Shown here: positions 1 to 64,000 of the stretch, piece by piece
Numbering within the stretch: the stretch's first letter is position 1
How the letters are laid out: every line of letters begins with the position of its first letter
From: Escherichia phage MN05
Reading direction: 5' to 3' (one strand)
Length of the DNA stretch: 64,000 nucleotides
Sequence record: NC_070987.1
Notes under the pieces: model-generated
What the model was told of the DNA's origin: nothing
Seen by the model: the letters and a program-made list of their open reading frames with translations, nothing else
The model's database searches: none
Position numbers and translations under genes: made by a program

Positions 1-43
1 ATGAGGCAAACGTAAGCAGATGGAATCAGAGCTACTAAAGTAA

Positions 44-72
44 GGGGGAGGTTTGTCCTCCCTTCTTTTATT
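44..72 (+). terminator. putative rho-independent terminator upstream of portal gene
   Basis: hairpin GGGAGG-tttgt-CCTCCC followed by T-rich tract ttcttttattt. Confidence 0.45.
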
Positions 73-99
73 TAAGCTATCAACCGAGGGAGAGAATAG

Positions 100-2343
100 A
101 TGGCTAAGCAAAAATATAGTGAAGAGGTGTTGGACGAGTTACGTGTTGACCTTCAACGTCGTTTTAATTACGCTCAAGGTTACGTTGACATGGCTGTTAA
201 GGGCTATGCTCGTGAAGCTTGGGAATATTTCTATGGTAACTTACCTGCACCAGTAACTGCTGGCAGCTCTAGTTGGGTAGATCGTACTGTTTGGGAATCT
301 GTTAACGGTACACTGCAAGATATTATTAACGTATTCTGTTCTGGTGATGAAGCGGTTACTTTCGTAGCTGACAACCAACAGGATTCTGATGCTGCTGATG
401 TAGCAACTAAATTAGTTAACCAAATTCTTCTGCGTGACAATCCGGGATACAACATTATCTCTTCTGCTGCACAAGAATGTCTGGTTACTCGTAACTCTTT
501 TATCAAGTATTATTGGGATGAACAAACTTCTACTCAAACTGAAGAAGCTGAAGGTGTACCACCGGAAGCGTTGGCTGCATATGTTCAGGGATTAGAAGCT
601 GGTGGACTCAAGAATCTGGAAATCTTCACTGAAGAAAATGAAGACGGTACAGTAGATGTTAAAGTTACTTACGAACAAACTGTTAAACGTGTGAAAGTTG
701 AATATGTTCCTTCAGAGCAAATCTTTGTTGATGAACATGCTACCTCTTTTGCAGATGCACAATATTTCTGCCATCGTGTACGTCGTTCTAAAGAAGATCT
801 GGTTGCTATGGGCTTCCCTAAAGATGAGATTGAAGCATTCAACGACTGGACAGACACGATGGATACTACTCAATCTACAGTTGCTTGGTCTCGTACTGAC
901 TGGCGTCAGGACATTGATGCCGATATTGGTGTCGACACTGAAGATATCTCTTCTATGGTTTGGGTTTATGAGCACTACATCCGTACTGGTGTTCTAGATA
1001 AGAATAAAGAGTCTAAACTCTATCAGGTTATTCAAGCTGGTGAGCATATACTTCACACTGAAGAAGTAACTCACATTCCGTTTGTAACCTTCTGTCCATA
1101 TCCGATTCCGGGTTCCTTCTATGGTCAATCTGTTTATGACATTACGAAAGATATTCAGGATTTACGCACCGCGCTAGTTCGTGGTTACATTGATAACGTC
1201 AACAATGCTAACTATGGTCGATACAAAGCTCTTGTTGGTGCATACGATCGTCGCTCTCTGCTTGATAACCGTCCCGGTGGAGTGGTTGAAATGGAACGTC
1301 AGGACGCTATTGACCTGTTCCCATACCATAACCTACCTCAAGGTATTGATGGCCTCCTAGGCATGTCTGAGGAGCTTAAAGAGACACGTACTGGTGTAAC
1401 CAAACTAGGCATGGGTATCAACCCTGACGTGTTTAAGAATGACAACGCTTATGCGACCGTAGGTTTGATGATGAATGCTGCACAGAACCGTCTCCGTATG
1501 GTATGTCGTAACATTGCTCATAATGGTATGGTTGAATTGATGCGTGGTATTTACAACCTTATCAGAGAAAATGGTGAAGTTCCTATCGAGGTACAAACCC
1601 CTCGTGGTATGATTCAGGTTAATCCGAAACAATTACCAGCTCGTCATAATCTTCAAGTTGTTGTAGCCATCTCTCCTAACGAGAAAGCAGAACGTGCACA
1701 GAAACTGATTAGCTTGAAACAGCTGATTGCAGCAGATGCACAGTTAGCACCTCTCTTTGGTTTGGAGCAAGACCGTTACATGACTGCACAGATTTTTGAG
1801 TTGATGGGTATTAAAGATACACATAAATACCTTCTGCCTCTGGAACAGTATCAGCCTCCAGAACCTTCTCCGATGGAAATCCTCCAGCTCGAGATGACTA
1901 AAGCACAGGTTGAGAACGTACAGGCTTCTTCTCAGAAGATGATTGCTGATGCATTCGACCAACGTGAACGTACTACATTCGAACAGCAGAAAGCTGCGGA
2001 TGAATTAAGTCTGCGTCAGGAAGAGTTGCAGTTCAAGCAAGAAAATGCAGCAGATGCAATGACTCTGGAAAACCGTAAAGAAGATAACAATGCTACTCTG
2101 GAACAAGCTAAGCACAAGTTAGCTCTTATGCAACAGCAGGTCCGTCAGTATGAATCCGTACTGAAAGAATTGCAGATGGTTATGGAACATCAGGTAGACC
2201 AAGAGAAGATTGTTCAGCAAACTCGTGTTCAGGATAAAACTTTGGAACTCCAAAAGAAAGAAGCTAATGTAACTAAGAAAGAGCAACAAGCTTCTCTCAA
2301 AGATTCACGGATTCCAGGCAAACGTCTTGGAAGTAAAAAGTAA
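100..2343 (+). CDS. portal (head-tail connector) protein, putative
   Basis: 747 aa ORF at head of structural module directly upstream of scaffold and capsid genes; C-terminal coiled-coil tail; no motif-level confirmation. Confidence 0.5.
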   Translation: MAKQKYSEEVLDELRVDLQRRFNYAQGYVDMAVKGYAREAWEYFYGNLPAPVTAGSSSWVDRTVWESVNGTLQDIINVFCSGDEAVTFVADNQQDSDAADVATKLVNQILLRDNPGYNIISSAAQECLVTRNSFIKYYWDEQTSTQTEEAEGVPPEALAAYVQGLEAGGLKNLEIFTEENEDGTVDVKVTYEQTVKRVKVEYVPSEQIFVDEHATSFADAQYFCHRVRRSKEDLVAMGFPKDEIEAFNDWTDTMDTTQSTVAWSRTDWRQDIDADIGVDTEDISSMVWVYEHYIRTGVLDKNKESKLYQVIQAGEHILHTEEVTHIPFVTFCPYPIPGSFYGQSVYDITKDIQDLRTALVRGYIDNVNNANYGRYKALVGAYDRRSLLDNRPGGVVEMERQDAIDLFPYHNLPQGIDGLLGMSEELKETRTGVTKLGMGINPDVFKNDNAYATVGLMMNAAQNRLRMVCRNIAHNGMVELMRGIYNLIRENGEVPIEVQTPRGMIQVNPKQLPARHNLQVVVAISPNEKAERAQKLISLKQLIAADAQLAPLFGLEQDRYMTAQIFELMGIKDTHKYLLPLEQYQPPEPSPMEILQLEMTKAQVENVQASSQKMIADAFDQRERTTFEQQKAADELSLRQEELQFKQENAADAMTLENRKEDNNATLEQAKHKLALMQQQVRQYESVLKELQMVMEHQVDQEKIVQQTRVQDKTLELQKKEANVTKKEQQASLKDSRIPGKRLGSKK

Positions 2344-2352
2344 GGACGTAGA

Positions 2353-2589
2353 ATGAACATTAGGCATCAATTCAATAAAGAGCACGCCGCCGCTTTGGCG
2401 GCTCTCAATCTTAACGGCAGTCTTGACGCAGCATTAGAGGCATTGAAAGAAAGACTCATGACAGAGATAGTTCAAACTGAACCTCATGAGAATAAGAAAC
2501 GCGAAGATTGTTATCAAAAGTATAAAATGGTTGGTAGCTTAAAAGAGGTCATAAAAGCTGCTATCAATAGTGCAGGAGATGTTTCATAA
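2353..2589 (+). CDS. hypothetical small protein
   Basis: 78 aa ORF between portal and scaffold genes, same strand, tight spacing. Confidence 0.3.
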   Translation: MNIRHQFNKEHAAALAALNLNGSLDAALEALKERLMTEIVQTEPHENKKREDCYQKYKMVGSLKEVIKAAINSAGDVS

Positions 2590-3674
2590 TGCCACAAGAT
2601 AATTATATTGACCCGAACGATTTTAAATCTTTCCTCCAACTGGATGACCTGAAAGGTTCTTTCAAAGAAGAACTCGGTCGATTAGAATCTGAACAAGAAC
2701 CAGAAGTGGACATTGACGATGAGTTCCCGGAACAAACCGGTGACGAATTTGACTTTGATACCGACCTTCTCGGTGAAAGCGATGTGCTTAAGTTCGAAGA
2801 TGAAGATGGTTGGGAAGATCATGATGAGGAAGGCGAAGTCGAAGAAGATGAGGACGACTCTGATGAAGGTGCTGAAGACACTGAAGTAGAAGAGGAAGAC
2901 TCAAGCGATGCAGGGTATGAAGATGATTCTGCTGACGGTGATGGTGAAGTCTTTGATGTAGACTACGAAACCGTTATCACCCTTCCTGATGGACGTGAGA
3001 TGACTATTGAAGAACTCTCCAATGGCTATCTTACTGGTGCTGATATGACAGAACGAGAAACAACTCTTCAGCGTCATATGGAAGCATTTGAGGAACGTGT
3101 AGTAGGTTTGAAGGATGTATTAGAATTAGCGTCTTTAGAAGCAGACCGAGTAATTGAAGATTACAACGGTTTTGATTGGGACAAGCTTGCAGTAGAAGAT
3201 CCTCAAGCATATGTTGAAAACAAACGTTTCCTAGAGAAGTACACAGCTCGTCGTAACCAGCTTGAACAGGCTCAGGCCCGTATTAAGCAGGAAGCAGCAG
3301 CTAAAGAGCAGGAAGCTTTCCAAGCCAAGAGCATTGAATGTGTTAATATTCTGAAACGTGAGATTCCAAATTGGGATGAAAACTTATATCAAAACTTAAT
3401 GCAATACGCAATTGACTTAGGTGCTACTGAAGAAGAAGTATTGAAGGAAAACCGTCCGTCTATTTTCCTAGCTCTCCATAAAGCATACCAATTTGATAAA
3501 GGTAAGCAACAGGTGATGGCTAAGATTAAACGTCCCGGTGCTCCACGCAAGGTTGTGAAGTCTGATGCTGCAAAGTCTCGCACTTCCAATAAGCCAGACA
3601 ACGCTAAGGTTGCCAAGGCATTCGCAGAGGGTCGCGTTAGTCACGAAGACGCATTCAAATTCCTCGTAGATTAA
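2589..3674 (+). CDS. scaffolding protein, putative
   Basis: 361 aa, strongly acidic D/E-rich N-terminal half and helical C-terminal half; positioned immediately before major capsid gene. Confidence 0.5.
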   Translation: MPQDNYIDPNDFKSFLQLDDLKGSFKEELGRLESEQEPEVDIDDEFPEQTGDEFDFDTDLLGESDVLKFEDEDGWEDHDEEGEVEEDEDDSDEGAEDTEVEEEDSSDAGYEDDSADGDGEVFDVDYETVITLPDGREMTIEELSNGYLTGADMTERETTLQRHMEAFEERVVGLKDVLELASLEADRVIEDYNGFDWDKLAVEDPQAYVENKRFLEKYTARRNQLEQAQARIKQEAAAKEQEAFQAKSIECVNILKREIPNWDENLYQNLMQYAIDLGATEEEVLKENRPSIFLALHKAYQFDKGKQQVMAKIKRPGAPRKVVKSDAAKSRTSNKPDNAKVAKAFAEGRVSHEDAFKFLVD

Positions 3675-3715
3675 TCGACAAATTAATTATTTAATAGTAT
3701 AGGAGCTAACATAAC

Positions 3716-4774
3716 ATGGCTAATCCAACTTTATTTGTATCGTATGACCAGAATGGTAAAAAACTTTCTTTTGCTAACTGGATTTCTGTTCTGTCCCCTC
3801 AGGATACCCCGTTCGTATCCATGACCGGTAAAGAGTCTATCAACCAGACTATCTTTAGCTGGCAGACCGATGCACTGGCAAGCGTTGACGCTAATAACGC
3901 ACACGTTGAAGGTTCTCGTGCGGTTGATGGTGAAATGCAACCTACCGTAATCAAATCCAACGTTACTCAGATTCTGCGTAAGGTTGTTAAAGTTTCTGAT
4001 ACCGCTAACACCACCGCTAACTACGGTCGTGGTCGTGAACTGATGTACCAGCTGGAGAAGAAAGGTAAAGAGATCAAACGTGACCTCGAGAAAATTCTTC
4101 TGTCCGGTCAGGCTCGTACCGACGTTCTGGCTGACCAGTACCTGACTAACTCTGCCGCTGACCCAGATCAGATTGGTAAGAACGACGCTCATGCAGCTCG
4201 TAAGACTGGTGCTTTCCAGTTCCTGTGTGCTCACGGTGGTCTGGCTGGCGGCGTTGTTGACAAGACCAAGAATGGTCCTGCTGACCCAGATACTGGTGCA
4301 GTAACTGTTAAGGTTGCACAGAACGCTTCTAACCCGGCTACTAACATCGGCTTTGATGAAGCAGATATCTTTGATATGACTCTGCAACTGTACACCGCTG
4401 GTTCTGAAGCAGATATCATCATGATTAACCCGGCTCATGCTAAAATCTTCGCTGGCCTGCAAGAGAACACTCAGGGTTCACGTAAACGTATCTTTGAGAA
4501 CACCAAGCAGTTCATCTACGAAGTTAACAGCATCACTGACCCGCTGGGCCAGAGCTACAAAATCATCGTTAACCGTTGGATGCCTACCGATGCAGTTTAC
4601 TTCTTCCGTAGCGCTGACTGGACCCAGATGGTTCTGCGTGCTCCGAAACGTACTGAACTGGCAAAAGATGGTTCTTACGAGAAGTGGATGATTGAGATGG
4701 AAGTTGGTCTGCGTCACCGCAACCCATATGCTTCCGGCGTTCTGTTCACTGCTGCGGGAAAGGCGGCGGCGTAA
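3716..4774 (+). CDS. major capsid protein
   Basis: 352 aa ORF with strong RBS (AGGAGC 7 nt upstream); position after scaffold; sequence character typical of HK97-fold capsid proteins. Confidence 0.65.
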   Translation: MANPTLFVSYDQNGKKLSFANWISVLSPQDTPFVSMTGKESINQTIFSWQTDALASVDANNAHVEGSRAVDGEMQPTVIKSNVTQILRKVVKVSDTANTTANYGRGRELMYQLEKKGKEIKRDLEKILLSGQARTDVLADQYLTNSAADPDQIGKNDAHAARKTGAFQFLCAHGGLAGGVVDKTKNGPADPDTGAVTVKVAQNASNPATNIGFDEADIFDMTLQLYTAGSEADIIMINPAHAKIFAGLQENTQGSRKRIFENTKQFIYEVNSITDPLGQSYKIIVNRWMPTDAVYFFRSADWTQMVLRAPKRTELAKDGSYEKWMIEMEVGLRHRNPYASGVLFTAAGKAAA

Positions 4775-5298
4775 CAGTAGACAGTGTGACTGTTAGCCCT
4801 GCGTCTTTAGCAAGTCTAGAGACAGGGGCTACTCGGCAGTTCACTGCAAGCGCGGAGAAAAGTGATGGTTCTACCGAAACAACTGGCTTTACTTGGTCAG
4901 TGACAGGAGGTGGTACTATCACTCAGTCGGGTTTGTATACTGCTCCGAGTGCGTCTCAATCCACTGATGTATCCATTACTGCAACTTTAGAAGGTGTTTC
5001 TGGTACAGCAACCATTTCTGAAATTGCTGACCCTGCTCCTACTATTGTAGCTAAGGGTCCAATTACTGGTAAAACTGGTGGTTCTTCCACTAACTTCACT
5101 ACCATGTTTACTGTAACTAATTCTGCTGCTGCGGATTACACGTTTGTTGTGATTCCTACAGAAGCCGGTACAGTAAGCGCCGCTGGTGCGTTAACCTTAG
5201 ATGCTACTGCAAGTGGCGAAGTTACTGTTCAAGCAAGTTTGACAGATGACCCGTCCATCAATGCAACATGCACTTTTACTGGTGTAACACCTGCTTAG
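4696..5298 (+). CDS. capsid C-terminal extension in -1 frame carrying a bacterial Ig-like (Big_2-type) domain
   Basis: -1 frame open across capsid 3' end; shifted reading gives ...AAG-K-GGG-VTVDSVTVSPASLASLETGATRQFTASA, a Gly linker followed by an Ig-like motif; listed ORF 4786..5298 starts at GTG without RBS. Confidence 0.5.
   Translation, partial: DGSWSASPQPICFRRSVHCCGKGGGVTVDSVTVSPASLASLETGATRQFTASAEKSDGSTETTGFTWSVTGGGTITQSGLYTAPSASQSTDVSITATLEGVSGTATISEIADPAPTIVAKGPITGKTGGSSTNFTTMFTVTNSAAADYTFVVIPTEAGTVSAAGALTLDATASGEVTVQASLTDDPSINATCTFTGVTPA
4756..4762 (+). other. putative -1 programmed ribosomal frameshift slippery heptamer G_GGA_AAG
   Basis: X_XXY_YYZ heptamer in capsid frame 12 nt before capsid stop; -1 frame is open from 4696 through 5298. 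Confidence 0.5.
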
Positions 5299-5305
5299 AA
5301 CTAGA

Positions 5306-5330
5306 CCCTGCCTTCGGGCGGGGTTTTTTC
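5306..5330 (+). terminator. rho-independent terminator
   Basis: CCCTGCC-ttcg-GGCGGGG hairpin (one G-U pair) followed by TTTTTT. Confidence 0.7.
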
Positions 5331-5334
5331 GTTT

Positions 5335-5366
5335 TAAGACCTATACAAGCCAGTGTGTAATGTATA
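5335..5366 (+). promoter_or_regulatory. putative late promoter (TAAGACCTA-N14-TAATGTATA)
   Basis: two-element motif identical in architecture to the site at 22433-22464; lies about 34 nt upstream of the ATG at 5400. Confidence 0.5.
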
Positions 5367-5399
5367 TTCTTTGTCTACATATAACAAGGAGGACAACCT

Positions 5400-6152
5400 A
5401 TGGCAATGCCAGATGTTCAATACCCCATCAATACCTATGGGTGGCTAAAGAAGGCCGTGGCCCTCTGGGCAGATAGGGACGATGACGAATTTGTTAATCA
5501 AATTCCAAACTTTATTAACTTTGCAGAGAAAGAGATTTATCGTAACTTACGTATCCCCCCTCTGGAAAAAGAAGTGTATTTAGATATCAAAGATGGAGTG
5601 GCTTATATTCCTCCTGATTACTTAGAAGCTCAATGGATGATGAGAGCCAAAGATGGTACAATCTTCCAAGTAACATCTCCTGAAGAGATTAGCTATCGTA
5701 GACAGCATGGAACAATTAACCCATCTCACTGGAATAACCAACCTGTTAACTTTGCTCGTTTCGGTAGTCGTTTCATTTTCTATCCTAGTATTGAAGCAGA
5801 TACTCCGTACTATCCTGATGATGGAAGTCCTTTGATTCCAGCAGAAAACTCAGTAATTCTTAGCTATTATGCAGACCCACCGGAATTCCACGAAGATACA
5901 GATACCAGTGCTATCCTTACTATTGCACCAGAACTTCTTCTGTATTTCACTCTACGTCATGCTTGCTTGTTTGTTCAAGATGATAATGGAGTTCAGAAAT
6001 GGTCTGCATTAGGAAAAGCTATCCTTGATGAAATGGTAGAGCAGAATAAGAAACAAGAGTACTCAGGTTCACCTATCGCAATTCCGAATAACATGACTCG
6101 ACTTCAGAGCAGCTTGCCTGATATTTATGGTATTCGTACTTCTCGTGTATAA
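5400..6152 (+). CDS. virion structural protein (adaptor/tail component), putative
   Basis: 250 aa ORF with strong RBS AAGGAGG; located between capsid and tail fiber genes. Confidence 0.35.
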   Translation: MAMPDVQYPINTYGWLKKAVALWADRDDDEFVNQIPNFINFAEKEIYRNLRIPPLEKEVYLDIKDGVAYIPPDYLEAQWMMRAKDGTIFQVTSPEEISYRRQHGTINPSHWNNQPVNFARFGSRFIFYPSIEADTPYYPDDGSPLIPAENSVILSYYADPPEFHEDTDTSAILTIAPELLLYFTLRHACLFVQDDNGVQKWSALGKAILDEMVEQNKKQEYSGSPIAIPNNMTRLQSSLPDIYGIRTSRV

Positions 6153-6161
6153 GGAGATAAT

Positions 6162-8942
6162 ATGATCGTTTATAATAACCAAGCACCTGATGCAGTGAAT
6201 AACGTTGGGCAGTTTGGTGCTACGGAAGGCTCTATTGGAGCTTACAAGCAAGCAGCAGAATATGCAGCTGACTCTAAATATTGGGCACTGCTAGCGGAGT
6301 CTAAGTTTGGCACAATTGATGACTTGATCGCTGAAGTAGAACGTCTGTATCAACAAGGTGTTCTGATGAAGCAGGATATTGAAGATCTTAAGCAGGATTT
6401 TATAGATCAAGATGCTCGTTTGATGACTCTAATTGCTCAAACTAACGCAGCGGTCTCTGATGCTAATAACGCTGTTGCTCTCATTAATCAGAAGCTCATT
6501 GAAGTCCAGAAACAGCTTGATGTTCTGTTGGGAATGTCTGTTGATGTAACTACCCTTCCTCCGGGAACTCCAGCTACTGGTTCTTTTAATCCGAGCACTG
6601 GTGTAATCTCTTTAGGTATTCCGGAAGGGGATCCCGGAAAGGATGGCTCTGTTAAGGATTTGGATACAGCACCTACCGGTGTTCCAGAGTTAGGCGACTT
6701 AGGTTTCTACGTTGACAAAGATGACAATACTGTCCACAAAACTACTCTAGAGAACATTGCTAACTTAATCCCATCTGTTCGTTCTATTTCTGTTAACGAA
6801 GGTCCAGCTCTTGATGGAGAAGTTGCTCTGACAATCAACAAGAATACAGTTGGTTTAGGGAACGTTCTGAACGTTGCTCAATATAGCCGTCAAGAGATTA
6901 ACGATAAGTTTGATAAAACTACCAAGACATACCAATCAAAAGCAGAGGCAGATGCTGATGCTCAGTATCGTCAAGTTGGGGAGCAGGTCTTGGTTTGGGA
7001 AGCTACTAAGTATGAATTTTACACTGTTGCTGCTAACAAAACACTAACCCCTGTTAAGACTGAAGGTAGAATCCTTACTGTCAACTCTCGTTCTCCAGAC
7101 TCAAGCGGTAACATTGATATCACTATTCCAACAGGGAACCCGTCTCTGTATCTTGGTGAGATGGTAATGTTTCCTTATGACCCAACGAAGAATATCTCAT
7201 ATCCGGGGGTTCTTCCTGCTGACGGTCGTTTGGTGTCTAAAGAGTCTGCTCTAGATTTAGGCCCATCACTTGTTAGTGGTCAGCTTCCTGTGGTCTCTGA
7301 AACAGAATGGCAGGCTGGTGCTCGTCAGTATTTCTCTTGGGGTAAGTTATCAGATGGAGTCACTGATGCAGATTCTACTAACTTCATCAGCATTCGACTT
7401 CCCGACTGGACTGGCGGGGAGGCTATTAGATCCCCTGATTCAGATAAGGATGCTAACTACAAGGGTCGTGTTCAGTCTCAGATTCCTTACATCGTAACCG
7501 TAAATGGAAAAGCTCCTGACGACGCTAACGGAAACGTTGTCATAACCGCTGCTAGTTTGGGTGCGGCTGCATCAGGGGCGAACTCTGATATAACTTCTTT
7601 AAATGGACTCACCACTCCCTTATCCCCACAACAAGGGGGCACAGGGGCTAATAGTATTGAAGGTGCTCGTTCAAACTTAGGAATTGATAGAATAAAGAAT
7701 GACTCCACACAAACCACAGTAGGTTCAGCAGACGGAAGAGCCCTTCTTACCATAACTAACAATCCTGAAGATTGGGGTGTGCTTTGGTGGAATGGCTCTG
7801 GTTATGAAACAAAACCTCTTAGTGTAAGCAAAGGTGGAACAGGATCCACTACGGCTGCCGGGGCTAGGGCAAACCTGAATATTGAGAGATTCCAGCAAGA
7901 TGCTGGTTGGACTCTTATGTATTCACCGGACAATACTAGACGTTTATATGTGGACAATAAAGGAGGTTCTTGGGGTTGTCAGAACGTAGAGGATGGCGGA
8001 TCTTTGGCCCTAGCTGTAGCGCAAGGTGGGACAGGAGCTACTACAGATGCGGCAGCACGTGTTAACCTAAAAGTTGATAAACTTGTCCAAAGTTCAACTG
8101 ACACTAAACTCTTAGATGGATCAGGAGAGCATACGTTCTTTATTACAGATGCTGATTGGGGGTATTTCAATAATTCTGACTCTTCTCGAATTGCTTTGCC
8201 AATAATTAGTGGTGGTACAGGTGGTAAAACACCTGCTGAAGCCTCTGAAAAACTAGCAGCAATGCATTGTCAGTATGGTGCATCAACTTACTACGGTAGT
8301 GGAGATTTACCAACTGGTGTTGGGTTCTATAGCCTAGACACATCACCGTTTCCGGGAGGTAATGGTGCACCCTTCACATATGCAGAGATAATGACTATTG
8401 CTGAAGGTGGTCGTGGAGGTAACTGGTCCCAAATAGGGTTCTCTACTATCACGTATGAAGCCCCTCGCTACAGACAAAGGACTAGTGACCCGTCTTTAAT
8501 CACAAACTGGAGAGATTTCTTAGTAAGAGATTTAAACACGACTGTAGATCCTAATGGTTTTGTTAAAATTGCATCACCTATAGTCAAACTAAAATCTGAC
8601 GGTTCTTCTGAAGTTAATGACCAAGCCCAAGGAGTAACAACCGAAAGATTAGATGTTGGTGTTTACAAGATATCCGGGACTTTAGGGTTTAACTCAGATG
8701 CATCTTGGGGCGGTATCGGAGGTGGTTTTTCTATTCCGCAAAACTCTAATGGTTTACCTCTTCTTTGGGTTGACTATGAAGTTGATGAAGAAGGTGATAT
8801 TACTCTGAAAACTTACCATCGAACTCATGAGGGAGTCCCTTCTTTTGCCAGTAATGTAATAGAGGGTGTGGCAGACGGGGAACCTATCGATATTCCTGTT
8901 GGAAGATGGGTTGACCTTCGTGTTGAGATGCCTTCTAAATGA
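6162..8942 (+). CDS. tail fiber protein with tandem phage tail-fibre repeats
   Basis: 926 aa; at least four copies of the GGTG-x(6-8)-AR-x-NL motif (e.g. LSPQQGGTGANSIEGARSNLGI, LSVSKGGTGSTTAAGARANLNI, LAVAQGGTGATTDAAARVNLKV). Confidence 0.55.
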   Translation: MIVYNNQAPDAVNNVGQFGATEGSIGAYKQAAEYAADSKYWALLAESKFGTIDDLIAEVERLYQQGVLMKQDIEDLKQDFIDQDARLMTLIAQTNAAVSDANNAVALINQKLIEVQKQLDVLLGMSVDVTTLPPGTPATGSFNPSTGVISLGIPEGDPGKDGSVKDLDTAPTGVPELGDLGFYVDKDDNTVHKTTLENIANLIPSVRSISVNEGPALDGEVALTINKNTVGLGNVLNVAQYSRQEINDKFDKTTKTYQSKAEADADAQYRQVGEQVLVWEATKYEFYTVAANKTLTPVKTEGRILTVNSRSPDSSGNIDITIPTGNPSLYLGEMVMFPYDPTKNISYPGVLPADGRLVSKESALDLGPSLVSGQLPVVSETEWQAGARQYFSWGKLSDGVTDADSTNFISIRLPDWTGGEAIRSPDSDKDANYKGRVQSQIPYIVTVNGKAPDDANGNVVITAASLGAAASGANSDITSLNGLTTPLSPQQGGTGANSIEGARSNLGIDRIKNDSTQTTVGSADGRALLTITNNPEDWGVLWWNGSGYETKPLSVSKGGTGSTTAAGARANLNIERFQQDAGWTLMYSPDNTRRLYVDNKGGSWGCQNVEDGGSLALAVAQGGTGATTDAAARVNLKVDKLVQSSTDTKLLDGSGEHTFFITDADWGYFNNSDSSRIALPIISGGTGGKTPAEASEKLAAMHCQYGASTYYGSGDLPTGVGFYSLDTSPFPGGNGAPFTYAEIMTIAEGGRGGNWSQIGFSTITYEAPRYRQRTSDPSLITNWRDFLVRDLNTTVDPNGFVKIASPIVKLKSDGSSEVNDQAQGVTTERLDVGVYKISGTLGFNSDASWGGIGGGFSIPQNSNGLPLLWVDYEVDEEGDITLKTYHRTHEGVPSFASNVIEGVADGEPIDIPVGRWVDLRVEMPSK
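7555..8265 (+). repeat. in-frame coding repeats (tail fibre repeat units) within tail fiber gene
   Basis: recurring protein-level motif x-GGTG-...-AR-x-NL about every 60-70 codons; coordinates approximate. Confidence 0.45.
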
Positions 8943-8951
8943 AACAAGAAT

Positions 8952-8970
8952 GCTCCCTTCGGGGAGCTTT
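8952..8970 (+). terminator. terminator-like hairpin (weak U-tract)
   Basis: GCTCCC-ttcg-GGGAGC hairpin followed by TTT, then RBS of next gene. Confidence 0.4.
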
Positions 8971-8982
8971 AAGGAGAAATAA

Positions 8983-11181
8983 ATGTCTAGAGAATTAATG
9001 CCCAAATCTGGCATAATGATGCCTCACGTAGTTGTGACCAGAGATGCGGCTGTTGTTGGTGTTTCTACCGTAGACGGACAGGCAGGGGCTATTGACCTCA
9101 CTGGAAAGTATCTACAGAAAACCGACGCAGCTGCTACCTATCAAACTAAAACAGAGGGTGCATCTAAAGATTTTGTGCTGGATTCAATTCAACCTATTAT
9201 GTCTGGTGCTTTGTTCCGAGCAGACCCTTGGGTTGTGAATGATACACCTTTCCGTTCTACTGGAGCTAATGGTGTAGAGTCAGTTGATATGATGAAAGTT
9301 ACTACTGACAACTCAATCAAGATTGGCAGTTATGCTTCCTCAGTTCAGGGTGTAGAGATTCACTCTGCTGGTCGTCTTCAAGTAGTAGACCAGAACGACT
9401 CCGGAGTAGAAACTAAATACCCTGTGTATTCTAAACGATATCGTCCTGAGATTGAGGATTTGCCTTTTGCTGCAATTGGTTCTTATGTCAAAGATTCTAA
9501 GGGTCGTACTATTGGTGTAAACCGTACCGGTATCAACTCCGATATCAAACAACTCACCCAGAAAGTAACCTTTACCCAACCTGTTACTGTACCAGATGGT
9601 GTTGGGGACTACGATGCTGTGACAGTGAGACAACTCCGAAATAGTGGCGGCAGTGGTGGCGGTGCCTCCATGAGTGGGGTGATGAATAACTTTATCGGTG
9701 CGGTGGAGTGGTGGCAGGGATCAAGAGTCAAGTTGCCGGCTGGGTATGTCGCTGCTGATGGTCAACTATTGACTCGTACCGATTACCCTGACTTGTGGGC
9801 TGCTGTAGATGCTGGGTTGTTGATGTCTATTGACGAGACGGGCTGGCTGAACACTGTCGGGGTTAAGTTCCTCCACAGGGCTAAATACTCGACCGGGGAT
9901 GGGTCGACGAACTTCCGCGTTCCTGATTTGAACGGGGTTCAGACCGATTCTCTGAGTCGGATCTTCTTGTCAGGCTCAAGTGGAAAGTCGACGGATTGGT
10001 CTGTTGATGGGGTTGCGGGGGTCGTTGCCCCCCAATCTGCACCGAATATCACCGGGAATTTTTATACTCACGGTTCGAATGCGGATGCGATAGATGCCAA
10101 TGGGGCCTTTAAGCTGGGCTCGATGGATACAGGTAGCTCATTCACCGCCGGAGGCACGGAGAGGGGCGACCAGATATCATTTAGTGCAAAATCCTCCAAT
10201 GACACCTACGGCAAGCTGGGTAACTCTCTCGCTCCGAACCACGCAGGTGGCATTTGGATCATCCGAGCCTCTGGTGGATTTACTGCTGCTAACACGTCTT
10301 GGTCTGTTATTAACAGTGACGCCTCAGAACCTCCTAGCGGTACTCCTATTACTGGTGGATTGGTTTCTTCTAAATATGTAGTTGGAGGTGTTGATAAATA
10401 TCGGTCTTCTATCCAATTGCAAGGGTCTAATGAAGTTGATTTATCAACTAGAATTACCACGATAAACGATAGATATTCCATCGGGGCTGCAACTTGGGAT
10501 TTTAAATTAGATGGTAAACTTCTTTTCAACAAAAGCCTGACTCCTAATGGAACAGGATACTCTCCGGGTAATACCTATCTAACTTTAGCTAACACTTGGA
10601 TGTCCTCTGGATATTCAGGGTACATAGGTTTTATAGGTGGTGGGGTTGGGGTTTCTAATGGTGGTTGGAGAAACTTTATTTCCTTAGGCTCTCTAATCTT
10701 CCCAGACTCCAGTCACCCAACTGCTATTATTTCTCAGGTTTACGACTATGACCTTCCTACAGGAAACCAGCCTAATGGAGATATTGTCAGAAACACCTCT
10801 TTCAATGCGGAGAGCTATGATATCACTTTTGGAAACAACAGTGGGACTACCAATTACATCTTCAGTAAGTCTCCAGTCTCTGACGAACGGCTAAAACATA
10901 GCATTAAGGAAGAAGGGACAGCCACAGCTCTTTCTAACTTAAACAAGATGGAGTATAAAACCTTTATCTATAATTATGATGAGAAAGCAACTGTAAGGCG
11001 TGGGTTTATTGCCCAACAACTTGAAGCTATTGACCCTCAATATGTTAGGAAGTATAAAACCTTCAAAGGTACTGATACCCTAGCTTTAGATGAGAATGTG
11101 TTGCTTTTAGATGCAATTGCTGCTATTCAAGAGCTTACCAAAAAGGTTGAGGTTTTAGAAGCAAAATTGTCAGAGAAGTAA
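8983..11181 (+). CDS. tail fiber/spike protein with C-terminal intramolecular chaperone (S74-type) domain
   Basis: 732 aa; C-terminal SDERLKHSIKEE...GFIAQQLEAIDPQYV matches the autoproteolytic chaperone signature of phage fibers/spikes; Gly-rich central region. Confidence 0.6.
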   Translation: MSRELMPKSGIMMPHVVVTRDAAVVGVSTVDGQAGAIDLTGKYLQKTDAAATYQTKTEGASKDFVLDSIQPIMSGALFRADPWVVNDTPFRSTGANGVESVDMMKVTTDNSIKIGSYASSVQGVEIHSAGRLQVVDQNDSGVETKYPVYSKRYRPEIEDLPFAAIGSYVKDSKGRTIGVNRTGINSDIKQLTQKVTFTQPVTVPDGVGDYDAVTVRQLRNSGGSGGGASMSGVMNNFIGAVEWWQGSRVKLPAGYVAADGQLLTRTDYPDLWAAVDAGLLMSIDETGWLNTVGVKFLHRAKYSTGDGSTNFRVPDLNGVQTDSLSRIFLSGSSGKSTDWSVDGVAGVVAPQSAPNITGNFYTHGSNADAIDANGAFKLGSMDTGSSFTAGGTERGDQISFSAKSSNDTYGKLGNSLAPNHAGGIWIIRASGGFTAANTSWSVINSDASEPPSGTPITGGLVSSKYVVGGVDKYRSSIQLQGSNEVDLSTRITTINDRYSIGAATWDFKLDGKLLFNKSLTPNGTGYSPGNTYLTLANTWMSSGYSGYIGFIGGGVGVSNGGWRNFISLGSLIFPDSSHPTAIISQVYDYDLPTGNQPNGDIVRNTSFNAESYDITFGNNSGTTNYIFSKSPVSDERLKHSIKEEGTATALSNLNKMEYKTFIYNYDEKATVRRGFIAQQLEAIDPQYVRKYKTFKGTDTLALDENVLLLDAIAAIQELTKKVEVLEAKLSEK

Positions 11182-11186
11182 TATAA

Positions 11187-11206
11187 GCCCCTTCGGGGGC
11201 TTTAGT
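11187..11206 (+). terminator. rho-independent terminator
   Basis: GCCCC-ttcg-GGGGC hairpin followed by TTT. Confidence 0.55.
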
Positions 11207-11273
11207 AGTAAGTACCCTTAGTAAGTAATGAAACTAATATATCCCAAGAGGTTAATATATAGGAGACACTCAA

Positions 11274-11492
11274 ATGAAAATGATGAAACAAGCTGCATAC
11301 GGTTTAATATGTTTAGGCGCGGGTGTTGTGGTGTCAACCGCAGTTCCTGTAGGCGCAGTCCATCCATTAGTAACTGTCCCTGCTCCAGTAGAGAAACTTA
11401 GCTCTCAATGTAAGCAGAGAACAATTCAAAATAACTTAGTTGTTATTTGCCCTGATGCTGAATCTAACGCTCTGAGAAAGATACTACCTTAA
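11274..11492 (+). CDS. small membrane/secreted protein (holin candidate, speculative)
   Basis: 72 aa; N-terminal hydrophobic segment AAYGLICLGAGVVVSTAVPVGAV; 28 nt upstream of lysozyme gene. Confidence 0.25.
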   Translation: MKMMKQAAYGLICLGAGVVVSTAVPVGAVHPLVTVPAPVEKLSSQCKQRTIQNNLVVICPDAESNALRKILP

Positions 11493-11520
11493 TTTAAAGG
11501 GACTACAAAGGAGGTTAGAA

Positions 11521-12012
11521 ATGGATAACGTCGCATTGCCACCTGTACAACTAAACCTAAGCCCAGCTGGAATGGAATTCATCATGAAGCATGAGGGTAT
11601 GAGAACCAAGGCTTATAAAGATTCCGCAGGTATCTGGACGATATGTGTAGGGGCTACGCGCGATATGAATGGTTATCCGGTTAGACAAGGATTAACGTAT
11701 TCTATAGAGGATTGTCTAGCTCTGCTAGATAGAGACACACAAGACTCTGTTCGTGCTACTCAGAAGAACATAAAGGTTCCTTTACTAGTTCATGAGTTTG
11801 ATGCACTCACTTCTTTCAACTTCAATGTTGGCAGTGGGGCTTTGAGCACATCTAAGTTAAGGAAGGTAATCAATGGAGATGTTAAGGGGGATGTTTATTC
11901 CGAATTTCTTCGTTGGGATAAAATAACGGTCAAGGGAGAGAAGCAGAGAAGTCAGGGTCTTCATAATAGAAGAGTTGCAGAAGCTAATCTTTACACCGAA
12001 GGTAAATATTAA
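11521..12012 (+). CDS. lysozyme (GH24 muramidase, T4 E-like)
   Basis: 163 aa; FIMKHEGMRTKAYKDSAGIWTICVGAT resembles the catalytic region of T4-type lysozymes (E...Y.D..G.WTIG.G). Confidence 0.6.
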   Translation: MDNVALPPVQLNLSPAGMEFIMKHEGMRTKAYKDSAGIWTICVGATRDMNGYPVRQGLTYSIEDCLALLDRDTQDSVRATQKNIKVPLLVHEFDALTSFNFNVGSGALSTSKLRKVINGDVKGDVYSEFLRWDKITVKGEKQRSQGLHNRRVAEANLYTEGKY

Positions 12013-12024
12013 TGGAGGTGCCTT

Positions 12025-12828
12025 TTGGCTATCGAAACTAATGCGGTAGTTATTACCGACTTAAACCCACTCTATCCTAGAGACAGGGATTACATCTACG
12101 AAGGGGCGGCTCAAATCCGCCTCATTAAACAAACACTACAGAACACATTCCCCAATGTTACAGAACCAGTTGATATTGATTCTGACACCTTTAAGATTAT
12201 GTCAGAGAAGCTCAAGTTTACTGGTGATGCAATGGATGTTGGTGGTCTAATGATTAAGAACGTCACTCCGGGGACTGGTGACAAAGATGTTGTTACTAAA
12301 GGCCAGATGGAAGCATTCATGAAAAACTGGATGGAGAATAAAGTATTCCGTATCGGCGCTTACTATATCACTGAAGAAGATATTAATCCCGGTGATTCAA
12401 TCTCCTTAGGGTTTGGTTCTTGGGCTAAAGTGACTGGTGTCATTATGGGTACTGGTGTAGTAAACCCTGATGGAACTGTTCCTAATGCTCAGAGGGTTGA
12501 GTTCCAAGCAGGTGGTACTGGTGGTCGTGTTTTCAATACCATTCGAACAGAGAACGTACCTTTGATGACAGTTAATGGCTCCAGCTTCTCTCTATCCAGT
12601 AACACTCACAGTCACAATATGGTATTTGGTCGTGGAGATGCTAGTGGTCATAACAGCTCGCCAAACTGGTATAGTCCGGGTGGTGGTTACAGCCAGAGAA
12701 CTGATAATGACACACATACTCATACAATCTCTGGTAGTGTAAGTCTTGGTCGTGATGATATCTCTCGTCAACCTATTAACACTTTGCCACCATTCAGATC
12801 AGCTCACATTTGGAGACGTATTAGCTAA
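12025..12828 (+). CDS. virion structural protein, hypothetical
   Basis: 267 aa ORF in tail gene cluster; Gly-rich. Confidence 0.3.
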   Translation: MAIETNAVVITDLNPLYPRDRDYIYEGAAQIRLIKQTLQNTFPNVTEPVDIDSDTFKIMSEKLKFTGDAMDVGGLMIKNVTPGTGDKDVVTKGQMEAFMKNWMENKVFRIGAYYITEEDINPGDSISLGFGSWAKVTGVIMGTGVVNPDGTVPNAQRVEFQAGGTGGRVFNTIRTENVPLMTVNGSSFSLSSNTHSHNMVFGRGDASGHNSSPNWYSPGGGYSQRTDNDTHTHTISGSVSLGRDDISRQPINTLPPFRSAHIWRRIS

Positions 12829-12837
12829 GGAGGAATT

Positions 12838-15800
12838 ATGGCGCTGTATCCAATAAAGTCACTAGGTGCTGTAGGCGTTATCGCTGATCAGGCTCCGACA
12901 GACTTAGCTCCTAATGCTTTCACTAATGCTATAAATGCTCGATTTGTTGAGCAGAGAGTATTTAAGACGGGGGGCAATGCCCCTCTTTCTTATGTAGATG
13001 AAGATAAGGATTTAACCCCTCTGTCTTTCGTTTCTATGCCTTTCGATTATTATAGCGCAGGTAATAGCTTTCTTGTTGTAGGTACGGATAAGAAGTTATA
13101 TAAACTGACAGATGAAAGCTTGACTGATATTAGCCGTAAGGTTGCTACAGTCACTAAGAAGGCTTCTGCCTCAATTAAGATTTATCCAGTTGTTTCTCAG
13201 ATCGTTCCTAAAGAATCAACTATCTCAATGAACTTCAATCAGACCAAGAATCTAGAGGTTTCTCTTCTCCCTGCTGATGCTAACAATACTGATCTTATTT
13301 GGGAGGTTAGTAACTCATCCTATGGAAGTATTACGGTAGACCCTAGTGACTCTAAACTTGCTACTCTAACATCTTTTGAGAAAGAAGGCAATCTTGTAGT
13401 AACTATCTCTACTGCCAACGAATCTGTAGTGGCTCAGATTGCTGTTAATATCATCGACGGTGATTCAGGCATCTTCTTGAGTCAAGACACTGTTACAATT
13501 CGTAAAGGAGGGACTACTACTCTCACGGCTGTTACTGGCAAAACTCCTGTAACTTGGTCCAGCAATAATGCTTCTATTGTAGCCGTAACCCCTAACGCCA
13601 ATTCTTTAACTGCTGTCATTACAGCGAACGGAGAAGGTAATGTAACAATCACTGCTGATAACGGGACTAAGACTGCTTCTTGTGAGGTTGTTTCCATCCC
13701 TCAGATTGATAGTATCTCTTTGAGCCAGTCAGATGTTATTGTGAGCAGAGGTTCTCAGTATATCTTAACTGCTACCCTTTCTCCTGCTAACGCCCCTAAT
13801 CAAAATATTACTTGGACCTCTTCTAATCCAAATATTGCAACAGTATCAGGGAATAGCACACAAGGGACGATCAACGCTTTACTTGCTGGCTTTACTGAGA
13901 TTACAGCTACCACTGAAGAAGGCAACAGGGTTGCTGTCTGTACTGTAAGAGTAGACTTAGCTGGAAGGGCTATGAGAACAAGTGCTATGGCATTTGCTGC
14001 ACCTGCATCAGAACCAATTGAATCACAAGAGGAAGAAGTAGTAACTCCTCCTGAAAGTGAAGAGACGGTTTATTTTGCTGAGCCTACGTCTGGTATTGAT
14101 ACGTCAGGGATGTACGAAGGTAACAACTTCTATGATTATTCTAACGTAAACGATATTGAAGGTTTTGCAAGAGCTTCTTTGTTCGCAACCCCTTTATCAT
14201 CCGTAACCTTAGATGTTGTCAGCGCTTCTCTCGATGTTGGTGAGGAAATAGTTATTACAGCTACAGCTTCTCCAGAAGGTGATTATTCTTATCAGTGGTC
14301 TGTTGATAAGACTGGCTATGTTTCTACAACTTCAGTTACTGGTAAATCTATCAAACTGGTTGCTCTTCGTAAAGGAGAGATTAATGTAACATGTACTGTC
14401 AGCCAAATGACTCAGAAGGATTACGATGCTTTTGATGACTACCCTTGGTATCACGCTATTATTTCTAACTGTGCAGTTGCTACAACTCACTATGAAACTC
14501 CTCAGGTAAAAGAATTCGAATCAGAATACTTTGTAGATCTTCCGGGATGGGGTGAGCAAACAGTTGTCGATAATGACGGGAACCCTTCAGTCAAGAAGTT
14601 TAACTGGAAATGTGAAAGAGTGAGATCTTTTAACAACCGTCTTTTTGCTCTGAACATGAGAGAGGCTAACGCTTCTGGTGTTACCACTAACTACCCGCTT
14701 CGTCTTCGTTGGTCTAACTTTGCCAATGAGAACAAGGCTCCTACACTGTGGGATGACTTTGCCTATGATAGAGTTGTGTCTTCGGACTTGGCTTCTAACA
14801 TCGTAGGACAGACTCAGGCTTTAGAAAATGGATATGCGGGTTACATTGACCTAGCGGATTCTAATGGCAGCCTGATTGATATCCTACCTCTTAAAGATTA
14901 CTTGTTCGTTTACACAGAGTTTGAAACGTATATTGGTTCTCCGACTAATAACACATACCAACCTCTGATGTTCAAGAAACTCTTTAATGACTCTGGTATC
15001 CTTGCTCCTGAGTGTGTGGTTGAAGTAGAAGGTAGCCACTTCGTAGTTACTCAGAACGATGTAATCTTACATAATGGTGCAACCAAGAAGTCAATTGCAT
15101 CTAACCGTGTTAAGAACATGCTGATTAATGAGGTGTGTCTGGTCAACCCTCTAGCTACTCGAGTTCACTTACATCAGGATAAGAAAGAAGTTTGGGTTCT
15201 CTATGTAGGTCCGGGAGAGCCGAAAGAAAGCTTCGCTTGTACTAAAGCTGCTGTATGGAACTACGAGTTTGATACTTGGTCCTTCCGTACTATTCCTTAT
15301 GCTCAGTGTATCGGTCTGGTTGATCCTCCTGTTTTAGAGAGAGGTCCAATCTGGTCTGACTTCCAAGAGATCACTTGGGATGACCAATCCATCAAAGAGC
15401 TTGTTTGGAGAAAGGATGCAACAAACTTTAGACAGAGGGTTACGATAGTAGGTTCGTTCTTGAGGGGATTCTACCAAGTGGATGTAGGTGCTCTTGATTA
15501 TTTCTATGACAGGTTAAATGATGTTGTTATAGAGAAGCCTCTGGAGATGAGGTTGGAGAGAACTGGTCTAGATTTTGATAATGTGACGAATGAGTGGAAT
15601 CAGAAGCATATTAACAGATTCCGTCCTCAGACAACCGGCTCAGGCACTTATACCTTTGAAGCTGGAGGTAGTCAATTCTCAAATGAATATGGACACCCAC
15701 ACACATCTAAGACTTATACAATCGGTGTTGACAGGCATGTCTCGGTGAGACTGAACCATCCATACCTTTTCTATAATGTTATAGATAATGATGTTAACAG

Positions 15801-15855
15801 TAATGCTGCTATCAATGGACTAACGATAGAGTTTGCTGTTGGCGGACGGAGATAA
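12838..15855 (+). CDS. large tail/structural protein with tandem bacterial Ig-like (Big_2-type) domains
   Basis: 1005 aa; N-terminal half has 3-4 repeats of the pattern V.V.P......G.T..LTA......V.W.SSN..IA.V...G.VTA...G...ITA. Confidence 0.5.
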   Translation: MALYPIKSLGAVGVIADQAPTDLAPNAFTNAINARFVEQRVFKTGGNAPLSYVDEDKDLTPLSFVSMPFDYYSAGNSFLVVGTDKKLYKLTDESLTDISRKVATVTKKASASIKIYPVVSQIVPKESTISMNFNQTKNLEVSLLPADANNTDLIWEVSNSSYGSITVDPSDSKLATLTSFEKEGNLVVTISTANESVVAQIAVNIIDGDSGIFLSQDTVTIRKGGTTTLTAVTGKTPVTWSSNNASIVAVTPNANSLTAVITANGEGNVTITADNGTKTASCEVVSIPQIDSISLSQSDVIVSRGSQYILTATLSPANAPNQNITWTSSNPNIATVSGNSTQGTINALLAGFTEITATTEEGNRVAVCTVRVDLAGRAMRTSAMAFAAPASEPIESQEEEVVTPPESEETVYFAEPTSGIDTSGMYEGNNFYDYSNVNDIEGFARASLFATPLSSVTLDVVSASLDVGEEIVITATASPEGDYSYQWSVDKTGYVSTTSVTGKSIKLVALRKGEINVTCTVSQMTQKDYDAFDDYPWYHAIISNCAVATTHYETPQVKEFESEYFVDLPGWGEQTVVDNDGNPSVKKFNWKCERVRSFNNRLFALNMREANASGVTTNYPLRLRWSNFANENKAPTLWDDFAYDRVVSSDLASNIVGQTQALENGYAGYIDLADSNGSLIDILPLKDYLFVYTEFETYIGSPTNNTYQPLMFKKLFNDSGILAPECVVEVEGSHFVVTQNDVILHNGATKKSIASNRVKNMLINEVCLVNPLATRVHLHQDKKEVWVLYVGPGEPKESFACTKAAVWNYEFDTWSFRTIPYAQCIGLVDPPVLERGPIWSDFQEITWDDQSIKELVWRKDATNFRQRVTIVGSFLRGFYQVDVGALDYFYDRLNDVVIEKPLEMRLERTGLDFDNVTNEWNQKHINRFRPQTTGSGTYTFEAGGSQFSNEYGHPHTSKTYTIGVDRHVSVRLNHPYLFYNVIDNDVNSNAAINGLTIEFAVGGRR

Positions 15856-15861
15856 CAACAA

Positions 15862-15885
15862 GGGGCTTCGTGCCCCTTTTATTGT
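15862..15885 (+). terminator. rho-independent terminator
   Basis: GGGGC-ttcgt-GCCCC hairpin followed by TTTTATTGTTTT; sits inside the 5' end of listed ORF 15833..16867, arguing for a later start. Confidence 0.6.
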
Positions 15886-15898
15886 TTTGGAGGAACTT

Positions 15899-16867
15899 AT
15901 GGGTGCAGGTGGTTTTCGTAAGAATACTGGTCGTAATAACACCACACTCCCGTACAACGTTGGGTTTCTCAATAATGTACAGGACACAGAAACATATAAC
16001 GTAGCCGTATATGACGAGCTACAGAAAGTCAGTACAGCTACTAACCAAATGTTCCAAGCTATTGATGAGATTCATGATGAGATTGATGTTCGTATCAAAG
16101 CTCTTCATGCGATGAATCTACAATTTGATGAGCTTGAGAACAGAATTACCACAGAGATTGAAACAGCTATCGCAGATATTATAACACAGATGGGGAATCT
16201 CTCCACTGAGGATATTTGGGATAACTCTGTTCAACCTCCGGTAAAACTAGAAAGCACTGTATCTGGCTTTAAAACAAGTATTGAAGGTAACACAACTAAG
16301 ATTCAAACGGTAGAAGGGATTGTTAACGACCAAGGTCAAGAGATTGCTTTAGTTCAGACAGAGATTCAAAATATCAATGGAAGCCTCTCTCAGTATATGA
16401 AGCTTTCTGAGTATGAAGCTACGTGGGGTGTTAACTCTACGGTCAACGGAAGATATGCTGGGGTCAAGTTAACTAATAACGGAACAAACAGTCAATTCCA
16501 AGTAACAGCTAACAAGTTTATTGTTGGTGATGGCAGCTCTGGTAATACCCCTTTTGTATTTGAAGGCGGAAGAGCTAGGATGGAATTCGCTGACATAAAG
16601 AACGTCAACATCACAACGGCTCAGATTGCCAACGCTAGGATCCAATGGGCACAGATTGATAACGTATCTATCTCCAATGCTCAGATTCAGAACTTATCAG
16701 CGGATAAAATCACTGCTGGTTCTATGTGGGGTTCTAACTGGAGACTTACTGTTGGTGGTGATTTTGTTATGGGTGGTACAGGTGGTTCTCAGTTGTGGAT
16801 GAATGGTAATAGAATAGATTTTTATGATGGGAGTGGAACTCTTCGCATAAGAATAGGGAGTTGGTAA
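15899..16867 (+). CDS. tail protein, hypothetical (start revised to ATG after terminator)
   Basis: RBS GGAGGAAC precedes the ATG near 15899 (MGAGGFRKN...); C-terminal region has repeated N-I-x-x-A-Q-I motifs. Confidence 0.4.
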   Translation: MGAGGFRKNTGRNNTTLPYNVGFLNNVQDTETYNVAVYDELQKVSTATNQMFQAIDEIHDEIDVRIKALHAMNLQFDELENRITTEIETAIADIITQMGNLSTEDIWDNSVQPPVKLESTVSGFKTSIEGNTTKIQTVEGIVNDQGQEIALVQTEIQNINGSLSQYMKLSEYEATWGVNSTVNGRYAGVKLTNNGTNSQFQVTANKFIVGDGSSGNTPFVFEGGRARMEFADIKNVNITTAQIANARIQWAQIDNVSISNAQIQNLSADKITAGSMWGSNWRLTVGGDFVMGGTGGSQLWMNGNRIDFYDGSGTLRIRIGSW

Positions 16868-16868
16868 C

Positions 16869-17903
16869 ATGGCATATGGAATATGGACACGCCCGGTTGG
16901 TCCGGGTCCAGCGGCACCTGCTGATATTTATATTGATAGTGGTAGCACATTCCCTCAACTCAGAAATAGAGTCAGTGGGAATTTCTCTTTTAGTGGAAAT
17001 ACCTGTGACTTGCCTATAAGTGGTTGGGATGGTAGTGGTCAGATAGTTGTAGTCCCAACAGGGTCTGTTGTTTGGGAGAGATATATACCTCCTAATGTAA
17101 CGTCTGATGTGTATTGGCTAACGGATATATCTGTTATTAATAACTCAACCTTCAGGGTTACTATGGACTATAACGTAAACGGTTGGGTATTTGATATGGC
17201 TTTTAATGTATATCAAATATGGCCTAGAGCTAACAGGAACTATGGAATCACATTCTCCAACTCTGCTGACTATTTCTCAATCTCTGATTCTGGAGTTGTT
17301 GGTCAATGTATTTGGGCTTGGGAGGGTGACATAAACGGTGCTCTTCAAATACCAGATATTGGTGGTTTTGATATGAGCCGAGCAACTGTCTATGCGAATT
17401 GGAGTAACGGCGGAGCAGGTCTGCTATACAACCCATCCAATAGGGTTGTTTATGTGTACCAGAACAGATCTCATGATAATGGTAACACAAACCAAACAGG
17501 ATCAATTGGCGGTGTTAGAATTGCCGTCTTCTGTGATGGTTCTGGAGTACCAACTCATAATGGAGGTTTAAATATCTTCTCTCCAAATGGGTCTCAGTGT
17601 GTATTTTCTACATATAGAACCCCTTTTAGTGTTGAGAGATTTATGCCTATGAGTGGCGGTAACACATCTCTGGCCTATCCAATGATACCATTATCTTACG
17701 GAGCAGGAGCAATAAGGGGCAAGGCTAGTGGTTGGTATTTTCAACACGCAAGATCTCACATGATGAATGGCTCTTCTTTCGGTACAGGTTTCGGAAGGAT
17801 GATTTACTCTTGGAGTAGTCAATATGATTTAGGAGGGGGTGGTGCCCTCGGGTTAAGTATTCCAATATTAGATGCTAGGAAAATATTCAGGAGTATACAA
17901 TAA
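16869..17903 (+). CDS. virion structural protein, hypothetical
   Basis: 344 aa ORF, tightly coupled to upstream gene. Confidence 0.35.
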   Translation: MAYGIWTRPVGPGPAAPADIYIDSGSTFPQLRNRVSGNFSFSGNTCDLPISGWDGSGQIVVVPTGSVVWERYIPPNVTSDVYWLTDISVINNSTFRVTMDYNVNGWVFDMAFNVYQIWPRANRNYGITFSNSADYFSISDSGVVGQCIWAWEGDINGALQIPDIGGFDMSRATVYANWSNGGAGLLYNPSNRVVYVYQNRSHDNGNTNQTGSIGGVRIAVFCDGSGVPTHNGGLNIFSPNGSQCVFSTYRTPFSVERFMPMSGGNTSLAYPMIPLSYGAGAIRGKASGWYFQHARSHMMNGSSFGTGFGRMIYSWSSQYDLGGGGALGLSIPILDARKIFRSIQ

Positions 17904-17912
17904 GGAGATATT

Positions 17913-18695
17913 ATGGCAATTAGAATGGGTATCGAAGAACTAGACCCAATGGTGCAACGGGCTTCAAAGAAGTATGGAATACCAGCTGCTTTGATTCATG
18001 CTGTAATCCAAAGAGAATCTAGTGGTCGTCCTACAGTGGCCTCTGGAACTGGTCCTGTAGGTTTAATGCAGATCAGTAAAGGGTTGGCTAAAGATTACGG
18101 TTACAAACTAGAAGACAGACTTGACCCAGAAAAGAATATTGATATGGGTGCTCGTTACATAAGAGATAACTTAAAAGCTTTTAATGGTGATGTTAAGAAA
18201 GCAATGGTTGGTTATTCAGAAGGTATCGGTGGAGCTAAGCAAATGTTCGCTGGTAAAAAGGGATTTACTCCACAAGCTCTTGACTCCATGAACAATAAAC
18301 ACTTTCTTCCTTTCTATGGTGATGCAGCTTCTCAGATTGCTAATCCAATTGGAGCTTTGCAAGCTGTTCAACCAGTCAATCAGTTTAATCCTGACTTGTT
18401 AGACAGAGAGAAGGCTGCACAAGCTCCCACTCAGGCAGAGATTGCTGCTTCTAAGACAGGTGCTTTAGGTGGTAATCCGGTAGAGTTTTACTCTGATGAA
18501 GTGCAGGAAGGTGAAGACCAGAAGCCTCAACAGAACTTTGGTAATGCTGTATTAGGGGTAGCTGCTATGCTTGCTGGTAAACCTCCCACCTCTCAAACAG
18601 TTCAGAGGGCAAGTGCACCACATGCAGCAGGTTCTCAGTATAGTCCACAAACACAAGCAGTGCTCAGACGTTTGGCTAGCATTGGTGTAAAGTAA
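17913..18695 (+). CDS. internal virion protein with lytic transglycosylase (SLT) domain
   Basis: N-terminal AALIHAVIQRESSGRPTVASGTGPVGLMQISKGLAKDYGY resembles the SLT catalytic motif (E-S ... GLMQ ... Y). Confidence 0.6.
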   Translation: MAIRMGIEELDPMVQRASKKYGIPAALIHAVIQRESSGRPTVASGTGPVGLMQISKGLAKDYGYKLEDRLDPEKNIDMGARYIRDNLKAFNGDVKKAMVGYSEGIGGAKQMFAGKKGFTPQALDSMNNKHFLPFYGDAASQIANPIGALQAVQPVNQFNPDLLDREKAAQAPTQAEIAASKTGALGGNPVEFYSDEVQEGEDQKPQQNFGNAVLGVAAMLAGKPPTSQTVQRASAPHAAGSQYSPQTQAVLRRLASIGVK

Positions 18696-18714
18696 TAACC
18701 TTTAAGGAGGACTT

Positions 18715-19767
18715 ATGTCTTTATTTGGAAAATCAGCTTCTAGCAAAACCACAGTGGCCCCTTCCTCTCAGGTTGATGCCCTGCTGAAGCAGATTGTTGC
18801 TAATGCTCAGAATATGCAGAACAACGATCCGGGATTCATCTCCCAACAGCTGGCTGGGTTTAATGGCAACCAACAAGGTGCTCTTAATAACTTAGCAGCT
18901 TCTACTACTCAGAAGAAACTAGCTGATATGTACACACCTCGTACACAGCAAGGTTTAGACCAACTTAACTCTCTTGCTCAACAGTATCAGAATATTGTTA
19001 ATGGTGGTGGAGTGACGGCTGAAGGGGTTAATAACTTTAGTAAAGGTTTGAATAACTCAGCTCTTGCACAAGCTACTAGTAAAGCAGCTTCTAATGTTTC
19101 TCTTGGCAATGGCTCTGATTCAGGATCTCTCCGTAGAGCTGCGGCTCAAGGGGCTGCTTTGAATGGTGCTAACACTAACCTGTCTCGTACTATCAGTGGC
19201 AAGAATATGGGTGTAAGTGCTCTTCAACAAGATCAAAACTTCCAGAGAGGGTTGCTTGGTGCTCAATCTGGTCTAGCTGGACAGAACCTCAACCTAGGTG
19301 CTCAAGGTGTTCAGGCAACTCAACAGGCTATTCAGAATCAACTCATGGCTGGCAATCTTCAACAGCAACAAGCTCAAGCTCAGGCTGATACTAATTGGCA
19401 AAATGCTATTGGTTCTCAGCAGTATGGGTGGAATCAGCTTAACAACCAGCTTAATGTATTAAATAGTGTAAGTCCGATGGCTGGATACACGATTAAGAAT
19501 TCTGCTCCGGGAGTTAATGTTGGGCAGCAGCTCCTAGGTGCTGGTATCACTGGTTTAGGTATTGCGGGTCGTATGGGTGCTTTCTCTCCTGATCAACAAA
19601 CTCAGAATGCTTGGAGTTCCTATAACAATTCAGGTGGGCAATCTGGAATGGCTGGTCCTATGATTGGAGGTTCTAATCTTTCTCAACAGAAAGGTCAATC
19701 TAACTGGTTATCCACAACGGGTAATAATATCTTAGGCGGAGTCTTAGGGGCATTTGGAGCAAACTAA
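18715..19767 (+). CDS. Q/N/G-rich internal virion protein (paralog 1)
   Basis: 350 aa; N-terminus MSLFGKSASSKTT and QGALNNLAAS parallel the next gene. Confidence 0.4.
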   Translation: MSLFGKSASSKTTVAPSSQVDALLKQIVANAQNMQNNDPGFISQQLAGFNGNQQGALNNLAASTTQKKLADMYTPRTQQGLDQLNSLAQQYQNIVNGGGVTAEGVNNFSKGLNNSALAQATSKAASNVSLGNGSDSGSLRRAAAQGAALNGANTNLSRTISGKNMGVSALQQDQNFQRGLLGAQSGLAGQNLNLGAQGVQATQQAIQNQLMAGNLQQQQAQAQADTNWQNAIGSQQYGWNQLNNQLNVLNSVSPMAGYTIKNSAPGVNVGQQLLGAGITGLGIAGRMGAFSPDQQTQNAWSSYNNSGGQSGMAGPMIGGSNLSQQKGQSNWLSTTGNNILGGVLGAFGAN

Positions 19768-19779
19768 AGGAGATTTGAT

Positions 19780-20748
19780 ATGGCTTTATTTGGAGGAGGG
19801 AATAGTAAAACTACTTCCCAAATGATTCGCCCTGAATATATTCAACAGTATATTGACCAGCTTAACCAACAGATTGGTAATACTAGTTCAGGGGATTATG
19901 TTTATCGTGACAATGTAGGATTCAATAACAACCAGACAGAAGCTCTTAACAACTTAGCACAATCTGGTGCTCTAGGGACTCTCTCGCAGCAATATATGGA
20001 TGCAGCAGGTCAAGGGTTGGGTTATCTAGATAATGCCTATAAAGGCTATCAGAGCCTCTCTGGACAAGGTGGGATTACTGGGGAACAGATTGGTGCTCTT
20101 GCTGGTCAACTATATGATGATGACGCTGTGCAAGCAGCCATTACAGCTAATAATGAACAAGTTCAACAGAACCTAGCACGTAACGCTCTTCCTCAGTTGT
20201 CTCAACAGTATGCTGGTCAGCAGGGTTCAGGTGCTCGTATGGCTAAATCTTTTGCTCAGGGTGATGCTCTGAATCAGATGCAAAGTCAAGCAACAGATAT
20301 TACCAATAGTGCTTATAACTCGGCTATCAACCAAGCTGAAAGCATTCTCTCTGGTAATAGACAGAATCAGGCAGCTGCTCTCTCGGGCCTTTCTACTATC
20401 GGTTCTAACCTTTCTAATTTAGGTCAACAAGGTGCTGATCTATCTCAACAGCAAATACTAAACCAGTGGAAGGCTGGGTTGCAGCAACAACAGCAACAAC
20501 AGAATGAATATGATAATGCCTACCAGAATGCTCAGAACGCAGCTAATTGGGGATGGCAGGATATAAACAACCAACTCGGTGCAGCAGGTGTACTTAACGG
20601 TGCTCTCGGACAAACTACAACTACTAAAACATCTGGTGGGGGTGGTGGCTTCTTAGGTGGAGCTATGAGTGGTGCAGCAGCTGGCTCTTCTTTTGGTCCT
20701 TGGGGTGCCTTGGCTGGAGGGGTGATTGGCGGGATGGCTAGTTCTTAA
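19780..20748 (+). CDS. Q/N/G-rich internal virion protein (paralog 2)
   Basis: 322 aa; N-terminus MALFGGGNSKTTSQ and TEALNNLAQS parallel the previous gene. Confidence 0.4.
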   Translation: MALFGGGNSKTTSQMIRPEYIQQYIDQLNQQIGNTSSGDYVYRDNVGFNNNQTEALNNLAQSGALGTLSQQYMDAAGQGLGYLDNAYKGYQSLSGQGGITGEQIGALAGQLYDDDAVQAAITANNEQVQQNLARNALPQLSQQYAGQQGSGARMAKSFAQGDALNQMQSQATDITNSAYNSAINQAESILSGNRQNQAAALSGLSTIGSNLSNLGQQGADLSQQQILNQWKAGLQQQQQQQNEYDNAYQNAQNAANWGWQDINNQLGAAGVLNGALGQTTTTKTSGGGGGFLGGAMSGAAAGSSFGPWGALAGGVIGGMASS

Positions 20749-20761
20749 TTAGGAGATAAAT

Positions 20762-22435
20762 ATGCAACAGACAACTTATGCTCAGGTCAGAAGTCGTGAC
20801 CCGAGAAATACTTTCTATGGTGTTAATCCGGGAGCGGCTTCGGCCTCTCCTTACATGGCTAGACCCATTCAGACAGCAGATGTTTCTATGTACCAACGTC
20901 CTGCTGTACCTGCTGGACTTTCCCGTCTTGTAGGTCAAACTTCAGTGGATTATCAGAATATGCTGAACCCTGTTCAGAGTAATGGACTTCCTTCTGATAT
21001 TCCTAATGACGTACAACCTCAAGCACAACAAGCTGTAACTCTTCCTGAGCCTAATAATCAAGAAACTGTGCAAGATGCCGGACCTTCTCCTTCTTCTGTT
21101 CCTCAAGAATCGGAGCCTCTTCCGGTGACGCCTCCGACTAAGCCTCTCGAAGATGGTCCTACAGAGTTTACTCCTTCTCAAGTAGAGCAGGCACAAGGTG
21201 TTGTTACCACTCTTGCTCAAAGTCAGGACACTGGTGAAGGCATGGCTGGGGCTACTCGTGCAAAAGATCAAGAACGTGTTAACTCTGATATCATGCAGAT
21301 TGCAAAAGCTAAAGACCCTTCAGAGGCTTGGAATAAGTTACAGAAAGAGCCGTTCTACCAGAACTCTAGTTTCTACACAGGCTTAATGGGTGTAGGTCTT
21401 TCAATCATGTCAGGTAAGTCTCCGATTGAAGCTTTCCAAATTGGTCAAGGTATGGCTAACCAAGATGAGACTAAGAAACAACTAGAAGCTAACCGTGATG
21501 CATTGGTTGAACAAGGTTTCTCTCAAGACTCTATTGCTGCTGCTATCGCAAGCGGAGACCCTTCTCTTCTGAAGATGAGAGCTAAAGACCCTCTTCAACA
21601 GGAAGCTTTATACGCTGAGCGTGAGAGACGCCAGAATGCTGAGTGGGATAGACGTCAAGCTATCAATGAAGAATCTGCTGAGAGAAATCGTAAGGCTACT
21701 TGGGAAAACCAATTAGCTCTGGCAGAAGCCCGTGGTGAGATTGTTCGTGACAACCTTTTGTTCAAGAATGAACACAGTGTTCGTAAAACATCTCCCAAGT
21801 GGGAAAAATCAGAAGAACTTGGTGGTATTACCCCTAACTTCCGAGATAAGTTACAGCAATCTTATCGTCCTGTTATTAATGTCCTAGCTTCTCGAAACAA
21901 GTGGATGGCTCCTACAGAAGCTGCTATTTCTAAACTAGGAACTGGTTCAAACTCTCAAGAGAGTGCAGCTCAGCAACGTGCTGCTATTGAGAACTTGACT
22001 AAACTTATTCAAGGTGGTTTAGCTTCCATTAATGGAGAGGTAATGAATGAGCTTACAGGTGATCCAGATTGGGTTAACAACAAGTTGAATAAGATTCAGA
22101 TGATGGCAGGTCAAGGTCCGACCGAAGCAAATATCAAATGGCTTAAAGCACTAGGTACAGAGATTCAAGAAATCGATAAAGAGGCAACTAAATATCAAGT
22201 AGCCCCTCTAGTGGAATCTTTGATTCTTGACAGTGGTTTAGCTCCTGATAATGCTATCAAAGCTGCTAACTCTATTTTTGCTCCTGGCTCTGTTCGACTT
22301 ACTACTGAAGAGTTTAAAGAATGGTCTCGTGGACATAGTAAAGTTCATGATAAAACATTCCCTGATGATAAGCCCTCTAAATTGAAGGGTGGTGCTTTAT
22401 CTGATTCTTCAGATACTAGCTGGTTCACTAAGTAA
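20762..22435 (+). CDS. internal virion protein, hypothetical
   Basis: 557 aa ORF; Pro/Gln-rich N-terminal region; within internal-protein cluster. Confidence 0.35.
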   Translation: MQQTTYAQVRSRDPRNTFYGVNPGAASASPYMARPIQTADVSMYQRPAVPAGLSRLVGQTSVDYQNMLNPVQSNGLPSDIPNDVQPQAQQAVTLPEPNNQETVQDAGPSPSSVPQESEPLPVTPPTKPLEDGPTEFTPSQVEQAQGVVTTLAQSQDTGEGMAGATRAKDQERVNSDIMQIAKAKDPSEAWNKLQKEPFYQNSSFYTGLMGVGLSIMSGKSPIEAFQIGQGMANQDETKKQLEANRDALVEQGFSQDSIAAAIASGDPSLLKMRAKDPLQQEALYAERERRQNAEWDRRQAINEESAERNRKATWENQLALAEARGEIVRDNLLFKNEHSVRKTSPKWEKSEELGGITPNFRDKLQQSYRPVINVLASRNKWMAPTEAAISKLGTGSNSQESAAQQRAAIENLTKLIQGGLASINGEVMNELTGDPDWVNNKLNKIQMMAGQGPTEANIKWLKALGTEIQEIDKEATKYQVAPLVESLILDSGLAPDNAIKAANSIFAPGSVRLTTEEFKEWSRGHSKVHDKTFPDDKPSKLKGGALSDSSDTSWFTK

Positions 22436-22464
22436 GACCTAAGTCCTGCCTTCTATAATGTATA
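22433..22464 (+). promoter_or_regulatory. putative late promoter (TAAGACCTA-N14-TAATGTATA)
   Basis: same two-element architecture and spacing as the 5335-5366 site; about 39 nt upstream of the ATG at 22503. Confidence 0.5.
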
Positions 22465-22502
22465 TAGGGGGTAGGACATTTTTATTTATAAAAGGAGACG
22501 TT

Positions 22503-25500
22503 ATGGCTAACATTAAACCGTGGGAAGAAGCTTCCAAAGCTCCTGCGTATCTGAATGCCTCTCCAGAGCGTCAAGCTCAAATGAGAGAACAATATAAGGC
22601 AGCAGGTGGCTCTATTCCTGAGGAACAACCAGTAGCACAACCACAACAAGAAGAACGTGGTGCTGTAGGTGAGTTTGCTCAAGGTGTGTCAAATGCTCTT
22701 CAGTCCGGCAGTGCTAATATCTCTGCTAACCTCTCTAGAGGTATTGGCGGTTTAGTTGAGATTGGTGAAGACCTAGTTGGAGCACAAACCGGCTATGGTA
22801 AACGTATGCAAGAGAACGCCCAGAACCTTCTTAAAGAACGTATGGATAAGATCGAGGACGGGATTGGTAAATCTGCTGGTCAGTATGCTGGGGTGGTTGC
22901 CGATATTGGTTTGACAGTTGCTAACCCGCTAGCTGCCGCTGCTATCATCGCAGGTCGTGAGACAGGTCGTGCATATGCAGACCAAACCCCTAAAGAGGGA
23001 GAAGACAAATCCGTTCTGGATGCAGCCTTAGTTGGTGGAGCTAACTATGCAGCTCAGAGAATTCTTCCGGGTGCTGTTGGTACAGCTAAGTCCACACTTG
23101 GTCGTATCGGTCAGAACGTTGCTAGTAACGCAGTGGCTGGTGCTAAGGGTGGTGCTATTGTTGGTGCTGCTGAAGCTCAAAACAAATATGGGGATGATAA
23201 CAATCTAGCTAGGACATTAGAAGGTGTTATCGAAGAAGGGGGCATGGGTGCTGCATTCGGTGGTGCAGTTGGTGGTGTTCATGGCTTAATTAGCCGTCCA
23301 GATTCTGCTGTATTCAAGAATACTCCAGAGTATGCAAAGACTGACATTGCTGCTGACGATGAATTAATTCGTAGTGCTAAGAATATTGATGAACTGAAAG
23401 AAGCCTACTCTAAAGCTGAAAATGCTAACGCTGCTTCTGCTCTTAATCTTCTGGATGAGAATGGATTCCGTATCACGGATGCTGTTGCTTTAGATTCTCC
23501 TGCTGCCCAGCGTATTCTTAATACAGACCAAGCTAGTGCCGAGAAAGCTGCTTCTGCTCAGAAAGAGCATTCTAATATTCCGGGTCTTAATCCTTTGGCT
23601 GCTCCTGCTAAAACTCGTGGTAAAGCATTCGCTGATAACGAGCACAACCAGAAGAAAGCTGTCGCTATGAAAGATGCAATGGCTGACTACACCAAGGATA
23701 ACACGAAAGCTCTTACAGATGTTCTAGATAACCTAGATCGTGAATTAACCTCTCTCCGAGCTGCTGATGATTTTACTGGAAGTCCACTTGATGCCAAAAA
23801 TCGTTCACAAGCTGACCGGGACTTCGTTGATGCTTACAAGACTTTCTATAATGAAGCAAACCGATTTAAAGCTCGTGATGGTGAAGATTTTAATAACTTT
23901 GTAGAGAAAGCTACTGAGCTACAGAAGATGGCTGATAATGTTTCTCCAGAGATGAAAAAAGCTATCGGTGGATTGAAGAAACTGAAAGGTATGCCTGAAG
24001 GTTTTAATCCTATCCAAGATGCTTACACTCTGAACAATACAGCTAAGTTCATGAGCAACCAAGATCGTGGTTGGACTTCTCTGACTGATGATGGCTTCCG
24101 TGAAGCTTCTTCTCCTAGTCTGGTTATGAATACACTTGGTGCTGCTAAGTATGCTTTGAATCGCTTCTCTTCTCAGCGTGCCCGCTCTCAACGTGTTAAG
24201 CAACAAGAATCTAACAGTGAAGCTATTCGCTCTCTGGCTCGTGGTGATTTGGAAGTTGCTCGTGCTAAGTCTACTGCTGACGAAGCTCGTGCTAAAATGG
24301 AAGAAGAACCAGTTGTTGATGACATTAAATTTAAGACGCAAAATGACGTGGAAAACGAACCGGTTCGGGATCCTTCTTCTAGTACTGTGACGGAAGAAAA
24401 TCTTCCTTCTTCTGCTCCTCAAGAAGCTCCTCTTACAGCTCGTGATTTGGTTGCGCAAAGACGTGCTATCCGTCAGGCTGAACAGCGTCGTGCTGAAGAA
24501 GAATCAGCTGCTGCTCAAGAAGCTCCGGTTGAACAGGCTCCGAAGGCTGAACCACTCCCTGCTCGTAATCCTTTAGAGGAACGTCGTGCCATGGAACAGC
24601 AACGTGCTCAAGAAGAGGCCGCACAGGCTCCAGAACCAACCGTAGAGGAACCAACAGTCAAATCTGAGCCGTTACCTACCCGTGCTCCTAAAGCTCCTGA
24701 GGAAGCTGTACAGGACGTTAAACCGGCAAGTGGTGTAGAACGTTTAGCTGCTATGTCTAGTACTGCTCGTCAGGCTACTATAGATCGTGCAGAACGTTTT
24801 GCTCGTTCTTTGTACTCTAAGACTGCTAAGGCTAAGGCCACTGCTGAAAACTTCTTGGCTTACAAGGGAAGTTATAGGGAGTTGATGCGTCGGATTCGTC
24901 AGGAAGATAATGCTATCAACACTGAACGTCATGAAGAGATGGCTCGTAATCAGAGAGCTACTCAGAAAGGTATTGCTACTGCTAAGAACAACGCTGTACG
25001 ATCTGAGTTTGCTGAATGGGTTAAAGAACGTGGTCTGCCAGAAGATATTGCTACTAAGGCATTACGTGCTGAAGAGAGCGGTTTAGGTGGGAACGTAACT
25101 AACTTGGAAAGCCTGAAACGCAGATCTGAAAGATTGTACCAGAAGCAACGTGAGGCTGAGTTTGATAGGTTGTATCAAGAAGCTCTGGAAGAGAACAAAG
25201 CTTTCGATAAGAAGGATGCTCCTAAACTGGTTGACCAGAAGAAAGAGCTTCAGTCTGAGATTGATACTTTGATTGATTCTGAACCTTTACGTCCTGCTCA
25301 GAAAGATGCTATGCGTAGGCTGATGAATGACTTTGTAGATGGGAAGTTTAAATCTTCAGAGAAAGCTGGTAGGGAAGAGGCTTTGGAAGTTGGTCAGATG
25401 AAGGATATTTGGGATGGGTTTATTAACACCTATAACAGAGAAGTGAATGCCTTCAACAAAGCTAACAAGAACTCTCAATACGAAGCTGCTGCTAAACACT

Positions 25501-26924
25501 TGCAGGCTCGTGAAGAACGTCTTGCTACTCTGAGAAATAAAGCTCAGGCTCGTTCAGATGCTAAAGCTGCTGTTGAAAATGAACGTAAAACTCTAGAGGC
25601 TATTGCAGCTCAGAAGAGTGAGATTGAGAAGATGATGGAAGGTTTACCTAAACCTGTTCGTGAGGCTCAGGAATCTCGTACATTGAAACAGTTGGCTGCT
25701 CACCACGATAAGAACTCTCCAGTTCCTCCAGAGAAGTTCCGTAGTTACATTGAACGTATCCATAACGCCGAGTCAGATTACCTTGATCGTCAGCGTCGTT
25801 TAACTGATGCAGAGGAAGATGCTCGTCAGGCCAAGTGGAACAGGATGTATGAGCAAGCGGAAGAGATGGACCGTAAGTTTGATATAGACAAAAGAGTTAA
25901 GCGCAGTGAAGAGCTTAAAGCGGCTCAGAAGCGTGAGAATGACCTTATGGCAGTACAACGTCAACGTGACGACATTCATCGTCGCCTGATGCATACTATG
26001 GAAGATAAAGGCATATCTAAAGAGGATGCTGAAGCATTTGCTGGTTCCTACATGGATAACCGTTATGCACTTCTTGATAAACCTATGACTCCTACTGAAC
26101 ATCAGAATGCTCGTTCTCGTATCGAAGCTGATGTTGAGAAGTTTGCTAAGAAGTACGAATCAATGACTCCTATTGAGAAAGAGATTGTTAAGATTACTGG
26201 AGATACTGAAGGTAAACTTGATAATTTGGATGCGGATACTAGGAAGGCTGTTGAGGAGGCTCAGAAGGTTGACTCTGATATCAAGAAACTGCAAGAGGAA
26301 GAGTTGGAGATGGAGAAGATTCGTTCTGCTCTGCCTGATGATGAAAAATCTCAAGCAAATTCTGATATCTTGGAAAGCATTAAACAACAAGAAGAGGTCT
26401 TTGCTGATAAAGTAGAGAAAGCTTTCTTGAGTGGGAAGAGCTTGGATGAGTTGGCTAGTGTGGCTGAAGTTTTAGACAGGGTTCATGGTGCAGATAAGGC
26501 TGGTAACAACCGTCGCTTTGTACGTGCATTGCAGACTGCTGCTGAAAACAAGAAGAAGTATGGTGATAATCCAGTAGCTTGGTTTAGTGCTGATGATTAC
26601 TCTGCCATTGCTAAACTTGGTGCTTCTTCCGCAGGTGGTAACAAATCCAGAGCACTGGAGAAGATCTTTGGTTCTACAGCTGAACAGGCTAAGAGTAAGT
26701 TGCTTGGTAGGGATGATGTAGCGAAGATGAGACGTGTAATTGAAGAGAACCCTGATGTTAAGATTCCTTCTTACAAGACAACGAATCGTACTGAGTACTT
26801 GAAGTTCTTGGAGAAGTTTAATGACGAAGGGAAGCCGAAGATTAAACGTGGCTCATTGTCAGAGAAGCTTGAACGCAGTAAGCGTCAATCAAGACTCCGT
26901 GTAAGAGTTCGACCTAAGGAGTGA
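22503..26924 (+). CDS. very large internal virion/ejection protein, putative
   Basis: about 1473 aa from the ATG near 22503 (RBS AAAAGGAGA); long helical/coiled-coil charged regions; listed ORF starts upstream at 22458. Confidence 0.45.
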   Translation: MANIKPWEEASKAPAYLNASPERQAQMREQYKAAGGSIPEEQPVAQPQQEERGAVGEFAQGVSNALQSGSANISANLSRGIGGLVEIGEDLVGAQTGYGKRMQENAQNLLKERMDKIEDGIGKSAGQYAGVVADIGLTVANPLAAAAIIAGRETGRAYADQTPKEGEDKSVLDAALVGGANYAAQRILPGAVGTAKSTLGRIGQNVASNAVAGAKGGAIVGAAEAQNKYGDDNNLARTLEGVIEEGGMGAAFGGAVGGVHGLISRPDSAVFKNTPEYAKTDIAADDELIRSAKNIDELKEAYSKAENANAASALNLLDENGFRITDAVALDSPAAQRILNTDQASAEKAASAQKEHSNIPGLNPLAAPAKTRGKAFADNEHNQKKAVAMKDAMADYTKDNTKALTDVLDNLDRELTSLRAADDFTGSPLDAKNRSQADRDFVDAYKTFYNEANRFKARDGEDFNNFVEKATELQKMADNVSPEMKKAIGGLKKLKGMPEGFNPIQDAYTLNNTAKFMSNQDRGWTSLTDDGFREASSPSLVMNTLGAAKYALNRFSSQRARSQRVKQQESNSEAIRSLARGDLEVARAKSTADEARAKMEEEPVVDDIKFKTQNDVENEPVRDPSSSTVTEENLPSSAPQEAPLTARDLVAQRRAIRQAEQRRAEEESAAAQEAPVEQAPKAEPLPARNPLEERRAMEQQRAQEEAAQAPEPTVEEPTVKSEPLPTRAPKAPEEAVQDVKPASGVERLAAMSSTARQATIDRAERFARSLYSKTAKAKATAENFLAYKGSYRELMRRIRQEDNAINTERHEEMARNQRATQKGIATAKNNAVRSEFAEWVKERGLPEDIATKALRAEESGLGGNVTNLESLKRRSERLYQKQREAEFDRLYQEALEENKAFDKKDAPKLVDQKKELQSEIDTLIDSEPLRPAQKDAMRRLMNDFVDGKFKSSEKAGREEALEVGQMKDIWDGFINTYNREVNAFNKANKNSQYEAAAKHLQAREERLATLRNKAQARSDAKAAVENERKTLEAIAAQKSEIEKMMEGLPKPVREAQESRTLKQLAAHHDKNSPVPPEKFRSYIERIHNAESDYLDRQRRLTDAEEDARQAKWNRMYEQAEEMDRKFDIDKRVKRSEELKAAQKRENDLMAVQRQRDDIHRRLMHTMEDKGISKEDAEAFAGSYMDNRYALLDKPMTPTEHQNARSRIEADVEKFAKKYESMTPIEKEIVKITGDTEGKLDNLDADTRKAVEEAQKVDSDIKKLQEEELEMEKIRSALPDDEKSQANSDILESIKQQEEVFADKVEKAFLSGKSLDELASVAEVLDRVHGADKAGNNRRFVRALQTAAENKKKYGDNPVAWFSADDYSAIAKLGASSAGGNKSRALEKIFGSTAEQAKSKLLGRDDVAKMRRVIEENPDVKIPSYKTTNRTEYLKFLEKFNDEGKPKIKRGSLSEKLERSKRQSRLRVRVRPKE

Positions 26925-26934
26925 TAAAAGAAAA

Positions 26935-26961
26935 GCCCCAACCGAAAGGAAGGGGCTTTAT
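26935..26961. terminator. bidirectional terminator at convergence of plus and minus transcription blocks
   Basis: GCCCC/GGGGC stem with inner CC/GG pairs and GAAA tetraloop; T-tracts on both strands (tttatttgttt on plus, ttttcttttat on minus). Confidence 0.6.
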
Positions 26962-27283
26962 TTGTTTCTAAGTTTTAAAAACCATCAAATTCGTCATACA
27001 TCCCAATTCTCTTCAGAAGTCTGGATGTTCATCTTCAAAGCATCCTGAGATGCCTCCGTAGAACCAATCTGATTTATTGCCAAGAATGACAACTTCTTCA
27101 TTCATATACCCTCCTAGATTGTGTTTATAAAATTAGTAAGTTTCTCTTCACTTTCATCAAAAGCTTTTCCAGCTGCTTCCATCTCCCAAGTATCGGCATT
27201 GTCAATAAAGCTCTGAGCTTCTAATAGGTCGTGGATTAAGTCAAAGAGTTTATTTTTATCTGCTTGTGTGATCATTTCAGTTC

Positions 27284-27652
27284 CTAGATTAAATCGTAAT
27301 ACTGAATAATGTCCGAGAGCTTGAACTCTCGAACCTCATCTTTCTCTACATCAATTGCTGTCATAATCCAACAAGGTTTGCCACCGTTATGAAAACGGGA
27401 GCTAGCAACGGAGGTTCGGAGTGGAATAACGGACCGGTCAGCAACCTCGCCTCTCCAATTGCGATAGCGAAAGCGAAGTACTTGTTGCGTAGATTTTTGA
27501 TCATCACTCATTTCCTTTTTTGAATTGTTTTCTTGCATCATTCTCTTCTTTTGTTTTAATCTTATGACAAGGGTCTTTACACAGAACCTGAAAACCTTCT
27601 TTCTCACACAGAGCACGAGAGATGATCTCATCCCAAGTTGCTTCGTGGTCAA
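27284..27652 (-). CDS. hypothetical protein (true start probably an internal Met)
   Basis: ORF overlaps the 3' end of the HNH gene; an internal ATG preceded by AAGGAA gives a product of about 75 aa. Confidence 0.3.
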   Translation of the reverse strand: MTTKQLGMRSSLVLCVRKKVFRFCVKTLVIRLKQKKRMMQENNSKKEMSDDQKSTQQVLRFRYRNWRGEVADRSVIPLRTSVASSRFHNGGKPCWIMTAIDVEKDEVREFKLSDIIQYYDLI

Positions 27653-27905
27653 TAGGAACTATAGGCTCTATGTGGTCAATAGCCATATCCTTTACAGGGT
27701 GGTCAGAACCACACATGGCACACTTAAAGTGCATTGCCAGTCTTCCTGTCTTTGGATTAATCTTCTGCTCTGTCTTGGCGTCTGCTAGTGCATCGAACAT
27801 GGGCTTCCACTTTCTAGTCAGAGAACGAATCCCTGACTTGATGAAAGAGTTGTAACGAGCTTCAGTCCACATTCCACTACAACGAGTCTTCTCAGACTTC
27901 GCCAT
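27504..27905 (-). CDS. HNH endonuclease
   Basis: 133 aa; CAMCG...AIDHIEP...CKDPCH pattern consistent with an HNH/zinc-finger nuclease motif. Confidence 0.5.
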   Translation of the reverse strand: MAKSEKTRCSGMWTEARYNSFIKSGIRSLTRKWKPMFDALADAKTEQKINPKTGRLAMHFKCAMCGSDHPVKDMAIDHIEPIVPIDHEATWDEIISRALCEKEGFQVLCKDPCHKIKTKEENDARKQFKKGNE

Positions 27906-28084
27906 AATCAGCTTCTTCCCAAACTCGTTTGTTTACACGATGGCTCACTTTGCCCTCACGAGGAATACGACCAGTTCGCTGATCAAACAGTTGGTGTTTA
28001 ATCTTTTGGTCTTTACGAGATTCACGATTGGAGGAGTTTTCATCATATGAACGATAATCAAATTTACCCATTATAATATCCTTA

Positions 28085-28903
28085 TTACCAAGATTTATCT
28101 AACCATGTCCAGTCGAACAGGTCTTCCGGAGTCTGACCAACAAAGAGCAGCCGAGCATTCTCAAGCATCTTCTCTTCATCTTCAGTATCGAACTTCTTAT
28201 AATATTCCATTCGTACTATATGATACATGGTCCACTTATCTGTAACACCAGCCAACAGTTTAGCTGCTGCTTTCTTCCCTATTCCTTGACGTCGAAGCTG
28301 GAACTTACCACCCCACATAACTTCTTTACGTTCTCCGCATCCGGGGATATTATCTGTACCGTCTCCAACCAGCATCTGATAGAAGAAATTTTGCCATGAA
28401 ACTAAATCAGACACGTAGTGAGGGGGAACCTCTTTCTGTCTTTCTCCACAAGCCCAACGATAATGCCATCCGGGAGTTATCAACAAATCTTTGTCTCTAG
28501 TACAGATGATAGTGTTCTTATCTCTGCGTTGCCTTTCAGCTAGTGCATCATCAGCCTCTCTCCCAAATACGTCTATGTATTCATATTTATCTTTAATATA
28601 ATCACCAACGTTTTGCCAATGAAAAGGTCTTTCTCCGGGAGGTCTATTTGCTTTGTAGTCTTGCTGCTTAGCAACATCGAAACGGAAGTTACCACCTTCA
28701 CTGAAGTAGAATACAACCTTACTACAACCTGAGCGAGCTATGATTGTATCAATCTTGTACTGAAGTCGTTCAATCATGAAATTGTAATCAACTGGAACAC
28801 GTCCTGTGTCAAGAAAGGGATGCTCCTGAGTAAGAGCACCCACTTCATATCGAAGAACGTCAGCATCCACTATAGCTACCTCAGGGAGCTTAACGTCTTC
28901 CAT
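28085..28903 (-). CDS. 5'-3' exonuclease (FEN/T7 gene 6-like)
   Basis: 272 aa; ICTRDKDLL and GDGTDNIPG motifs typical of the 5'-3' exonuclease/flap endonuclease family. Confidence 0.6.
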   Translation of the reverse strand: MEDVKLPEVAIVDADVLRYEVGALTQEHPFLDTGRVPVDYNFMIERLQYKIDTIIARSGCSKVVFYFSEGGNFRFDVAKQQDYKANRPPGERPFHWQNVGDYIKDKYEYIDVFGREADDALAERQRRDKNTIICTRDKDLLITPGWHYRWACGERQKEVPPHYVSDLVSWQNFFYQMLVGDGTDNIPGCGERKEVMWGGKFQLRRQGIGKKAAAKLLAGVTDKWTMYHIVRMEYYKKFDTEDEEKMLENARLLFVGQTPEDLFDWTWLDKSW

Positions 28904-28904
28904 A

Positions 28905-29431
28905 TTATTCTCCTAACAGCTTACGAATTTCACTACGGAAATTATCATACTCTTCAGGGTATTCAAATCCACACTCAAGAAGAGCGTAGTGAACAACCTT
29001 CAACAAATCCTGAGCCTTATTCTTATCCTTGTGTCGATAAGCATATTTGATCATGTTGGTTTGTTGGAAGTTCAACTGAGGGTTTGCATGGTAAAACTCA
29101 ACAGGTTGAATGATTTTAGATTCAGGGTTATAATGTGCACCACCAACCATAGTGTCTAAAGCTGGACTCCTTTTGCTGGCTTGTTCAGTTGTAGCTTTAA
29201 AGCTGGCTACAGGAACAGAAGAATAAATTGGATACGCTTCACCTACTGGTGGTTTTACTATCAATCTTTTCATTGCAAATCGAATTTCTGTATCAGCAGA
29301 ACATGAAGAGATCTCTTCAACAGTTTTACGATAACTGTCAATAACTGCACGTAGCATAGAGACTGTCTTAGTCTTCTCTTTTAATTTCTCTGTTAGTACA
29401 ATAACTTCGGCTTTTTTGGATTCAAACTCGT

Positions 29432-29441
<10 letters not shown>
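28905..29441 (-). CDS. hypothetical protein
   Basis: 178 aa ORF with helical N-terminus, translationally coupled to neighbours. Confidence 0.3.
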
Positions 29442-30725
<1,284 letters not shown>

Positions 30726-30965
30726 AATGCATCTCTTTATAAATAGTTTCCGTGTTCTTCTTCCAGTTAGATAAACCGGTAAGAACCCTCTGAGCAACTT
30801 CATCAGCTGCCCTACTTCTTTCAATCTCTAGCTCTTGCTGGTGCTTCTCTTTGTCCAGATTACTGCTGTCTGTTTGATATTCGTTAAACTTCATACCACC
30901 AAAGAATACAAGAGCTGAGAAAACGATAAACCCTAAGTTATCACTTAATGTGTTTTGCATATTGT

Positions 30966-30995
30966 CTCCAACGAAAAAAGCCACCCGGAGGTGGC
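30966..30995 (-). terminator. rho-independent terminator (minus strand)
   Basis: GCCACC-tccg-GGTGGC hairpin followed on the minus strand by TTTTTTCGTT. Confidence 0.55.
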
Positions 30996-31017
30996 TAAGC
31001 TATAACAAGGAGAGTTA

Positions 31018-31764
31018 TCAGAATGGGCTATCGTTGTCGTCTTCGTAAGTAGAAGCAGGCTCTTTATCAATCGTAGGGATTGAAGGAGTAGCTTCTTTCT
31101 GCTCTGTTTCAGAAGCACGAGTAATTTCACGACCAGCCAGAGGCATGTTCTTAGCGTCATTAGCTTGAGTAAGCAGGTTGCGCTGGAACGGGAACATCAG
31201 TTGATAGGATGCTACGTTCTCATCGGTTTCAGCATACGGTTCGAAGAATACCAGAGGACTACGAGCTTCGCCAACTGCTGCACGATATTTGGTTGGGATT
31301 GGAGAAATGGTCTTGATGGAGTTTTTAACTTCACCAGCTTTGTTAGTGTAAGAGTTAACCAGAATGTTAACAGGCTGACCTAACAGAACATCCTTGAACC
31401 AAGACAGATCACCTTTCAGTGCTTGAATACTTGGGTCAATCATCTTGCAAAGATCAAGAATACCAGAGTTCTTAGCTCGTGGGTTTACATCATAGCTCTT
31501 GAACTGGCAAGCAGGACGTGGTTCTAATGCCTTACCATCGGAATCTTTACCAGTAGCATCAACACCAATCAGCTCGAAAGCCAAATCCATACGGAAAGCT
31601 GGATTCTTAGGAGTTACTGCTTTGGTCTTCGGGTCAATCCAAGGGTCACGATTGTGAACACCCAAACCTACTACACGAACGATACGTGCTTCGTATTCAC
31701 CATCAGGGATGATGTCGTAGTTGGATTTACGGGAAGAAGTTGCGATAGTTGGAATCATAGACAT
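31018..31764 (-). CDS. ssDNA-binding protein, putative (acidic C-terminal tail)
   Basis: 248 aa; C-terminus ...STYEDDNDSPF resembles the acidic aromatic-terminated tails of E. coli SSB and T7 gp2.5; strong RBS AAGGAA. Confidence 0.45.
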   Translation of the reverse strand: MSMIPTIATSSRKSNYDIIPDGEYEARIVRVVGLGVHNRDPWIDPKTKAVTPKNPAFRMDLAFELIGVDATGKDSDGKALEPRPACQFKSYDVNPRAKNSGILDLCKMIDPSIQALKGDLSWFKDVLLGQPVNILVNSYTNKAGEVKNSIKTISPIPTKYRAAVGEARSPLVFFEPYAETDENVASYQLMFPFQRNLLTQANDAKNMPLAGREITRASETEQKEATPSIPTIDKEPASTYEDDNDSPF

Positions 31765-31819
31765 ATTTTAATTTCCTTATTTAATTTTGAAAGATTGTTG
31801 CTCTCTTTGAGCGGTTATG

Positions 31820-31840
31820 TATAATATACATTATAACTTT
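31820..31840 (-). promoter_or_regulatory. putative promoter with TAATGTATA element (minus strand)
   Basis: minus-strand TTATAATGTATATTATAC about 60 nt upstream of the SSB-like gene start. Confidence 0.45.
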
Positions 31841-31860
31841 TGTAAGATAAGTATCATTTT

Positions 31861-31894
31861 ATTGGTAGTAGATACTCACTAATGATAATGTATA
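31861..31894 (+). promoter_or_regulatory. promoter-like element ATTGGTAGTAGATA-N11-TAATGTATA facing a non-coding region
   Basis: same bipartite element as the minus-strand site at 43167-43200; oriented rightward into about 300 nt with no ATG on the plus strand. Confidence 0.35.
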
Positions 31895-32328
31895 TAAGGT
31901 AGAGTTAGAGAATAACTCTTGCACGGGACTGACGACGATAAGGCGCAGACGACAATCTCTCATAAGTTTGTAAGAAATTGAGAGACTACCGGAAGGGCAG
32001 GAGCCACCTGCGAGATAAAAATAGAGAATTAAGGAATCCTTGATTTAGGTTGTAGGGACTCCTAGGGACTTTGATTCTCTATTTAAAAGAATATTAATTA
32101 CTTACTACCTAAATAATTAACTAGCTTACTTAAACCAAATTCAAGAATAATAGATAAAAAGATTATTCCTAAGAAAGCTAAGAAGTAAAGGATATAAGTT
32201 ACCATTCAAGTAAACCTTTAAAATTAGATTTTTCTACTATCCTCTGATAATGAAGATTAGAATCAGCTTGTTTCTTTAACATCTCATTATATCTATCTCT
32301 GATAGAGTCTTTATAAACTACAGGTTCT

Positions 32329-32832
32329 TTAAATAATGAGATCTTGTTCTTTTCTTCTTTCATCGAAAACCTTCCTAATCTCTTGCAGAGAAACAGCTTT
32401 ATAATTAATTTGCTCCATTGATGTACAGAAATATCTCCAATCATTAATTACATGGTTATGAGTATGAGCATAAATATTAAACTTCCCTCTCATCTCATCA
32501 GTGTGAATAGGAATATGAGTTACCCAAAACTCTTTATATTTATAATCACCAGAGATTCTACGGAAGACTTTCATCATATCAGGGAGAAGTTCTAACCTGT
32601 CATGGTTCCCTAAGACTAGATGCTTCTCTCCTCTAACTTCAGCGATGATATCAAGGGCATACTTTTCAAACACCCAATCACCGGTAAAGAAAACTTTATC
32701 ACGTTTGGTTACGTGGTCAAAAGCAGCCAGAATTGCTTTGTCATGCTCTTCAATGTTTTTAAATTGCTTACGAAAACTACAGATGTTGCGATGGCCTAAG
32801 TGACCATCTCCTGCAAAATAAACTTCAGCCAT
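32329..32832 (-). CDS. calcineurin-like metallophosphoesterase
   Basis: 167 aa; GDGHLGH, FTGDWV, LGNHD and HTHNH motifs match the metallophosphatase signature. Confidence 0.6.
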   Translation of the reverse strand: MAEVYFAGDGHLGHRNICSFRKQFKNIEEHDKAILAAFDHVTKRDKVFFTGDWVFEKYALDIIAEVRGEKHLVLGNHDRLELLPDMMKVFRRISGDYKYKEFWVTHIPIHTDEMRGKFNIYAHTHNHVINDWRYFCTSMEQINYKAVSLQEIRKVFDERRKEQDLII

Positions 32833-32841
32833 AAAGACCTC

Positions 32842-33057
32842 TTAAATCAAGCATCCATCACAGGTTAAGTCACCTAATAGGGACAGGGAGAGTAATCTGG
32901 ATTGTTCATCGCTGTACAGTTGATCAATCTCTTCTTTAAGTTTTGCCAATTCCATAAAATTAATAAGCTGTCCATGTTCTAGACAGTCTGTTTTCAATAT
33001 GAATAAAACATCAGCGTCTTTTGAATCTTCACTTGAGTATTTATCAATGTATTCCAT
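32842..33057 (-). CDS. hypothetical protein
   Basis: 71 aa ORF in minus-strand operon. Confidence 0.3.
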   Translation of the reverse strand: MEYIDKYSSEDSKDADVLFILKTDCLEHGQLINFMELAKLKEEIDQLYSDEQSRLLSLSLLGDLTCDGCLI

Positions 33058-33059
33058 TT

Positions 33060-33281
33060 TTATGCCACATCTCCTTGTTTGTTGTTAATAACATCCAGTG
33101 CTGTATAAGCTTTACCTGTTCCTAGATATTCTAGAACTGGAGGATTCTTCTTTTCTTCAGCGACTACATAAGGTGTGATCTTTCCTTTCAGTACAGCCTG
33201 AGATGCTTTAGCACTGTCTTCAGAGGTATGAATAGTGGTAAGCTCTTTCTTTCCAATCTTATAAGTGTGAATCCAAATCAT
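33060..33281 (-). CDS. hypothetical protein
   Basis: 73 aa ORF in minus-strand operon. Confidence 0.3.
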   Translation of the reverse strand: MIWIHTYKIGKKELTTIHTSEDSAKASQAVLKGKITPYVVAEEKKNPPVLEYLGTGKAYTALDVINNKQGDVA

Positions 33282-33441
33282 ACTTCTTCCTTATATTCCC
33301 AATTTCTTTCATAATATCCAGAGTTATAGTTTAGGGCGCACTTCTCGGCCTCTTCTATGTCGTCAGTGTTTAGGATATTTACCCACCCTCCAGTCTCATC
33401 AAAACCTTCTTCTTCCTCATTAATCCATACACTGTATTTCT

Positions 33442-33834
33442 TCATCGAATCACCAAAGGCTCTTCAGAGTACACAGGAGCGGCTATTTCTACAGGAGGTG
33501 CTGCCCTAAGGTCATTAAGTCTTACGCCCTTCAGCATACCATCTAGGTGGTCCTTTTTGGGGATTCCAACAGGGAAGTCATCAATCCAGATATCTACAAA
33601 GAAACCTAGCTGTCGACAGACCTCATCCTTCTGCACACCGTTGCAAAAGATGATAGGAATTTGCAAACACTCTGCATCAATCTTAATGTCGTGGTTATCG
33701 TACCCATTAGGCTCTGCAAAGCGATAAGTTACAAAACGTACATCATAACCTTTCGCTTGCATTAATGTCACCACAGAGCGCCACAGCTCCTTATCTGAGG
33801 TGTAAGTGTCATCATAATCTAAACCAATATTCAT
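33442..33834 (-). CDS. HAD-family phosphatase-like protein
   Basis: start revised to the ATG with AAAGGA RBS; N-terminal GLDYDDT (DxDxT) and C-terminal DIWIDD resemble HAD motifs I and IV. Confidence 0.4.
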   Translation of the reverse strand: MNIGLDYDDTYTSDKELWRSVVTLMQAKGYDVRFVTYRFAEPNGYDNHDIKIDAECLQIPIIFCNGVQKDEVCRQLGFFVDIWIDDFPVGIPKKDHLDGMLKGVRLNDLRAAPPVEIAAPVYSEEPLVIR

Positions 33835-33850
33835 GTCAAGTCCTTTAGAC

Positions 33851-33876
33851 AAGAAAAGCCGCCCTAAGGCAGCTTT
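33851..33876 (-). terminator. terminator/attenuator hairpin (minus strand)
   Basis: minus-strand GCTGCC-ttag-GGCGGC hairpin with G-U pair followed by TTTTCTT; fully paired only in the minus-strand transcript. Confidence 0.45.
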
Positions 33877-34066
33877 TTATTTAACTATTCACTTTAGCTT
33901 CAAGTGCTTCATTTTCGATACTCAAGTCAATCACTACACCAGTAAGCTCAACGACTGCTTGGCGAAGGGCATCTTTACCCATAGAGTGTACTTGAGATAA
34001 GAAGAAAGCTTTACCTTCTTCAGTGGATAGGGTTTCTTTTAATTCAGAAGCAGTCATTGATATTCC

Positions 34067-34261
34067 TTATGTTATGTTATAAATTCGCATGATTGTACCA
34101 CCATTGGCTTCAATAGCAGCAACCATTTGGTTTCGTTCTTCATCCGTGTAAACTAACACACTTCTAAACTCACCTGTTGCATCAGTATAAAGGATGTTAT
34201 ATTTTGGAGGCGGTTTACGGTAAATACCTTCCATCACTCTTTCTCCTCTCGTTCTTTCCAC
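34067..34261 (-). CDS. hypothetical protein
   Basis: 64 aa ORF. Confidence 0.3.
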   Translation of the reverse strand: MERTRGERVMEGIYRKPPPKYNILYTDATGEFRSVLVYTDEERNQMVAAIEANGGTIMRIYNIT

Positions 34262-34417
34262 AGTTCAGCAAGTTCTAAATAAAACTCAGCTTCATCAGGA
34301 CGTCCTTGTTCATTACAGATGGCGCTCTGACGATAACACCAATCCGATGGCATCTCTTCCACTTCAATCTCCTTGTTACGAACCAATCAATAAGAATAGT
34401 TCATTCGTCTTATTTAT

Positions 34418-34609
34418 TCACTCTACCAATGCAGGTACTTCTATCCTTTTAACTGTGAATGACTTGTTTGGAAACTTTCGAACTAACTCTGCTGCTTTGG
34501 TTATTGCTAAGTTCTCTGTCTCAAAGATACACAGTTGACCATTTAATGCTACGAGAGTGGAGCCACCACTGTAGATGGCCCAAGATTGATAATAACTACG
34601 AACACTCAT
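34418..34609 (-). CDS. hypothetical protein
   Basis: 63 aa ORF. Confidence 0.3.
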   Translation of the reverse strand: MSVRSYYQSWAIYSGGSTLVALNGQLCIFETENLAITKAAELVRKFPNKSFTVKRIEVPALVE

Positions 34610-34617
34610 AACTCACC

Positions 34618-35040
34618 TTATTTAATCTTAAAGTCTTCTGTTTTTATTGAAGCCCGAGATCCAGTTACAACACTCCCATCTTCGAGCAATTTTCCAAAAG
34701 TGAAAGATTTCTTATCTAAAACCAGATCTACTGGAAACCTCCACAACCCTGTATCGTGAACAACTATCAGTTCGTCAAAATCATCTCTAGTGTATTCCCT
34801 GACAGAGAAGTCAGTCGGCTTCCCTTGTAGCCGTATCTGCAAATACGTCCCATGTTTTGTGGGATTTTCAGAAGCCTTCTTTACTTGCACTTTTATAGTC
34901 TCAGAGTTTTTACTAGCTATAAAATCACATTTACTTTGAGGCATTATTGGGGTGTATATTTCATACCCCTCCTCAATATAATACACCTGAGCAGTTAGTT
35001 CTGCTAACATCCCAATTCTGTGGTTCTCACTTCCACTCAA
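34618..35040 (-). CDS. putative PD-(D/E)xK-fold nuclease (possible junction resolvase)
   Basis: 140 aa; CDFIASKNSETIKVQVKK is compatible with a D...E.K nuclease core; adjacent to the DNA polymerase gene. Confidence 0.3.
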   Translation of the reverse strand: MSGSENHRIGMLAELTAQVYYIEEGYEIYTPIMPQSKCDFIASKNSETIKVQVKKASENPTKHGTYLQIRLQGKPTDFSVREYTRDDFDELIVVHDTGLWRFPVDLVLDKKSFTFGKLLEDGSVVTGSRASIKTEDFKIK

Positions 35041-35050
35041 AATTGATCTC

Positions 35051-36895
35051 CTAGTGAGTATTCATCCAATTTAATCCAATCTGACAATCAGAAGCCAGAG
35101 GACATTCCATATTCAAATACTCACCAGCCTTCTTAACACAAAGCTCGGTGTGCTCTTTGAGTTTCTGTACATCGTTACGATTAACTGAGAATTGACCTTC
35201 ATCGTGCATATCAATTACCTTAGCACAACGAACTCCATCCCTCTCAATCCACTTGTTTAGGAACATCATAGCATATTTCATAACAACAGCACCAGCACAT
35301 TGCAGGAGTGTGTTAAGAGCTTTATGAACCATAACTTTACCAGTTGCATCTCGTCTCATTGTAATCTTACGACCATCAACACCAATCAAGTATCCCTGAG
35401 CAGCCTTTTCTGTCATACGATCAATGAGGATTGCAATACATGGGTTCTCTGCCAAGAAACGTGCCCGCATCACTGAACCTTCGTCAGCCCCACCACCCAC
35501 AATTGAACCGAGCTTAGCATCACCAGCACCATAGTTGAATGCGTAGATAAATGTCTTAGCGTTGTCGCGAGTAGGAAGACCAGCAAGTTTCTGGTTGTGG
35601 GAGTGGATATCACCTTCAAGGAGAATATCACGATACATAATAGCAGAAGCTAAACCACGTTCTGCCAGAGCTTTCTTAGCTGGGTTGTTCTCTTCGATTG
35701 CCTCAGCAAGCATATCCCTACACTCTTTAATGAGGTAGTGAGCGAGCATACGAAGTTCAAGTCCAGAACCATCATACCCTAAGAATACTTCTTTACCAGC
35801 GGGTATGTAATATTTGTAAGCACCTACAGGTTTGTCTTTCTTCCCCGGCTTACCTTTCTCATAAATTACGTTAGTACCTTTTCGTATATAACAACCATCA
35901 GGAACAACGTTAGTAATAACGAAAGGACGAGAGTGATCACTGTCTGAGTTATAGTCAGACTCAAACAAACTGCGACACTCATGACCAAACAAACCACGGG
36001 AGGGAATATTAACCACGATACGATGTTTGAATCGAAAAGTCGGCGTAGCGCAGCTGTTAGCTTCTGCCGAAAGTTTACCATCTTCGCGTTCCTTTGCTAT
36101 GAGTCCACTGATAAGACCTAGCCTGTGAGCCGCTACAACGCGCCTCTTAAGCAAACTTCCGACACTCCCTAGCTCACCCCCTAACCCCTCTTCAAGAGTC
36201 TCCTCGAGGTTTGTAGGAGCTGTAGGCCACTTGTTTGAGGTAGCTAGTGCTATCTTAATCTCATCAAAAGTGATAGGTCTACGTCGGTTAGGGTTTAAAC
36301 CTAAACCAAACACATAAGCCTTCATATAGTTCTTAGTTTTAAACCTAAAATGCTTCTCTAAGAACTTCCTAATATCAGCGTCAACCATCTCGGCTGTCTG
36401 TTTCTTTTTAGCATTACCTTGTATCCAAGCTGAATACCACGCTTGATATGTTCCATACTTTCTTATATCTTTCTTAATTTCAAAAGTATTCCAAGGTTTC
36501 TTTGATACGTTAAACTCTGGAGGAAGAAAACCCTCATCCATAAGGGCTTCTTTAACTCGTGCATCTTTCGATGGGTCAAAGTCTACGTACTCTACACAGG
36601 TGAAAGCTCCACCAATGTCTTCTCTCTTCAGCCCAACCCTATCACAATAGGCTTGAGGCCACTTCTGTAAAGCTCCAGACTTCTTAAACGGCTTCATGTA
36701 AGTAGAGCCATCTAATCTCATCTTAGGTAAGAGAGGAATCAACTCTCTGTCAATATTAACAATAATCTCTTTAAGGAGGTGAACATACCACCGAGCATTT
36801 CTTCGGTTGAAACTCACTCCGTGCTTTGCTTGCTTAGAGATTATATCAGCGACAGTCATCTCTGTCAAAAATGGAAGAGCGTCCGGGTTGCTCAC
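35051..36895 (-). CDS. DNA polymerase, family A polymerase domain (T7 gp5-like), lacking the exonuclease domain
   Basis: 614 aa; YDGSGLELRMLAHY (motif A), RDNAKTFIYAFNYGAGDAKLG (motif B), VIDMHDEGQF (motif C); C-terminus ends ...GLNWMNTH like T7 gp5. Confidence 0.8.
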   Translation of the reverse strand: MSNPDALPFLTEMTVADIISKQAKHGVSFNRRNARWYVHLLKEIIVNIDRELIPLLPKMRLDGSTYMKPFKKSGALQKWPQAYCDRVGLKREDIGGAFTCVEYVDFDPSKDARVKEALMDEGFLPPEFNVSKKPWNTFEIKKDIRKYGTYQAWYSAWIQGNAKKKQTAEMVDADIRKFLEKHFRFKTKNYMKAYVFGLGLNPNRRRPITFDEIKIALATSNKWPTAPTNLEETLEEGLGGELGSVGSLLKRRVVAAHRLGLISGLIAKEREDGKLSAEANSCATPTFRFKHRIVVNIPSRGLFGHECRSLFESDYNSDSDHSRPFVITNVVPDGCYIRKGTNVIYEKGKPGKKDKPVGAYKYYIPAGKEVFLGYDGSGLELRMLAHYLIKECRDMLAEAIEENNPAKKALAERGLASAIMYRDILLEGDIHSHNQKLAGLPTRDNAKTFIYAFNYGAGDAKLGSIVGGGADEGSVMRARFLAENPCIAILIDRMTEKAAQGYLIGVDGRKITMRRDATGKVMVHKALNTLLQCAGAVVMKYAMMFLNKWIERDGVRCAKVIDMHDEGQFSVNRNDVQKLKEHTELCVKKAGEYLNMECPLASDCQIGLNWMNTH

Positions 36896-36911
36896 TTTAT
36901 ACTCCTTTAAA

Positions 36912-37334
36912 TTATTGGTAAATCAAATCCGTAAATGCTTGATTGTCTTCTATCACATCTAACACGGTAGCTTCATAACTGTAAGCCCTAACCGCCCCGT
37001 TAACAACTATCCGAGGAGTAGGTGGAGGTGGTGCATGGTTAGCCCTAGCTTCACGAGGTTGCTCTCGTACTAGATGAGCCACAACTCTTTGGTTAGCGAC
37101 TTCTTCTCTTTCTCGGATAGCTCTCTGAATGTAAGCTAACTTCATGCCCCAAGCTTCTTCAAACTCTTGAGGGTGTTTATCGCTGATAACTACATACTGA
37201 CGCTCTGGATTACCTGCCCTGATATCTGACAATAGCTCGTGGAATAAATCAAGTTCATGCTCAGTGAGACTTTCTTCAATATCATCCCACTTGAGAACTA
37301 AGAAACGGTTTTGGTGTCTAGCTGGTAATGGCAT
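36912..37334 (-). CDS. hypothetical protein
   Basis: 140 aa ORF. Confidence 0.3.
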   Translation of the reverse strand: MPLPARHQNRFLVLKWDDIEESLTEHELDLFHELLSDIRAGNPERQYVVISDKHPQEFEEAWGMKLAYIQRAIREREEVANQRVVAHLVREQPREARANHAPPPPTPRIVVNGAVRAYSYEATVLDVIEDNQAFTDLIYQ

Positions 37335-37497
37335 TCTACTTCACCTCTACTCTAACGTAAGTTCTCTCGCCAACATCATCTTTCCAGACCCATGCCTTAG
37401 CATCTTCTTCAGACTTAAAAGCTTTCACAACGCTGTATCCACCTTCCCATTCATCACCGAACCAGCGCTGTCCTACGTAAACATATTCTTTCATTAT

Positions 37498-37782
37498 TTA
37501 ACCTTTTGGGAATGGCATTAAAGATTCCATAGCATTTTTGATATCGCTATTGATTCGTTCATCACGGTAAGAGATAAACTTACCTTTGCTATCACGTAAC
37601 ATCACATGAGTTCTTGCTGTTTTATGTGGAAGTAATGTGATACTTTTTGGGATGGTGTTAAGTTCTACAGAGTAGCTATCAATAGTCTTGCTCTCGGTTA
37701 ACAGGTAAGACCAAGTACGTGGTTTCTGCTCTGGGCGATTTGGGTATGTGTCTCGAATCTGAACCATAGCTAACTTATTCAT
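37498..37782 (-). CDS. small protein, paralog family A
   Basis: shares KTART.V.LR...GKFISY...........E.L.PFPKG with the adjacent gene. Confidence 0.4.
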   Translation of the reverse strand: MNKLAMVQIRDTYPNRPEQKPRTWSYLLTESKTIDSYSVELNTIPKSITLLPHKTARTHVMLRDSKGKFISYRDERINSDIKNAMESLMPFPKG

Positions 37783-37783
37783 A

Positions 37784-38035
37784 TTAAACTCCTTTAGGGA
37801 ATGGGATGAGGTTTTCTACTGCAACACGGAACTCTTTCTCTACATCTTTATTCTTATAAGAAATGAATTTACCATCAGCACCACGTAGGATTACGTTAGT
37901 ACGAGCTGTTTTTGGGTTATGACTAATCTGGTTTGCAATGATATTAGCAATGCCGTGATTATTGGTGAACTTCCATTTAACCATACGATTGTTAGACATT
38001 ACATCAATGATATTTACAGATTTTACAATAGACAT
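37784..38035 (-). CDS. small protein, paralog family A
   Basis: tandem paralog of 37498..37782. Confidence 0.4.
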   Translation of the reverse strand: MSIVKSVNIIDVMSNNRMVKWKFTNNHGIANIIANQISHNPKTARTNVILRGADGKFISYKNKDVEKEFRVAVENLIPFPKGV

Positions 38036-38103
38036 ATTTATTACCTAAGAAGTTTAATTTGGTTTATATAAAAGAAAAGGCCACCCATTTGGGTAGCCTT
38101 ATA

Positions 38104-38421
38104 TTACGATGAGCTTAAAGCTCCTTTTCGTGCTCCAGCCGCTTTTCCAGCTCGATTACCACTTTTGCCGCCGTTTGAACGGTTTGAGCTGACTGATTCA
38201 ACACGTAAGTTGCTTGACGCATTAGAGCCTCCAGACTTGACAGCTCGTTTGTGTCCAACATCTTTACCTCTGACAGCAGCTTTTCCATCGCGCTTTTCAA
38301 CGATGCGACGTGCACGGTGGCGCTGAGCATCTCCGCTCTTGCTCCCAACGCCTGTTTCACCACGGGCAATTGCGGTACGTCTTTCTTGTGCATAATCTCT
38401 CTTTCCTACATGGTCTGCCAT
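38104..38421 (-). CDS. basic low-complexity protein (alternative-frame ORF 38115..38393 also possible)
   Basis: 105 aa, K/R/G/S-rich; AAGGAG RBS 6 nt upstream of ATG; a 92-aa helical ORF overlaps in another frame. Confidence 0.35.
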   Translation of the reverse strand: MADHVGKRDYAQERRTAIARGETGVGSKSGDAQRHRARRIVEKRDGKAAVRGKDVGHKRAVKSGGSNASSNLRVESVSSNRSNGGKSGNRAGKAAGARKGALSSS

Positions 38422-38454
38422 TTAAAACTCCTTAATATATCAGTGTACACTAAG

Positions 38455-38470
38455 GAGTATACATTATAAG
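38455..38470 (-). promoter_or_regulatory. putative promoter with TAATGTATA element (minus strand)
   Basis: minus-strand CTTATAATGTATACTCC about 37 nt upstream of the ATG at 38421, just after the PhoH stop. Confidence 0.45.
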
Positions 38471-38477
38471 TTACTGT

Positions 38478-39215
38478 TTAAGCTTTCTTTTCCATTGCTT
38501 TAACAATCGCCTTACAGAAACCAGAACGAACAATGTCATCTGATTCCCCATCTACAATCTCAGCAAACTCATACAGATCATGTTCATCAATAAAGTTAGT
38601 AGCCCAAGTAAGACCACTCTCACGACCACGCATATCATGCTGGTTAGTATCACCCATGCAGAACAGTTGAGAGGTTTCTCCCAATCGAGTCATGATTGAG
38701 AAGGCTTCATCTTTAGTGGTGTTCTGGAACTCATCAACAATAACAATAGCATCATTGAAAGAACGACCACGGAGATATTCCAGAGGTACGAACTCAATGT
38801 TACTGTTACCGAGCTGGCATTCATAGAACCCCTTACCGTATCGCTGAGTAATAACATCAATGATAGGCATCAGGTAAGGTTCAAACTTCTCGCGCATTCC
38901 TCCCGGAAGTAACCCAAGAGAGTTACCCATGCCGACCGAAGGGCGACTCAGAATGATCTTCTGAATCTTACCGCTCTTCAGTGCGTCAATAACTGTGGAA
39001 GTGATTACAAAGGTCTTACCACAGCCCGCAGGAGCGTCTGTGAACACAACTTGTTTAGTCTTAATAGCATTGAGTAGCTCAGACTGAAACTGGTTCTGAG
39101 GGACTACAGGCTTTGCTAAAACCACCTCTTCAAACTCTCGCTTACCTTTACGAGTAACAAGTGCTTCCCGACGAAGGTCTTTCCGTGATTCTTTCCGTGA
39201 TTGACGACGACTCAT
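38478..39215 (-). CDS. phoH: PhoH-like ATPase
   Basis: 245 aa; Walker A APAGCGKTF, LGLLPGGMREKFEPY and IVIVDEFQN match PhoH family signatures. Confidence 0.75.
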   Translation of the reverse strand: MSRRQSRKESRKDLRREALVTRKGKREFEEVVLAKPVVPQNQFQSELLNAIKTKQVVFTDAPAGCGKTFVITSTVIDALKSGKIQKIILSRPSVGMGNSLGLLPGGMREKFEPYLMPIIDVITQRYGKGFYECQLGNSNIEFVPLEYLRGRSFNDAIVIVDEFQNTTKDEAFSIMTRLGETSQLFCMGDTNQHDMRGRESGLTWATNFIDEHDLYEFAEIVDGESDDIVRSGFCKAIVKAMEKKA

Positions 39216-39409
39216 TTACGCTCTCCAATTTCTTCGTAATGACACTCAGTAGTTAAACAATCTTTACAGATTGCTGTGTAAACCCTGACGTTAGTAAATC
39301 GTTTGTTCTTCCCTTTGGTTGGAGAGCCTTTGGCAAGCTCTCTGATAACCTTGTTACTTAAATGAAGGTTTGTTCCTTCACATCTAGAGCACTTCACCAC
39401 AATGTCCAT
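39212..39409 (-). CDS. zinc-ribbon small protein
   Basis: 65 aa with CSRC...CKDC cysteine pairs. Confidence 0.35.
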   Translation of the reverse strand: MDIVVKCSRCEGTNLHLSNKVIRELAKGSPTKGKNKRFTNVRVYTAICKDCLTTECHYEEIGERK

Positions 39410-39594
39410 TCAGTAAGAGACCACAGAGAGTCACCTATGTTGGCATTGTCATTCCTGATGAGGTCTTTGATTTTATCAACATCAGTTAAGTGAGTCACAT
39501 TCAAAATATCCTCAACATCCGGGGCATATTTAAATATGGCAACAATACTGTTGTGATCTTCAGCATATCTTTCTAGAACATAAACTACGCTCAT
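39394..39594 (-). CDS. hypothetical protein
   Basis: 66 aa ORF. Confidence 0.3.
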   Translation of the reverse strand: MSVVYVLERYAEDHNSIVAIFKYAPDVEDILNVTHLTDVDKIKDLIRNDNANIGDSLWSLTEWTLW

Positions 39595-39914
39595 GCGACG
39601 TTAACCTCTTTATGAAGTCTGTAAACGGCTGTCGCCATACAAGCAACAGCCTCATTGTGTGGGAGATGCATACCTGTAGAACCATCCCAATCTCTGAACT
39701 CATTGTCAAAGACTCCGGTAGGCTCTGGATACAAGGCTTGCAACTCAACCAAATCATTAGCAACTTGTTGCCATTTATCATCAGACCAGATAGGGTCATC
39801 CAACCAGTAATACAAATAGGAATGGATGATCAATTGCCTTCTATGCCGATTAATTACTTCAGCGGGACTTATCTCACTTCCATTTGAAGTCCTAAATGTA
39901 TTACTGTCAATCAT
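39591..39914 (-). CDS. standalone NAD-dependent DNA ligase domain Ia-like protein
   Basis: 107 aa; RHRRQLIIHSYLYYWLDDPIWSDDKWQQVANDLVELQALYPE parallels the LigA N-terminal Ia motif (R..L..H.YLY..D.P.I.D..YD.L..EL..L...PE). Confidence 0.45.
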   Translation of the reverse strand: MIDSNTFRTSNGSEISPAEVINRHRRQLIIHSYLYYWLDDPIWSDDKWQQVANDLVELQALYPEPTGVFDNEFRDWDGSTGMHLPHNEAVACMATAVYRLHKEVNVA

Positions 39915-40165
39915 TTCACAACCTTAAATTTGAATGTTGTTGGGTGATAATAGTGCAACCTGTTAATGGTGTGCTTTGTTTCAAGATATATCCTACAAGA
40001 GTGACACATCACATGATTTAGACCAGTCACAGGATTGGGCTTAAAGTTGGCGATAGGCTTCTCTTTCTTACAGAAGCTACAGATCTTCTTTTCCATCTTT
40101 TCTCCAGTGGTCAACGAATTGCTGAAACACTTTATGGTCGAATGTGAAACCGCTAGCAATTCCAC
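39911..40165 (-). CDS. zinc-finger small protein, hypothetical
   Basis: CSFC...CHSC cysteine pairs; start probably at an internal Met. Confidence 0.3.
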   Translation of the reverse strand: MELLAVSHSTIKCFSNSLTTGEKMEKKICSFCKKEKPIANFKPNPVTGLNHVMCHSCRIYLETKHTINRLHYYHPTTFKFKVVK

Positions 40166-40310
40166 ACTCTACGAAAGTAGAAGGCATATAGTCTATATCA
40201 TCTTTAGATGTATGACCATAAACTTGAATAAGCTTTTTAATCTTATCCTTCTCTCTTCGAGGAAGCATTCTAAATGCCTCCTGAATATCTGTAATATGTT
40301 TGATTTTCAT
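40077..40310 (-). CDS. hypothetical protein
   Basis: 77 aa ORF. Confidence 0.3.
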   Translation of the reverse strand: MKIKHITDIQEAFRMLPRREKDKIKKLIQVYGHTSKDDIDYMPSTFVECGIASGFTFDHKVFQQFVDHWRKDGKEDL

Positions 40311-40456
40311 CAGAAATTCCTGCTAATCCTCTGAGTTGTGGGAACAGCAATATTCACATACTCCACAACAAGGGCAGATTTCTACACTTGGGTCATATGC
40401 ATCATCAACTGTCATCCCACACTTGGTGCAGAACACATCGTCATCTTCTTCCAACA

Positions 40457-41113
40457 TTAACTCTCCAAAGTTTTCTTCAGAGCTGCCCACGAGATTGGGT
40501 AGAGCTTAGCCATCTCTTCATCCAGAGATTGAGCAAACACTCGAACTTCATATTGAGCGTGAGAGGAAAGTCGCTGACGACACAACTCAAACCAGCCATA
40601 CAAAGAACCAGTCCACACCCACTCAGTGATCATCCCCTGAGGAAGAACAAATCGAGCTTGCTCTGGTGCAACAAATTCAATCAACTTATCATATGCTGCT
40701 AGAGAGGCTTCATATGCATCGTTAATCAACATTAATGCTTCAGCTCGTTCTCCATTGATGAGTTGAATCCCTGAACCTGCATGGAGGTCCGAAGGTCTCG
40801 CAAAAATCTCTTTAGGGATGAAGACTTCAACTGCTCCATCTTTATACCGCCGGGACATTTCGTTCCACGAGAATCCAACCTGATGCTTGCCCAACTGTCT
40901 CGCAATTGCGATAGGTGCTTTGCATCGGAAACTGACTTGCGGGTGTCGGAATGGGGTAACATGCTTCTCTCTTGCGAGGAAGTTGATGAGACGTTCATCA
41001 CGTTCATTTAAATCACCTTCACGGGTTACGCCAAAGGAAACTCGAGCTGCGTTTACTACGCTACGATCACTTCCCATAGCTTCGATTAATGTTGCTTGTA
41101 ATTGTTCATTCAT
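40457..41113 (-). CDS. thyX: flavin-dependent thymidylate synthase ThyX-like
   Basis: 218 aa; AARVSFG...HVTPFRH, KHQVGFSWNEMSRRY and QARFVLPQGMITEWVWTGSLYGWFELCRQR...HAQYEVR match ThyX blocks, with KHQ in place of canonical RHR. Confidence 0.65.
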   Translation of the reverse strand: MNEQLQATLIEAMGSDRSVVNAARVSFGVTREGDLNERDERLINFLAREKHVTPFRHPQVSFRCKAPIAIARQLGKHQVGFSWNEMSRRYKDGAVEVFIPKEIFARPSDLHAGSGIQLINGERAEALMLINDAYEASLAAYDKLIEFVAPEQARFVLPQGMITEWVWTGSLYGWFELCRQRLSSHAQYEVRVFAQSLDEEMAKLYPISWAALKKTLES

Positions 41114-41128
41114 CCGTGAATTTCCTTA

Positions 41129-41344
41129 TTAATATTCCTTGATTGGAGAAACTACAAAACCACCCAGAACTGACATATGGGATTGTCTTAAACTTACCGT
41201 ATTGACAGGCATTGGTACAACTTTTAAAGCTTTCTTGAAACGACGAGCCTCTTTTCTGGTCTTAAAGTTTTCTGAAAAAGGGACTGGATTGTCCCCCACG
41301 TAATACACCACTGTCCAGAAATATTTAATCTTTTCCATATTCAC
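41129..41344 (-). CDS. small protein, paralog family B
   Basis: 71 aa; FKTRKEARRFKKALK and C-terminal ...KEY resemble the tandem trio at 43200-43815. Confidence 0.4.
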   Translation of the reverse strand: MNMEKIKYFWTVVYYVGDNPVPFSENFKTRKEARRFKKALKVVPMPVNTVSLRQSHMSVLGGFVVSPIKEY

Positions 41345-41616
41345 TTAACACCTAAAGCTGTGTCCAAAAATGCTTTCAGGTTTGCTTCAGTCTGCATACC
41401 AGAGAGGCTGTAATGTGCACCACTGTTACGATCAGGCACAACGAAAGCAGGGATGCTTCGTACACCATACTTAACAGCTTGCTCACGACCATCACCTTCA
41501 AGGATGTTAATCTCTTCCACTTCTACATCAAACTCCTTAACAACCTTCTCAAAGGTAGGAGCCATTGCTTTACATGGAGCACACTGATCACTATAAAACT
41601 TAATTACTTTACTCAT
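41341..41616 (-). CDS. thioredoxin/glutaredoxin-like protein
   Basis: about 90 aa from MSKVIKF; CAPC redox motif and thioredoxin-fold-like layout. Confidence 0.5.
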   Translation of the reverse strand: MSKVIKFYSDQCAPCKAMAPTFEKVVKEFDVEVEEINILEGDGREQAVKYGVRSIPAFVVPDRNSGAHYSLSGMQTEANLKAFLDTALGVK

Positions 41617-41806
41617 TCTATTCCTTGTTAATAAACAGGTTGATATGACGCTGGGTAGCAGGAACAACAATAAAAGATTTATACTGACCTTTTGCTAGGT
41701 CATGAGCAATCTTCTTTGTCTGACCAAGACCCATCACACAGCCACTAACGATAATGGCATGTGCTTGTAATTCTTCAGGTAGGTTTAGTTTCACTCTTTG
41801 GATCCC

Positions 41807-41992
41807 TTATAGCATACAAAGAATAATAACAAGAGGTAGTGTTATAGCAAAATGTACCAGAACAACACTACCTAGCTTGATAGCTTTAACATCCTCTTCT
41901 GCTGGGTTTTCTTTAATTGCTAAATTTCGAGCTTTATATATAACAGTACCAACTATTAACGACCACACGGCCCACACAATCAGTGAAATCAT
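41807..41992 (-). CDS. small two-TM membrane protein (paralog family D)
   Basis: 61 aa; MISLIVWAVWSLIVGTVIY ... VVLVHFAITLPLVIIL. Confidence 0.4.
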   Translation of the reverse strand: MISLIVWAVWSLIVGTVIYKARNLAIKENPAEEDVKAIKLGSVVLVHFAITLPLVIILCML

Positions 41993-42001
41993 ATCAAACC
42001 C

Positions 42002-42181
42002 TTATGCAGTCAGGAGGTGAAGCAGGAATGGGATAACAACAGCTACGATAACCATGATAGTTGATGCTGTTTGAATCTCACCTTTCTTATCAGGAGTTTC
42101 TTCAATAAGCTTACCAGAAGCCCAATAAATACCACCACCAATAAAGATAGCCCAAATACCCCATACGATTGCTGATAACAT
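42002..42181 (-). CDS. small two-TM membrane protein (paralog family D; hand-translated)
   Basis: 59 aa MLSAIVWGIWAIFIGGGIYWASGKLIEETPDKKGEIQTASTIMVIVAVVIPFLLHLLTA, paralogous to 41807..41992; replaces listed ORF 42043..42315. Confidence 0.45.
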   Translation of the reverse strand: MLSAIVWGIWAIFIGGGIYWASGKLIEETPDKKGEIQTASTIMVIVAVVIPFLLHLLTA

Positions 42182-42241
42182 ATATCTATATCCTTATAAA
42201 TAAGTTCGCCCCACCTCGGGTTAGGAGACAGGGCGGAGGTT

Positions 42242-42820
42242 TTAGTAAGACACGTCACCACTTGAATGGGACATGTTGCTCTTGACGAAGTAGCAATACT
42301 TGCCAAGACCTTCATTAATTTCTTGAAGCATACTCTGATCGACAGGGTAGGTGGCTAAATCGCCATCAAACTCATCCATCTTCTCAATAATACACATCAA
42401 GGTCATGCACATATCAGAGAGCATACCGTCCATATCCAGATCAGCATTACCCTCTGAGAACCAAGCATGAGAGATGTAGTTAGCTGCTGTAGCATCCACT
42501 TTAACACAGTGGTAACGCATACGTTCAGCAATACGATCTCCTACCTGTCGTGCGTAATCTTCCAGCTCATCAAACATACCATGAACACCCTGAAATCCTG
42601 CACCAGAGACGTTCCAGTGATAGTTTTTAGCTTTGATATGCAAGAGTTCCATGTTAGCTTGTAAGCAGCTCAGGATGTGTTCTAGGCTATTTCCGCTAAT
42701 CATGCCTTGCATCGTTTCAAGGCGAGAGATTGAAAGCTCAGACCGGTCTAACATGTTATATTCTGCACGACCAATCTCAGGTAAATCAAAGACATTCTTA
42801 TGCATTTGGCTTTTCTCCAT
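42242..42820 (-). CDS. Dps/ferritin-like protein
   Basis: LQANMELLHIKAKNYHWNVSGAGFQGVHGMFDELEDYARQVGDRIAERM matches the Dps signature (K..N.HWNV.G..F...H..F.E.Y......D..AER); start taken at an internal ATG. Confidence 0.55.
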   Translation of the reverse strand: MEKSQMHKNVFDLPEIGRAEYNMLDRSELSISRLETMQGMISGNSLEHILSCLQANMELLHIKAKNYHWNVSGAGFQGVHGMFDELEDYARQVGDRIAERMRYHCVKVDATAANYISHAWFSEGNADLDMDGMLSDMCMTLMCIIEKMDEFDGDLATYPVDQSMLQEINEGLGKYCYFVKSNMSHSSGDVSY

Positions 42821-43127
42821 CAAGTTCAACTGAATTAGCAACGTTACGTTCCAGATTGTCAATTACCTGCTGGGTAATTACGATGCAGTTCTGTGGGTCT
42901 ACTGACTTAGAACGCCCCATTTCAGGGTCATACACCTTAACTCGCTTAGCAGTTGAACCTGTAACCTGAAGAACCTTCAACAGATACCCCTGATTACCAA
43001 TAGACCAAGCAACAACATCACGATTCTTGATAAAGCGACCAAGCATATCACGATGATAAAACTGTTGCATCACCTTGGATTTTGTAATCTCTTCAGTGGG
43101 CGGGGCCACTTTACTCAAATCTAACAT
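42798..43127 (-). CDS. hypothetical protein
   Basis: 109 aa ORF downstream of a promoter-like element. Confidence 0.3.
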   Translation of the reverse strand: MLDLSKVAPPTEEITKSKVMQQFYHRDMLGRFIKNRDVVAWSIGNQGYLLKVLQVTGSTAKRVKVYDPEMGRSKSVDPQNCIVITQQVIDNLERNVANSVELDGEKPNA

Positions 43128-43166
43128 AACTCTCTCCTGTAAAATACAAATTCTTATTGTACTCTA

Positions 43167-43200
43167 TATACATTTGAGAGTTATCATATCTACTACCAAT
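43167..43200 (-). promoter_or_regulatory. putative promoter ATTGGTAGTAGATA-N11-AAATGTATA (minus strand)
   Basis: bipartite element with spacing identical to the plus-strand copy at 31861-31894; about 40 nt upstream of the ATG at 43127. Confidence 0.4.
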
Positions 43201-43409
43201 CAGTAGTAAATTACTTTAGACATAAAAGAACCAGTGTTAGGGTCTTCATACCAGCGATGTATGTCAGCGCTTTTTACTATTGTGCCCAGAGTCTTCAACT
43301 GTTTCTTAGCAATACGAGCCTCTTTGCGAGTGTCAAACAATTTGATGCTATCTTTTCTCATGTGTTGCTCAAGATCCCAAACAACATGAATAGCCCACAT
43401 CTTTTTCAT
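43200..43409 (-). CDS. small protein, paralog family B
   Basis: 69 aa; FDTRKEARIAKKQLK ... KVIYY. Confidence 0.4.
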   Translation of the reverse strand: MKKMWAIHVVWDLEQHMRKDSIKLFDTRKEARIAKKQLKTLGTIVKSADIHRWYEDPNTGSFMSKVIYY

Positions 43410-43618
43410 TAGTAATGCACCTTTCCGCTGATATAAACACGACCAGAAGAATACTCCTTGGCCTTATGGATACTGATACTATTGACCACGTCACCAGTAA
43501 GCATAGTCTTTTTAAAATCTCGAGCTTGTTGGCGAGTGGGTAGTGCAGTCATAGTCATGCCACCTGATGCCCACTTAATCTTTGCTAACCAAAATTTTCT
43601 CATAGTGATTGGTCTCAT
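43409..43618 (-). CDS. small protein, paralog family B
   Basis: 69 aa; LPTRQQARDFKKTM ... GKVHY; start overlaps the stop of its neighbour. Confidence 0.4.
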   Translation of the reverse strand: MRPITMRKFWLAKIKWASGGMTMTALPTRQQARDFKKTMLTGDVVNSISIHKAKEYSSGRVYISGKVHY

Positions 43619-43815
43619 TAATAATAAACCTTGCTGTTGGCAAAAAGAGCACCTTCGTTATTCACGATAGCTTTACCAATACTAACCTTGTTAAACCTAA
43701 AAGTAGATTTGTATTGATTTTTGACCCTACGGGCGTGCTCTCGAGTATTAACAAAATCTACAGCTACTAACTCTCCAGTCGTGTTATCATGTACACGAAC
43801 AATCCACTTTTTCAT
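43618..43815 (-). CDS. small protein, paralog family B
   Basis: 65 aa; VNTREHARRVKNQYK ... SKVYY. Confidence 0.4.
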   Translation of the reverse strand: MKKWIVRVHDNTTGELVAVDFVNTREHARRVKNQYKSTFRFNKVSIGKAIVNNEGALFANSKVYY

Positions 43816-44018
43816 TTTACTAAACCTTTCATATAATCATAAAGAGCATTAGAAGCTTTACCCCATTCAAGGTGCTTCTTATCCATATAACTCTTACAGG
43901 TTTCTTTACTGCTTTCATCACAAGTATCAAATCGATGACAGGCTCGACCAAATACCATGGCTTTTAACTGAACATCAGTAGTTAGATATTTAAGTTCTTG
44001 AAACTCTTCTTTAGTCAT
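43812..44018 (-). CDS. hypothetical protein
   Basis: 68 aa ORF. Confidence 0.3.
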   Translation of the reverse strand: MTKEEFQELKYLTTDVQLKAMVFGRACHRFDTCDESSKETCKSYMDKKHLEWGKASNALYDYMKGLVK

Positions 44019-44552
44019 TTACACACCTTTAGATGCAACTACACCTTCAGAGTTATTATAACGACCCTTCACTGCATAGGAATGTTCCCCTGCATGAGAG
44101 TGCTCAAACATCACCATCTGACCAACACGCATACCAGCACGAACTCGTAAGCTGTGGTGCTTGGTTACGTTATGGAACTCAAATGTCAGCTTACTGCTAT
44201 TGAATCCAGCGTCTGCCCATCCAGCGTGGAGGTGATTCAAACCACAACGAGCCATAGACGAACGCAGAACAAACAGGCTTGAGATGTTATCTGGAAGGTT
44301 AAACTCCTCCATAGAGTGAGCCAAGAAGAACTGACCCGGAGTGATAACCAAACCCTCTTCAGGAATCTTTACTTCCTTCCACTGAAGATTCTCTTTCGCA
44401 TCAATATCAACGATGCCATCAGCCTGTTCTTCAACAAGGATAGTATCACCAATACGGATATCCACACTAGCAGCGTTAACATACTTATGCTCCGCATTCA
44501 GATAGCCATTGTCAATTACATCGTGCAGTTCAATACTTCCTAGTAAACTCAT
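44019..44552 (-). CDS. dCTP deaminase-like (Dcd/dUTPase-fold) protein
   Basis: 177 aa; ASVDIRIGD and HAGWADAGFNSSKLTFEFHN resemble Dcd family motifs. Confidence 0.55.
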   Translation of the reverse strand: MSLLGSIELHDVIDNGYLNAEHKYVNAASVDIRIGDTILVEEQADGIVDIDAKENLQWKEVKIPEEGLVITPGQFFLAHSMEEFNLPDNISSLFVLRSSMARCGLNHLHAGWADAGFNSSKLTFEFHNVTKHHSLRVRAGMRVGQMVMFEHSHAGEHSYAVKGRYNNSEGVVASKGV

Positions 44553-44561
44553 TCTTATTCC

Positions 44562-45860
44562 TTAGTTATTTGTTTCTACGTCAAAAGAGATTCCACGACC
44601 CGCCTCATCGGCAAACCGAACTGTACGGGTTTGAGGTTCTAATATTTCAGGGTTGTCAGCAACAAAGCGATCAGCGAGACTCTGGTTGACAGTCTCAGCG
44701 AGTTCCCCATGAGAAGGAATATCAAAATCACCAACAGCGAAACCCTGACCAGAGAACTGACGTGCACTAACAGTCAAACCATTTGATTGACCATTAGAAC
44801 GTCTAGACAACCATCGCCCAAATGAATCGCTAGTAACACCAAGAGCTTCTTCAAAAGATGTTCTCCGGGTAGAGCTTAGGTTTCGTGCTTCGTTTGCTCG
44901 ACGTCTTGCAGGGGCTACAAACACCCCTTCAACTGCATTGTGCCGATTAGGTTCATCTTCTCGACCAAGGAGATCTCCTCCTGTATTGGTTGTTAAGTTT
45001 GTCAACCCTTCAGACCAATACGCACTAATCTGACTAGATCCATGAACACTTGACATTAACTGGATTTCTTCATAAGGGATTCCAAAGAATCGACTCATGT
45101 CTTGGTCAACACAATATTGAGGACTTGCTGTGTCGCCAATAAGAGATACTTGACCTTGGTTATTAACCAGATCCCTGACCATCTGAGGTATAGGTTGTTG
45201 CCGAGCATGTGCCATATAATGAAAAGCAACTCCCGGGGTTTGGAACCTTAACACTTGTGAGTTAGGCCACTTCTTGTGGACATATTTAATCTCTCGAGCA
45301 GTCACAACCACTGGAATTGGAGAAGTCATAGCCAAGTATCCATGAACGGTCATGAATAGCTTATCAAGAGTCATAGCACCACGACACATCATAGGAAAAT
45401 TATCTAGAACCTCTTCGATAGAGGTGGGATAGTTAAACATGAATTGGATTCGCGTTCCATGCCACTGAAATTCAATGATATCAGTGAATGTTAATTGAGA
45501 AGTTCCTGCATATGGCTCATCTGTAGCTTCAGCAAGGAGAGACGAATACTCAATATCTTGTGACTCAAGCCACTCTTTCACATTGCTTTCAAGTTCGCTC
45601 CCAAGAGCTTGCCAACGGCCCACTGAAGTGAAAGTGTTTTGTGTTCTTGGTGTTTGCCCTCTGACGATAAAGATATCAATGTCGTGCGGAGCTATGTTAT
45701 TAATAACAGCATCACGAACAGCCCCACCAGTAATGATAGGGCAAATACCGTCTGGAATCAAGTTGTTGTCAATTAATTGTTCAATGAAGTGACGACCAAC
45801 AGTGATATCAGGTTGTTGAGCAACCTTATCTTCAATTTGGTTAATCGGGATAACAATCAT
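44562..45860 (-). CDS. nucleotidyltransferase with CCA-adding-enzyme/poly(A)-polymerase-type head motif
   Basis: about 432 aa from MIVIPINQ; ITGGAVRDAVINNIAPHDIDIFIV matches GGAVRD-x9-DxD of class II tRNA nucleotidyltransferases; remainder without recognisable motifs. Confidence 0.5.
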   Translation of the reverse strand: MIVIPINQIEDKVAQQPDITVGRHFIEQLIDNNLIPDGICPIITGGAVRDAVINNIAPHDIDIFIVRGQTPRTQNTFTSVGRWQALGSELESNVKEWLESQDIEYSSLLAEATDEPYAGTSQLTFTDIIEFQWHGTRIQFMFNYPTSIEEVLDNFPMMCRGAMTLDKLFMTVHGYLAMTSPIPVVVTAREIKYVHKKWPNSQVLRFQTPGVAFHYMAHARQQPIPQMVRDLVNNQGQVSLIGDTASPQYCVDQDMSRFFGIPYEEIQLMSSVHGSSQISAYWSEGLTNLTTNTGGDLLGREDEPNRHNAVEGVFVAPARRRANEARNLSSTRRTSFEEALGVTSDSFGRWLSRRSNGQSNGLTVSARQFSGQGFAVGDFDIPSHGELAETVNQSLADRFVADNPEILEPQTRTVRFADEAGRGISFDVETNN

Positions 45861-45861
45861 T

Positions 45862-46416
45862 TTACATTTTCCAATATAATGAAGGTGGGTCGTAAGGGTC
45901 AAATCCTGTGAGTTCACACAAGTATTTATAAACCTTAACAGTTAAGTTAACGTCCTGTTCACAGTAAGTAAACATATCTTCAGTGAAAGCATCCCATGCT
46001 TCCTCTTGCTCACCGTAATCTCCTTTAAGTTCCTCTAAGAACTCACCCCATTGCTTCAAGCCGTGACCTCTTGGGCCATGTCTAGGGTCACCTTTCGGAT
46101 ACTCAGGACTGTCACCAATACGGTCAGGTTTAAGATATCGACTAAGACACAAGGTGTCGAAGACGTTAAAACGATATTTAATCAGATTGGGATACATCTT
46201 CTTCAGAGCTGGTAAGTCGAAGTCAATAATGTTATGACCCACGAGCACATCAGCTTCTGTAAGTTTACGAATCCCATCTTCAATTTGGTGAGGCCGATAG
46301 CCCCACCTTTCACCAGTTTCAACATCGAAGATGTAAATACACCATACTTTAGTTATGTCATCGTACAGTGCATTACTCTCGATATCAAATGCAAACACTT
46401 TCTTTTTCTTTACCAC
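45862..46416 (-). CDS. DNA polymerase 3'-5' exonuclease domain (T7 gp5 N-terminal-like), separate gene
   Basis: 184 aa; [11 protein letters not shown]...YRP...[12 protein letters not shown]...FDTLCLSRY...[15 protein letters not shown] parallels the T7 DNA polymerase N-terminal exonuclease region. Confidence 0.75.
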
Positions 46417-48200
46417 GGTGAAGCTCCATCTGCTTGGTTGACGAGAGAAGCTGCATCCTCTCCGTTAGTTAAAACGAATGGATTATCTTCATCAACTTCA
46501 AAGTCTTCCCTTTCTACAAGTCTCCCGGTTTCACTGATATACTTAGTATAACAGACACCTGTCTGACCGTAGTTACGTTCTTTCAGTAATCTAATGACTG
46601 AGAGGTTCTTAGCTAAGCCGTCAGCTTGCTTGTCACGCTCAAAGCCAATGATACACTGACACCAACGCATAAGAGAACGAGAGCCAGTGAACTGTACTTC
46701 ACGTACCTGTCCACCTTCTTCATGAGGAGCACCACCTGCCGGAGCATTAAGGTGAGATAGAACGAAAGCGGTAAAGTCTAACTCTTTACACATACCAGCA
46801 AGCTCGGAAGCGATCTTACTGATTTCAGTGTTAATCTCTGAAGGTGTTAAATGAGATACCAGAGCGGTAATGTTATCAAGGATGATGAACTTACACTGGT
46901 TTTCAACTACCCAGAAACGGATACACTGTTTAATGTCTTCCCATTCGTTCTGCCCAAAGTTGTCATATAAGAAGAACTTATCTGCATAACGAAGTGCTTC
47001 ATTACGCAAATCCTCCTCATCATATTCAACATCAGGTCGGTGGAAAGGAATTGATGCTGACTTACCAGCAATGTTCTTAACAGACATGCCTACCTTCTCT
47101 TCCAAGAAGAAGCCACCTCCATTAAAACCATGCTCTAAGCACAGATGAGCAACTAGCTCGTGAGCAATGAGTGTTTTACCACTCCCTACTCCACCACCAA
47201 TTGCTACCACCTCTCCCCATCGAATACCGAAGGTCATCTCATTCAGAGTCTTCCACGGATATGGGATACCCCACTCCGCTTTCTTCAGAGCATCATCAAG
47301 GCAATCAAAGATTGTTACAGCACCAGCAGGAGATTCCCGCTTTGCTGAATACTTGAGAATGTTGAATAACTCTTGACCACGACCAGACAGAAGCATGTCA
47401 TTCGCATCCTTAATCTCTTTCTCCACACCGTTGTATGGGAAAGTTCCTTTAGGAATACGAGCAAACTTGACATGAGGGAATAAAGAACGACCTTTTGTTA
47501 AAGCTATCTCACCTGCATCATCGTTGTCCATGCAGAGCACAACCTCCTCAAAACCATTTACGAAGTCTCGATTACGAGACAACACAGAAGAGATTGAACC
47601 TGCACCGAACGGTAAAGAAACACATGCTGGTTTAATGTTTGTTGCATTTGTAAAAGCTGTAAGGACATGGAAACCTGACATACAGGATAGCGGGTCTTCA
47701 AAAATGAAGAGCTTCTTGTTGTACACATCTCCACGTTGAGCTTGTGCCATACCGAATAAATCTGCTTCTTTCACACTGCCGACGTAATAGAACTTCTTAC
47801 TATCTAGCAGCTTAACCTCGTATCCGACAATGTTTCCATCACGTTCACGAGGAAAGAAGTAACTGTCTGGTGTCTGACCATCAGTTTGACTGAGGCCAAT
47901 ACGACACTCAAAACGCTCTGATACGGCTTTAGGGATTAAACGTCGAGTAAGTTCGCCCTGAGGAAGCTCTAAGCAATCATCTAAGACTTCTCTTAACTCT
48001 TCAGGGGATAACTCTTTCTTCTCGTTTGGAGTAGGTGTAGTGCCCTTTTCGAACACTTCGTAATTCCCACAACGGTTACAACTCCCCCACTCCTCACCTG
48101 TCTCTTCGTTACGGAAGAGAATCATGTGGTTGTGGGTTTTATCACGACCATGAGAGATACATTCCTTACAACCTGTGTCTCCCAAAATGATCTTTGACAT
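46410..48200 (-). CDS. primase-helicase (T7 gp4-like)
   Basis: 596 aa; N-terminal Cys4 zinc-binding region, central primase-like region, helicase Walker [10 protein letters not shown] and Walker [11 protein letters not shown]. Confidence 0.8.
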
Positions 48201-48226
48201 GCTCTTCCTCCTTGGAATCCTTGAGC

Positions 48227-48430
48227 TTAGTAGAACGAACGAATTTCATCCCACACTTGTTCCTGTTCTTTCCTATAAAAAGAAAGTTGGGTCTTGAACA
48301 TCTCCACTGATGATTCAAAGTTTTTAGATTGTGCAGCTTCAACGAAACGTTCATGTCGGTTGATTTTGCACCGTAGCATTAGATACTTGGCTTCAAGTCT
48401 CCGAAGAGCCTGTCTTTTCTCAAGATTCAC
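48227..48430 (-). CDS. hypothetical protein
   Basis: 67 aa ORF. Confidence 0.3.
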   Translation of the reverse strand: MNLEKRQALRRLEAKYLMLRCKINRHERFVEAAQSKNFESSVEMFKTQLSFYRKEQEQVWDEIRSFY

Positions 48431-48839
48431 TTTTCAGATACTCTGACCAGTCGCCAGATTCAACCAGAACGTCTTGTTCTTCGTCAATGTGATAAATCCA
48501 AGCGATAACAGTTTCACCTGAGTCCAGCTTAACGGCAATCTGGGTGCGTTGATAGAAGCTGTCTTCAGGGCTACGTTTGTTGTAACCTTCCAGTCGGTCA
48601 TATGGGCCTTCCAGACCTGCTTTGTCAGTAGCAAACACTTCTACACGAACAGGCTTATTGTTATTGCTGTGTGCGAGAGAGATGCTTGGGAAGTAGGAAC
48701 CACCATAACGGAACAGATCAAAGTTGTCTTCAGTCCAACCTTCACCAATTGACTTAGCACCAGCTCGGTCATTAACTAGATAGTTAGCTTGACCACGACG
48801 AAGAGAACCATAAGTTGCTACGTAAATTACTTCTGACAT
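48420..48839 (-). CDS. gamma-glutamyl cyclotransferase-like (AIG2/GGCT fold) protein
   Basis: 139 aa; N-terminal ATYGSLRRG and central PYDRLEGY resemble the YGSL motif and catalytic Glu context of GGCT-like enzymes. Confidence 0.55.
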   Translation of the reverse strand: MSEVIYVATYGSLRRGQANYLVNDRAGAKSIGEGWTEDNFDLFRYGGSYFPSISLAHSNNNKPVRVEVFATDKAGLEGPYDRLEGYNKRSPEDSFYQRTQIAVKLDSGETVIAWIYHIDEEQDVLVESGDWSEYLKSES

Positions 48840-48840
48840 T

Positions 48841-64000: not shown

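Follow-up and report, generated by a model that had tools for sequence, protein, structure and literature searches.

A putative programmed −1 frameshift that would append Ig-like domains to the major capsid protein in the Kuravirus-like Escherichia phage MN05

Results

The window, by which we mean the whole 64,000-nucleotide stretch of Escherichia phage MN05 (NC_070987.1) analysed here, bears on its plus strand, like all the features described below, an open reading frame for the short form of the major capsid protein (3716–4774; 352 aa, 38.6 kDa). The body of this HK97-fold protein belongs to the Pfam family SU10_MCP (PF17236, profile match with E 8.7e-77), and its full length (residues 1–352) matches the nearly identical SU10 major head protein gp9 (PDB 7z45, E 6e-230). 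Inspection of the 20 nt upstream of the initiator ATG (3716) revealed a Shine–Dalgarno (SD) core AGGAG (3701–3705), which is the sole ribosome entry site available to both capsid isoforms considered in this work. A preliminary description of this DNA had cited T7-like phages for comparison; the window comes from a phiEco32/SU10-like phage (Kuravirus) and not from a T7-like one. Its DNA is about 95–96% identical to many deposited Kuravirus genomes, and its capsid protein is 95–98% identical to those of Kuravirus-like phages (phiEco32 group).

Near the end of the capsid gene lies the slippery heptamer G_GGA_AAG (4756–4762), with GGA at 4757–4759 and AAG at 4760–4762. The 0 frame reads GCG GGA AAG GCG GCG GCG TAA, in agreement with the preliminary description, which had placed the heptamer in the slippery register close to the capsid stop. 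Three sense codons, all for Ala, separate it from the TAA (4772–4774) that terminates the short form and would be bypassed after a shift. The GGA of the heptamer is the only GGA/GGG among the 25 Gly codons of the strongly codon-biased capsid gene. Taken alone, the heptamer is not rare: GGGAAAG was observed three times in the window vs. 7.5 expected, the other two copies being antisense to their genes. Chance is exceeded only when its correct register, its location three codons before the stop, a 178-codon open −1 frame for folded Ig-like domains and its strict conservation among relatives are considered jointly. The same heptamer is described as highly shift-prone in E. coli (PMC5009743) and serves as the G/GT site of phage lambda, where ~96% of ribosomes stay in frame (PMC5009743; PMC3296357). 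Its ability to slip in the host translation system is known from the literature on E. coli, and relatives of the window phage infect this bacterium.

The −1 frame is indeed open from 4696, as had been claimed, with a TGA (4693–4695) closing it before this point and a TAG (5296–5298) at its end. By translation, it encodes a C-terminal extension of 178 aa followed by the TAG (4762–5298). The first three −1-frame codons (4762–4770) specify the Gly-Gly-Gly linker that had been predicted to follow the Lys after slippage, and the product reads ...FTAAGK-GGG-VTVDSVTVSPASLASLETGATRQFTA.... The long form would comprise 349 capsid residues and 178 new ones (527 aa, 55.7 kDa). Its frameshift junction is covered by ...TAAGKGGGVTVD..., and the tryptic peptide GGGVTVDSVTVSPASLASLETGATR is encoded in the −1 frame upstream of a GTG at 4786.

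A single Big_2-type Ig-like motif had been proposed to follow the linker. The Big_2 assignment was retained, since Ig-like domain 1 (4777–5010) matches this Pfam family, though marginally (23.6 bits vs. the cutoff of 22.8, E 5e-5), but the extension has two Ig-like domains and not one. The AlphaFold2 model of the extension (mean pLDDT 96.6) shows two Ig sandwiches, with strands E6-12 to E79-85 in domain 1 and E94-97 to E167-176 in domain 2. The latter, a beta-sandwich (5035–5295), matched no Pfam family. The model was matched to LigA, whose tandem Big domains (8gyr) gave E 5e-11. The first beta-strand of domain 1 (extension residues 6–12) begins upstream of the GTG 4786.

It is at this GTG that the listed downstream open reading frame starts, and the statement that it lacks a ribosome-binding site proved correct. 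Over its first 100 codons, the −1 frame offers only three candidate starts (GTG 4786, GTG 4900 and TTG 4933), none of which is preceded by an SD core; all eight neighbouring genes checked have an SD core of at least 4 nt. The Ig-encoding frame might be viewed as a separate gene, where ribosomes terminating at the TAA (4772–4774) reinitiate at the GTG 4786, 11 nt downstream, to produce a free decoration protein of 170 aa, attached to the capsid non-covalently. Indeed, the GTG is in the proper frame and close to the stop, most GenBank records annotate an "Ig domain containing protein" separately, and the authors of the SU10 cryo-EM study considered that gp10 might be a minor capsid protein that purification had removed (PMC9509320). 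We nevertheless find such a gene improbable. Besides lacking an SD sequence, the codon at 4786 is a non-start ATA or GTA in eight of the 11 distinct relatives, and no start codon position for the extension is conserved among them. The first start codon encountered in many relatives corresponds to residue 16 or 34 of the extension, already within Ig domain 1, and the Privateer extension has no start codon in 60 codons. The starts assigned by gene callers to the Ig reading frame are scattered, yielding proteins of 110–254 aa, many of which begin inside Ig domain 1. The conserved VTVD residues are encoded, along with the first beta-strand, upstream of the GTG. Finally, a separate gene leaves both the invariant in-register heptamer and the unique GGA codon unexplained.

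Comparison with relatives showed no variation of the heptamer across 15 related loci, which represent four genera (Kuravirus, Nieuwekanaalvirus, Suseptimavirus and Privateervirus). Apart from the deposited SU10 sequence, where a 1-nt insertion closes it after 11 codons, the −1 frame remains open throughout the 14 other Kuravirus-like loci that were compared. The linkers of the relatives read GGS, GSGG or GSSG, and their length changes only via 3-nt indels. The extension is 94–97% identical to the Ig reading frames of phiEco32 and other Kuraviruses (94% to that of phiEco32) and is under purifying selection in the −1 frame, with omega of 0.23–0.36 in six of the seven pairs and 0.58 in the pair with one relative (L008). 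Compared with the capsid gene, it is much less optimised in codon usage: CTG is used for none of its seven Leu codons vs. 18 of 22 in the capsid gene, and ACA for 10 of its 37 Thr codons vs. none of 26.

Such codon usage could also be expected if the extension were unexpressed in the window phage, a decaying remnant as it apparently is in deposited SU10, where the insertion closes the −1 frame and the capsid shows no extra density. There is very little likelihood of this, in our opinion. Poor codon optimisation is what one would expect, too, of a product amounting to a few percent of the capsid protein, whereas the intact frame over 178 codons in the window and the open frames in 14 other loci, the omega values of 0.23–0.58 and the very confident predicted fold all argue against decay.

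No terminator or promoter-like site was found between the capsid stop and the extension, thus indicating that both frames are on one transcript. An intrinsic terminator (5303–5336) lies directly 3′ of the extension stop and is followed by the SU10_adaptor gene at 5400, a gene order as in the relatives. The frame might in principle be changed on this transcript by slippage of RNA polymerase rather than on the ribosome, and at the protein level the same two products, one of them shifted by −1, would result. However, polymerases slip on extended homopolymer tracts, as a rule of at least six A or T, and the site has G3 and A3 only. The motif is instead the classic tandem-tRNA slippage heptamer, which acts on the ribosome in lambda G/GT (PMC5009743; PMC3296357), so a transcriptional origin of the shift is scarcely credible.

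The preliminary description had left the region downstream of the heptamer to RNA structure prediction. A hairpin can be folded there (−18.1 kcal/mol, z −1.6), but covariation does not back it. This candidate, GGC-G-UAACAGU / ACUGUUA-GCC (4768–4798), begins 5 nt after the heptamer and has a 7-bp core in which 4772–4778 are paired with 4789–4795. It is pairable in all relatives, with 96% of cells paired and 10 of the 14 pairs never varying; compensatory changes on both sides were not seen across the relatives, and shuffles score equally. The single-sequence fold z-scores around the site are modest (−1.0 to −2.0), and no suppression of synonymous variation is seen past the heptamer (0.29 vs. 0.33). 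Rfam gave no meaningful match at the site, and no SD-like sequence was found upstream of the heptamer; a convincing stimulatory element did not emerge from these analyses. Still, the invariant 7-bp hairpin (4772–4795) might be a real stimulator. Levin et al. reportedly found in 1993 that the activity of the lambda site does not depend on a strong stimulator; a stimulatory element is accordingly no strict requirement.

Two other structures were considered. A long hairpin starting ~20 nt downstream, which emerged from the alignment fold with a few double changes in its apical stem, was not adopted because it is far from the site and within the coding sequence. The hairpin of Mirzaei et al., which encloses the heptamer, is pairable in all relatives, shows no compensatory change and scores no better than shuffles; a ribosome positioned on the heptamer would melt it anyway.

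Discussion

Taken together, the heptamer, the selection acting on the −1 frame, the absence of a start codon with an SD sequence and the 3-nt linker indels support the programmed −1 frameshift that had been postulated to fuse the capsid protein to an Ig-like extension. Very probably, one mRNA with one ribosome entry site directs the synthesis of both the 352-aa capsid protein and a frameshifted 527-aa Ig-tagged isoform. Most ribosomes would read GGA-AAG-GCG-GCG-GCG and stop at the TAA 4772, yielding the 352-aa major capsid protein. A minority, bearing Gly- and Lys-tRNAs on GGA and AAG, would slip by −1, the tRNAs re-pairing with GGG and AAA, and would then translate the Gly3 linker and the two tandem Ig-like beta-sandwich domains up to the TAG 5296. 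The 527-aa isoform may co-assemble into the prolate capsid via its HK97-fold body, with the Ig domains outside. Whereas the analysis shows the anatomy, conservation, selection and fold of the locus, we infer that ribosomes slip here, that they do so with low efficiency, and that the long form is expressed in the window phage. If the efficiency is ~4%, as at the identical lambda G/GT heptamer, roughly 20–30 of about 715 subunits would be long. The Ig domains would presumably be displayed on the capsid surface and may play a role in weak adhesion.

The capsid frameshift is not new, as it is already published for the phiEco32/SU10-like group. In SU10, it was described "as in phage phiEco32", with forms of 38.5 and 55.4 kDa listed by proteomics (PMC4281155, the source also for phiEco32). 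The YF01 paper likewise reports it, both for that phage and for "other group phages" (PMC9965538). It was also described for Privateer, where the long form was detected by LC-MS/MS of virions (PMC7881722), and the GenBank record of phage Paul (MN045231) bears the annotation "Frameshift at GGGAAAG". Since the literature already covers the mechanism and documents it in these phages, the window raises no new question. phiEco32 (gp11/gp12), SU10, Paul and YF01 have the same gene with the heptamer GGGAAAG equally placed ahead of the stop, and their extensions are homologous to that of the window. The differences are ones of detail. In Paul and YF01, the extension is about 545 aa with the domain 2 module repeated, whereas the window has the GGG linker and two Ig domains.

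For SU10, the evidence on the long form conflicts: in addition to the proteomic data above, the cryo-EM capsid shows no density for the Ig protein (PMC9509320), and the YF01 paper reports no long band for SU10 on SDS-PAGE (PMC9965538). Since the −1 frame is broken in the deposited SU10 sequence, the "9+10" entry in the SU10 proteomics is not decisive. The broken frame also means that the long form can be lost without killing the phage. SU10 was nonetheless propagated and imaged by cryo-EM, so the loss of the extension in its deposited sequence suggests dispensability in culture.

Outside the closest relatives, Privateer, a Proteus phage of a different family (Grimontviridae), resembles the window in its capsid family (57% identity), its heptamer and its −1 extension with Ig domains. 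Its domains, I-set plus Big_2, differ in type from those of the window, and its stop follows the heptamer immediately instead of after three codons. Lambda G/GT shares the host and the identical G_GGA_AAG, is closely followed by a stop and yields long and short products in a ratio that is low and fixed, but uses the heptamer for a tail assembly chaperone and not for a capsid, the proteins being unrelated to those of the window. In the podophages T3 and T7, the major capsid gene (10A/10B) likewise has a −1 frameshift close to its end, from which a minor longer subunit results, and the unit ends with a terminator, as in the window. The T3 extension is Ig-like (PMC5009743). T7 differs in having a heptamer of the G_GUU_UUC type and an extension that is not Ig-like, and the T3/T7 capsid proteins belong to a sequence family other than SU10_MCP.

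These considerations matter chiefly for annotation. Most deposited genomes of the group assign the Ig region to a separate gene with an arbitrary start, and the window would be better annotated with a joined capsid coding sequence. The long isoform would put exchangeable Ig-like modules on the capsid surface, a point of interest for proposals that phages adhere to mucus or cell surfaces and for the use of these phages as display scaffolds.

In some relatives, capsid and Ig sequences are fused in frame, namely in Salmonella phage 7-11, Aeromonas phage BUCT695, P0057, P0020 and P0069; in the divergent capsid proteins of P0020 and P0069, the fused part is a homologue of domain 2. Phages 7-11, BUCT695 and APT65 have the capsid family of the window, but with duplicated capsid genes. 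In 7-11 and BUCT695, a short capsid protein is accompanied by a long one with C-terminal Big_2 domains, which is the product of a separate paralogous gene with Ig fused in frame and requires no frameshift. The 428-aa paralogue of APT65 matched SU10_MCP only and not Big_2.

It is conceivable, though we would sooner doubt than assert it, that in the SU10_MCP family at least four routes have led to capsids in which a minority of the subunits are Ig-tagged. One is G_GGA_AAG, in Kuravirus and Privateer, and another A_AAA_AAG, in L014, a relative that is uncultured. Phages 7-11 and BUCT695 would represent a further one, gene duplication with in-frame fusion. The remaining route is an unannotated, non-canonical G_GUA_AAG in Aeromonas Lahexavirus-type phages, where Big_2 or I-set domains are encoded by a −1 frame that is open for 87–168 aa beyond the capsid stop.

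The slippery heptamer at the end of the capsid gene

Genes for the portal (Pfam SU10_portal), a small ORF, the scaffold, the major capsid protein (3716-4774, Pfam SU10_MCP), an Ig-like ORF, the adaptor (Pfam SU10_adaptor) and the tail fibres follow one another within 100-9000. Bases 3716-5400 share 95-96.5% identity with dozens of E. coli podophages that resemble phiEco32 and SU10 and belong to the genus Kuravirus, and the cryo-EM structure of SU10 gp9 (PDB 7z45) matches the capsid protein over its full length (E 6e-230). The capsid gene ends in GCT GCG GGA AAG GCG GCG GCG TAA. Reading of the sequence places the GGGAAAG heptamer (4756-4762) in the X_XXY_YYZ register before the capsid stop TAA (4772-4774), just as the preliminary description had it, and translation bears out its claim of a -1 frame open from 4696 and leading through slippage into a K-GGG linker: this frame opens after TGA (4693-4695) and ends at TAG (5296-5298). 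The predicted -1 slip product, ...FTAAGK-GGG-VTVDSVTVSPASLASLETGATRQFTA..., has 527 aa (55.7 kDa) vs. 352 aa (38.6 kDa) for the short form.

GGGAAAG is under-represented in the window (3 occurrences vs. 7.5 expected), and both other copies, 20918-20924 (minus strand) and 47437-47443 (plus strand), lie antisense to the local genes. The heptamer alone is statistically ordinary; its register, its position and the downstream content are the unusual part. The capsid gene shows a strong codon bias, its glycine codons being 18 GGT, 6 GGC, 1 GGA and 0 GGG, and the sole GGA is that of the heptamer, an outcome that selection for slipperiness would produce. The single tRNA gene of the window, tRNA-Arg(TCT) at 62778-62853 (minus strand), does not serve to decode the slippery codons.

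Taken together, the site, the frames, their conservation, selection, the predicted fold and the lack of any other start, all of them demonstrated here, agree with the earlier proposal of a programmed -1 frameshift fusing the capsid protein to an Ig-like domain, so that a heptamer-driven ribosomal frameshift producing a minor capsid-Ig isoform is very probable. Slippage at the heptamer in phage MN05 itself, as well as its efficiency, we infer; the Ig domains would be displayed outward and might play an adhesive role.

Conservation of the site and the case of SU10

The heptamer was invariant in every related locus examined, the comparison covering Kuravirus loci (ShigP1, phiEco32, SU10, Paul, SGF2, DE5, SDYTW1 and the IMG/VR loci L004-L008) and, outside this genus, Nieuwekanaalvirus EP335 and Suseptimavirus EK010 and Bas87. 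Proteus phage Privateer shares it despite only 57% capsid protein identity, but there the stop directly follows the heptamer, whereas in the window GCG GCG GCG intervenes before TAA. The linker varies (GGG, GGS, GSGG, GSSG) by 3-nt indels only, and the frame relationship is therefore kept.

The literature on the Kuravirus-like phage group already contains this frameshift, which makes the window a textbook case, and the mildly new material is comparative only, coming from other loci outside the window. In SU10, a GGGAAAG slippage site "as in phage phiEco32" has been described, with 38.5- and 55.4-kDa forms listed (Mirzaei et al. 2014, PMC4281155). The Privateer paper called the capsid frameshift conserved among phiEco32-like phages and detected the long form by LC-MS/MS of virions (PMC7881722), two capsid isoforms were described for "YF01 and other group phages" (PMC9965538), and the GenBank entry of phage Paul (MN045231) joins the reading frames into one coding sequence, annotated "Frameshift at GGGAAAG". 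The gain of Ig-like C-terminal extensions by phage structural proteins through frameshifting has been reviewed (PMC5009743).

The early stop of the SU10 -1 frame, pointed out in the YF01 paper (PMC9965538), was confirmed here: the deposited sequence (KM044272, ~2565-2575 of locus L002) has one extra nucleotide, inserted 24 nt past the heptamer. This shuts the -1 frame after 11 codons, and the Ig domains come to lie in the capsid 0 frame behind TAA-CAG-TAG, which fits poorly with the 55.4-kDa "9+10" proteomics entry. Cryo-EM of SU10 revealed 715 uniform capsid subunits and no Ig protein density (PMC9509320); this fits the loss of the extension there, a loss suggesting that the extension is dispensable in culture.

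Independent initiation of the Ig-like ORF

Translation of the Ig-like ORF from a start of its own is unlikely. As described earlier, GTG 4786 lacks a ribosome-binding site; a Shine-Dalgarno core is absent from all three candidate -1-frame starts (GTG 4786, GTG 4900 and TTG 4933) and present, with 4-8 nt, in eight of eight neighbouring genes. No ATG is found nearby in the -1 frame. Of the 11 distinct sequences, 8 have ATA or GTA at the position of GTG 4786; the earliest possible start of many relatives is residue 16 or 34 of the extension, within the first Ig domain, and the Privateer extension has none in 60 codons. Because no start codon is conserved, the "Ig protein" starts annotated by gene callers are scattered (110-254 aa). 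Between the capsid stop and the extension there is no promoter-like or terminator-like site, and a strong intrinsic terminator (5303-5336) lies immediately 3' of the extension stop. A small point against a GTG start is that in the AlphaFold2 model the first strand (extension residues 6-12) would begin before the GTG (residue 9).

RNA structure around the heptamer

Either of two hairpins can form, but not both together. The first (4749-4769; CUGCUGC/GCGGCGG, 7 bp) encloses the heptamer, as Mirzaei et al. already noted (PMC4281155); with a ribosome on the slippery site its pairs would already be open. It is no candidate for a downstream roadblock. The second (4768-4798) begins 5 nt past the heptamer, the right spacing for a stimulator; its 7-bp core, UAACAGU/ACUGUUA, is invariant and its loop varies. 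In the prediction of RNA structure, proposed earlier as a check, fold z-scores at the heptamer region are weak and, although both hairpins are pairable in ~95% of cells (11 distinct sequences), neither shows a two-sided change in this set, with shuffled controls scoring equally. Since, in addition, synonymous variation after the heptamer is not suppressed and an Rfam search gave no match, the downstream hairpin is a possible, unproven stimulator.

Levin et al. in 1993 reportedly found ~4% frameshifting at the identical heptamer of lambda G/GT without a strong stimulator. A ratio of roughly 96:4 is given for G/GT (PMC3296357); if this efficiency were matched, ~20-30 of 715 capsid subunits would be long. 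In Privateer (3939-3969 of its locus), a 7-bp hairpin, GGCUGGU...GCCAGCC, can form with the heptamer in its loop. A heptamer-in-loop hairpin common to Kuraviruses and this distant phage may be a coincidence or a shared feature.

Fold and evolution of the extension

Domain 1 (4777-5010) matches Pfam Big_2 just above the cutoff, which upholds the Big_2-type motif recognized earlier after the linker. Domain 2 (5035-5295) has no Pfam family match; phages Paul and YF01 carry tandem copies of its conserved motif, KGPITGKxGGSxTxFTTMFTxTNS.... AlphaFold2, with an alignment of 17 sequences, modelled the extension as two beta-sandwich domains (mean pLDDT 96.6), for which the top Foldseek match in the PDB was the tandem Big domains of Leptospira LigA (8gyr, E 5e-11); lower-ranking matches include adhesins, S-layer proteins and phage Hoc.

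Purifying selection acts on the extension in the -1 frame: of seven pairs, six gave omega values of 0.23-0.36 and the one with L008 gave 0.58, compared with 0.05-0.11 for the capsid body. CTG accounts for 0 of 7 leucine codons in the extension vs. 18 of 22 in the capsid gene, and ACA for 10 of 37 threonine codons vs. 0 of 26, a usage compatible with a low-level product or horizontal acquisition. The extension (4762-5295) is far more diverged than the capsid body from L004, L021 and others, dS for L004 and Paul being 1.1-1.5 vs. 0.16-0.20 in the capsid gene, and domain number differs between close relatives (two here, an extension of ~545 aa in Paul and YF01). The high dS and variable domain number imply that modules have been exchanged, with a breakpoint close to the frameshift junction, and that the extension is mosaic.

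Capsid-Ig fusions by other routes

Salmonella phage 7-11 (L016, 1982-4758), Aeromonas phage BUCT695 (L018, 3001-5281) and APT65 (L019, 1069-5263), all related podophages with prolate heads, each carry 2-4 capsid paralogues. In 7-11 and BUCT695, the long paralogue has Big_2 fused in frame, such that gene duplication provides an alternative to frameshifting; in the 428-aa paralogue of APT65, SU10_MCP was the only profile match. Among metagenomic proteins, P0057 joins SU10_MCP and Big_2 in a single ORF, and P0020 and P0069, likewise single ORFs, join a capsid body to a homologue of domain 2 (65% and 60% identity). In the SU10_MCP capsid family, it is the covalent fusion that forms the functional unit.

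In Aeromonas Lahexavirus-type loci (L009-L012 and L017, ~3900-4430 in locus coordinates), the capsid gene ends in ...CTG AAG GTA AAG (GCG or CCC) TAA and no XXXYYYZ heptamer is present at this end. Past the stop there are nevertheless 87-168 aa of open -1 frame, coding for Big_2 or I-set Ig domains, which points to a non-canonical -1 site, G_GUA_AAG, that has gone unannotated; in GenBank, the short ORF of LAh_9 is annotated separately. In the divergent relative L014 (IMGVR_UViG_3300033688_000038, ~3921-4055), an in-register A_AAA_AAG precedes the capsid stop by two codons, but the -1 extension is short (~42 aa).

Follow-up and report, generated by a model that had tools for sequence, protein, structure and literature searches.

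Conserved -35 boxes and a candidate seventh gp36 promoter, seemingly for a small structured RNA, in the kuravirus MN05

The phage, its sigma factor and the core 9-mer

The window analysed here, a stretch of 64,000 nt from Escherichia phage MN05 (NC_070987.1), derives from a phiEco32-like coliphage (Kuravirus) whose nearest relatives, SR02 and NJ01, are ~94% identical. Its minus strand encodes the sigma factor gp36 at 29821-30465, with 100% identity to chain F of PDB 9m7y over residues 1-213 (E 3e-145), and at 49286-49534 an 82-aa homologue of the co-factor gp79, which matches chain G of the same structure over residues 1-82 (E 1e-51). The first-pass annotation, made from the letters alone, had proposed a phiEco32-type phage with a sigma factor at this position, and was right on both points. 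It had further supposed that the sigma factor recognizes promoters containing a conserved core, and the core in question, TAATGTATA, is indeed the gp36 promoter consensus tAATGTAtA given in the accessible parts of the published sources (PMC4281155, PMC4331800, PMC8948821 Table S3).

As far as the accessible phiEco32 literature extends, sigma dependence, start sites, temporal classes and the G-37/A-34 contacts have been established by others. Of the two holoenzymes, gp79 inhibits the sigma-70 form and activates the gp36 form (PMC12276001). Purified core polymerase with gp36, with or without gp79 and with no further phage proteins, is active in vitro on P26 as well as P68, and gp79 raises P26 activity 4-fold (PMC12276001). 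In the 2025 cryo-EM open complex on P68 (PDB 9m7y), G-37 is touched by gp36 R187, and the T opposite A-34 by Y186; mutation of the contacted bases G-37 and A-34 abolishes activity, and the C-terminal domain of gp36 has a shortened helix and depends on gp79 for its stability (PMC12276001). Direct reading of AATG by this identical sigma factor is likewise documented by biochemistry and structure (PMC12276001). Protein identity, site orthology and box conservation were obtained in the present analysis.

Motif search of both strands of the window located exact TAATGTATA at 5358, 17204, 22456 and 31886 on the plus strand and at 31825-31833 and 38458-38466 on the minus strand, and the variant AAATGTATA at 43167-43175 (minus) and 60862 (plus). 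A six-site inventory had been drawn up before; its coordinates are all correct, and the copies at 17204+ and 60862+ had been overlooked. The same inventory placed the cores 34-61 nt before gene starts, which holds for five sites (starts 5400, 22503, 31764, 38421 and 43127) and fails at 31886+, where there is no gene. Five of the six sites are orthologues, by sequence and downstream gene, of the phiEco32 sites before genes 13, 26, 40, 58 and 68, which the accessible parts of three papers, citing mapping work published in 2012 (Pavlova 2012), give as the late promoters P13 and P26 and the middle promoters P40, P58 and P68 (PMC4331800, PMC4281155, PMC8948821), the AAATGTATA core of P68 being as published (PMC8948821). 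Because of this orthology, the promoter set is already known: it re-finds a well-studied phage sigma/promoter system in a close relative, and the new points are limited to conserved -35 boxes and an unannotated candidate for a seventh promoter, seemingly for a small structured RNA.

The six noted sites hold their position and sequence across many relatives, and they alone in the window have R-37 as well as A-34 ahead of WAATGTATA, a combination that the two additional copies lack. The copy at 17204-17212 (plus) lies within the ORF 16869-17903 and is probably a chance occurrence, since it has G rather than A at -34 and is missing at the orthologous place in relatives. The copy at 60862-60870 (plus), antisense to early genes, is probably due to chance as well, because its -37 base is T and no counterpart turned up in the related loci fetched, the majority of which end short of that part of the genome.

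Late promoters

P13 (5335-5366, plus) consists of the box TAAGACCTA at 5335-5343 (-38 to -30), a 14-nt spacer and the core TAATGTATA at 5358-5366 (-15 to -7). Its predicted start is at ~5373, and it serves the gene for a virion structural protein at 5400-6152 (phrog_2941) together with further downstream genes. The region is identical to phiEco32 9078-9109, 5' of gene 13, and both P13 and P68 are identical to their phiEco32 counterparts over the 54 nt compared. A terminator hairpin (5303-5326, -18.9 kcal/mol) lies just upstream.

P26 (22433-22464, plus) has the same architecture, with the box at 22433-22441 and the core at 22456-22464; transcription is predicted to start at ~22471 and serves the gene for a 1473-aa virion protein at 22503-26924, whose true start is 22503 and not the ATG within the motif. 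The upstream gene, 20762-22435, uses the TAA of the box as its stop codon. The first-pass annotation had described TAAGACCTA as lying exactly 14 nt before the two late cores, as we find; a third copy at 36112+ has no core nearby. Among 14 distinct P26 orthologues, positions -37 to -32 read AAGACC in 13 and AATACC in one.

The P26 core is itself part of a terminator-like hairpin (22443-22486, plus) with a 15-bp stem (22443-22457/22463-22477), the loop AAUGU and the following sequence UUUUUAUUU. The fold has a predicted energy of -22.8 kcal/mol (z -5.2), was equalled in 0/200 shuffles, and shows the arrangement of an intrinsic terminator, a stable G+C-containing stem directly followed by a U run; variant arms GTCCTATCTC/GAGGTAGGAC in Bas88-type genomes preserve the pairing. 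RNA reading through from upstream contains the entire hairpin, and RNA initiated at P26 only the 3' arm. The hairpin would end read-through RNA. The third late promoter, P6 (phiEco32 position 1677, core TAATGTAgA), lies outside the window; it lacks a TAAGACC box and does not fit a pyrimidine at -32.

Middle promoters

P40 (31825-31855, minus) has its core at 31825-31833 and the -35 hexamer GATACT at 31850-31855 (-37 to -32). Its predicted start is at ~31818, and it serves 31018-31764, the gene for a gp40 homologue with the acidic C-terminus ...DDNDSPF. The hexamers at this position among 13 distinct orthologues are AGTACT, AGCACT, AGTACC, GGTAGT, GATACT and TAGAAC. P68 (43167-43200, minus) combines the core AAATGTATA (43167-43175) with the box ATTGGTAGTAGATA (43187-43200), within which GGTAGT occupies 43192-43197 (-37 to -32); numbered as in the structure paper, the site has G-37 and A-34. 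The predicted start is at ~43160 and the gene served is 42798-43127.

P58 (38458-38466, minus) is represented by its core only, the -35 region falling within the 3' end of a phoH-like gene; it has a predicted start at ~38451 and serves 38104-38421. Its ten distinct orthologues show upstream contexts of four unrelated kinds and an invariant downstream sequence beginning CTCCTTAGTGTA. With no conservation at all in the region upstream of P58, the -35 element is clearly dispensable at some promoters. In read-through RNA a hairpin would mask the ribosome-binding site; RNA initiated at P58 is missing the 5' arm of this hairpin.

A candidate promoter opposite P40 and its predicted RNA

The sixth site, here called Px+ (31861-31894, plus), diverges from P40 and comprises the box ATTGGTAGTAGATA (31861-31874), an 11-nt spacer and the core TAATGTATA (31886-31894), with GGTAGT at -37 to -32 and a predicted start at the A at 31901. 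It is conserved in 25/25 related loci (19 distinct sequences), with TGGTAGTA always occupying -38 to -31 ahead of a spacer that varies; the core reads TAATATATA in one locus (L023), and the phiEco32 orthologue is at 36704+. The plus-strand element is absent from the gp36 promoter lists in the accessible parts of the phiEco32 literature (PMC4331800, PMC4281155, PMC8948821). We treat Px+ as a candidate only, because no credible plus-strand ORF follows it: none of at least 50 aa was found downstream, only TTG-start fragments of 20-21 aa.

The predicted transcript (31901-32085, plus; ~160-190 nt) is conserved, probably structured and non-coding, coding being excluded by 1-nt and 2-nt indels. It would begin with a hairpin formed from +1 onwards, AGAGUUA gagaa UAACUCU, continue through a variable middle module, present as a long allele in the window and a short allele in phiEco32, and end in a nearly invariant 3' part of ~95 nt (ACCGGAAGGGCAGGAGCCACCUGC ... 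AAUAGAGAAU ... AUUCUCUAUU). No Rfam covariance model matched either strand of 31000-33000 at E up to 1. Three of 40 pairs are changed on both sides, two of them within the 5' hairpin, and 30/40 never vary and are therefore uninformative; ECBP2 supplies another variant of the pairing. Directly downstream, 32081-32200 (20.8% G+C) is richer in AT than any other 120 nt of the window. This tract overlaps a 35-aa minus-strand ORF (32098-32205) that is annotated as gene 41 in phiEco32, and it is shorter, yet still AT-rich, in Bas88- and Paul-type genomes.

Our tentative reading, which we regard as nearly an even proposition, is that kuraviruses possess in Px+ a seventh, unlisted gp36 promoter with a P68-type -35 box, driving a structured non-coding RNA of ~160-190 nt that enters, in antisense, the gap separating two middle-gene units and ends short of the most AT-rich DNA, with -35 variants perhaps tuning timing. 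That Px+ fires as a promoter is our inference. On a competing account, which we think unlikely though a serious contender, Px+ is non-functional: the adjoining block would be the terminator and 3' end for leftward transcription from P58, with the element itself a relic, an RNA polymerase sink or an insulator for the divergent P40. The lack of a plus-strand gene fits this account, and on the minus strand the UUUUUAU after the same long stem would serve better as a terminator tail than the plus-strand UUUAAAAG, in a fold that is likewise significant (z -4.6). However, the consensus fold reaches -32.2 kcal/mol on the plus strand against -25.2 on the minus strand and includes the 5' hairpin on the plus strand only, and ~95 nt of near-invariant sequence exceeds the needs of a plain terminator. 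Covariation is confined to that one short hairpin, but the hairpin stays paired where C-G has become U-A or A-U, begins right at the predicted +1, and contains 10 G-U or U-G pairs, which the minus strand would show as mismatches. In one metagenomic relative the core carries A in place of G-11; against this, box, core and 16-bp spacing are retained in 24/25 loci, while the 11-nt spacer between box and core is free to vary.

If Px+ is indeed a promoter, its conservation with no gene behind it, and the near-invariant, probably structured stretch that comes next, suggest an unrecognized small RNA or an origin element. Such an RNA might have a regulatory or antisense role, or it might activate or prime a T7-like origin of replication. 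In T7, the primary replication origin consists of two promoters, phi1.1A and phi1.1B, with an AT-rich tract behind them. Px+ resembles it in layout only: a phage promoter would fire into a non-coding region and then the most AT-rich DNA, with T7-like replication genes around. Unlike the T7 origin, Px+ has a conserved structured RNA module before the AT tract, and the tract is partly deleted in some relatives. No iterons were found.

The upstream boxes as variants of a -35 element

The upstream boxes span -40 to -27 and are conserved among relatives although the spacers diverge. The box ATTGGTAGTAGATA lies exactly 11 nt before the core both at Px+ and at P68 (GGTAGTAGATA at 31864-31874 plus and 43187-43197 minus), as had been noticed earlier, and its GGTAGT is invariant in the 10/10 distinct P68 orthologues and the 19 Px+ sequences, again with variable spacers. 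Likewise, TAAGACC is retained at P13 and P26 even where Bas86-88 have the P13 spacer replaced, and TTTTAAGACC persists at P13 in Bas86/87/88/89 despite that replacement. Since GGTAGT occupies -37 to -32, its G-37 and A-34 are the two bases contacted by the C-terminal domain of gp36. Of 13 independent upstream contexts, all have A-34 and 12 have a purine at -37. Distant relatives, whose sigma factors are 53-55% identical to gp36 and retain Y186 and R187, have GGTACT, GGAACT or GGGACT, then 16 nt, then [TA]AATG[GT]ATA. On these alignments, GGTAGT and AAGACC look like variants of one loose gp36 -35 hexamer with the pattern R R n A S Y, which occupies -37 to -32, 16 bp ahead of the 9-mer, rather than unrelated class markers; AAGACC, too, would then be read by gp36 itself.

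The first-pass annotation had called the boxes class-specific, and this was not fully borne out. They do not strictly follow temporal class, because the late P6 lacks TAAGACC, the middle P40 has a degenerate hexamer and P58 has none, the full GGTAGTAGATA box being absent from both; the ATTGGTAGTAGATA pair, moreover, joins the middle P68 to the unannotated Px+ and hence defines no class. It nevertheless might be that the two variants tune dependence on gp36/gp79 and thereby have a share in the timing difference between middle and late promoters, for which the accessible gp36-promoter literature offers no explanation. That gap, and box conservation over 9-14 nt, which exceeds a hexamer and the usual contact of a region-4-like sigma domain and therefore leaves room for an extra factor, would suit an improbable alternative in which added class-specific regulators, not gp36, read the boxes and set the timing, TAAGACCTA being bound by a late activator and GGTAGTAGATA by a dimeric protein. 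The P68 box does form half of an inverted repeat, TACTAC n6 GTAGTA, retained in relatives, and ACTACC n4 GGTAGT is a dyad in one P40 lineage. Yet P26 and P68 are transcribed in vitro with other phage proteins absent, the GGTAGT box matches the gp36 contacts base for base, the boxes do not track temporal class, and no candidate regulator was identified.

Promoter mechanism and comparison with known systems

Exact TAATGTATA occurs six times in the window against 0.70 expected, and WAATGTATA eight times against 1.42; in 0/100 dinucleotide-preserving shuffles were at least six or at least eight copies, respectively, obtained. The hexamer AATGTA by itself is not enriched (40 found, 31 expected), and the enrichment signal is in the full 9-mer. 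The idea that the 9-mer arises from AT-rich intergenic composition or from sigma-70 -10 hexamers and means nothing particular to the phage, which could point to that unenriched hexamer, to TATAAT overlapping the motif at P26, P40 and P58 (e.g. 31830-31857) and to the chance-like copies at 17204 and 60862, is next to untenable and was rejected on the conservation data and the published gp36 structure, in which AATG is read directly, the shuffles again falling short of the observed counts.

The noted elements are thus very probably promoters for E. coli RNA polymerase with gp36, aided by gp79, and the events described in phiEco32 would take place likewise in MN05. The N-terminal domain of gp36 would read and melt the -10-like element, A-14, A-13, T-12 and G-11 lying within TAATGTATA (-15 to -7), the C-terminal domain, stabilized by gp79, would bind the -35 region, and transcription would start ~7 nt past the motif. 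Leftward P68, P58 and P40 would drive middle genes for replication and nucleotide metabolism, and rightward P13 and P26 late virion genes, as would P6 beyond the window.

MN05 shares with phiEco32 an identical sigma factor, gp79, the consensus, five orthologous sites and G-37/A-34 of P68, differing as another isolate (~94% to its nearest relatives). Within their accessible parts, papers before 2025 termed gp36 promoters 'single-element', and the papers, that of 2025 included, give no -35 consensus across promoters, whereas two conserved -35 box variants are defined here. The near-universal R-37 and A-34, together with these variants, indicate that gp36 promoters are not single-element, which agrees with and extends the 2025 structure and may interest researchers working on the gp36 sigma/promoter system.

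Bacterial ECF sigma factors offer a parallel: the E. coli sigma-E promoter is GGAACTT-N16-TCAAA. They share sigma-2-like and sigma-4-like domains with gp36, and GG(A/T)A(C/G)T ~16 bp before the -10 element; an ECF-like GGAACT is even present in distant relatives of MN05. They differ in their -10 motifs, which are unlike the 9-mer TAATGTATA, and gp36 has a shortened helix in its C-terminal domain, which depends on gp79 for stability. The late promoters of phage 7-11, GTAAtg-(16)-aCTA, are recognized by the related sigma factor gp47 in a similar genome layout and are also bipartite with a 16-bp spacer, but the element sequences are others, and 7-11 has neither a gp79 homologue nor a middle class (PMC8948821). 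In T4, AsiA with MotA at middle promoters likewise provides a small phage protein that remodels the interface of sigma region 4 and the flap-tip helix to redirect host polymerase, and in both systems phage promoters are reached with an unusual upstream element; by contrast, gp36 is the phage's own sigma factor, and gp79 displaces sigma-70 region 4 rather than remodelling it (PMC12276001).

The 9-mer cores and the known gp36 promoters

The window is ~94% identical to Escherichia phages SR02 and NJ01 and to many further Kuravirus (phiEco32-like) genomes. Its ORF at 29821-30465 (minus strand) encodes 213 residues identical to phiEco32 gp36, the sigma factor of PDB entry 9m7y, and the ORF at 49286-49534 (minus strand) encodes gp79, the second phage protein of that entry. 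Later papers citing the original mapping study name six promoters of phiEco32 that depend on gp36, the consensus tAATGTAtA standing 6-8 nt ahead of the transcription start: the late promoters P6 (TAATGTAgA), P13 and P26, and the middle promoters P40, P58 and P68 (aAATGTATA) (PMC4281155, PMC4331800, PMC8948821). The phiEco32 motif lies upstream of genes 13, 26, 40, 58 and 68, with flanks identical or near-identical to those in the window, where the orthologues are P13 at 5358 and P26 at 22456 on the plus strand, and P40 at 31825, P58 at 38458 and P68 at 43167 on the minus strand. P6 (phiEco32 position 1677) falls outside the window, upstream of its first base. Since five window sites match published gp36 promoters, their detection is a rediscovery of a known system; the first-pass annotation, which had read them as targets of a phage-encoded sigma factor, was right in its main interpretation, which is already published. 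This analysis makes some modest additions: the -35 element in two conserved variants, the near-universal R-37 and A-34, and a conserved candidate for a seventh promoter whose putative product is non-coding and structured.

A motif search of both strands placed exact copies of the core TAATGTATA at 5358, 17204, 22456 and 31886 (plus) and at 31825-31833 and 38458-38466 (minus), six in all where 0.70 would be expected; in 100 shuffles of the window the count never reached six. Allowing A or T as the first base (WAATGTATA) added 43167-43175 (minus) and 60862 (plus), giving eight copies against 1.42 expected, a number that again no shuffle out of 100 attained. All six positions reported earlier were confirmed, and 17204 and 60862 are two cores that had been overlooked. 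Five of the six sites do lie 34-61 nt upstream of a gene start, as proposed; 31886 does not, having no credible downstream plus-strand ORF. Both overlooked cores were rejected as promoters: each lacks the -37/-34 pattern described below, 17204 has no copy at the orthologous place in relatives, and none was seen for 60862 in the related loci, most of which end short of that region. The combination of R-37, A-34 and WAATGTATA is confined, within the window, to six conserved sites. A bipartite search with mismatches also returned AGTAGT-N16-TAATGAA at 11204-11232 (plus), which was not counted as a promoter because its core deviates at T-10. It sits in a 93-nt gap upstream of the holin gene, where it may act as a weak lysis-gene promoter or be a chance match.

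The upstream boxes as probable variants of the gp36 -35 element

The conserved boxes reported upstream of the cores were recovered at both kinds of site. The late box TAAGACCTA occupies 5335-5343 and 22433-22441, with 14 nt between box and core at both sites, and the second-class box GGTAGTAGATA occupies 31864-31874 (plus) and 43187-43197 (minus), within a common 14-mer, ATTGGTAGTAGATA, 11 nt before the core. In the 2025 cryo-EM structure of the gp79/gp36 open complex on P68, AATG is numbered -14 to -11, and within the gp36 C-terminal domain R187 contacts G-37 and Y186 contacts the T opposite A-34; mutating the contact residues or the bases G-37/A-34 abolished activity (PMC12276001). By this numbering, TAATGTATA runs from -15 to -7 and the P68 box ATTGGTAGTAGATA from -40 to -27, and the GGTAGT of P68 falls at -37 to -32, its G-37 and A-34 being the very bases contacted by gp36. 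This coincidence indicates that the 'second class' box is the gp36 -35 element. P13, P26, P40, P68, the distant examples described below and the unannotated candidate at 31861-31894 (plus), here called Px+, all fall within one loose hexamer pattern, R R n A S Y, which occupies -37 to -32 and lies 16 bp ahead of the 9-mer. That the boxes instead serve an additional factor is a minor possibility: their conservation extends beyond a hexamer, but in vitro, core polymerase needs only gp36 to work on both P26 and P68, whether gp79 is present or not (PMC12276001).

The P68 -35 hexamer is also half of an inverted repeat, TACTAC n6 GTAGTA (43192-43211, minus), and a similar repeat, ACTACC n4 GGTAGT, occurs in one P40 lineage (L019-L022, upstream of the gp40 homologue). 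These repeats would represent either a dimeric binding site or a coincidence.

Conservation of the promoters across relatives

The -35 region was compared across 29 related loci, comprising 14 phage genomes (GenBank or IMG/VR), nine close and three distant metagenomic contigs, and three short regions covering P13 only; in IMG/VR, only four relatives carry the sigma gene. GGTAGT is found at -37 to -32 in all 10 distinct sequences of P68 and in all 19 of Px+, where the spacer from -26 to -16 varies freely. P26 carries AAGACC in 13 of its 14 distinct sequences and AATACC in one, and the five distinct P13 sequences retain TTTTAAGACC, also where the spacer has been replaced (Bas86/87/88). The 13 distinct P40 sequences have AGTACT, AGCACT, AGTACC, GATACT, GGTAGT or TAGAAC at these positions depending on lineage, the upstream contexts of P58 (10 distinct sequences) are of four unrelated kinds, and the single P6 sequence has GGGAGG. 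The boxes that had been called class-specific are thus real and functional-looking, but they are no clean markers of temporal class; the class-specific reading holds only in part. Among 13 independent upstream contexts, A-34 is present in every one and a purine at -37 in 12.

The three distant contigs (L026, L027 and L029; 82-90 kb) represent an outlying lineage of phiEco32-like phages and encode gp40 homologues 67-69% identical and sigma factors 53-55% identical, the latter retaining Y186 and R187. Their promoters consist of GGTACT, GGAACT or GGGACT, 16 nt, and then [TA]AATG[GT]ATA; before the gp40 homologue, GGTACT or GGAACT is followed by 16 nt and [TA]AATGGATA. Scanning these contigs for the TAATGTATA set returned just two sites, one of them the P40 equivalent. 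At DNA-contacting positions their sigma factors carry H80N and R84Q, which may reflect co-variation of the sigma factor with its -10 element in this lineage.

In bacterial genomes, GGGCAGGAGNCACCTGCG matched 87 times, in unrelated, mostly high-G+C taxa; since ~69 matches are expected by chance (2 x 596e9 / 4^17), these carry no information. An additional viral match (L038) was dismissed as chance. In some relatives, as at 34046-36596 of Bas94 (L009) and 10814-11706 of Bas86 (L015), the annotation of the DNA polymerase gene and the Rz-like spanin gene bridges endonuclease genes (endonuclease VII, HNH) inserted into them. This arrangement suggests intron- or intein-like insertions, which are absent from the window.

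A candidate seventh promoter divergent from P40

Px+ (31861-31894, plus) diverges from P40; the cores of the two promoters, 50 nt apart, are perfect inverted repeats of each other over 11 nt. Px+ is absent from the gp36 promoter lists given in the later papers, and literature searches found no RNA or promoter opposite P40. Every relative examined has it, phiEco32 included (36704, plus); one metagenomic variant has TAATATATA at this site. The predicted +1 (A at 31901) begins a hairpin whose sequence varies among lineages with pairing retained, its arms being AGAGUUA/UAACUCU in the window, AUAGCU/AGUUAU in phiEco32, AUAGCU/AGCUAU in Bas88, AUAGUU/AACUAU in ECBP2 and AUAGAU/UUCUAU in KBNP1711. 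Ten of its pairs across the alignment are G-U or U-G, valid on the plus strand only, and the consensus fold likewise contains this hairpin on that strand only.

Within the candidate transcript (31901-32085), a variable middle module, long in the window and short in phiEco32, is followed by ~95 nt that are nearly invariant in all genomes, and 1- and 2-nt indels in this stretch exclude coding. Single-sequence z-scores of the block are -3.2 (plus) and -4.6 (minus), and consensus folds reach -32.2 and -25.2 kcal/mol, respectively. Because covariation is limited to three pairs, with 30 of 40 pairs never varying, the evidence for structure is no more than suggestive. UUUUUAU follows the long stem on the minus strand, so the block may act as a terminator of the leftward P58 transcript, either in addition or instead. 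Rfam gave no match in 31000-33000, and a repeat search detected no iterons in 31760-32210. Just downstream, 32081-32200, at 20.8% G+C, is the 120-nt stretch with the highest A+T content in the window, and by analogy the layout recalls transcription-activated phage origins. The block and the adjoining AT-rich stretch could represent a small RNA, a region that terminates minus-strand transcription, or a portion of an origin.

The P40-driven gene (31018-31764, minus) encodes a product with an acidic C-terminal tail (...YEDDNDSPF) resembling those of E. coli SSB and T7 gp2.5. In some relatives it is annotated as an ssDNA-binding protein; PHROGs lists it as phrog_6599, of unknown function.

Hairpins overlapping the promoters

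A strong terminator-like hairpin with a 15-bp stem (22443-22486, plus; -22.8 kcal/mol, z -5.2) carries the P26 core at its apex and is followed by UUUUUAUUU, and the pairing is retained in the variant sequences of Bas88-type phages. Because the predicted P26 start lies within the 3' arm, termination is predicted only for transcripts from upstream: read-through RNA would contain the full terminator, and P26-started RNA the 3' arm alone. A conventional terminator lies upstream of P13, and in phiEco32 P6 overlaps a terminator.

At P58 (38421-38457, minus), CTCCTTA immediately after the core is the exact reverse complement of the gene 58 ribosome-binding site TAAGGAG, 15 nt on, and this pairing is invariant among all relatives. 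As the predicted P58 start falls within the 5' arm, read-through RNA from P68 would be the only RNA to mask the ribosome-binding site; when the P58-started transcript was folded, the 5'UTR hairpin did not form, and it would arise in read-through RNA alone. In the early region, a tRNA-Arg gene (anticodon TCT) is located at 62778-62853 (minus), as reported in other kuraviruses.

Follow-up and report, generated by a model that had tools for sequence, protein, structure and literature searches.

What is the purpose of a promoter that points against every gene around it? This question is raised by a short intergenic locus in the 64-kb stretch of DNA analyzed here (the window), which comes from a phiEco32-like phage of the genus Kuravirus. 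phiEco32 is the model for takeover of host RNA polymerase by a phage sigma factor, and its set of promoters is considered known; kuraviruses are also common candidates for phage therapy. The plus strand of the window carries late structural genes up to ~27 kb, and from 27 kb on almost all large open reading frames (ORFs) lie on the minus strand, including all genes that neighbor the rightward promoter. An earlier note, made from the sequence alone, described ~430 bp of this locus (31765-32200) as a non-coding hub with divergent promoter elements and proposed a replication origin and/or a non-coding RNA made from the rightward promoter. We favor the RNA, at a probability of roughly 0.45: the rightward promoter would be a gene-less promoter of the gp36 type that makes a structured, untranslated RNA, and the function would lie in the RNA itself. 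Conservation of the promoter, covariation in a 5' hairpin (H1), constraint on a core, folding of the plus strand, and lack of an ORF all argue for this part of the earlier proposal, whose claim of expression stays a prediction. This candidate RNA gene has apparently not been described before.

The phiEco32 sigma factor gp36 recognizes a single element, tAATGTAtA, with transcription starting 6-8 bp downstream, and six gp36 promoters have been validated, located before genes 6, 13, 26, 40, 58, and 68 (PMC8948821, PMC4331800). The divergent elements of the earlier note are real and match this experimentally defined consensus (PMC8948821, PMC4331800). Their sequence, TAATGTATA, is the published gp36 recognition element and occurs in 6 copies in the window compared to 0.70 expected, a number reached in none of 100 shuffles. 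The minus-oriented element was found exactly where it had been placed, at 31825-31833. Because it agrees with the gp36 consensus and a promoter before phiEco32 gene 40 has been published (PMC4331800, PMC8948821), we identify this TAATGTATA as P40. It is an exact match and occurs in every one of the 31 distinct versions that we compared, which were drawn from GenBank phages of three genera, IMG/VR, and metagenomes. Exact or near-exact copies at 5358, 11253, 22456, 38466, and 43175 (one mismatch each at 11253 and 43175) are probably the other five published promoters. P40 first serves the gene 40 homolog (31018..31764, minus strand), and the sigma factor gene itself (gp36 homolog; 29821-30465, minus strand) lies downstream of gene 40 in the same direction. 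The P40 element is embedded in a near-palindrome, TTATGTATA-A-TATACATTA (31815-31833), and overlaps a sigma-70-like pattern, ATGATA-16-TATAAT (31857-31830), detected in a sigma-70 scan. Close to where the P40 transcript is predicted to begin, the minus-strand RNA can form a short hairpin, GCUC-AAAGA-GAGC (31800..31812), and the leader block around it, GATTGTTGCTCTCTTTGAGCGGTT, is identical in all aligned relatives.

The plus-oriented bipartite element that had been described at 31861-31894 is likewise present. It is composed of an upstream element in the -35 region, ATTGGTAGTAGATA (31861..31874, plus strand), exactly 11 bases, and an exact match to the gp36-type element, TAATGTATA (31886..31894, plus strand), with no gene behind it. 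The upstream 14-mer occurs exactly twice in the window, each time 11 bases 5' of AATGTATATA. Its other copy is part of a twin promoter of the P68 type, ATTGGTAGTAGATA-N11-AAATGTATATA (43166..43200, minus strand), which is followed by a 5' hairpin and an ORF (42798-43127); the two promoters share 14 + 10 identical bases. A gp36 promoter before phiEco32 gene 68 has been published (PMC4331800). The rightward element has the same 9-bp tAATGTAtA as P6, P13, P26, P40, P58, and P68 of phiEco32 and has both the upstream 14-mer and the 11-nt spacing in common with the P68-type promoter. In contrast to those promoters, it is unlisted and gene-less and points against the gene cluster, and its use by gp36 is predicted. 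Whereas a gp36 promoter is defined as lying upstream of, and oriented with, a middle or late gene, the rightward element does neither; it is absent from the published list of six, although the primary phiEco32 papers may mention it.

Among the 31 distinct versions of the locus, the rightward TAATGTATA is exact in 29 and carries one mismatch in 2, and the upstream element reads TGGTAGTAGATA in 24 and TGGTAGTATATC in 7. In all 31 versions the spacer measures 11 nt, yet it has at least nine different sequences. Judged from this pattern, selection acts separately on the bipartite rightward promoter, with its fixed 11-nt spacer. Such separate selection weighs against the idea that the rightward promoter merely stimulates P40 by divergent transcription and that the RNA is a by-product. 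The spacing of the two TAATGTATA elements, which are just 52 bp apart in most phages, speaks for this idea; however, P40 and the rightward promoter are ~130 bp further apart in ES17-like phages, and neither has been lost. By the published rule of 6-8 bp (PMC8948821), rightward transcription is predicted to start at ~31900-31902. The rightward element also fits a sigma-70-like pattern, TTGGTA-16-GATAAT (31862-31889), in the sigma-70 scan. Since both divergent promoters match weak sigma-70 patterns, their early use by the host holoenzyme is possible.

Transcription from this start would yield an RNA of ~185 nt in the window (~31900-32085) and of ~165-195 nt across relatives. An alignment of 25 unique sequences shows that this predicted RNA is modular, with H1 followed by a cassette, H3, and H4. 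H1 (AGAGUU-AGAGAAU-AACUCU; 31901..31919, plus strand) begins exactly at the predicted start, which lends that start indirect support, and its stem exists in four different versions with pairing kept in all of them. At pair 4-20, 23 sequences have UA and 2 have GC; at pair 6-18, 15 have GC and 10 have GU; and at pair 7-17, 20 have CG, 3 have UA, and 2 have AU. Changes of both partners were counted at two pairs, in 7 cells. The covariation score of H1 is 0.056 compared to ≤0.018 in slid controls and was reached by 0 of 500 shuffles, statistics that overstate independence since the sequences are mutually related. Comparable short 5' hairpins follow P40 and P68, and because of these similar hairpins we take H1 as the mark of a transcript and not of a special stable RNA.

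The cassette that follows H1 (31924..31988, plus strand) is variable and was delimited by alignments and separate folds. The window has a type A cassette with two hairpins, as do ES17-like phages and ECBP2, whereas phiEco32, SU7, EK010, EP335, and most others have an unrelated and shorter type B cassette. Folded separately, cassettes A and B each form hairpins of their own, and a single compensatory change, UA to CG at pair 32-49, was found for type A in ECBP2. The window cassette holds the GACGA units as well as a third GGGACU. The recurring GACGA units pointed out previously are indeed present, at 31931, 31934, and 31948, but they are a property of the type A cassette only and are absent from most relatives. 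Cassette types A and B each occur in both Kuravirus and Suseptimavirus and therefore have been exchanged by recombination.

Unlike the cassette, the 3' part of the predicted RNA hardly varies. Hairpin H3, GCAGG-AG(C/A)CA-CCUGC (31997..32011, plus strand), has 5 of 5 pairs identical in 25 of 25 aligned sequences, and its sole variable position is in the loop. The nearly invariant H4 (32020..32083, plus strand) is predicted by folding to be a 64-nt hairpin with a 15-bp outer stem that includes two G-U pairs, followed by inner helices. The inverted repeat noted earlier (AGAGAAT...ATTCTCT) was found here as AAATAGAGAATTAA / TTGATTCTCTATTT (32019-32032 and 32071-32084; 14 nt, 93% complementary). 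The direct repeat separated by CC was confirmed as well: H4 contains TAGGGACT-CC-TAGGGACT on the plus strand, in exact copies at 32053-32060 and 32063-32070. Both copies are shorter by one G in one lineage (AGGACT...AGGACT), and GGA is kept. H3 and H4, with 27 pairs together, offer no informative variation, so that their pairing is a prediction from thermodynamics alone, and in relatives two single substitutions disrupt pairs predicted for H4 on the plus strand. H4 is followed by an invariant UUUUUAU on the minus strand and by a weaker tract on the plus strand, UAUUU (UAUUUAAAAG); because of this difference the plus-strand 3' end is uncertain. H4, whose stem is AU-rich and whose interior is large (~34 nt), was not called by the terminator scan. 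H4 is nevertheless the probable 3' end of the RNA.

The properties of H4 also bear on a further form of the by-product idea, that the locus acts through its minus strand or as DNA, either as a terminator or insulator that ends the upstream operon before P40 or as a platform for a DNA-binding protein. We consider it very unlikely that an element of this kind, including divergent stimulation of P40, accounts for the locus. The invariant UUUUUAU after H4 is a better terminator tail on the minus strand than its plus-strand counterpart and would suit a leftward terminator, but H4 was not recognized in the terminator scan. The two TAGGGACT copies, which are 10 bp apart, changed together in the lineage mentioned above, as would be expected for paired protein sites. 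Both strands of the locus fold more stably than shuffled sequences (z = -3.45 for plus and -4.39 for minus), and this significant folding of the minus strand again fits a minus-strand element. On the other hand, in 25 of 25 sequences the plus-strand fold was the more stable of the two, by a mean of 7.1 kcal/mol, and the energy of H4 is -23.5 kcal/mol on the plus compared to -18.2 kcal/mol on the minus strand. Moreover, the G-U pair of H1 (10 sequences) becomes an A-C mismatch, and the two invariant G-U pairs of H4 become mismatches, if the minus strand is read instead.

A megablast search with 31000-33000 returned 97 phage records, nearly all of them Escherichia or Shigella phages of ~75-78 kb, and the annotated relatives belong to Kuravirus and its sister genera in the Gordonclarkvirinae (phiEco32 group). 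Conservation of the region in related genomes, on which the original proposal had been made to depend, was complete among the GenBank relatives found (97 of 97). Every relative matches the window at 94-100% identity over a core of ~96 nt; by comparison, identity at third codon positions of gene 40 (first 63 codons) drops to 72-80% in other genera. The boundaries of the conserved block are the same in all lineages, and its flanks and the cassette differ. This pattern speaks for purifying selection rather than a block of recent recombination, and we consider recent recombination alone an unlikely cause of the conservation.

The untranslated nature of the predicted RNA was supported by the distribution of start codons and reading frames. 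The ~430 bp first described as non-coding shrink to 333 bp (31765-32097), because 32098-32205 encodes a conserved peptide of 35 residues on the minus strand. This gene (phi32_41; phrog_24970) specifies a hydrophobic product and is convergent with the predicted RNA. The stated lack of a plus-strand ATG downstream of the rightward element holds in the window and extends to GTG, as 31895-32249 contains neither codon on that strand. Mononucleotide shuffles put the probability of such a gap at ~0.0007 over 308 nt and at ~0.008 when the 203 non-coding nt are considered. In a few relatives, a single ATG lies some bases past the promoter element, close to the predicted start. No conserved reading frame follows the rightward promoter on either strand, and among the window, phiEco32, and 101114UKE3, the ORFs of ≥20 aa do not agree in frame, start, or length. 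A hidden small protein was rejected on the grounds that the ORFs are not conserved.

The convergent position of gene 41 raises the alternative of antisense control, in which H4 would be a bidirectional terminator shared by the rightward RNA and the mRNA of the leftward operon (genes 57 to 41). The 3' ends of these two RNAs would then be complementary over ~65 nt, and a leftward transcript that reads through into gene 40 would have a complement to the RNA along its full length. Either pairing or collisions between polymerases would then trim or silence the upstream middle-gene mRNA, including that of gene 41. With gp36 present, gene 40 and the sigma factor gene could in this way become independent of transcription from upstream. 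We judge this alternative unlikely, although several features agree with it. The two transcription units are convergent, H4 is flanked on both sides by the arrangement of A-tract, stem, and T-tract, and the gene for the 35-aa hydrophobic peptide (32098-32205) is directly downstream of the RNA. The terminator scan detected no plus-strand terminator within 1 kb, so that any read-through would be antisense to middle genes. There is also a suggestive likeness to par/Fst-type systems, which are convergent toxin/antisense pairs that share a bidirectional terminator: a hydrophobic peptide gene faces a convergent untranslated RNA, with a hairpin flanked by A- and T-tracts between them. Here, however, the peptide gene is part of an operon, overlaps the preceding gene's stop codon, and lacks a visible promoter of its own, unlike a toxin gene, and we know of no toxicity of the gene 41 peptide.

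Two further observations count against antisense control. Any mutation preserves pairing between antisense partners, and hence antisense control leaves the invariance of ~96 nt unexplained. In addition, the RNA locus outlives loss of the peptide gene, in contrast to par/Fst: gene 41 is missing and the RNA locus is intact in ECBP2, EK010, Paul, XT32, NC-B, TH34, TH42, and Bas86, such that at least eight lineages without gene 41 keep the promoter, H1, the cassette, H3, and H4. For the same reason we rejected a type I toxin-antitoxin pair with the 35-aa peptide as the main function of the locus. Also against antisense control, the genes on either side of the locus have been reported as one and the same middle class (PMC4281155).

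The candidate replication origin of the earlier note was evaluated in the form of transcription-primed initiation, in which phage DNA polymerase would extend a short transcript and the AT-rich DNA after H4 would open. Origins primed from a gene-less phage promoter are exemplified by the T7 primary origin and by oriF and oriG of T4, and the window phage presumably has a T7-like set of replication genes. The rightward promoter would suit such an origin in being an orphan directed against all neighboring genes. The locus has a central position (36.6-37.0 kb in the 77.5-kb genome of phiEco32), adjoins a putative SSB gene, and is 3 kb from the DNA polymerase gene. Moreover, an AT-rich stretch (32085-32200) follows the RNA, in apparent analogy to phiOL, phiOR, and phi1.1A/B of T7-like phages, where AT-rich DNA likewise follows a phage-specific promoter without a gene. 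Unlike at those origins, ~185 nt of conserved structured RNA would here separate the promoter from the AT-rich DNA, and several relatives have lost much of this DNA, which is mostly gene 41 coding sequence.

We regard an origin at this locus as quite unlikely. GC skew is uninformative, as it mirrors gene orientation only, with a turn at ~27 kb. The repeats are 8-mers in two copies only, fewer than the at least three expected of iterons. Priming predicts neither a covarying 5' hairpin nor swappable cassettes. Thus, with uninformative skew, two-copy repeats, and AT-rich DNA that is deleted in relatives, the proposed origin found no specific support. The adjoining gene 31018-31764 (phi32_40 in the phiEco32 annotation) is annotated as an ssDNA-binding protein in the Ptacy1479 GenBank record, and its product has an acidic C-terminal tail that ends in ...EDDNDSPF. 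The label "SSB-like" stems from only this one annotation and the tail. Searches of Pfam, PDB sequences, and PHROGs did not confirm an SSB identity, a further point against an origin: Pfam and PDB gave no match, and the PHROGs family, phrog_6599, has unknown function. Gene 40 probably encodes a DNA-binding protein.

Compared to phage RNAs of established type, the preferred candidate, a structured RNA from a gene-less promoter, resembles phi29 pRNA and the T4 RNAs C and D, which are also non-coding, 150-200 nt long, composed of several hairpins, conserved within their groups, and made from their own promoters. It differs from them in having an exchangeable internal cassette and shows no sequence or Rfam similarity to them. 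We know of no link of this RNA to packaging or tRNA clusters, nor of any virulent coliphage for which a modular RNA made by its own sigma factor has been described.

We propose that the region is a transcription hub in which the leftward P40 would be arranged back to back with a seventh gp36 promoter. The seventh promoter would fire rightward, against the neighboring genes, and might also be read by host sigma-70. The resulting RNA would carry, in order, H1, the exchangeable cassette, and the invariant H3-H4 module. H4 probably defines or protects the RNA's 3' end, and when read from the opposite strand it resembles a terminator of the upstream operon. A stable structured RNA would thereby be made in middle and late infection. 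The H3-H4 module may be bound sequence-specifically by a phage or host protein, with the RNA acting as a decoy or scaffold. A more specific and speculative version, to which we give little credence, sees in the RNA a dedicated regulator or cofactor of the phage takeover machinery, whose swappable cassette would set specificity, for instance toward a host factor or defense system. We include in this same low estimate the variant in which the RNA primes a T7-style origin. If the RNA is a takeover regulator, gp36 would make it beside the promoter that feeds the sigma factor gene. If the general proposal is correct, a conserved seventh promoter with an RNA product adds an unrecognized player to the gp36 program, and an unannotated RNA gene with two interchangeable cassettes matters for the annotation and engineering of kuraviruses.

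The element is single-copy and confined to this phage group, where it occurs in three related genera. A covariance model of H3-H4 detected only the element itself in the window and gave no match in three relatives from IMG/VR with 67-69% identity in gene 40. Likewise, phages 7-11, GAP52, and Privateer have ≤~100 nt before the gene 40 homolog and no such locus. An Rfam scan of 30500-33500 with E values up to 10 gave no match within 31765-32200. Host mimicry or host origin was rejected, since the region had no blastn match in 5,426 E. coli genomes and two core patterns had no exact match in 185,579 species genomes. For phages of this group, neither a transcript map nor an origin or non-coding RNA was found in the accessible literature. 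A search for pairing targets within the phage found complementary and direct k-mers of 11-12 nt at chance levels and none of at least 13 nt. The RNA contains 4-7 GGA motifs compared to ~4 expected from a rough estimate by base composition, and 1-2 of them are in predicted loops; this enrichment is too weak to support a sponge of the CsrA/CsrB type. A tie to the homing endonuclease insertions of some relatives was also rejected, as the insertion is located beyond the phosphoesterase gene. The sole match in a scan for tRNA and tmRNA genes was a tRNA-Arg at 62778-62853, far from the region.

A twin of the rightward promoter (the predicted plus-strand promoter for the phiEco32-type sigma factor gp36 that has no gene behind it) is present at window 43166-43200 (-), with the same ATTGGTAGTAGATA-N11-AAATGTATATA arrangement and with an ORF (42798-43127, minus strand) downstream, and is probably the counterpart of the published P68 promoter. 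By contrast to the single-element gp36 promoters described in the literature, these twins suggest a bipartite gp36 promoter subclass that carries an upstream element. Downstream of the P68-type promoter is a 5' hairpin (GTACAA..TTGTAT). A short hairpin lies within a few bases of the predicted start of each of three predicted transcripts, at 31800-31812 (-) for P40, the leftward promoter of gene 40, at 31901-31919 (+) for the rightward promoter, and at about 43150-43165 (-) for the P68-type promoter. Such start-proximal hairpins may be a general 5' trait of RNAs driven by gp36.

The P40 element is enclosed by a near-palindrome, TTATGTATA-A-TATACATTA, at 31815-31833, which implies that P40 also contains a rightward-facing gp36 element with one mismatch. 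This near-palindrome is kept in Kuravirus relatives and is more weakly conserved in Suseptimavirus. The two divergent promoters are separated by an insertion of ≈130 bp in SDYTW1 (L005, about 330-480), and likewise in ES17- and myPSH2311-like phages and in metagenome loci L017 and L028-L032. Several hairpins lie within this insertion, together with an incomplete copy (ACTACCGAAGGGTGGTAG) of the stretch immediately upstream of hairpin H3 of the predicted non-coding RNA; the insertion could be a duplication remnant or a second small RNA.

Among the relatives examined, only ev_rybdy3 and SR02 have the window's type of spacer and first hairpin (H1), which in the window (region 31861-31990) is joined to cassette A of the RNA locus. 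Despite having this spacer and H1 type, ev_rybdy3 carries cassette B, as SR02 probably does, judging by its near-identical match length and identity. The whole region had no ungapped match at >~90% among 97 GenBank relatives, and thus we conclude that the window locus is a new mosaic.

A gene for a 35-aa hydrophobic peptide (phi32_41; window 32098-32205, minus strand) is conserved in many relatives and deleted in ECBP2, EK010, Paul, XT32, NC-B, TH34, TH42, and Bas86. In every relative in which one G is lost from both TAGGGACT copies, phi32_41 is absent too. The 'SSB-like' protein encoded at 31018-31764 (-) had no sequence match in Pfam or PDB, and its PHROG family is of unknown function; an SSB is suggested only by how one GenBank record labels the protein and by its acidic C-terminal tail (...EDDNDSPF). 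At 30000-33000, where genes are on the minus strand, GC skew is close to zero, compared to -0.11 to -0.19 in adjacent minus-strand regions.

The YF01 record is ≈450 bp longer because a homing endonuclease gene is inserted directly past the phosphoesterase gene (L043, 2125-2598); lying beyond that gene, the insertion is unrelated to the RNA locus. NJ01 and myPSH2311, with similar extra length, probably carry the same insertion. Elsewhere in the window, an exact TAATGTATA at 17204-17212 (+), within late ORF 16869-17903, represents an internal late promoter or, failing that, the single chance match among the six in the window, and a tRNA-Arg gene (anticodon TCT) is located in the early region at 62778-62853 (-).

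Follow-up and report, generated by a model that had tools for sequence, protein, structure and literature searches.

Escherichia phage MN05 encodes, within the 64,000-nucleotide stretch of its DNA analyzed here (sequence record NC_070987.1; hereafter the window), a standalone protein of 107 residues that is homologous to the N-terminal domain Ia of NAD+-dependent DNA ligase (LigA) and is not itself a DNA ligase. It belongs to Nlig-Ia, a family of more than 1,100 clusters at 50% identity. The function we favor, with moderate confidence, is that of a small, non-catalytic protein that would bind a nicotinamide nucleotide and make the machinery of replication and nick sealing responsive to NAD+/NMN status. 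The gene appears to be translationally coupled within a phage nucleotide-metabolism and replication operon, and the Ia hairpin of its product would hold NAD+ or NMN using an aromatic pair together with acidic and polar residues. Protein contacts, whether with host LigA, the clamp or the phage replisome, would then tie nicotinamide-nucleotide status to nick sealing. Because the phage, whose replisome is T7-like, encodes no ligase, it presumably depends on the LigA of its host. A role as a bulk NAD+ store is less likely.

The region is 93–97% identical to Escherichia phages SR02, NJ01, 172-1 and Bas90. The protein is 95% identical to phi32_62 (gp62) of phage phiEco32, where it is annotated "DNA ligase", and orthologs in Kuravirus genomes share 95–99% identity. 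MN05 is therefore a phiEco32-like Kuravirus (Gordonclarkvirinae), and the window corresponds to approximately positions 3,744–67,184 of the 77.5-kb phiEco32 genome. A preliminary description of this DNA, made from the letters alone, had reported an open reading frame (ORF) of 107 codons at this site. The ORF list agrees on its limits and length and assigns it to the minus strand (Table 1), and the peptide quoted in that description corresponds to residues 23–64 of the protein. A search of the window with a family hidden Markov model (HMM) finds this copy and no other. Through ATGA overlaps, the ORF shares its start codon with the stop of the upstream ORF and its stop codon with the start of a downstream 66-aa ORF; together with an AAGG element upstream of the start, these overlaps make it look like a normal, translationally coupled phage gene. 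It lies in a probable transcription unit with the gene order thioredoxin, ThyX, small ORFs, Nlig-Ia, two small ORFs and a PhoH-like ATPase, and the same order is annotated in Bas90 and phiEco32. A scan for sigma-70 promoters returned fewer sites than shuffled sequences did, and so gives no evidence for promoters.

Table 1 Features of the MN05 window around the Nlig-Ia gene, and related loci in other sequences.
Feature	Sequence	Position	Strand	Remarks
Standalone Nlig-Ia ORF	MN05 window	39591..39914	-	Complete, 107 aa plus stop; ortholog of phiEco32 gp62
LigA domain Ia-homologous part	MN05 window	39717..39872	-	Residues 15–66; two-helix hairpin
Family-specific C-terminal half	MN05 window	39594..39716	-	Residues 67–107; invariant columns
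Shine-Dalgarno-like AAGG	MN05 window	39922..39925	-	7 nt upstream of the Nlig-Ia ATG; read from the sequence
Probable transcription unit	MN05 window	38077..42235	-	Between terminator-like hairpins; terminator scan, consensus match only
Thioredoxin	MN05 window	41341..41670	-	In the probable transcription unit; Pfam on neighbors
ThyX	MN05 window	40457..41113	-	In the probable transcription unit; Pfam on neighbors
PhoH-like ATPase	MN05 window	38478..39215	-	In the probable transcription unit; Pfam on neighbors
Cys-rich zinc-ribbon-like ORF (PHROG 15951)	MN05 window	39911..40165	-	Directly upstream of Nlig-Ia; probable start at an internal ATG, about 61 aa; as listed, overlaps the PHROG 4452 ORF
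"Anti-restriction nuclease" ORF (PHROG 4452)	MN05 window	40077..40310	-	Upstream of Nlig-Ia
Two small downstream ORFs	MN05 window	39394..39594, 39212..39409		PHROGs without assigned function
451-aa "nucleotidyltransferase" (PHROG 12715)	MN05 window	44562..45917	-	Only candidate ligase partner
Solo Nlig-Ia protein	NC_010324.1	44230-44559		
Solo Nlig-Ia protein	PQ850626.1	41871-42194		
Solo Nlig-Ia protein	NC_018835.1			
Clamp-tailed Nlig-Ia copy	L017	5962-6330		Other clamp-tailed copies include proteins P0018, P0028, P0029, P0062 and P0108
Clamp-tailed Nlig-Ia copy	L018	5938-6423		
gp102, Rhodococcus phage ReqiPoco6	L012	3959-5584		541 aa; fusion of Nlig-Ia and an SF2 helicase-like ATPase

The resemblance to domain Ia that the preliminary description had proposed is confirmed by profile, alignment and structure comparisons. 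The protein matches PF22745, a dedicated Pfam-A model described as "Nlig-Ia: DNA ligase-like, N-terminal NAD+-binding domain", over profile positions 1–91 of 92 (E 3.6e-35; 120.9 bits against a gathering cut-off of 27); all 64 aligned homologs match this model as well, and PHROG 6466, labeled "DNA ligase", is matched at E 9.8e-42. Direct comparison with full LigA models and PDB chains is weak (E 0.003–0.1, with 16 and 13.8 bits for the NCBIfam LigA models against cut-offs of 369 and 444) and always falls on the LigA N-terminus. When a profile of the 64 homologs is aligned with the E. coli LigA of the MG1655 record, hhalign gives a probability of 93.4% (E 2.5e-7) and pairs residues 15–66 with LigA residues 2–53 at a constant offset of 13. 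An AlphaFold2 model built on the 64-homolog alignment (pLDDT 91.3, pTM 0.82) has helices at residues 17–37, 45–61, 70–73 and 88–106. In a Foldseek search of the PDB with this model, the best 24 matches are all NAD+-dependent DNA ligases, several of which superpose at 0.6–1.1 Å over about 47 residues. Structural matches to the whole model are found only in BFVD, among many small viral proteins (TMq 0.7–0.9). A secondary Pfam match to Imm41 (E 3e-4) is noise, as only 4 of the 64 family members match it, all below threshold. The protein thus shares with LigA domain Ia (E. coli residues 1–69; PDB 5tt5, 1dgs, 1ta8) a homologous two-helix hairpin and the pattern HxYxYY/H...D..[YW][DQ]. Unlike LigA, it has no adenylation, OB, Zn, HhH or BRCT domain attached, and an extra conserved loop and third helix stand where LigA has a linker.

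Sriskanda and Shuman reportedly identified, in 2002, Tyr22, His23, Asp32, Tyr35 and Asp36 as the five Ia residues essential for adenylation. Their study is cited in a review that describes stacking of the NAD+ nicotinamide on paired Ia tyrosines (PMC7470946). We surveyed the five positions in the LigA alignment and across 273 family sequences aligned with an HMM. The equivalents of Tyr22 and His23, family positions 35 and 36, are each Tyr in 271 of the 273, and the equivalent of Asp32 (position 45) is Asp in 272. At position 48, where LigA has Tyr35, the residue is aromatic in 272 sequences and is usually Trp (Trp 245, Phe 20, Tyr 7), and at position 49 Asp36 of LigA is usually replaced by Gln (Gln 211, or 77%; Asp 38, or 14%; Ser 8, Thr 6, Asn 3), with Gln or Asp in 249 of the 273. 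In the MN05 protein these residues are Y35, Y36, D45, W48 and Q49; Arg12 and His18 of LigA are also conserved, as R25 and H31. The NMN pocket is therefore retained apart from two recurrent exchanges, Trp for Tyr and Gln for Asp, and its aromatic and acidic/polar character is maintained throughout the family. Binding of NAD+ or NMN is predicted from residue conservation only. The two substitutions, Tyr35 to Trp and Asp36 to Gln, are both present in the MN05 protein and speak against this prediction.

The C-terminal half carries a second conserved element. An invariant block, F73-x-x-W76-D-G-S-T-G-M-H-L-P85 (F..W.GSTG.HLP), is followed by the helix at residues 88–106, and in the 273-sequence alignment the C-terminal 40 residues are conserved as strongly as the pocket (F73 in all 273 and G81 in 269; also W/F76, G78, T/S80, H83, L84 and P85). 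This half does not align with LigA, either by hhalign or in the PDB sequence alignments. The glycine-rich loop (DGSTGMHLP) and the third helix complete the fold and putatively close the ligand site, where they would stand in for the adenylation domain, which completes the site in LigA.

Solo Nlig-Ia proteins are already known: the family is defined as PF22745, and the case chosen to illustrate it in print comes from the phage group of MN05. In section 3.5.1 of their study, Iyer, Burroughs, Anantharaman and Aravind (2022; Viruses 14:1977, PMC9503650) gave the domain its name and described it "as a solo protein in 81 phages", their example being ECBP2_0056 of Escherichia phage ECBP2. According to that study, the ligase catalytic module is missing in all but one of the 81 phages, the ligand-binding residues are conserved in the solo proteins, and the proposed roles are a sensor of NAD+ or a shield of NAD+ from NADase effectors (PMC9503650). 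The modulator or decoy of host LigA or NAD+ metabolism suggested in the preliminary description comes close to these roles and is a plausible hypothesis. ECBP2 is Kuravirus-like and is listed among the relatives. We found no experimental work on any family member in the literature, and the 2022 computational paper is the only study found. The MN05 protein itself does not differ from the published solo proteins, with which it shares family, phage group, a single domain of about 100 aa, the absence of a ligase core from the genome and the conserved residues. Our additions are at the level of the family: the two pocket substitutions made explicit, the invariant C-terminal block, and the clamp-motif tails and helicase fusion described below. 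The words "clamp", "Rhodococcus" and "ReqiP" are absent from the main text of PMC9503650, and "helicase" occurs there twice, both times for other domains.

The family is almost exclusively viral. A word-indexed search returned 139 homologs, the best 120 of which are all 69–185 aa long and contain PF22745 only, and an exhaustive profile search returned 1,139 clusters at 50% identity (631 at E ≤ 1e-10), the best 150 of which are nearly all 60–190 aa. Full-length LigA does not flood the cluster list, and the solo proteins are therefore a distinct clade. In longer representatives (172–318 aa) Pfam finds Nlig-Ia alone, with no fusion partner. The phage genome collection contains the protein in 275 records from at least 10 host genera, including Escherichia, Arthrobacter, Clostridium, Enterococcus, Erwinia (jumbo phages), Rhodococcus, Carnobacterium and Streptococcus. 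Among 185,579 bacterial and archaeal species genomes there are eight Nlig-Ia loci only, three of which, in Janthinobacterium, Massilia and Paenibacillus, are full solo-type copies. The other five, on SAR324/Deltaproteobacteria MAG contigs (L020–L024), can be ruled out as LigA N-termini, as they are small standalone ORFs of 119–141 aa, stop-to-stop. They combine an Ia-like N-terminal half (HSYLYY...SD..YD) with a different conserved C-terminal half (EASGYSIRQYP...SA.HLLYQ) and perhaps represent another type of solo Ia protein. These numbers point to strong purifying conservation of the family; the retrieved sample is biased toward the query's relatives.

Several observations point toward the replication machinery. 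In all four phage groups examined, the gene is located in or near replication and nucleotide modules. Kuraviruses have it between thioredoxin/ThyX and PhoH, and in Arthrobacter phage Crewmate it adjoins DNA Pol I. Clostridium phage phiCTP1 has it between genes for Pol III beta and Pol III, and in Erwinia phage Phobos thymidylate kinase and thymidylate synthase are encoded no more than a few kb away. Crewmate also encodes a primase-helicase, an exonuclease and thioredoxin; the 101-aa solo protein is the one product annotated "ligase" there. Given how compact phage genomes are, such a location is weak evidence.

A more specific indication comes from the C-termini of a sublineage. Of 266 retrieved members, 25 end in Qxx[LMI]F after a Pro/Ala-rich linker (QMSLF, QASLF, QLSLF, QMALF; QxSLF in short); shuffled sequences end in this motif 0.085 times on average and never more than twice in any of 2,000 trials, and only four internal occurrences are found. 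The tails agree with QLxLF, the consensus of C-terminal beta-clamp-binding motifs (PMC4549789), and the E. coli clamp contacts LigA and favors ligation (PMC9690074). The subclade thus resembles clamp clients such as Pol IV, Hda and transposases in ending with the motif after a disordered linker. The MN05 protein, unlike these, ends in ...HKEVNVA and has no QLxLF-type motif, nor has its clade. The motif occurs in 19 of the 21 members of one cluster (at least 65% core identity) and in three small clusters; this concentration in one sublineage implies few independent events. The copies from Massilia and Janthinobacterium bear the tail, which assigns the subclade to phages or prophages of Burkholderiales. 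In about 13 members that are more distant, the tail is instead Lys-rich and ends in ...K/R-x-LF. The neighborhoods of the tail-bearing members, on metagenomic phage contigs of roughly 91 kb, have almost no Pfam annotation; on two short contigs with a Lys-rich tail, the gene is three genes downstream of RecA in one and beside a PemK-like gene in the other. None of these contexts is informative.

In Rhodococcus phage ReqiPoco6, the domain is fused to a helicase-like ATPase with the motifs GGVGTGKT, DEQR and SATP. The Nlig-Ia part of this protein, gp102, is of the solo type (E 1.2e-32) with the C-terminal block intact. Helicases of this family are found in 351 phage records. At the four other helicase loci examined, from Gordonia, Arthrobacter Niktson, Streptomyces and Lactococcus phages, the family HMM finds no Nlig-Ia ORF in or beside the helicase, so the fusion is sporadic, and on these four loci a Rosetta-stone link between Nlig-Ia and this type of helicase is rejected. 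The MN05 protein has no helicase domain. Together with the C-terminal block and the gene position, the clamp tails and the fusion suggest a nicotinamide-nucleotide-binding module at the replication machinery. They do not make the MN05 finding itself new; what they add to the "sensor or shield" proposal in the literature is a more specific, testable hypothesis of action at the replication fork.

The same observations allow a more elaborate proposal, which we put forward tentatively as possible: the solo protein would be a replisome-associated adaptor or regulator that recruits or licenses host LigA at phage forks, with NAD+ as the bridge. The module would hold the NMN half of NAD+ and dock, through the NAD+, on the adenylation domain of LigA. 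Its tether would differ by lineage, being the beta-clamp tail in Burkholderiales phages, the fused SF2 helicase in Rhodococcus phages, and putative contacts with the T7-like replisome in Kuraviruses. If true, this would be a previously unrecognized route by which ligase-less phages commandeer host nick sealing, and it would tie that nick sealing to NAD+ availability.

We consider it unlikely that the protein is a shield or sponge against NAD+-depleting defense, sequestering NAD+ or an NAD-derived immune signal and so keeping host NADase effectors or signaling from acting. This was the second proposal of Iyer et al. (PMC9503650), and it agrees with the NMN pocket conserved in 273 sequences and with abstracts in the literature that describe NAD+ depletion as a common anti-phage strategy. 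The gene lies in a replication and nucleotide operon rather than in the early small-gene region expected for anti-defense genes, and the clamp-binding tails and helicase fusion of its relatives have no obvious use in a free sponge. Tad1, Tad2 and Acb2 are small, non-enzymatic phage sponges that bind immune signaling nucleotides and are encoded by anti-defense genes. The MN05 protein is likewise small, non-enzymatic and a predicted nucleotide binder, a likeness that favors the shield and concerns the mode of action only: we found no relation in sequence or fold, its gene is in a replication operon, and it would recognize a nicotinamide nucleotide. To our knowledge, the known Thoeris-type signals have no nicotinamide moiety, which is what Ia recognizes, and this too speaks against a sponge. 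Moreover, cellular NAD+ is millimolar, which makes stoichiometric shielding by a protein quantitatively implausible.

The same genome also encodes a protein of the SLOG superfamily, a further predicted NAD/ADPr-binding module that would fit a shield. This 130-aa ORF (29432..29824, minus strand) matches the Pfam family YAcAr (PF10686) at 28.9 bits against a cut-off of 28.2, belongs to PHROG 289 ("GTP-binding domain") and is 93% identical to phiEco32 gp35. SLOG is the other predicted viral sensor of NAD/ADPr derivatives named by Iyer et al. (2022; PMC9503650), so that the MN05 phage has both modules. By tblastn, nothing in the window corresponds to gp37 of phiEco32, a Macro-domain ("Appr-1-p processing") gene whose expected site is near 30465, between a sigma-factor gene (29821..30465) and the next ORFs. 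Its absence from the window indicates that this gene of the NAD/ADPr network is variable among Kuraviruses. As NAD+ is central to research on phage defense, a conserved phage module predicted to bind NAD+ or NMN is a reasonable experimental target.

It is more doubtful that the protein is a competitive inhibitor or decoy of host LigA, blocking adenylation by docking on the adenylation domain or by capturing NMN or NAD+. Its structural mimicry of Ia would suit such a role, and Gln in place of the catalytically essential Asp36 could allow binding without productive chemistry. Asp is, however, retained at position 49 in 14% of members. In addition, the phage and its relatives have no ligase of their own and replicate by means of a primase-helicase, so that inhibiting the sole available ligase would be self-harming.

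The preliminary description had noted no catalytic domain attached or nearby, and had raised the possibility of a split ligase whose core is encoded outside the window. The first point is supported by our searches of the window. A Pfam scan of 20 large ORFs finds no DNA_ligase_aden, OB or ATP-dependent ligase domain; what it does find includes DNA polymerase A, 3'-5' exonuclease, DnaB-type primase-helicase and 5'-3' exonuclease domains, as well as PhoH, ThyX, dCTP deaminase, a Dps-like protein and amidoligases. In tblastn searches with E. coli LigA, the sole match is the Nlig-Ia ORF, both in the window (LigA residues 18–51, E 0.014) and across the whole genome of phiEco32, a close relative (residues 12–51, E 0.015). 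The catalytic part of LigA has no match in either, and the phiEco32 annotation lists no ligase besides gp62, so the second point is not supported. Nothing in the 107-aa protein corresponds to LigA beyond residue 53, and the motif I lysine (KxDG) and the OB domain are absent.

That the solo protein is one subunit of a split NAD+-dependent ligase, with the core in a separate phage gene, is thus very improbable. Many databases label it "DNA ligase", and the 451-aa "nucleotidyltransferase" encoded 4.6 kb away could be cast as its partner. This protein, however, has no sequence match in Pfam, NCBIfam or the PDB and no KxDG. Its residues 64–81 contain GGAVRD...DID, that is, GGxVRD...DxD, the signature of Pol-beta-type class-II CCA-adding and poly(A)-polymerase enzymes. 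It is also limited to Kuravirus-like phages (96 records, all but three listed as Escherichia or Shigella phages), against the 275 records and many genera of the Nlig-Ia protein. These features rule it out as a ligase core, and with no other core found the split-ligase reading is not supported; the absence of any core from 80 of the 81 solo-Nlig-Ia phages of Iyer et al. (PMC9503650) argues in the same direction. The idea that the gene is a functionless, decaying remnant of a full-length phage ligase, of which the N-terminal domain alone is present, has practically no chance of being right and is refuted by the conservation pattern, as hundreds of divergent members share invariant residues, some of them in the C-terminal block for which no LigA counterpart aligns, the ORF is intact with a Shine-Dalgarno element and translational coupling, and the AlphaFold2 model is confident and compact.

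For the MN05 window, the main practical value of these results is correct annotation, as the protein cannot ligate. Many GenBank records of its relatives, for example NC_010324.1, PQ850626.1 and NC_018835.1 (Table 1), name this protein of 107–109 aa "DNA ligase" or "NAD-dependent DNA ligase", and in NJ01 a feature under the match bears the name "isoleucyl-tRNA synthetase"; since a catalytic domain is missing from the protein, these labels are misannotations. Elsewhere in the window, at 49541..57995 on the minus strand, sub-threshold matches to ATP-grasp (RimK/Ddl-like) and glutamine amidotransferase families accompany Amidoligase_2 and phiEco32-type COOH-NH2 ligase genes. This cluster is the known peptide/amide-ligase module of phiEco32.

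Follow-up and report, generated by a model that had tools for sequence, protein, structure and literature searches.

Small, lineage-restricted, fast-evolving genes present in multiple copies hold much of the undescribed host-interaction biology of phages. The window analyzed here, a stretch of 64,000 nucleotides from Escherichia phage MN05 (NC_070987.1), a phiEco32-like Kuravirus of E. coli, carries four short open reading frames (ORFs) that an earlier note described as a diversifying family of small basic proteins in the replication/early region, a type of locus that often houses anti-defense or host-takeover proteins. The questions that this locus raises are whether the four genes indeed belong to one family and, if so, what its members are likely to do.

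Homology and arrangement of the four genes

All four ORFs, here denoted paralogs A to D, were confirmed on the minus strand (Table 1). The simplest explanation of their likeness would be chance resemblance caused by a common basic composition, and two of the six pairs, A-D (z = 2.2) and B-D (z = 2.8), are indeed not significant on their own in Smith-Waterman comparisons with 2000 shuffles. However, in this comparison with composition-matched shuffles, a check that had been set beforehand, the other four pairs score far above the shuffled sequences (A-B, z = 7.3; A-C, 5.4; B-C, 8.8; C-D, 8.9). Furthermore, all four proteins match nearly the whole of phrog_4939 (PHROGs v4, 67 positions), with E-values of at most 4e-12 (A, 3.8e-12; B, 1.7e-28; C, 3.6e-28; D, 1.2e-27), and leave-one-out profiles built from the other three orthogroups recover each gene among the 780 ORFs of the window with E-values of 6e-7 to 1e-9 (5.9e-7 for A and 1.6e-8 for D), the runner-up ORF having an E-value of at least 0.15. 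Both modelled members, B and C, also have the same predicted fold. The PHROG, shuffle and leave-one-out results refute chance resemblance, the probability of which we consider negligible. Judged by these sequence comparisons, A, B, C and D are homologous, anciently duplicated members of one small protein family, as had been claimed; a search of the window for a fifth member found none. The duplications are old, given that likeness at the DNA level is left only in the 36-nt motif stretch (61-72%).

The shared central motif and the similar C-termini on which the family was originally proposed are present in all four proteins, except that the motif of D closes with KN in place of KK; the last four residues are IKEY in A, VIYY in B, KVHY in C and KVYY in D. 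In a set of 40 family members, R28 and R32 are found in every protein, T27 and A31 in 39 each, and K35 in 37, and the positions that are invariant or nearly so are W5, T27, R28, A31, R32, K35 and Y69.

Three of the genes form a tandem array. It had been noted that two of these are coupled by overlapping start and stop codons; the coupling is real and involves both junctions, D/C and C/B, through the same one-base overlap. At the array junctions, AAGGT, which encodes the conserved Lys-Val near the C-terminus, is located 9 nt 5' of the following ATG and resembles a ribosome-binding site for that gene; in the record of phage Paul, ribosome-binding sites are annotated at the matching positions. 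The start of D is also coupled, as ATGA, to a 68-aa ORF upstream (43812-44018). Paralog A is a solitary copy flanked by the thioredoxin gene and thyX, and its GTG start overlaps the thioredoxin stop codon as GTGA. The true start of A may be the inner ATG, given that database orthologs open with MEKIKYF or MKKYW. Similarly, the inner ATG may be the true start of C, because many orthologs use it and the five additional residues, MRPIT, are disordered in the AlphaFold2 (AF2) model.

Table 1. Coordinates of the family genes, their motifs and the adjacent signals in the window
Feature	Position	Strand	Remarks
Paralog A	41129..41344	-	71 aa from GTG at 41344, or 69 aa from ATG at 41338
Motif in A	41231-41266	-	FKTRKEARRFKK
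gp36-type element	43175-43167	-	AAATGTATA; matches phiEco32 gp36 motif tAATGTAtA
Promoter region	43167..43210	-	End of the B-C-D transcription unit
Sigma70-like element	43210-43183	-	TTTACT-16-TATGAT; within the promoter region
Paralog B	43200..43409	-	69 aa; phiEco32 gp69 ortholog; final gene ahead of the gene 68 promoter
Motif in B	43302-43337	-	FDTRKEARIAKK; F-x-T-R-x-x-A-R-x-x-K-K, start of the sole helix
C/B junction	43405..43409	-	TAATG, one base common to stop and start codons
Paralog C	43409..43618	-	69 aa, or 64 aa from ATG at 43603; phiEco32 gp70 ortholog
Motif in C	43508-43537	-	TRQQARDFKK
D/C junction	43614-43618	-	TAATG, one-base overlap as at C/B
Paralog D	43618..43815	-	65 aa; phiEco32 gp71 ortholog
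Motif in D	43717-43752	-	VNTREHARRVKN

Distribution, genomic context and rate of evolution

A search of 1.84 billion proteins yielded 28 family clusters at 50% identity, all consisting of stand-alone proteins of 65-79 aa and all coming from phiEco32-like phages or similar metagenome contigs; the ORFs are conserved across 97 phage records. A tblastn search of the phage collection with two divergent members produced no match, and a profile scan of the loci of other phages detected a single member, gp116 of Aeromonas phage LAh_8, with none near dcd or thyX in 7-11, GAP52 and Proteus phage P59. Paralog B is present in 12 of the 12 related loci examined and C likewise in all; the two are always adjacent, immediately 5' of the gene 68 middle promoter. 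Being found in every Gordonclarkvirinae locus examined, B and C have the behavior of conserved parts of the locus and not that of optional cargo. By contrast, D, A and a fifth subtype vary in presence. Between 2 and 4 or more copies are spread over three slots, and HNH endonuclease genes often fill the vacant ones. D is absent from EcoN5, ES17, SR02, SU7 and locus L006; of these five, only SU7 has no HNH gene following dcd.

The genes sit between primase/helicase-exonuclease-NTase-DCD and gp68-Dps-Trx-ThyX, inside the leftward cluster of replication and nucleotide-metabolism genes, which bears out the location that had been assigned to them. This cluster has been termed 'middle' (PMC9965538, PMC8948821), and the study of phage SU10 classified CDS 69-125 as 'early' on the basis of promoter position (PMC4281155). 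A promoter with the gp36 motif has been reported 5' of gene 68 (PMC8948821, PMC4331800, PMC4281155).

One possibility is that the proteins assist or regulate enzymes of the dTMP pathway, with dCTP deaminase as the partner of the tandem copies and ThyX as that of the solitary copy. A member directly follows dcd in the divergent contigs L005, L017, L019 and L023 and directly precedes thyX in L006, L019 and L021 (the gene order around the latter copy in L021 follows the 7-11 pattern), and the LAh_8 member is one gene away from thyX. However, gene order is conserved throughout the group, so that linkage is hardly informative. Orthologs of A occur in 172-1, Paul, KBNP1711 and EcoN5, but phiEco32, SR02, SU7, EP335 and ES17 lack this copy although all five carry thyX; no member was detected in the scanned dcd-to-thyX stretch of 7-11 or in the matching stretches of GAP52 and P59, where dcd is present and thyX is unannotated. 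Moreover, a tight complex is hard to reconcile with enzymes that are 94-99% conserved and a family that is conserved at about 50%. We consider such a partnership improbable.

By sequence comparison, the family evolves much faster than the neighboring genes. The flanking genes, which encode DCD, gp68, Dps, Trx and ThyX, show 94-99% identity among the closest relatives and 74-99% over all loci, whereas the alleles of the paralogs are 48-99% identical between relatives and mosaic. The dN/dS ratio is 0.25-0.35 in the paralogs compared to 0.05-0.09 in four of the five flanking genes, a difference of 3-6 times. The description of the family as diversifying accordingly holds in the comparative sense, for allele identity, dN/dS and copy number, but not in the sense of positive selection, which is unsupported given that dN/dS is well below 1. 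The alleles of B and C reassort freely, with allele B1 pairing with C alleles that are only 53% identical to one another. This would not be expected if B and C co-evolved as an obligate heterodimer, an arrangement that we set aside.

These patterns could mean that the genes are dispensable filler, kept by duplication and recombination near homing-endonuclease insertion sites and devoid of a specific function. Compatible with this are the HNH genes found in place of A and D in several relatives, the truncated copy after dcd in L023, and the SU10 lysate proteome, in which 34 proteins were detected, including the neighbors gp68, Dps, Trx and NTase, with the family not among them (PMC4281155); for Lys/Arg-rich proteins of about 8 kDa, such non-detection is weak evidence. 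Against the absence of function, all four genes are under purifying selection, core residues are invariant despite about 75% sequence divergence, the predicted fold is confident, and B and C are universally kept. We find this explanation scarcely credible: the dN/dS values, the conservation of the ORFs across the phage records and two confident AF2 models indicate that the genes are coding and constrained.

A more serious contender is that the paralogs are counter-defense or host-takeover inhibitors, each of which would bind and block a host protein of its own, for instance, a restriction factor or another immunity factor, in which case duplication and allele shuffling would follow host variation. 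Evolution much faster than that of the flanks, mosaic alleles, variable copy number over three slots, restriction to one phage lineage, and small stand-alone proteins with variable residues gathered in loops are all in line with this possibility. In addition, the Gordonclarkvirinae are reported to show a remarkable and so far unexplained resistance to restriction-modification (RM) systems, without any known restriction inhibitor, and the array lies directly 3' of the genes for NTase and DCD, on which suspicion has fallen in this respect (PMC11990801). On the other hand, B and C occupy a fixed site in the replication module in every locus, unlike swappable anti-defense cargo; dN/dS is below 1; and genes of the middle region would be late for stopping the restriction of incoming DNA.

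Predicted fold and candidate ligand

The four window proteins have pI values of 9.8-10.6, and all 40 members are basic, with pI values of 9.5-11.1 and net charges of +5 to +12, so the proteins are small and basic as first described. The AF2 models of B (pLDDT 87.8) and C (pLDDT 88.0) both have the order beta-beta-alpha-beta-beta, each protein being predicted to form one domain of about 65 aa in which a four-stranded antiparallel sheet carries a lone helix on one face. In the B model, the helix comprises residues 28-40, along which R28, R32 and K35/K36 are spaced i, i+4 and i+7/8. The small or hydrophobic helix positions 31, 34 and 38, located between the basic residues, would face the sheet, and the periodicity of the helix suggests that the R28/R32/K35 ridge is exposed. 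Variation within orthogroups is densest in the beta1-beta2 hairpin, the helix-beta3 loop and the beta3-beta4 turn, and the helix start, the I-H-K strand and the C-terminus are unchanged.

Taking these features together with the position and expression class of the genes and the independent reassortment of B and C, we tentatively favor, at somewhat less than even probability, the reading that the proteins are non-enzymatic binders of polyanions, with nucleic acid as the probable ligand. The invariant basic ridge where the helix begins (R28, R32 and K35/K36, with T27 as the cap), together with the high positive charge, would grip a polyanion, most likely the backbone of RNA or DNA. The hypervariable beta1-beta2 hairpin and helix-beta3 loop would confer recognition specific to a paralog or allele, and occupancy of the target would modulate or shield a nucleic-acid transaction in the replication phase. 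The only likeness to a nucleic-acid-related protein is an RRM-like beta-alpha-beta match to CELF1 (E = 0.1), which is not significant. Several considerations weigh against nucleic acid as the ligand. Basic surfaces may equally well bind acidic proteins; rapid evolution with mosaic alleles and a changing number of copies is a more usual mark of proteins whose partners are host proteins than of those that bind nucleic acids; and the invariant arginines and the terminal tyrosine could have a purely structural role, for example, in a salt bridge with the carboxylate of the C-terminus.

The same features bear on the inhibition of host defense. Ocr, ArdA, Ugi and p56, the well-known inhibitors of restriction and of UDG, are acidic DNA mimics, and the strongly basic charge of the family argues against this common type of inhibitor. 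An invariant basic ridge in paralogs that are only 25% identical suggests a common, unchanging ligand rather than a different target for each paralog, and the database and structure searches gave no significant match to any characterized inhibitor. We therefore regard counter-defense as possible but doubtful. A combination of the two readings can also be envisaged, namely, a new class of small basic proteins that coat nucleic acids or block enzymes and thereby aid the RM resistance of the Gordonclarkvirinae, with the diversity reflecting different host nucleases and the array forming a genome-protection module with the NTase and dCTP deaminase; we deem this highly improbable.

The family differs from a random ORFan in combining a confident predicted fold and an invariant basic ridge with variable loops and a conserved address next to dCTP deaminase, NTase and ThyX. 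Should the proteins turn out to protect nucleic acid or to inhibit a host nuclease, they would contribute to an explanation of RM resistance and provide a new scaffold for binding; should they prove to be ordinary regulators or dispensable, the finding would be routine. The genes are already catalogued as hypothetical proteins, and the family is only a modest lead.

Comparison with known systems

Searches of Pfam, PADLOC and the PDB gave no significant match for the family. Against Pfam-A, the four proteins and then the 40 members reached at best 10-13 bits, compared to cut-offs of 25-27, with no recurrent family, and none of the 40 matched Pfam RRM; A, B, C and D had no match at E <= 1 in PADLOC, a library of defense-system proteins. 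The best Foldseek match in the PDB was not significant (E = 0.44), and in BFVD the matches were exclusively to uncharacterized proteins of phiEco32-like, 7-11-like, GAP52 and LAh_8 phages. Among PDB sequence profiles, E. coli YiiS and the CELF1 RRM were not significant and are mutually inconsistent. The YiiS match (PDB 2k3i, E = 0.078), obtained with a 29-member profile, covers residues 23-60, including 'FFATREEAESF', and spans the strand-helix motif of the family. The RRM has a beta-alpha-beta-beta-alpha-beta order, which differs from the predicted order of the family with its single long helix, and no RNP1 or RNP2 motifs were noted on reading the family alignments.

Ugi, phi29-type p56 and Ocr/ArdA are likewise small stand-alone phage proteins made before the late genes. 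These inhibitors are acidic, whereas the family lacks a strongly negative surface, and the Foldseek match to p56 is weak and not significant (E = 0.7, TM 0.4-0.5).

The closest known counterparts are phiEco32 gp69-71 (YP_001671814-16), all annotated as 'hypothetical protein', just as phrog_4939 is catalogued without a function; no description of gp69-71 was found in the searchable literature. MN05 differs from phiEco32 in having both copy A beside thyX and the 68-aa ORF 5' of D. The three phiEco32 proteins are orthologs of B (97% identity), C (86%) and D (83%), and their genes share with those of MN05 the order, the TAATG coupling and the placement of dcd, array, gene 68 promoter, gp68 and Dps.

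Common ancestry of four small basic proteins

Four open reading frames (A-D) are present on the minus strand exactly where an earlier note had placed them (see the table). Their translations share a motif (FKTRKEARRFKK in A, FDTRKEARIAKK in B, TRQQARDFKK in C and VNTREHARRVKN in D), and all four end in tyrosine. The earlier note had described two genes of the D-C-B array as coupled by overlapping start and stop codons; the overlap exists, but it involves both the D/C and C/B junctions, each of which reads TAATG. D is additionally ATGA-coupled with a 68-aa ORF on its upstream side, and the GTG start of A, the solo copy, overlaps the thioredoxin (Trx) stop codon. ATG codons at 41338 and 43603 may be alternative starts of A and C, respectively.

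Against composition-matched shuffles, the comparison by which the family had been proposed to stand or fall, the similarity held. In Smith-Waterman alignments against 2000 composition-preserving shuffles, four of the six pairs (A-B, A-C, B-C and C-D) reached z = 5.4-8.9, although A-D (z 2.2) and B-D (z 2.8) are weak taken singly. All four proteins match phrog_4939 ('unknown function') over the full length of that family profile (E 4e-12 to 2e-28). Furthermore, when all orthologs of one paralog were removed, a profile built from the other three recovered the omitted gene at E 6e-7 to 1e-9 among 780 window ORFs, the runner-up having E of at least 0.15; no further members were found elsewhere in the window. 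By these tests the family is real. At the DNA level, similarity remains only in a 36-nt motif stretch (61-72%), so the duplications are old.

The family is small. Among 5.8 billion proteins, word-indexed searching found 92 clusters, all of 64-87 aa and all within the four orthogroups. When the profile was run exhaustively with HMMER against 1.84 billion representatives, only 28 clusters reached E <= 0.001, all stand-alone proteins of 65-79 aa. Foldseek comparison with viral models matched only uncharacterised proteins, namely those of phiEco32-like phages, of Salmonella SE131, of the Cronobacter phages GAP52 and CsaP_009, and of Aeromonas LAh_8, of which LAh_8 gp116 is recognisable by sequence too (E 3e-9).

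Coordinates of features in the window and in related loci
Feature	Position	Strand	Remarks
Paralog A	41129-41344	minus	71 aa, GTG start
Paralog B	43200-43409	minus	69 aa
Paralog C	43409-43618	minus	69 aa
Paralog D	43618-43815	minus	65 aa
ORF coupled to D	43812-44018	minus	68 aa; no match to family
gp36-type promoter motif	43175-43167	minus	AAATGTATA; 72-nt spacer after B
Sigma70-like promoter	43210-43183	minus	TTTACT-16-TATGAT; B-gp68 spacer
Terminator-like hairpin	42207-42235	minus	strong; 11 pairs, 7 G-C
Dps/ferritin-like gene	42242-42805	minus
Tandem membrane-protein pair	41807-41992; 42002-42181	minus	61 and 59 aa
Nucleotidyltransferase (NTase)	44562-45917	minus	451 aa; phiEco32 gp73 homolog
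Nlig-Ia domain gene	39591-39914	minus	107 aa
tRNA-Arg	62778-62853	minus	anticodon TCT
HNH gene, L004	5786-6277
HNH gene, L012	2324-2833
HNH gene, L014 (SR02)	2791-3300
HNH gene, L015	5358-5840
HNH genes, L016	2324-2833; 5192-5662
Fifth subtype, L014 (SR02)	4913-5110		66 aa, MKKWSVVCVD...KIYY
Fifth subtype, L006	7514-7711		66 aa, MKKWSVVCVD...KIYY

Genomic setting and transcription

The 4.2-kb region is matched at 80-99% identity by 97 phage records, all of them Escherichia/Shigella phages of the Gordonclarkvirinae (Kuravirus, Nieuwekanaalvirus and Suseptimavirus). In phiEco32, the array order gp71-gp70-gp69 corresponds to D-C-B, flanked by the dCTP deaminase gene (gp72; DCD) and gene 68. The whole leftward DNA replication and nucleotide metabolism cluster has been placed in the middle expression class (PMC9965538, PMC8948821); in SU10, CDS 69-125 were assigned to the early class because of a promoter upstream of CDS 68 (PMC4281155). 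Six gp36-dependent promoters (consensus tAATGTAtA) have been mapped, one of them upstream of gene 68 (PMC8948821, PMC4331800), and the window carries a matching middle-promoter motif, together with a sigma70-like promoter, in the B-gp68 spacer. Given these elements, B-C-D are the final genes of the preceding unit, which includes primase/helicase, exonuclease, NTase and dcd. A belongs to the following stretch (gp68, Dps, small membrane proteins, Trx, A, ThyX), where the hairpin directly 3' of the Dps gene suggests that gp68-Dps may be a short unit with its own termination. Searchable literature, which did not include the two primary phiEco32 papers, yielded no statement on gp69-71. Among the 34 proteins detected in the SU10 lysate proteome, gp68, Dps, Trx and NTase are present and the family proteins are absent.

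Several neighbouring genes merit mention. The two membrane proteins, both small and hydrophobic and probably of two helices each, form a second tandem paralog pair (33% identity, BLASTP E 2e-10), with one such gene in phiEco32 (gp66) and two in 172-1, KBNP1711 and SU7. The NTase has no Pfam match at E <= 0.01, and a faint Gad2 (anti-Gabija) match is recorded for a relative. The stand-alone NAD-ligase Ia domain (E 3.6e-35) is labelled 'DNA ligase' in relatives and is incomplete as a ligase. The window has a single tRNA-Arg gene.

Gene slots, HNH genes and evolutionary rate

Copy number, which the earlier note had proposed comparing in related phages, was found to vary in a family-profile scan that covered 12 loci of the Gordonclarkvirinae type and 5 metagenome contigs of greater divergence. 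In the former, B and C are always present, side by side, directly ahead of gene 68. D was found in six loci and A in five. D is absent from EcoN5, ES17, SR02 and the metagenome contig L006, each with an HNH (homing-endonuclease type) gene after dcd; SU7 also lacks D, yet has no HNH gene there. The Trx-thyX slot occupied by A is empty in phiEco32 and SR02 and is filled by an HNH gene in SU7, EP335, ES17 and probably N1203. HNH genes thus sit either after dcd, with D missing, or ahead of thyX, with A missing. SR02 and L006 have, between gene 66 and Trx, a weaker fifth subtype (profile E about 1e-3) that is not present in the window; two further contigs (L019, L020) carry two copies ahead of thyX, and in another (L023) dcd is followed by three and a half copies. 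The 68-aa ORF is one more variable small gene of this hot spot: it occurs in 172-1 and Paul, not in phiEco32 or EP335, and KBNP1711 has a 63-aa ORF at the corresponding position.

Compared with the window, the flanking DCD, gp68, Dps, Trx and ThyX proteins are 94-99% identical in the closest relatives and 74-99% across all 11 loci, except for a second DCD allele class (58%) that co-occurs with an HNH gene downstream of dcd. The paralogs show 48-99% (B), 48-98% (C), 52-97% (D) and 53-59% (A). Nei-Gojobori dN/dS is 0.05-0.09 for the flanking genes (Trx 0.20) and 0.25-0.35 for the paralogs. Thus, the term 'diversifying' used in the earlier note is apt insofar as the paralogs outpace their flanks, but their dN/dS remains below 1. 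Alleles are mosaic: identity to the window is 97, 86, 58 and 53% for D, C, B and A of 172-1, and 52, 53 and 97% for D, C and B of KBNP1711. Taken together, the rate, mosaic and slot data show a family that is under constraint, yet changes several times as fast as the genes around it, recombining and varying in copy number. B and C alleles reassort freely, which speaks against an obligate B-C heterodimer. Conserved adjacency, the sole basis for viewing these proteins as partners of DCD or ThyX, is offset by the lack of A in many thyX-bearing phages and by the contrast between enzymes conserved at about 98% and paralogs at about 50%, making such a partnership improbable.

Predicted fold and possible function

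AlphaFold2 with family alignments produced confident models of B (pLDDT 87.8) and C (pLDDT 88.0) with identical topology: two strands, a single helix of 11-13 residues and two further strands. Foldseek matched no known structure in the PDB (best E-value 0.44), and matches to Pfam, PADLOC and PDB sequence profiles were negative, or marginal and mutually inconsistent. Membership in RRM, YiiS, any Pfam family or the PADLOC families was examined and rejected, as was that among acidic DNA-mimic inhibitors: all 40 diverse members are basic (pI 9.5-11.1, net charge +5 to +12). Across about 75% divergence, W5, R28 and R32 are invariant in these 40 members, T27 and A31 are each kept in 39, the terminal tyrosine in 38 and K35 in 37. 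Within orthogroups, variation falls in the beta1-beta2 hairpin, the helix end and helix-beta3 loop, and the beta3-beta4 turn, leaving the start of the helix, the I-H-K strand and the C-terminus constant. Judging by helix periodicity, A31, position 34 and L38 probably face the sheet, and R28, R32 and K35/K36 should form an exposed basic ridge.

A 65-residue domain with no known catalytic motif or cofactor site suggests a non-catalytic role. We tentatively favour a small module binding a polyanion, to which the conserved ridge would be the anchor, with the variable loops tuning specificity. The predicted ligand is nucleic acid, in view of the family-wide charge, the invariant ridge in otherwise dissimilar paralogs and the location in the replication cluster. 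The main rival, a protein-directed inhibitor acting against host defence or host functions, agrees with the evolutionary behaviour of the family and with the reported restriction-modification (RM) resistance of Gordonclarkvirinae, which exists without any known inhibitor or modification and for which dcd and NTase are under suspicion (PMC11990801). However, the universal retention of B and C, the basic, not DNA-mimicking, character of the proteins, the invariant ridge and dN/dS below 1 count against this rival, which is somewhat less likely than the binding module. The family is a reasonable, if unproven, candidate for explaining the RM resistance. That it specifically provides genome protection or anti-restriction appears highly improbable.

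The present analysis adds the proof of paralogy, a predicted fold, an invariant basic motif, the slot structure with its HNH interplay and the rate contrast with neighbouring genes. The genes themselves belong to phrog_4939 and are orthologous to phiEco32 gp69-71, whose annotation has long been 'hypothetical protein'. Their kind, too, is already familiar: small phage proteins specific to one lineage, encoded in several copies and evolving fast.

What the first reader, a model, noticed from the sequence alone, without database searches (positions are those of the whole stretch)
41807..42181. Tandem pair of about 60 aa two-TM membrane proteins (one missing from the ORF track)
Seen in sequence: 41807..41992 and a hand-translated 59-aa ORF at 42002..42181 are paralogous (M(I/L)S.IVW..W.....G..IY then a charged loop then a second hydrophobic helix). 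The listed ORF 42043..42315 covers the same DNA in another frame and is probably spurious. Established knowledge: class II holins and many superinfection-exclusion or membrane-depolarising peptides have this size and topology. A second membrane paralog pair sits at 60849..61106 and 61246..61491.
Basis: partly seen in the sequence, partly recalled or inferred. Interest (0 to 1): 0.4.

Follow-up and report, generated by a model that had tools for sequence, protein, structure and literature searches.

The report
Paired small phage membrane-hairpin genes
Two adjacent genes of a phiEco32-like E. coli phage encode related 60-residue proteins that fold as two-helix membrane hairpins; they are real genes already listed in databases as "hypothetical", they are almost certainly not the phage's lysis holin, and what they do is still unknown.

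Summary
The minus-strand ORFs 42002..42181 (59 aa, "A") and 41807..41992 (61 aa, "B") are real paralogous genes. Each encodes a two-helix transmembrane hairpin. The overlapping 90-aa ORF 42043..42315 is spurious.

The window is a Kuravirus (phiEco32-like E. coli podophage). A is the same protein as phiEco32 gp66 and B the same as ECBP2_0063. Both are annotated "hypothetical protein" and both fall in PHROG 9296 (unknown function). A was "missing from the ORF track" only because 59 aa is below the 60-aa listing cut-off.

The family is an orphan of the subfamily Gordonclarkvirinae. A or its variant A' always sits between the Dps-like and thioredoxin genes of the middle (replication-phase) operon, in 96 of 96 records. 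B is an accessory copy, present in 43 of 96. Its DNA is 100% identical across three genera whose flanking genes are 61-77% identical.

The holin reading is not supported. A holin-endolysin pair lies in the late operon, and A and B have no charged C-terminal tail and match no holin family.

My best guess, which is inferred and untested, is that they act through helix-helix contacts in the inner membrane in a phage-phage or phage-host conflict role such as superinfection exclusion. The finding is ordinary to modestly interesting.

The parts
42002..42181 (-). Gene A. A 59-aa two-TM helical hairpin, the same protein as phiEco32 phi32_66, and the core member of phrog_9296.
   Evidence: ORF. RefSeq annotation and extracted translations show it identical to phi32_66. 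phrog_9296 E 3.6e-34. pN/pS 0.26 with variable sites 17/11/35 by codon position. Codon LLR +0.53/+0.64. AF2 hairpin with pLDDT 92.9. Present in all 96 related phage records.
41807..41992 (-). Gene B. A 61-aa two-TM helical hairpin, an accessory paralog of A (ECBP2_0063 / NJ01_079 type).
   Evidence: ORF. phrog_9296 E 2.3e-30. 32% identical to A and 42-44% to A'. A second family copy is present in 43 of 96 records. 100% nucleotide identity to ECBP2, SU7, KBNP1711 and 101114UKE3. AF2 hairpin with pLDDT 91.5.
41993..42001 (-). The 9-nt A-B spacer. A's stop codon TAA (42004..42002) is the start of a TAAGGG Shine-Dalgarno-like run that continues into this spacer, 6 nt before B's ATG, so translation of B is probably coupled to A.
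   Evidence: Sequence read directly...GCATAAGGGTTTGATATG.... Identical in all six compared phages that carry B.
42182..42206 (-). Leader of gene A, with the Shine-Dalgarno sequence AAGGA (42195..42191) 9 nt before the ATG.
   Evidence: Sequence. Conserved as TAAGGA in all 12 compared loci.
42207..42235 (-). Conserved stem-loop between the Dps-like gene's stop and gene A. The stem has 11 pairs including 3 G-U and is followed by AACUUAUUUAU. It is a candidate partial terminator or attenuator, or an mRNA-stabilising hairpin.
   Evidence: Terminator-like scan hit. The stem is invariant in 12 loci from 3 genera while the loop differs. The G-U pairs mean that it folds only in the sense transcript.
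41618..41794 (-). A 58-aa soluble accessory gene (phrog_19504, unknown function) next to B. Together with B it forms the 384-bp stretch that phiEco32 lacks.
   Evidence: phrog_19504 E 1.5e-45. Found in 57 phage records. 94-99% nucleotide identity across genera. phiEco32 lacks window 41612..41995. It occurs without B (EK010, L021), and B occurs without it (L020).
42043..42315 (-). Spurious 90-aa ORF overlapping gene A in another frame.
   Evidence: No family hit. pN/pS in its frame is 0.96 (A group) and 1.44 (A' group). Codon LLR -0.23/+0.07. Interrupted by stop codons in 7 of 11 relatives.
43165..43210 (-). Promoter region of the middle operon that contains A and B: a sigma-70-like TTTACT-16-TATGAT followed by AAATGTATATA, which matches the phage sigma gp36 motif tAATGTAtA.
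   Evidence: Scan and motif matches. The SU10 paper places a sigma-70 promoter plus the gp36 motif upstream of the homologous CDS68 and assigns CDS25-68 to the middle class (PMC4281155). The motif is taken from PMC8948821.

Best explanation
Shown:
- A and B are genuine paralogous genes. By their arrangement they are probably co-transcribed and translationally coupled. They lie in the middle (replication-phase) operon of a Kuravirus.
- Each encodes a bare two-helix transmembrane hairpin with almost no extramembrane sequence.
- A is the subfamily-wide core gene and the same protein as phiEco32 gp66. B is an accessory duplicate that has recently moved between genera.
- They are not the phage's holin.

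Inferred:
- The hairpins insert in the inner membrane with both ends facing the periplasm. A 14-18-residue K/E-rich helical cap, closed by an invariant E-x-P turn, faces the cytoplasm.
- They act through lateral helix-helix contacts, using the invariant residues S3, W7, W10, G15 and Y19 in TM1 and S40 and P51 in TM2. The contacts would be either self-association or A-B hetero-oligomers, or binding to a host or phage inner-membrane protein.
- The most likely biological role is in conflict: blocking entry of, or competition from, related phages (superinfection exclusion or an immunity-like function), or neutralising a membrane-acting host defence. A second paralog with a different cap would widen the specificity.
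For: The genes are real:
- Purifying selection for A and A', and codon usage typical of this phage's genes in the annotated frames of both A and B.
- Shine-Dalgarno sites before both genes, and a 9-nt A-B spacer.
- Annotated in public records.

Hairpin and topology:
- Hydrophobicity profiles and confident AF2 models.
- All K/R residues lie in the cap (3 in A, 5 in B) and none at either terminus, so the positive-inside rule puts the cap in the cytoplasm.

Middle operon:
- The P68 promoter motifs are present.
- The SU10 paper assigns CDS25-68 to the middle class by homology to phiEco32's genome map (PMC4281155).

Specific interaction rather than generic hydrophobicity:
- 12 invariant positions across the three sequence types, mostly in TM1.

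Conflict-type evolution:
- The family is an orphan of Gordonclarkvirinae. A profile search of 1.84 billion representative proteins found only 4 real clusters. There is no positional analogue in the 7-11-like relatives.
- A versus A' is the most diverged gene of its neighbourhood at 61-63% nucleotide identity, against 74-84% for its neighbours.
- That divergence is concentrated in the cap: 19% identity there, against 59% and 71% in the two TM helices.
- Copy number is polymorphic. All four layouts occur: A, A+B, A+58aa and A+B+58aa.
- B is 100% identical in DNA across three genera.
Against: - There is no functional evidence of any kind and no homolog of known function, so the conflict role rests only on evolutionary pattern.
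- A is a conserved core gene under purifying selection and sits among nucleotide-metabolism genes. That fits a housekeeping role at least as well.
- Exclusion genes of lytic phages are typically early, whereas this is a middle operon.
- The topology is inferred from charge distribution alone. The acidic residues in the cap would also allow a procoat-like orientation with the loop outside.
- AF2 confidence on a 59-residue hairpin says little beyond helicity.
Confidence: 0.4

Rival explanations
1. Lysis function. A and/or B act as a class II holin or pinholin, or as an antiholin that sets lysis timing by pairing with the late holin in the membrane.
For: - Size and two-TM layout.
- TM1 of A is Gly/Ala-rich and only marginally hydrophobic (summed Hessa dG +1.0), faintly like a SAR domain.
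- Lysis genes are already dispersed in this phage: the Rz-like spanin lies in the middle cluster at 30610..30984.
- The annotated holin is assigned by family name (phrog_11161) and by its position next to the endolysin. I found no experimental test of it.
Against: - A holin-endolysin pair is present in the late operon.
- The endolysin has no SAR domain.
- A and B have no charged C-terminal tail and no dual start.
- They match no holin family.
- Middle-phase expression of a hole-former would risk premature lysis (timing by homology).
- The holin type does not co-vary with A, A' or B. Bas86 and Bas93 carry the divergent holin with A, and phiEco32 and SU10 have a holin identical to the window's but no B.
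Confidence: 0.1
2. Housekeeping membrane factor of the replication and nucleotide-metabolism module. The hairpin tethers or organises neighbouring gene products (Dps-like protein, thioredoxin, ThyX, the replisome) at the inner membrane, or adjusts a host transporter or respiratory component to support DNA synthesis.
For: - A or A' is present in 96 of 96 subfamily genomes, always between the Dps-like and thioredoxin genes.
- Purifying selection.
- Same operon and temporal class as the replication genes.
Against: - The only non-membrane part is a 14-18-residue cap, which is also the least conserved part.
- The 7-11-like relatives keep the Dps-like, thioredoxin and ThyX genes but have no membrane hairpin nearby.
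- Duplication, allelic divergence and horizontal spread of B are unusual for a housekeeping tether.
Confidence: 0.2
3. Ion-leak or energy-metabolism effector. The hairpins oligomerise into a ring or small pore that partly depolarises the cell, or they mimic the F-ATPase c subunit and interfere with the host c-ring.
For: - The best PDB structural matches for both models are F-type ATPase c subunits (TM-score 0.78-0.82, rmsd 1.3-2.1 A).
- The predicted topology is the same as that of subunit c.
- TM1 of A is Gly-rich, and the loop proline and the TM2 proline are 21 residues apart, as in E. coli subunit c.
Against: - The Foldseek E-values are 0.3-0.5, which is not significant. The HtrII hairpin matches B about as well, so the resemblance is the generic TM hairpin.
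- hhalign against c subunits gives probability 0.3%, and there is no Pfam ATP-synt_C hit.
- The essential TM2 carboxylate is absent (valine at the corresponding position), and the loop is E-x-P rather than R-Q-P.
Confidence: 0.08
4. One or both ORFs are not expressed genes, and the overlapping 90-aa ORF is the real gene.
For: The ORFs are short and hydrophobic. SU10 virion/lysate proteomics listed the Dps-like protein, gp68 and thioredoxin among the middle-gene products in the passages I read, and not gp66.
Against: - Frame-specific purifying selection for A and A', and codon usage for both A and B.
- Conserved Shine-Dalgarno sites.
- The 90-aa ORF is broken in 7 of 11 relatives.
- Small hydrophobic proteins are routinely missed by shotgun mass spectrometry (general knowledge).
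Confidence: 0.02

Closest known systems
phiEco32 gp66 (phi32_66) and ECBP2_0063 / NJ01_079, i.e. PHROG family phrog_9296 (unknown function)
   Same: A has the same sequence as phi32_66 and B the same as ECBP2_0063. Both match the PHROG profile over its full length.
   Different: Nothing differs, since this is the same family. The family has no assigned function. I found no paper that discusses these genes.
Class II holins / pinholins (phage 21 S21-type)
   Same: About 60-70 aa with two transmembrane helices. TM1 of A is rich in small residues.
   Different: - No charged cytoplasmic C-terminal tail and no dual start.
- Predicted orientation is N-out/C-out rather than N-in/C-in.
- Not adjacent to the endolysin, and the endolysin has no SAR domain.
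- Middle rather than late operon.
- No sequence-family match.
T4 Imm and other small inner-membrane superinfection-exclusion proteins (Pfam Imm_superinfect; P22 SieA, HK97 gp15)
   Same: A small phage-encoded inner-membrane protein made before late gene expression by a virulent phage. Accessory-like, fast-evolving behaviour.
   Different: No sequence similarity (the Pfam scan at E<=1 was empty). Shorter than Imm. Middle rather than early operon. No exclusion phenotype has been tested.
F-type ATP synthase subunit c (Pfam ATP-synt_C)
   Same: Best structural match in the PDB: a tight antiparallel TM helical hairpin with a short polar loop containing a proline, and the same predicted topology.
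   Different: - The match is not significant (E 0.3).
- hhalign probability is 0.3%.
- No TM2 carboxylate and no R-Q-P loop.
- 20 residues shorter.
The resemblance is of the generic fold only.
Bacterial small membrane regulators (AcrZ, MgrB, MgtS, KdpF type)
   Same: A tiny protein that is nearly all transmembrane helix and would have to act by binding a larger membrane protein. This is a comparison of mode of action only, from general knowledge.
   Different: Those are mostly single-TM and chromosomal. There is no homology.

Membership tests
PHROG phrog_9296 (phage protein family of unknown function) | Full-length match to the family profile | tested here: met
   A: E 3.6e-34 over profile positions 1-59 of 59. 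B: E 2.3e-30 over 1-59 of 59.
Class II holin / pinholin | Two transmembrane domains in a protein of about 60-100 aa | tested here: met
   Hydrophobicity scan and AF2 models.
Class II holin / pinholin | Hydrophilic, highly charged C-terminal cytoplasmic tail | tested here: not met
   A ends ...IPFLLHLLTA and B ends ...LPLVIILCML. There is no K, R, D or E after TM2.
Class II holin / pinholin | Encoded in the lysis cassette next to an endolysin (a SAR endolysin for pinholins) and expressed late | tested here: not met
   The endolysin is at 11521..12012 (+) with its own upstream holin and has no N-terminal TM or SAR segment. A and B are about 30 kb away on the other strand, in the operon classed as middle by homology.
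Class II holin / pinholin | Sequence membership of a described holin family | tested here: not met
   No holin family in Pfam (E<=1), PHROGs (E<=0.01) or NCBIfam (E<=1).
Class II holin / pinholin | Lethal hole formation or membrane depolarisation on expression, and complementation of a holin-null phage | not testable with these tools
   Needs an expression and lysis experiment.
T4 Imm-type superinfection exclusion protein | Sequence match to Imm_superinfect or another described Sie family | tested here: not met
   Pfam scan empty at E<=1. PADLOC empty. A profile search of 1.84e9 proteins found only the family itself.
T4 Imm-type superinfection exclusion protein | Expression blocks genome entry of superinfecting related phages | not testable with these tools
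   Needs plating and DNA-entry assays.
F-ATPase subunit c (ATP-synt_C) | Sequence match to the family profile | tested here: not met
   No Pfam hit. hhalign probability 0.3%.
F-ATPase subunit c (ATP-synt_C) | Ion-binding carboxylate in the middle of TM2 and a conserved R-Q-P loop | tested here: not met
   TM2 of A (TASTIMVIVAVVIPFLLHLLTA) and of B contains no D or E, and the loop is E-[TN]-P.
F-ATPase subunit c (ATP-synt_C) | Helical-hairpin fold | tested here: inconclusive
   The top Foldseek PDB hits have TM-score 0.78-0.82 but E 0.3-0.5. Other TM hairpins such as HtrII score similarly.

The most novel reading that the evidence does not exclude
The three sequence types (A, A', B) could be alleles of a previously undescribed superinfection-exclusion or immunity family. 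In that reading the variable cytoplasmic cap sets which related Gordonclarkvirinae phages are excluded, so phages that pick up a second type (as this one picked up B) extend their exclusion range. That would explain why B has swept across three genera with identical DNA.

A still more exotic reading is not excluded but is much less likely (about 3%): the hairpins mimic the ATP synthase c subunit without its carboxylate and poison or re-tune the host F-ATPase rotor.
Probability: 0.18. Interest if true: 0.55.

Novelty: new member of a known kind. Interest (0 to 1): 0.27.

Why it matters
As it stands, little. The genes are already deposited as hypothetical proteins, and the analysis mainly removes a wrong label (holin) and a spurious ORF.

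The modest value is that it defines a clean and testable case:
- a core membrane hairpin found in every Gordonclarkvirinae genome;
- an accessory paralog caught in the act of horizontal spread;
- a phage group used for therapy and now available on E. coli K-12 through the BASEL collection (PMC11990801).

If the type-specific exclusion idea held, it would add a new minimal superinfection-exclusion family. It would also give a marker for incompatibility between Kuravirus-like phages in cocktails.

Tried and rejected
- **Word-indexed homolog searches.** Searches with A, B and the 58-aa neighbour returned only near-identical phage proteins.
- **Exhaustive profile search.** A search of 1.84 billion representatives found only 4 real clusters. 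One of them is a frameshifted A'. There was also one spurious 1106-aa multi-TM hit.
- **Family and structure libraries.** Pfam, NCBIfam, PADLOC and PDB sequence searches gave nothing.
- **Positional analogues.** I looked next to the Dps-like gene in 7-11-like phages (GAP52, SE131, Privateer, PKM.Lu.22.1) and found no small TM protein.
- **Structural searches.** They returned only generic hairpins. The c-subunit lead was followed with hhalign and rejected as homology. The afdb50 library was unavailable.
- **Holin co-variation.** The holin type does not track A, A' or B.
- **Literature.** The phiEco32 genome and transcription papers (PMC2587145, PMC3275717) are not held. PTXU04 in the CRISPRi-ART screen is not a Kuravirus but a Xuquatrovirus, so there are no fitness data. 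No paper I found discusses gp66.
- **B and the 58-aa gene as one obligate cassette.** I considered this and rejected it, because all four presence/absence combinations exist.

Full report
**What the window is.** The 1.6 kb around the finding is 96-98% identical to E. coli phages of the genus Kuravirus (subfamily Gordonclarkvirinae, phiEco32-like prolate podophages). Examples are vB_EcoP_WFI101126 and EcM-vB1. Coordinates 1-27000 carry the late structural genes on the + strand. From 27000 to 64000 the middle and early genes run on the - strand.

**Checking the observation.**
- Public records annotate both as "hypothetical protein". A has the same sequence as phiEco32 phi32_66 and B the same as ECBP2_0063.
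- They are paralogs. BLASTP gives 33% identity with E 2e-10. The alignment score of 94 was never reached in 5000 shuffles that preserved the composition of each TM and loop segment (mean 34, sd 8, z 7.5). Both match PHROG family 9296 over its full length.
- Each has two hydrophobic 19-residue segments.
- AlphaFold2 predicts, with pLDDT 92.9 for A and 91.5 for B, two long helices joined by a tight turn. In A these are helix 2-28 and helix 30-58, with the turn at E28-T29-P30.

**Which reading frame is real.**
- Among related phages, the ratio of non-synonymous to synonymous differences is 0.26 for A, 0.19 for the variant A' and 0.37 for B in the annotated frames.
- In the other two frames the ratio is 0.96-2.0 for A and A'. 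Variable sites pile up at third codon positions in A and A'.
- For B only three distinct alleles exist, and one alternative frame gives 0.43, so this test alone does not decide B's frame.
- A codon-usage model trained on this phage's long genes scores A at +0.53/+0.64 and B at +0.21/+0.46 per codon. Real genes average +0.48 with sd 0.17. The overlapping 90-aa ORF 42043..42315 scores -0.23/+0.07, like an out-of-frame read.
- That 90-aa ORF is interrupted by stop codons in 7 of 11 relatives and has no family match.

**Genomic setting.**
- Reading in the direction of transcription, the order is:
  - dCTP deaminase;
  - four small genes;
  - a promoter region;
  - a 109-aa gene (the gp68 homolog);
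  - the Dps-like gene;
  - a conserved hairpin;
  - A;
  - B;
  - a 58-aa gene;
  - thioredoxin;
  - a 71-aa gene;
  - ThyX.
- The promoter region carries a sigma-70-like TTTACT-16-TATGAT followed by AAATGTATATA. The latter matches the tAATGTAtA element recognised by the phage sigma factor gp36 (PMC8948821).
- The SU10 paper places exactly such a promoter upstream of the homologous CDS68. By homology to phiEco32's genome map it assigns CDS25-68 to the middle class (PMC4281155). A and B are therefore middle-operon genes by homology, expressed with the replication and nucleotide-metabolism genes. This was not measured for this phage.
- A has an AAGGA Shine-Dalgarno site 9 nt upstream. B starts 9 nt after A's stop, and that stop codon forms part of a TAAGGG ribosome-binding site, so translation is probably coupled.

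**Distribution and evolution.**
- tblastn finds the family in 96 phage records, all of them E. coli or Shigella Gordonclarkvirinae. Forty-three records carry two copies and 53 carry one, including phiEco32, SU10, Paul and Bas89.
- A profile search of 1.84 billion representative proteins found only four real clusters, all from this family. It is an orphan family.
- The 7-11-like relatives (Grimontviridae) keep the Dps-like, thioredoxin and ThyX genes but have no small membrane protein nearby.
- There are three sequence types:
  - A, in Kuravirus.
  - A', at the same position in Suseptimavirus, Nieuwekanaalvirus and some others. It is about 50% identical to A.
  - B, which is 32% identical to A and 42-44% to A'.
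- Twelve positions are invariant across all three types (numbering of A): M1, S3, W7, W10, G15 and Y19 in TM1; E28 and P30 in the turn; I36; and S40, P51 and L56 in TM2.
- Between A and A' the two TM helices are 59% and 71% identical, but the polar cap is only 19% identical.
- At the DNA level, A versus A' is the most diverged gene of its neighbourhood: 61-63% identity, against 74-84% for gp68, the Dps-like gene and thioredoxin.
- In contrast, B and the 9-nt spacer before it are 100% identical in DNA between this Kuravirus and ECBP2, SU7, 101114UKE3 and KBNP1711. The adjacent 58-aa gene is 94-99% identical. This is a recent horizontal exchange.
- Relative to phiEco32 the window has an exact 384-bp insertion (41612..41995) holding B and the 58-aa gene. 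The junctions fall at the stop-codon/Shine-Dalgarno sequences.
- All four layouts exist in nature: A; A+B; A+58aa; A+B+58aa. The small genes are therefore independent units in a hot spot for accessory genes.

**Is it a holin?** The evidence says no.
- A holin (phrog_11161, one TM domain) sits directly upstream of the endolysin in the late operon (11274..11492 and 11521..12012, + strand). An Rz-like spanin is at 30610..30984 (-).
- The endolysin has no N-terminal signal-anchor, so no pinholin is called for.
- A and B end inside TM2 with no charged tail. They have a single start codon and match no holin family.
- The holin exists in two sequence types that do not track A, A' or B. This gives no support to a matched holin-antiholin pair.
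- Two caveats apply. The annotated holin is assigned by family name and position, and I found no experimental test of it. Lysis genes are already dispersed in this phage. I therefore keep a 10% rival.

**Topology and structure.**
- Every lysine and arginine lies in the cap (3 in A, 5 in B) and none at either end. By the positive-inside rule the cap is cytoplasmic and both termini are periplasmic. This is an inference.
- The closest solved structures for both models are ATP synthase c subunits (TM-score about 0.8). The E-values are 0.3-0.5, and the HtrII transducer hairpin fits B equally well.
- A profile-profile comparison with c subunits gives probability 0.3%.
- The essential TM2 carboxylate and the R-Q-P loop are absent. 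This is the generic TM-hairpin fold and not evidence of homology.

**How it most likely works.**
- A protein that is almost entirely two membrane helices can act only by packing against other helices. The partners could be its own copies, its paralog, or a host or phage membrane protein. The invariant residues of TM1 and the TM2 proline argue for a specific interface.
- The evolutionary behaviour is what conflict genes show and what housekeeping genes usually do not:
  - orphan distribution;
  - fast divergence focused on the exposed cap;
  - copy-number polymorphism;
  - a paralog swept across genera.
- I therefore favour a superinfection-exclusion or immunity-like role, or neutralisation of a membrane-acting defence. 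I give the whole statement a confidence of 0.4. The gene-level facts within it are near certain, and the role itself is about one in three.
- The main rival (0.2) is a housekeeping role tied to the replication module, supported by A being a core gene at a fixed position. An ion-leak or c-ring-mimic role (0.08) and a lysis role (0.1) are less likely.

**Novelty and verdict.** The sequences and the family are already in public databases without a function, and nothing here is surprising to a phage specialist. The finding is a correct observation with a partly wrong interpretation. Its value is a tidy, testable example of a core-plus-accessory membrane-hairpin pair in a therapeutically used phage group. 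Interest is 0.27.

Noticed in passing
window 42207..42235 (-): A stem-loop lies between the Dps-like gene and gene A. It has 11 pairs, 3 of them G-U, and is followed by a U-rich tail. The stem is identical in 12 loci from three genera although the flanking genes are only 61-77% identical, while the loop varies. It may be a partial terminator or attenuator, or a transcript-stabilising element. It is not annotated in the records examined here.
   Followed up: partly
window 43165..43210 (-): A likely dual middle promoter upstream of the gp68-like gene: the sigma-70-like TTTACT-16-TATGAT immediately followed by AAATGTATATA, which matches the phage gp36 sigma motif.
   Followed up: partly
window 41129..41344, 43200..43409, 43409..43618, 43618..43815 (all -): Four small genes of about 70 aa share a TR(K/Q/E)xAR..KK motif (BLASTP E 2e-5 for one pair). 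This is a second multi-copy small-gene family flanking the locus. The copy at 41129..41344 is absent from phiEco32 at this position.
   Followed up: partly
They are only weakly similar to each other (31% over 49 aa, E 3e-4; shuffle z 3.4) and are unrelated to the A/B family.
   Followed up: partly
window 41618..41794 (-): A 58-aa soluble orphan gene (phrog_19504) sits next to B. It is present in 57 phage records, varies independently of B, and gave no structural or family lead.
   Followed up: partly
window 11274..11492 (+): The annotated holin has a single N-terminal TM domain preceded by K2 and K5, and a 43-residue C-terminal part with two cysteines. This layout resembles the T4 T (class III) holin rather than class I or II. 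I found no experimental test of it.
   Followed up: no
window 62459..62758 (-): An early-region ORF has an N-terminal hydrophobic segment ending in a lipobox-like LVCVAITGC. The homolog is annotated 'putative phage lipoprotein' in phiEco32. It is a candidate outer-surface exclusion factor of the Llp/Cor kind.
   Followed up: no
window 42242..42862 (-): The mechanical ORF list starts the Dps-like gene at a TTG, giving 206 aa. Relatives and annotation indicate the ATG at 42805 (187 aa), overlapping the end of the upstream gene by 8 nt.
   Followed up: partly
window 32098..32205 (-) and 58372..58536 (-): Two further very small single-TM ORFs (35 aa, phrog_24970; 54 aa, phrog_13048) of unknown function. 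This phage encodes at least seven small membrane proteins outside the lysis cassette.
   Followed up: no
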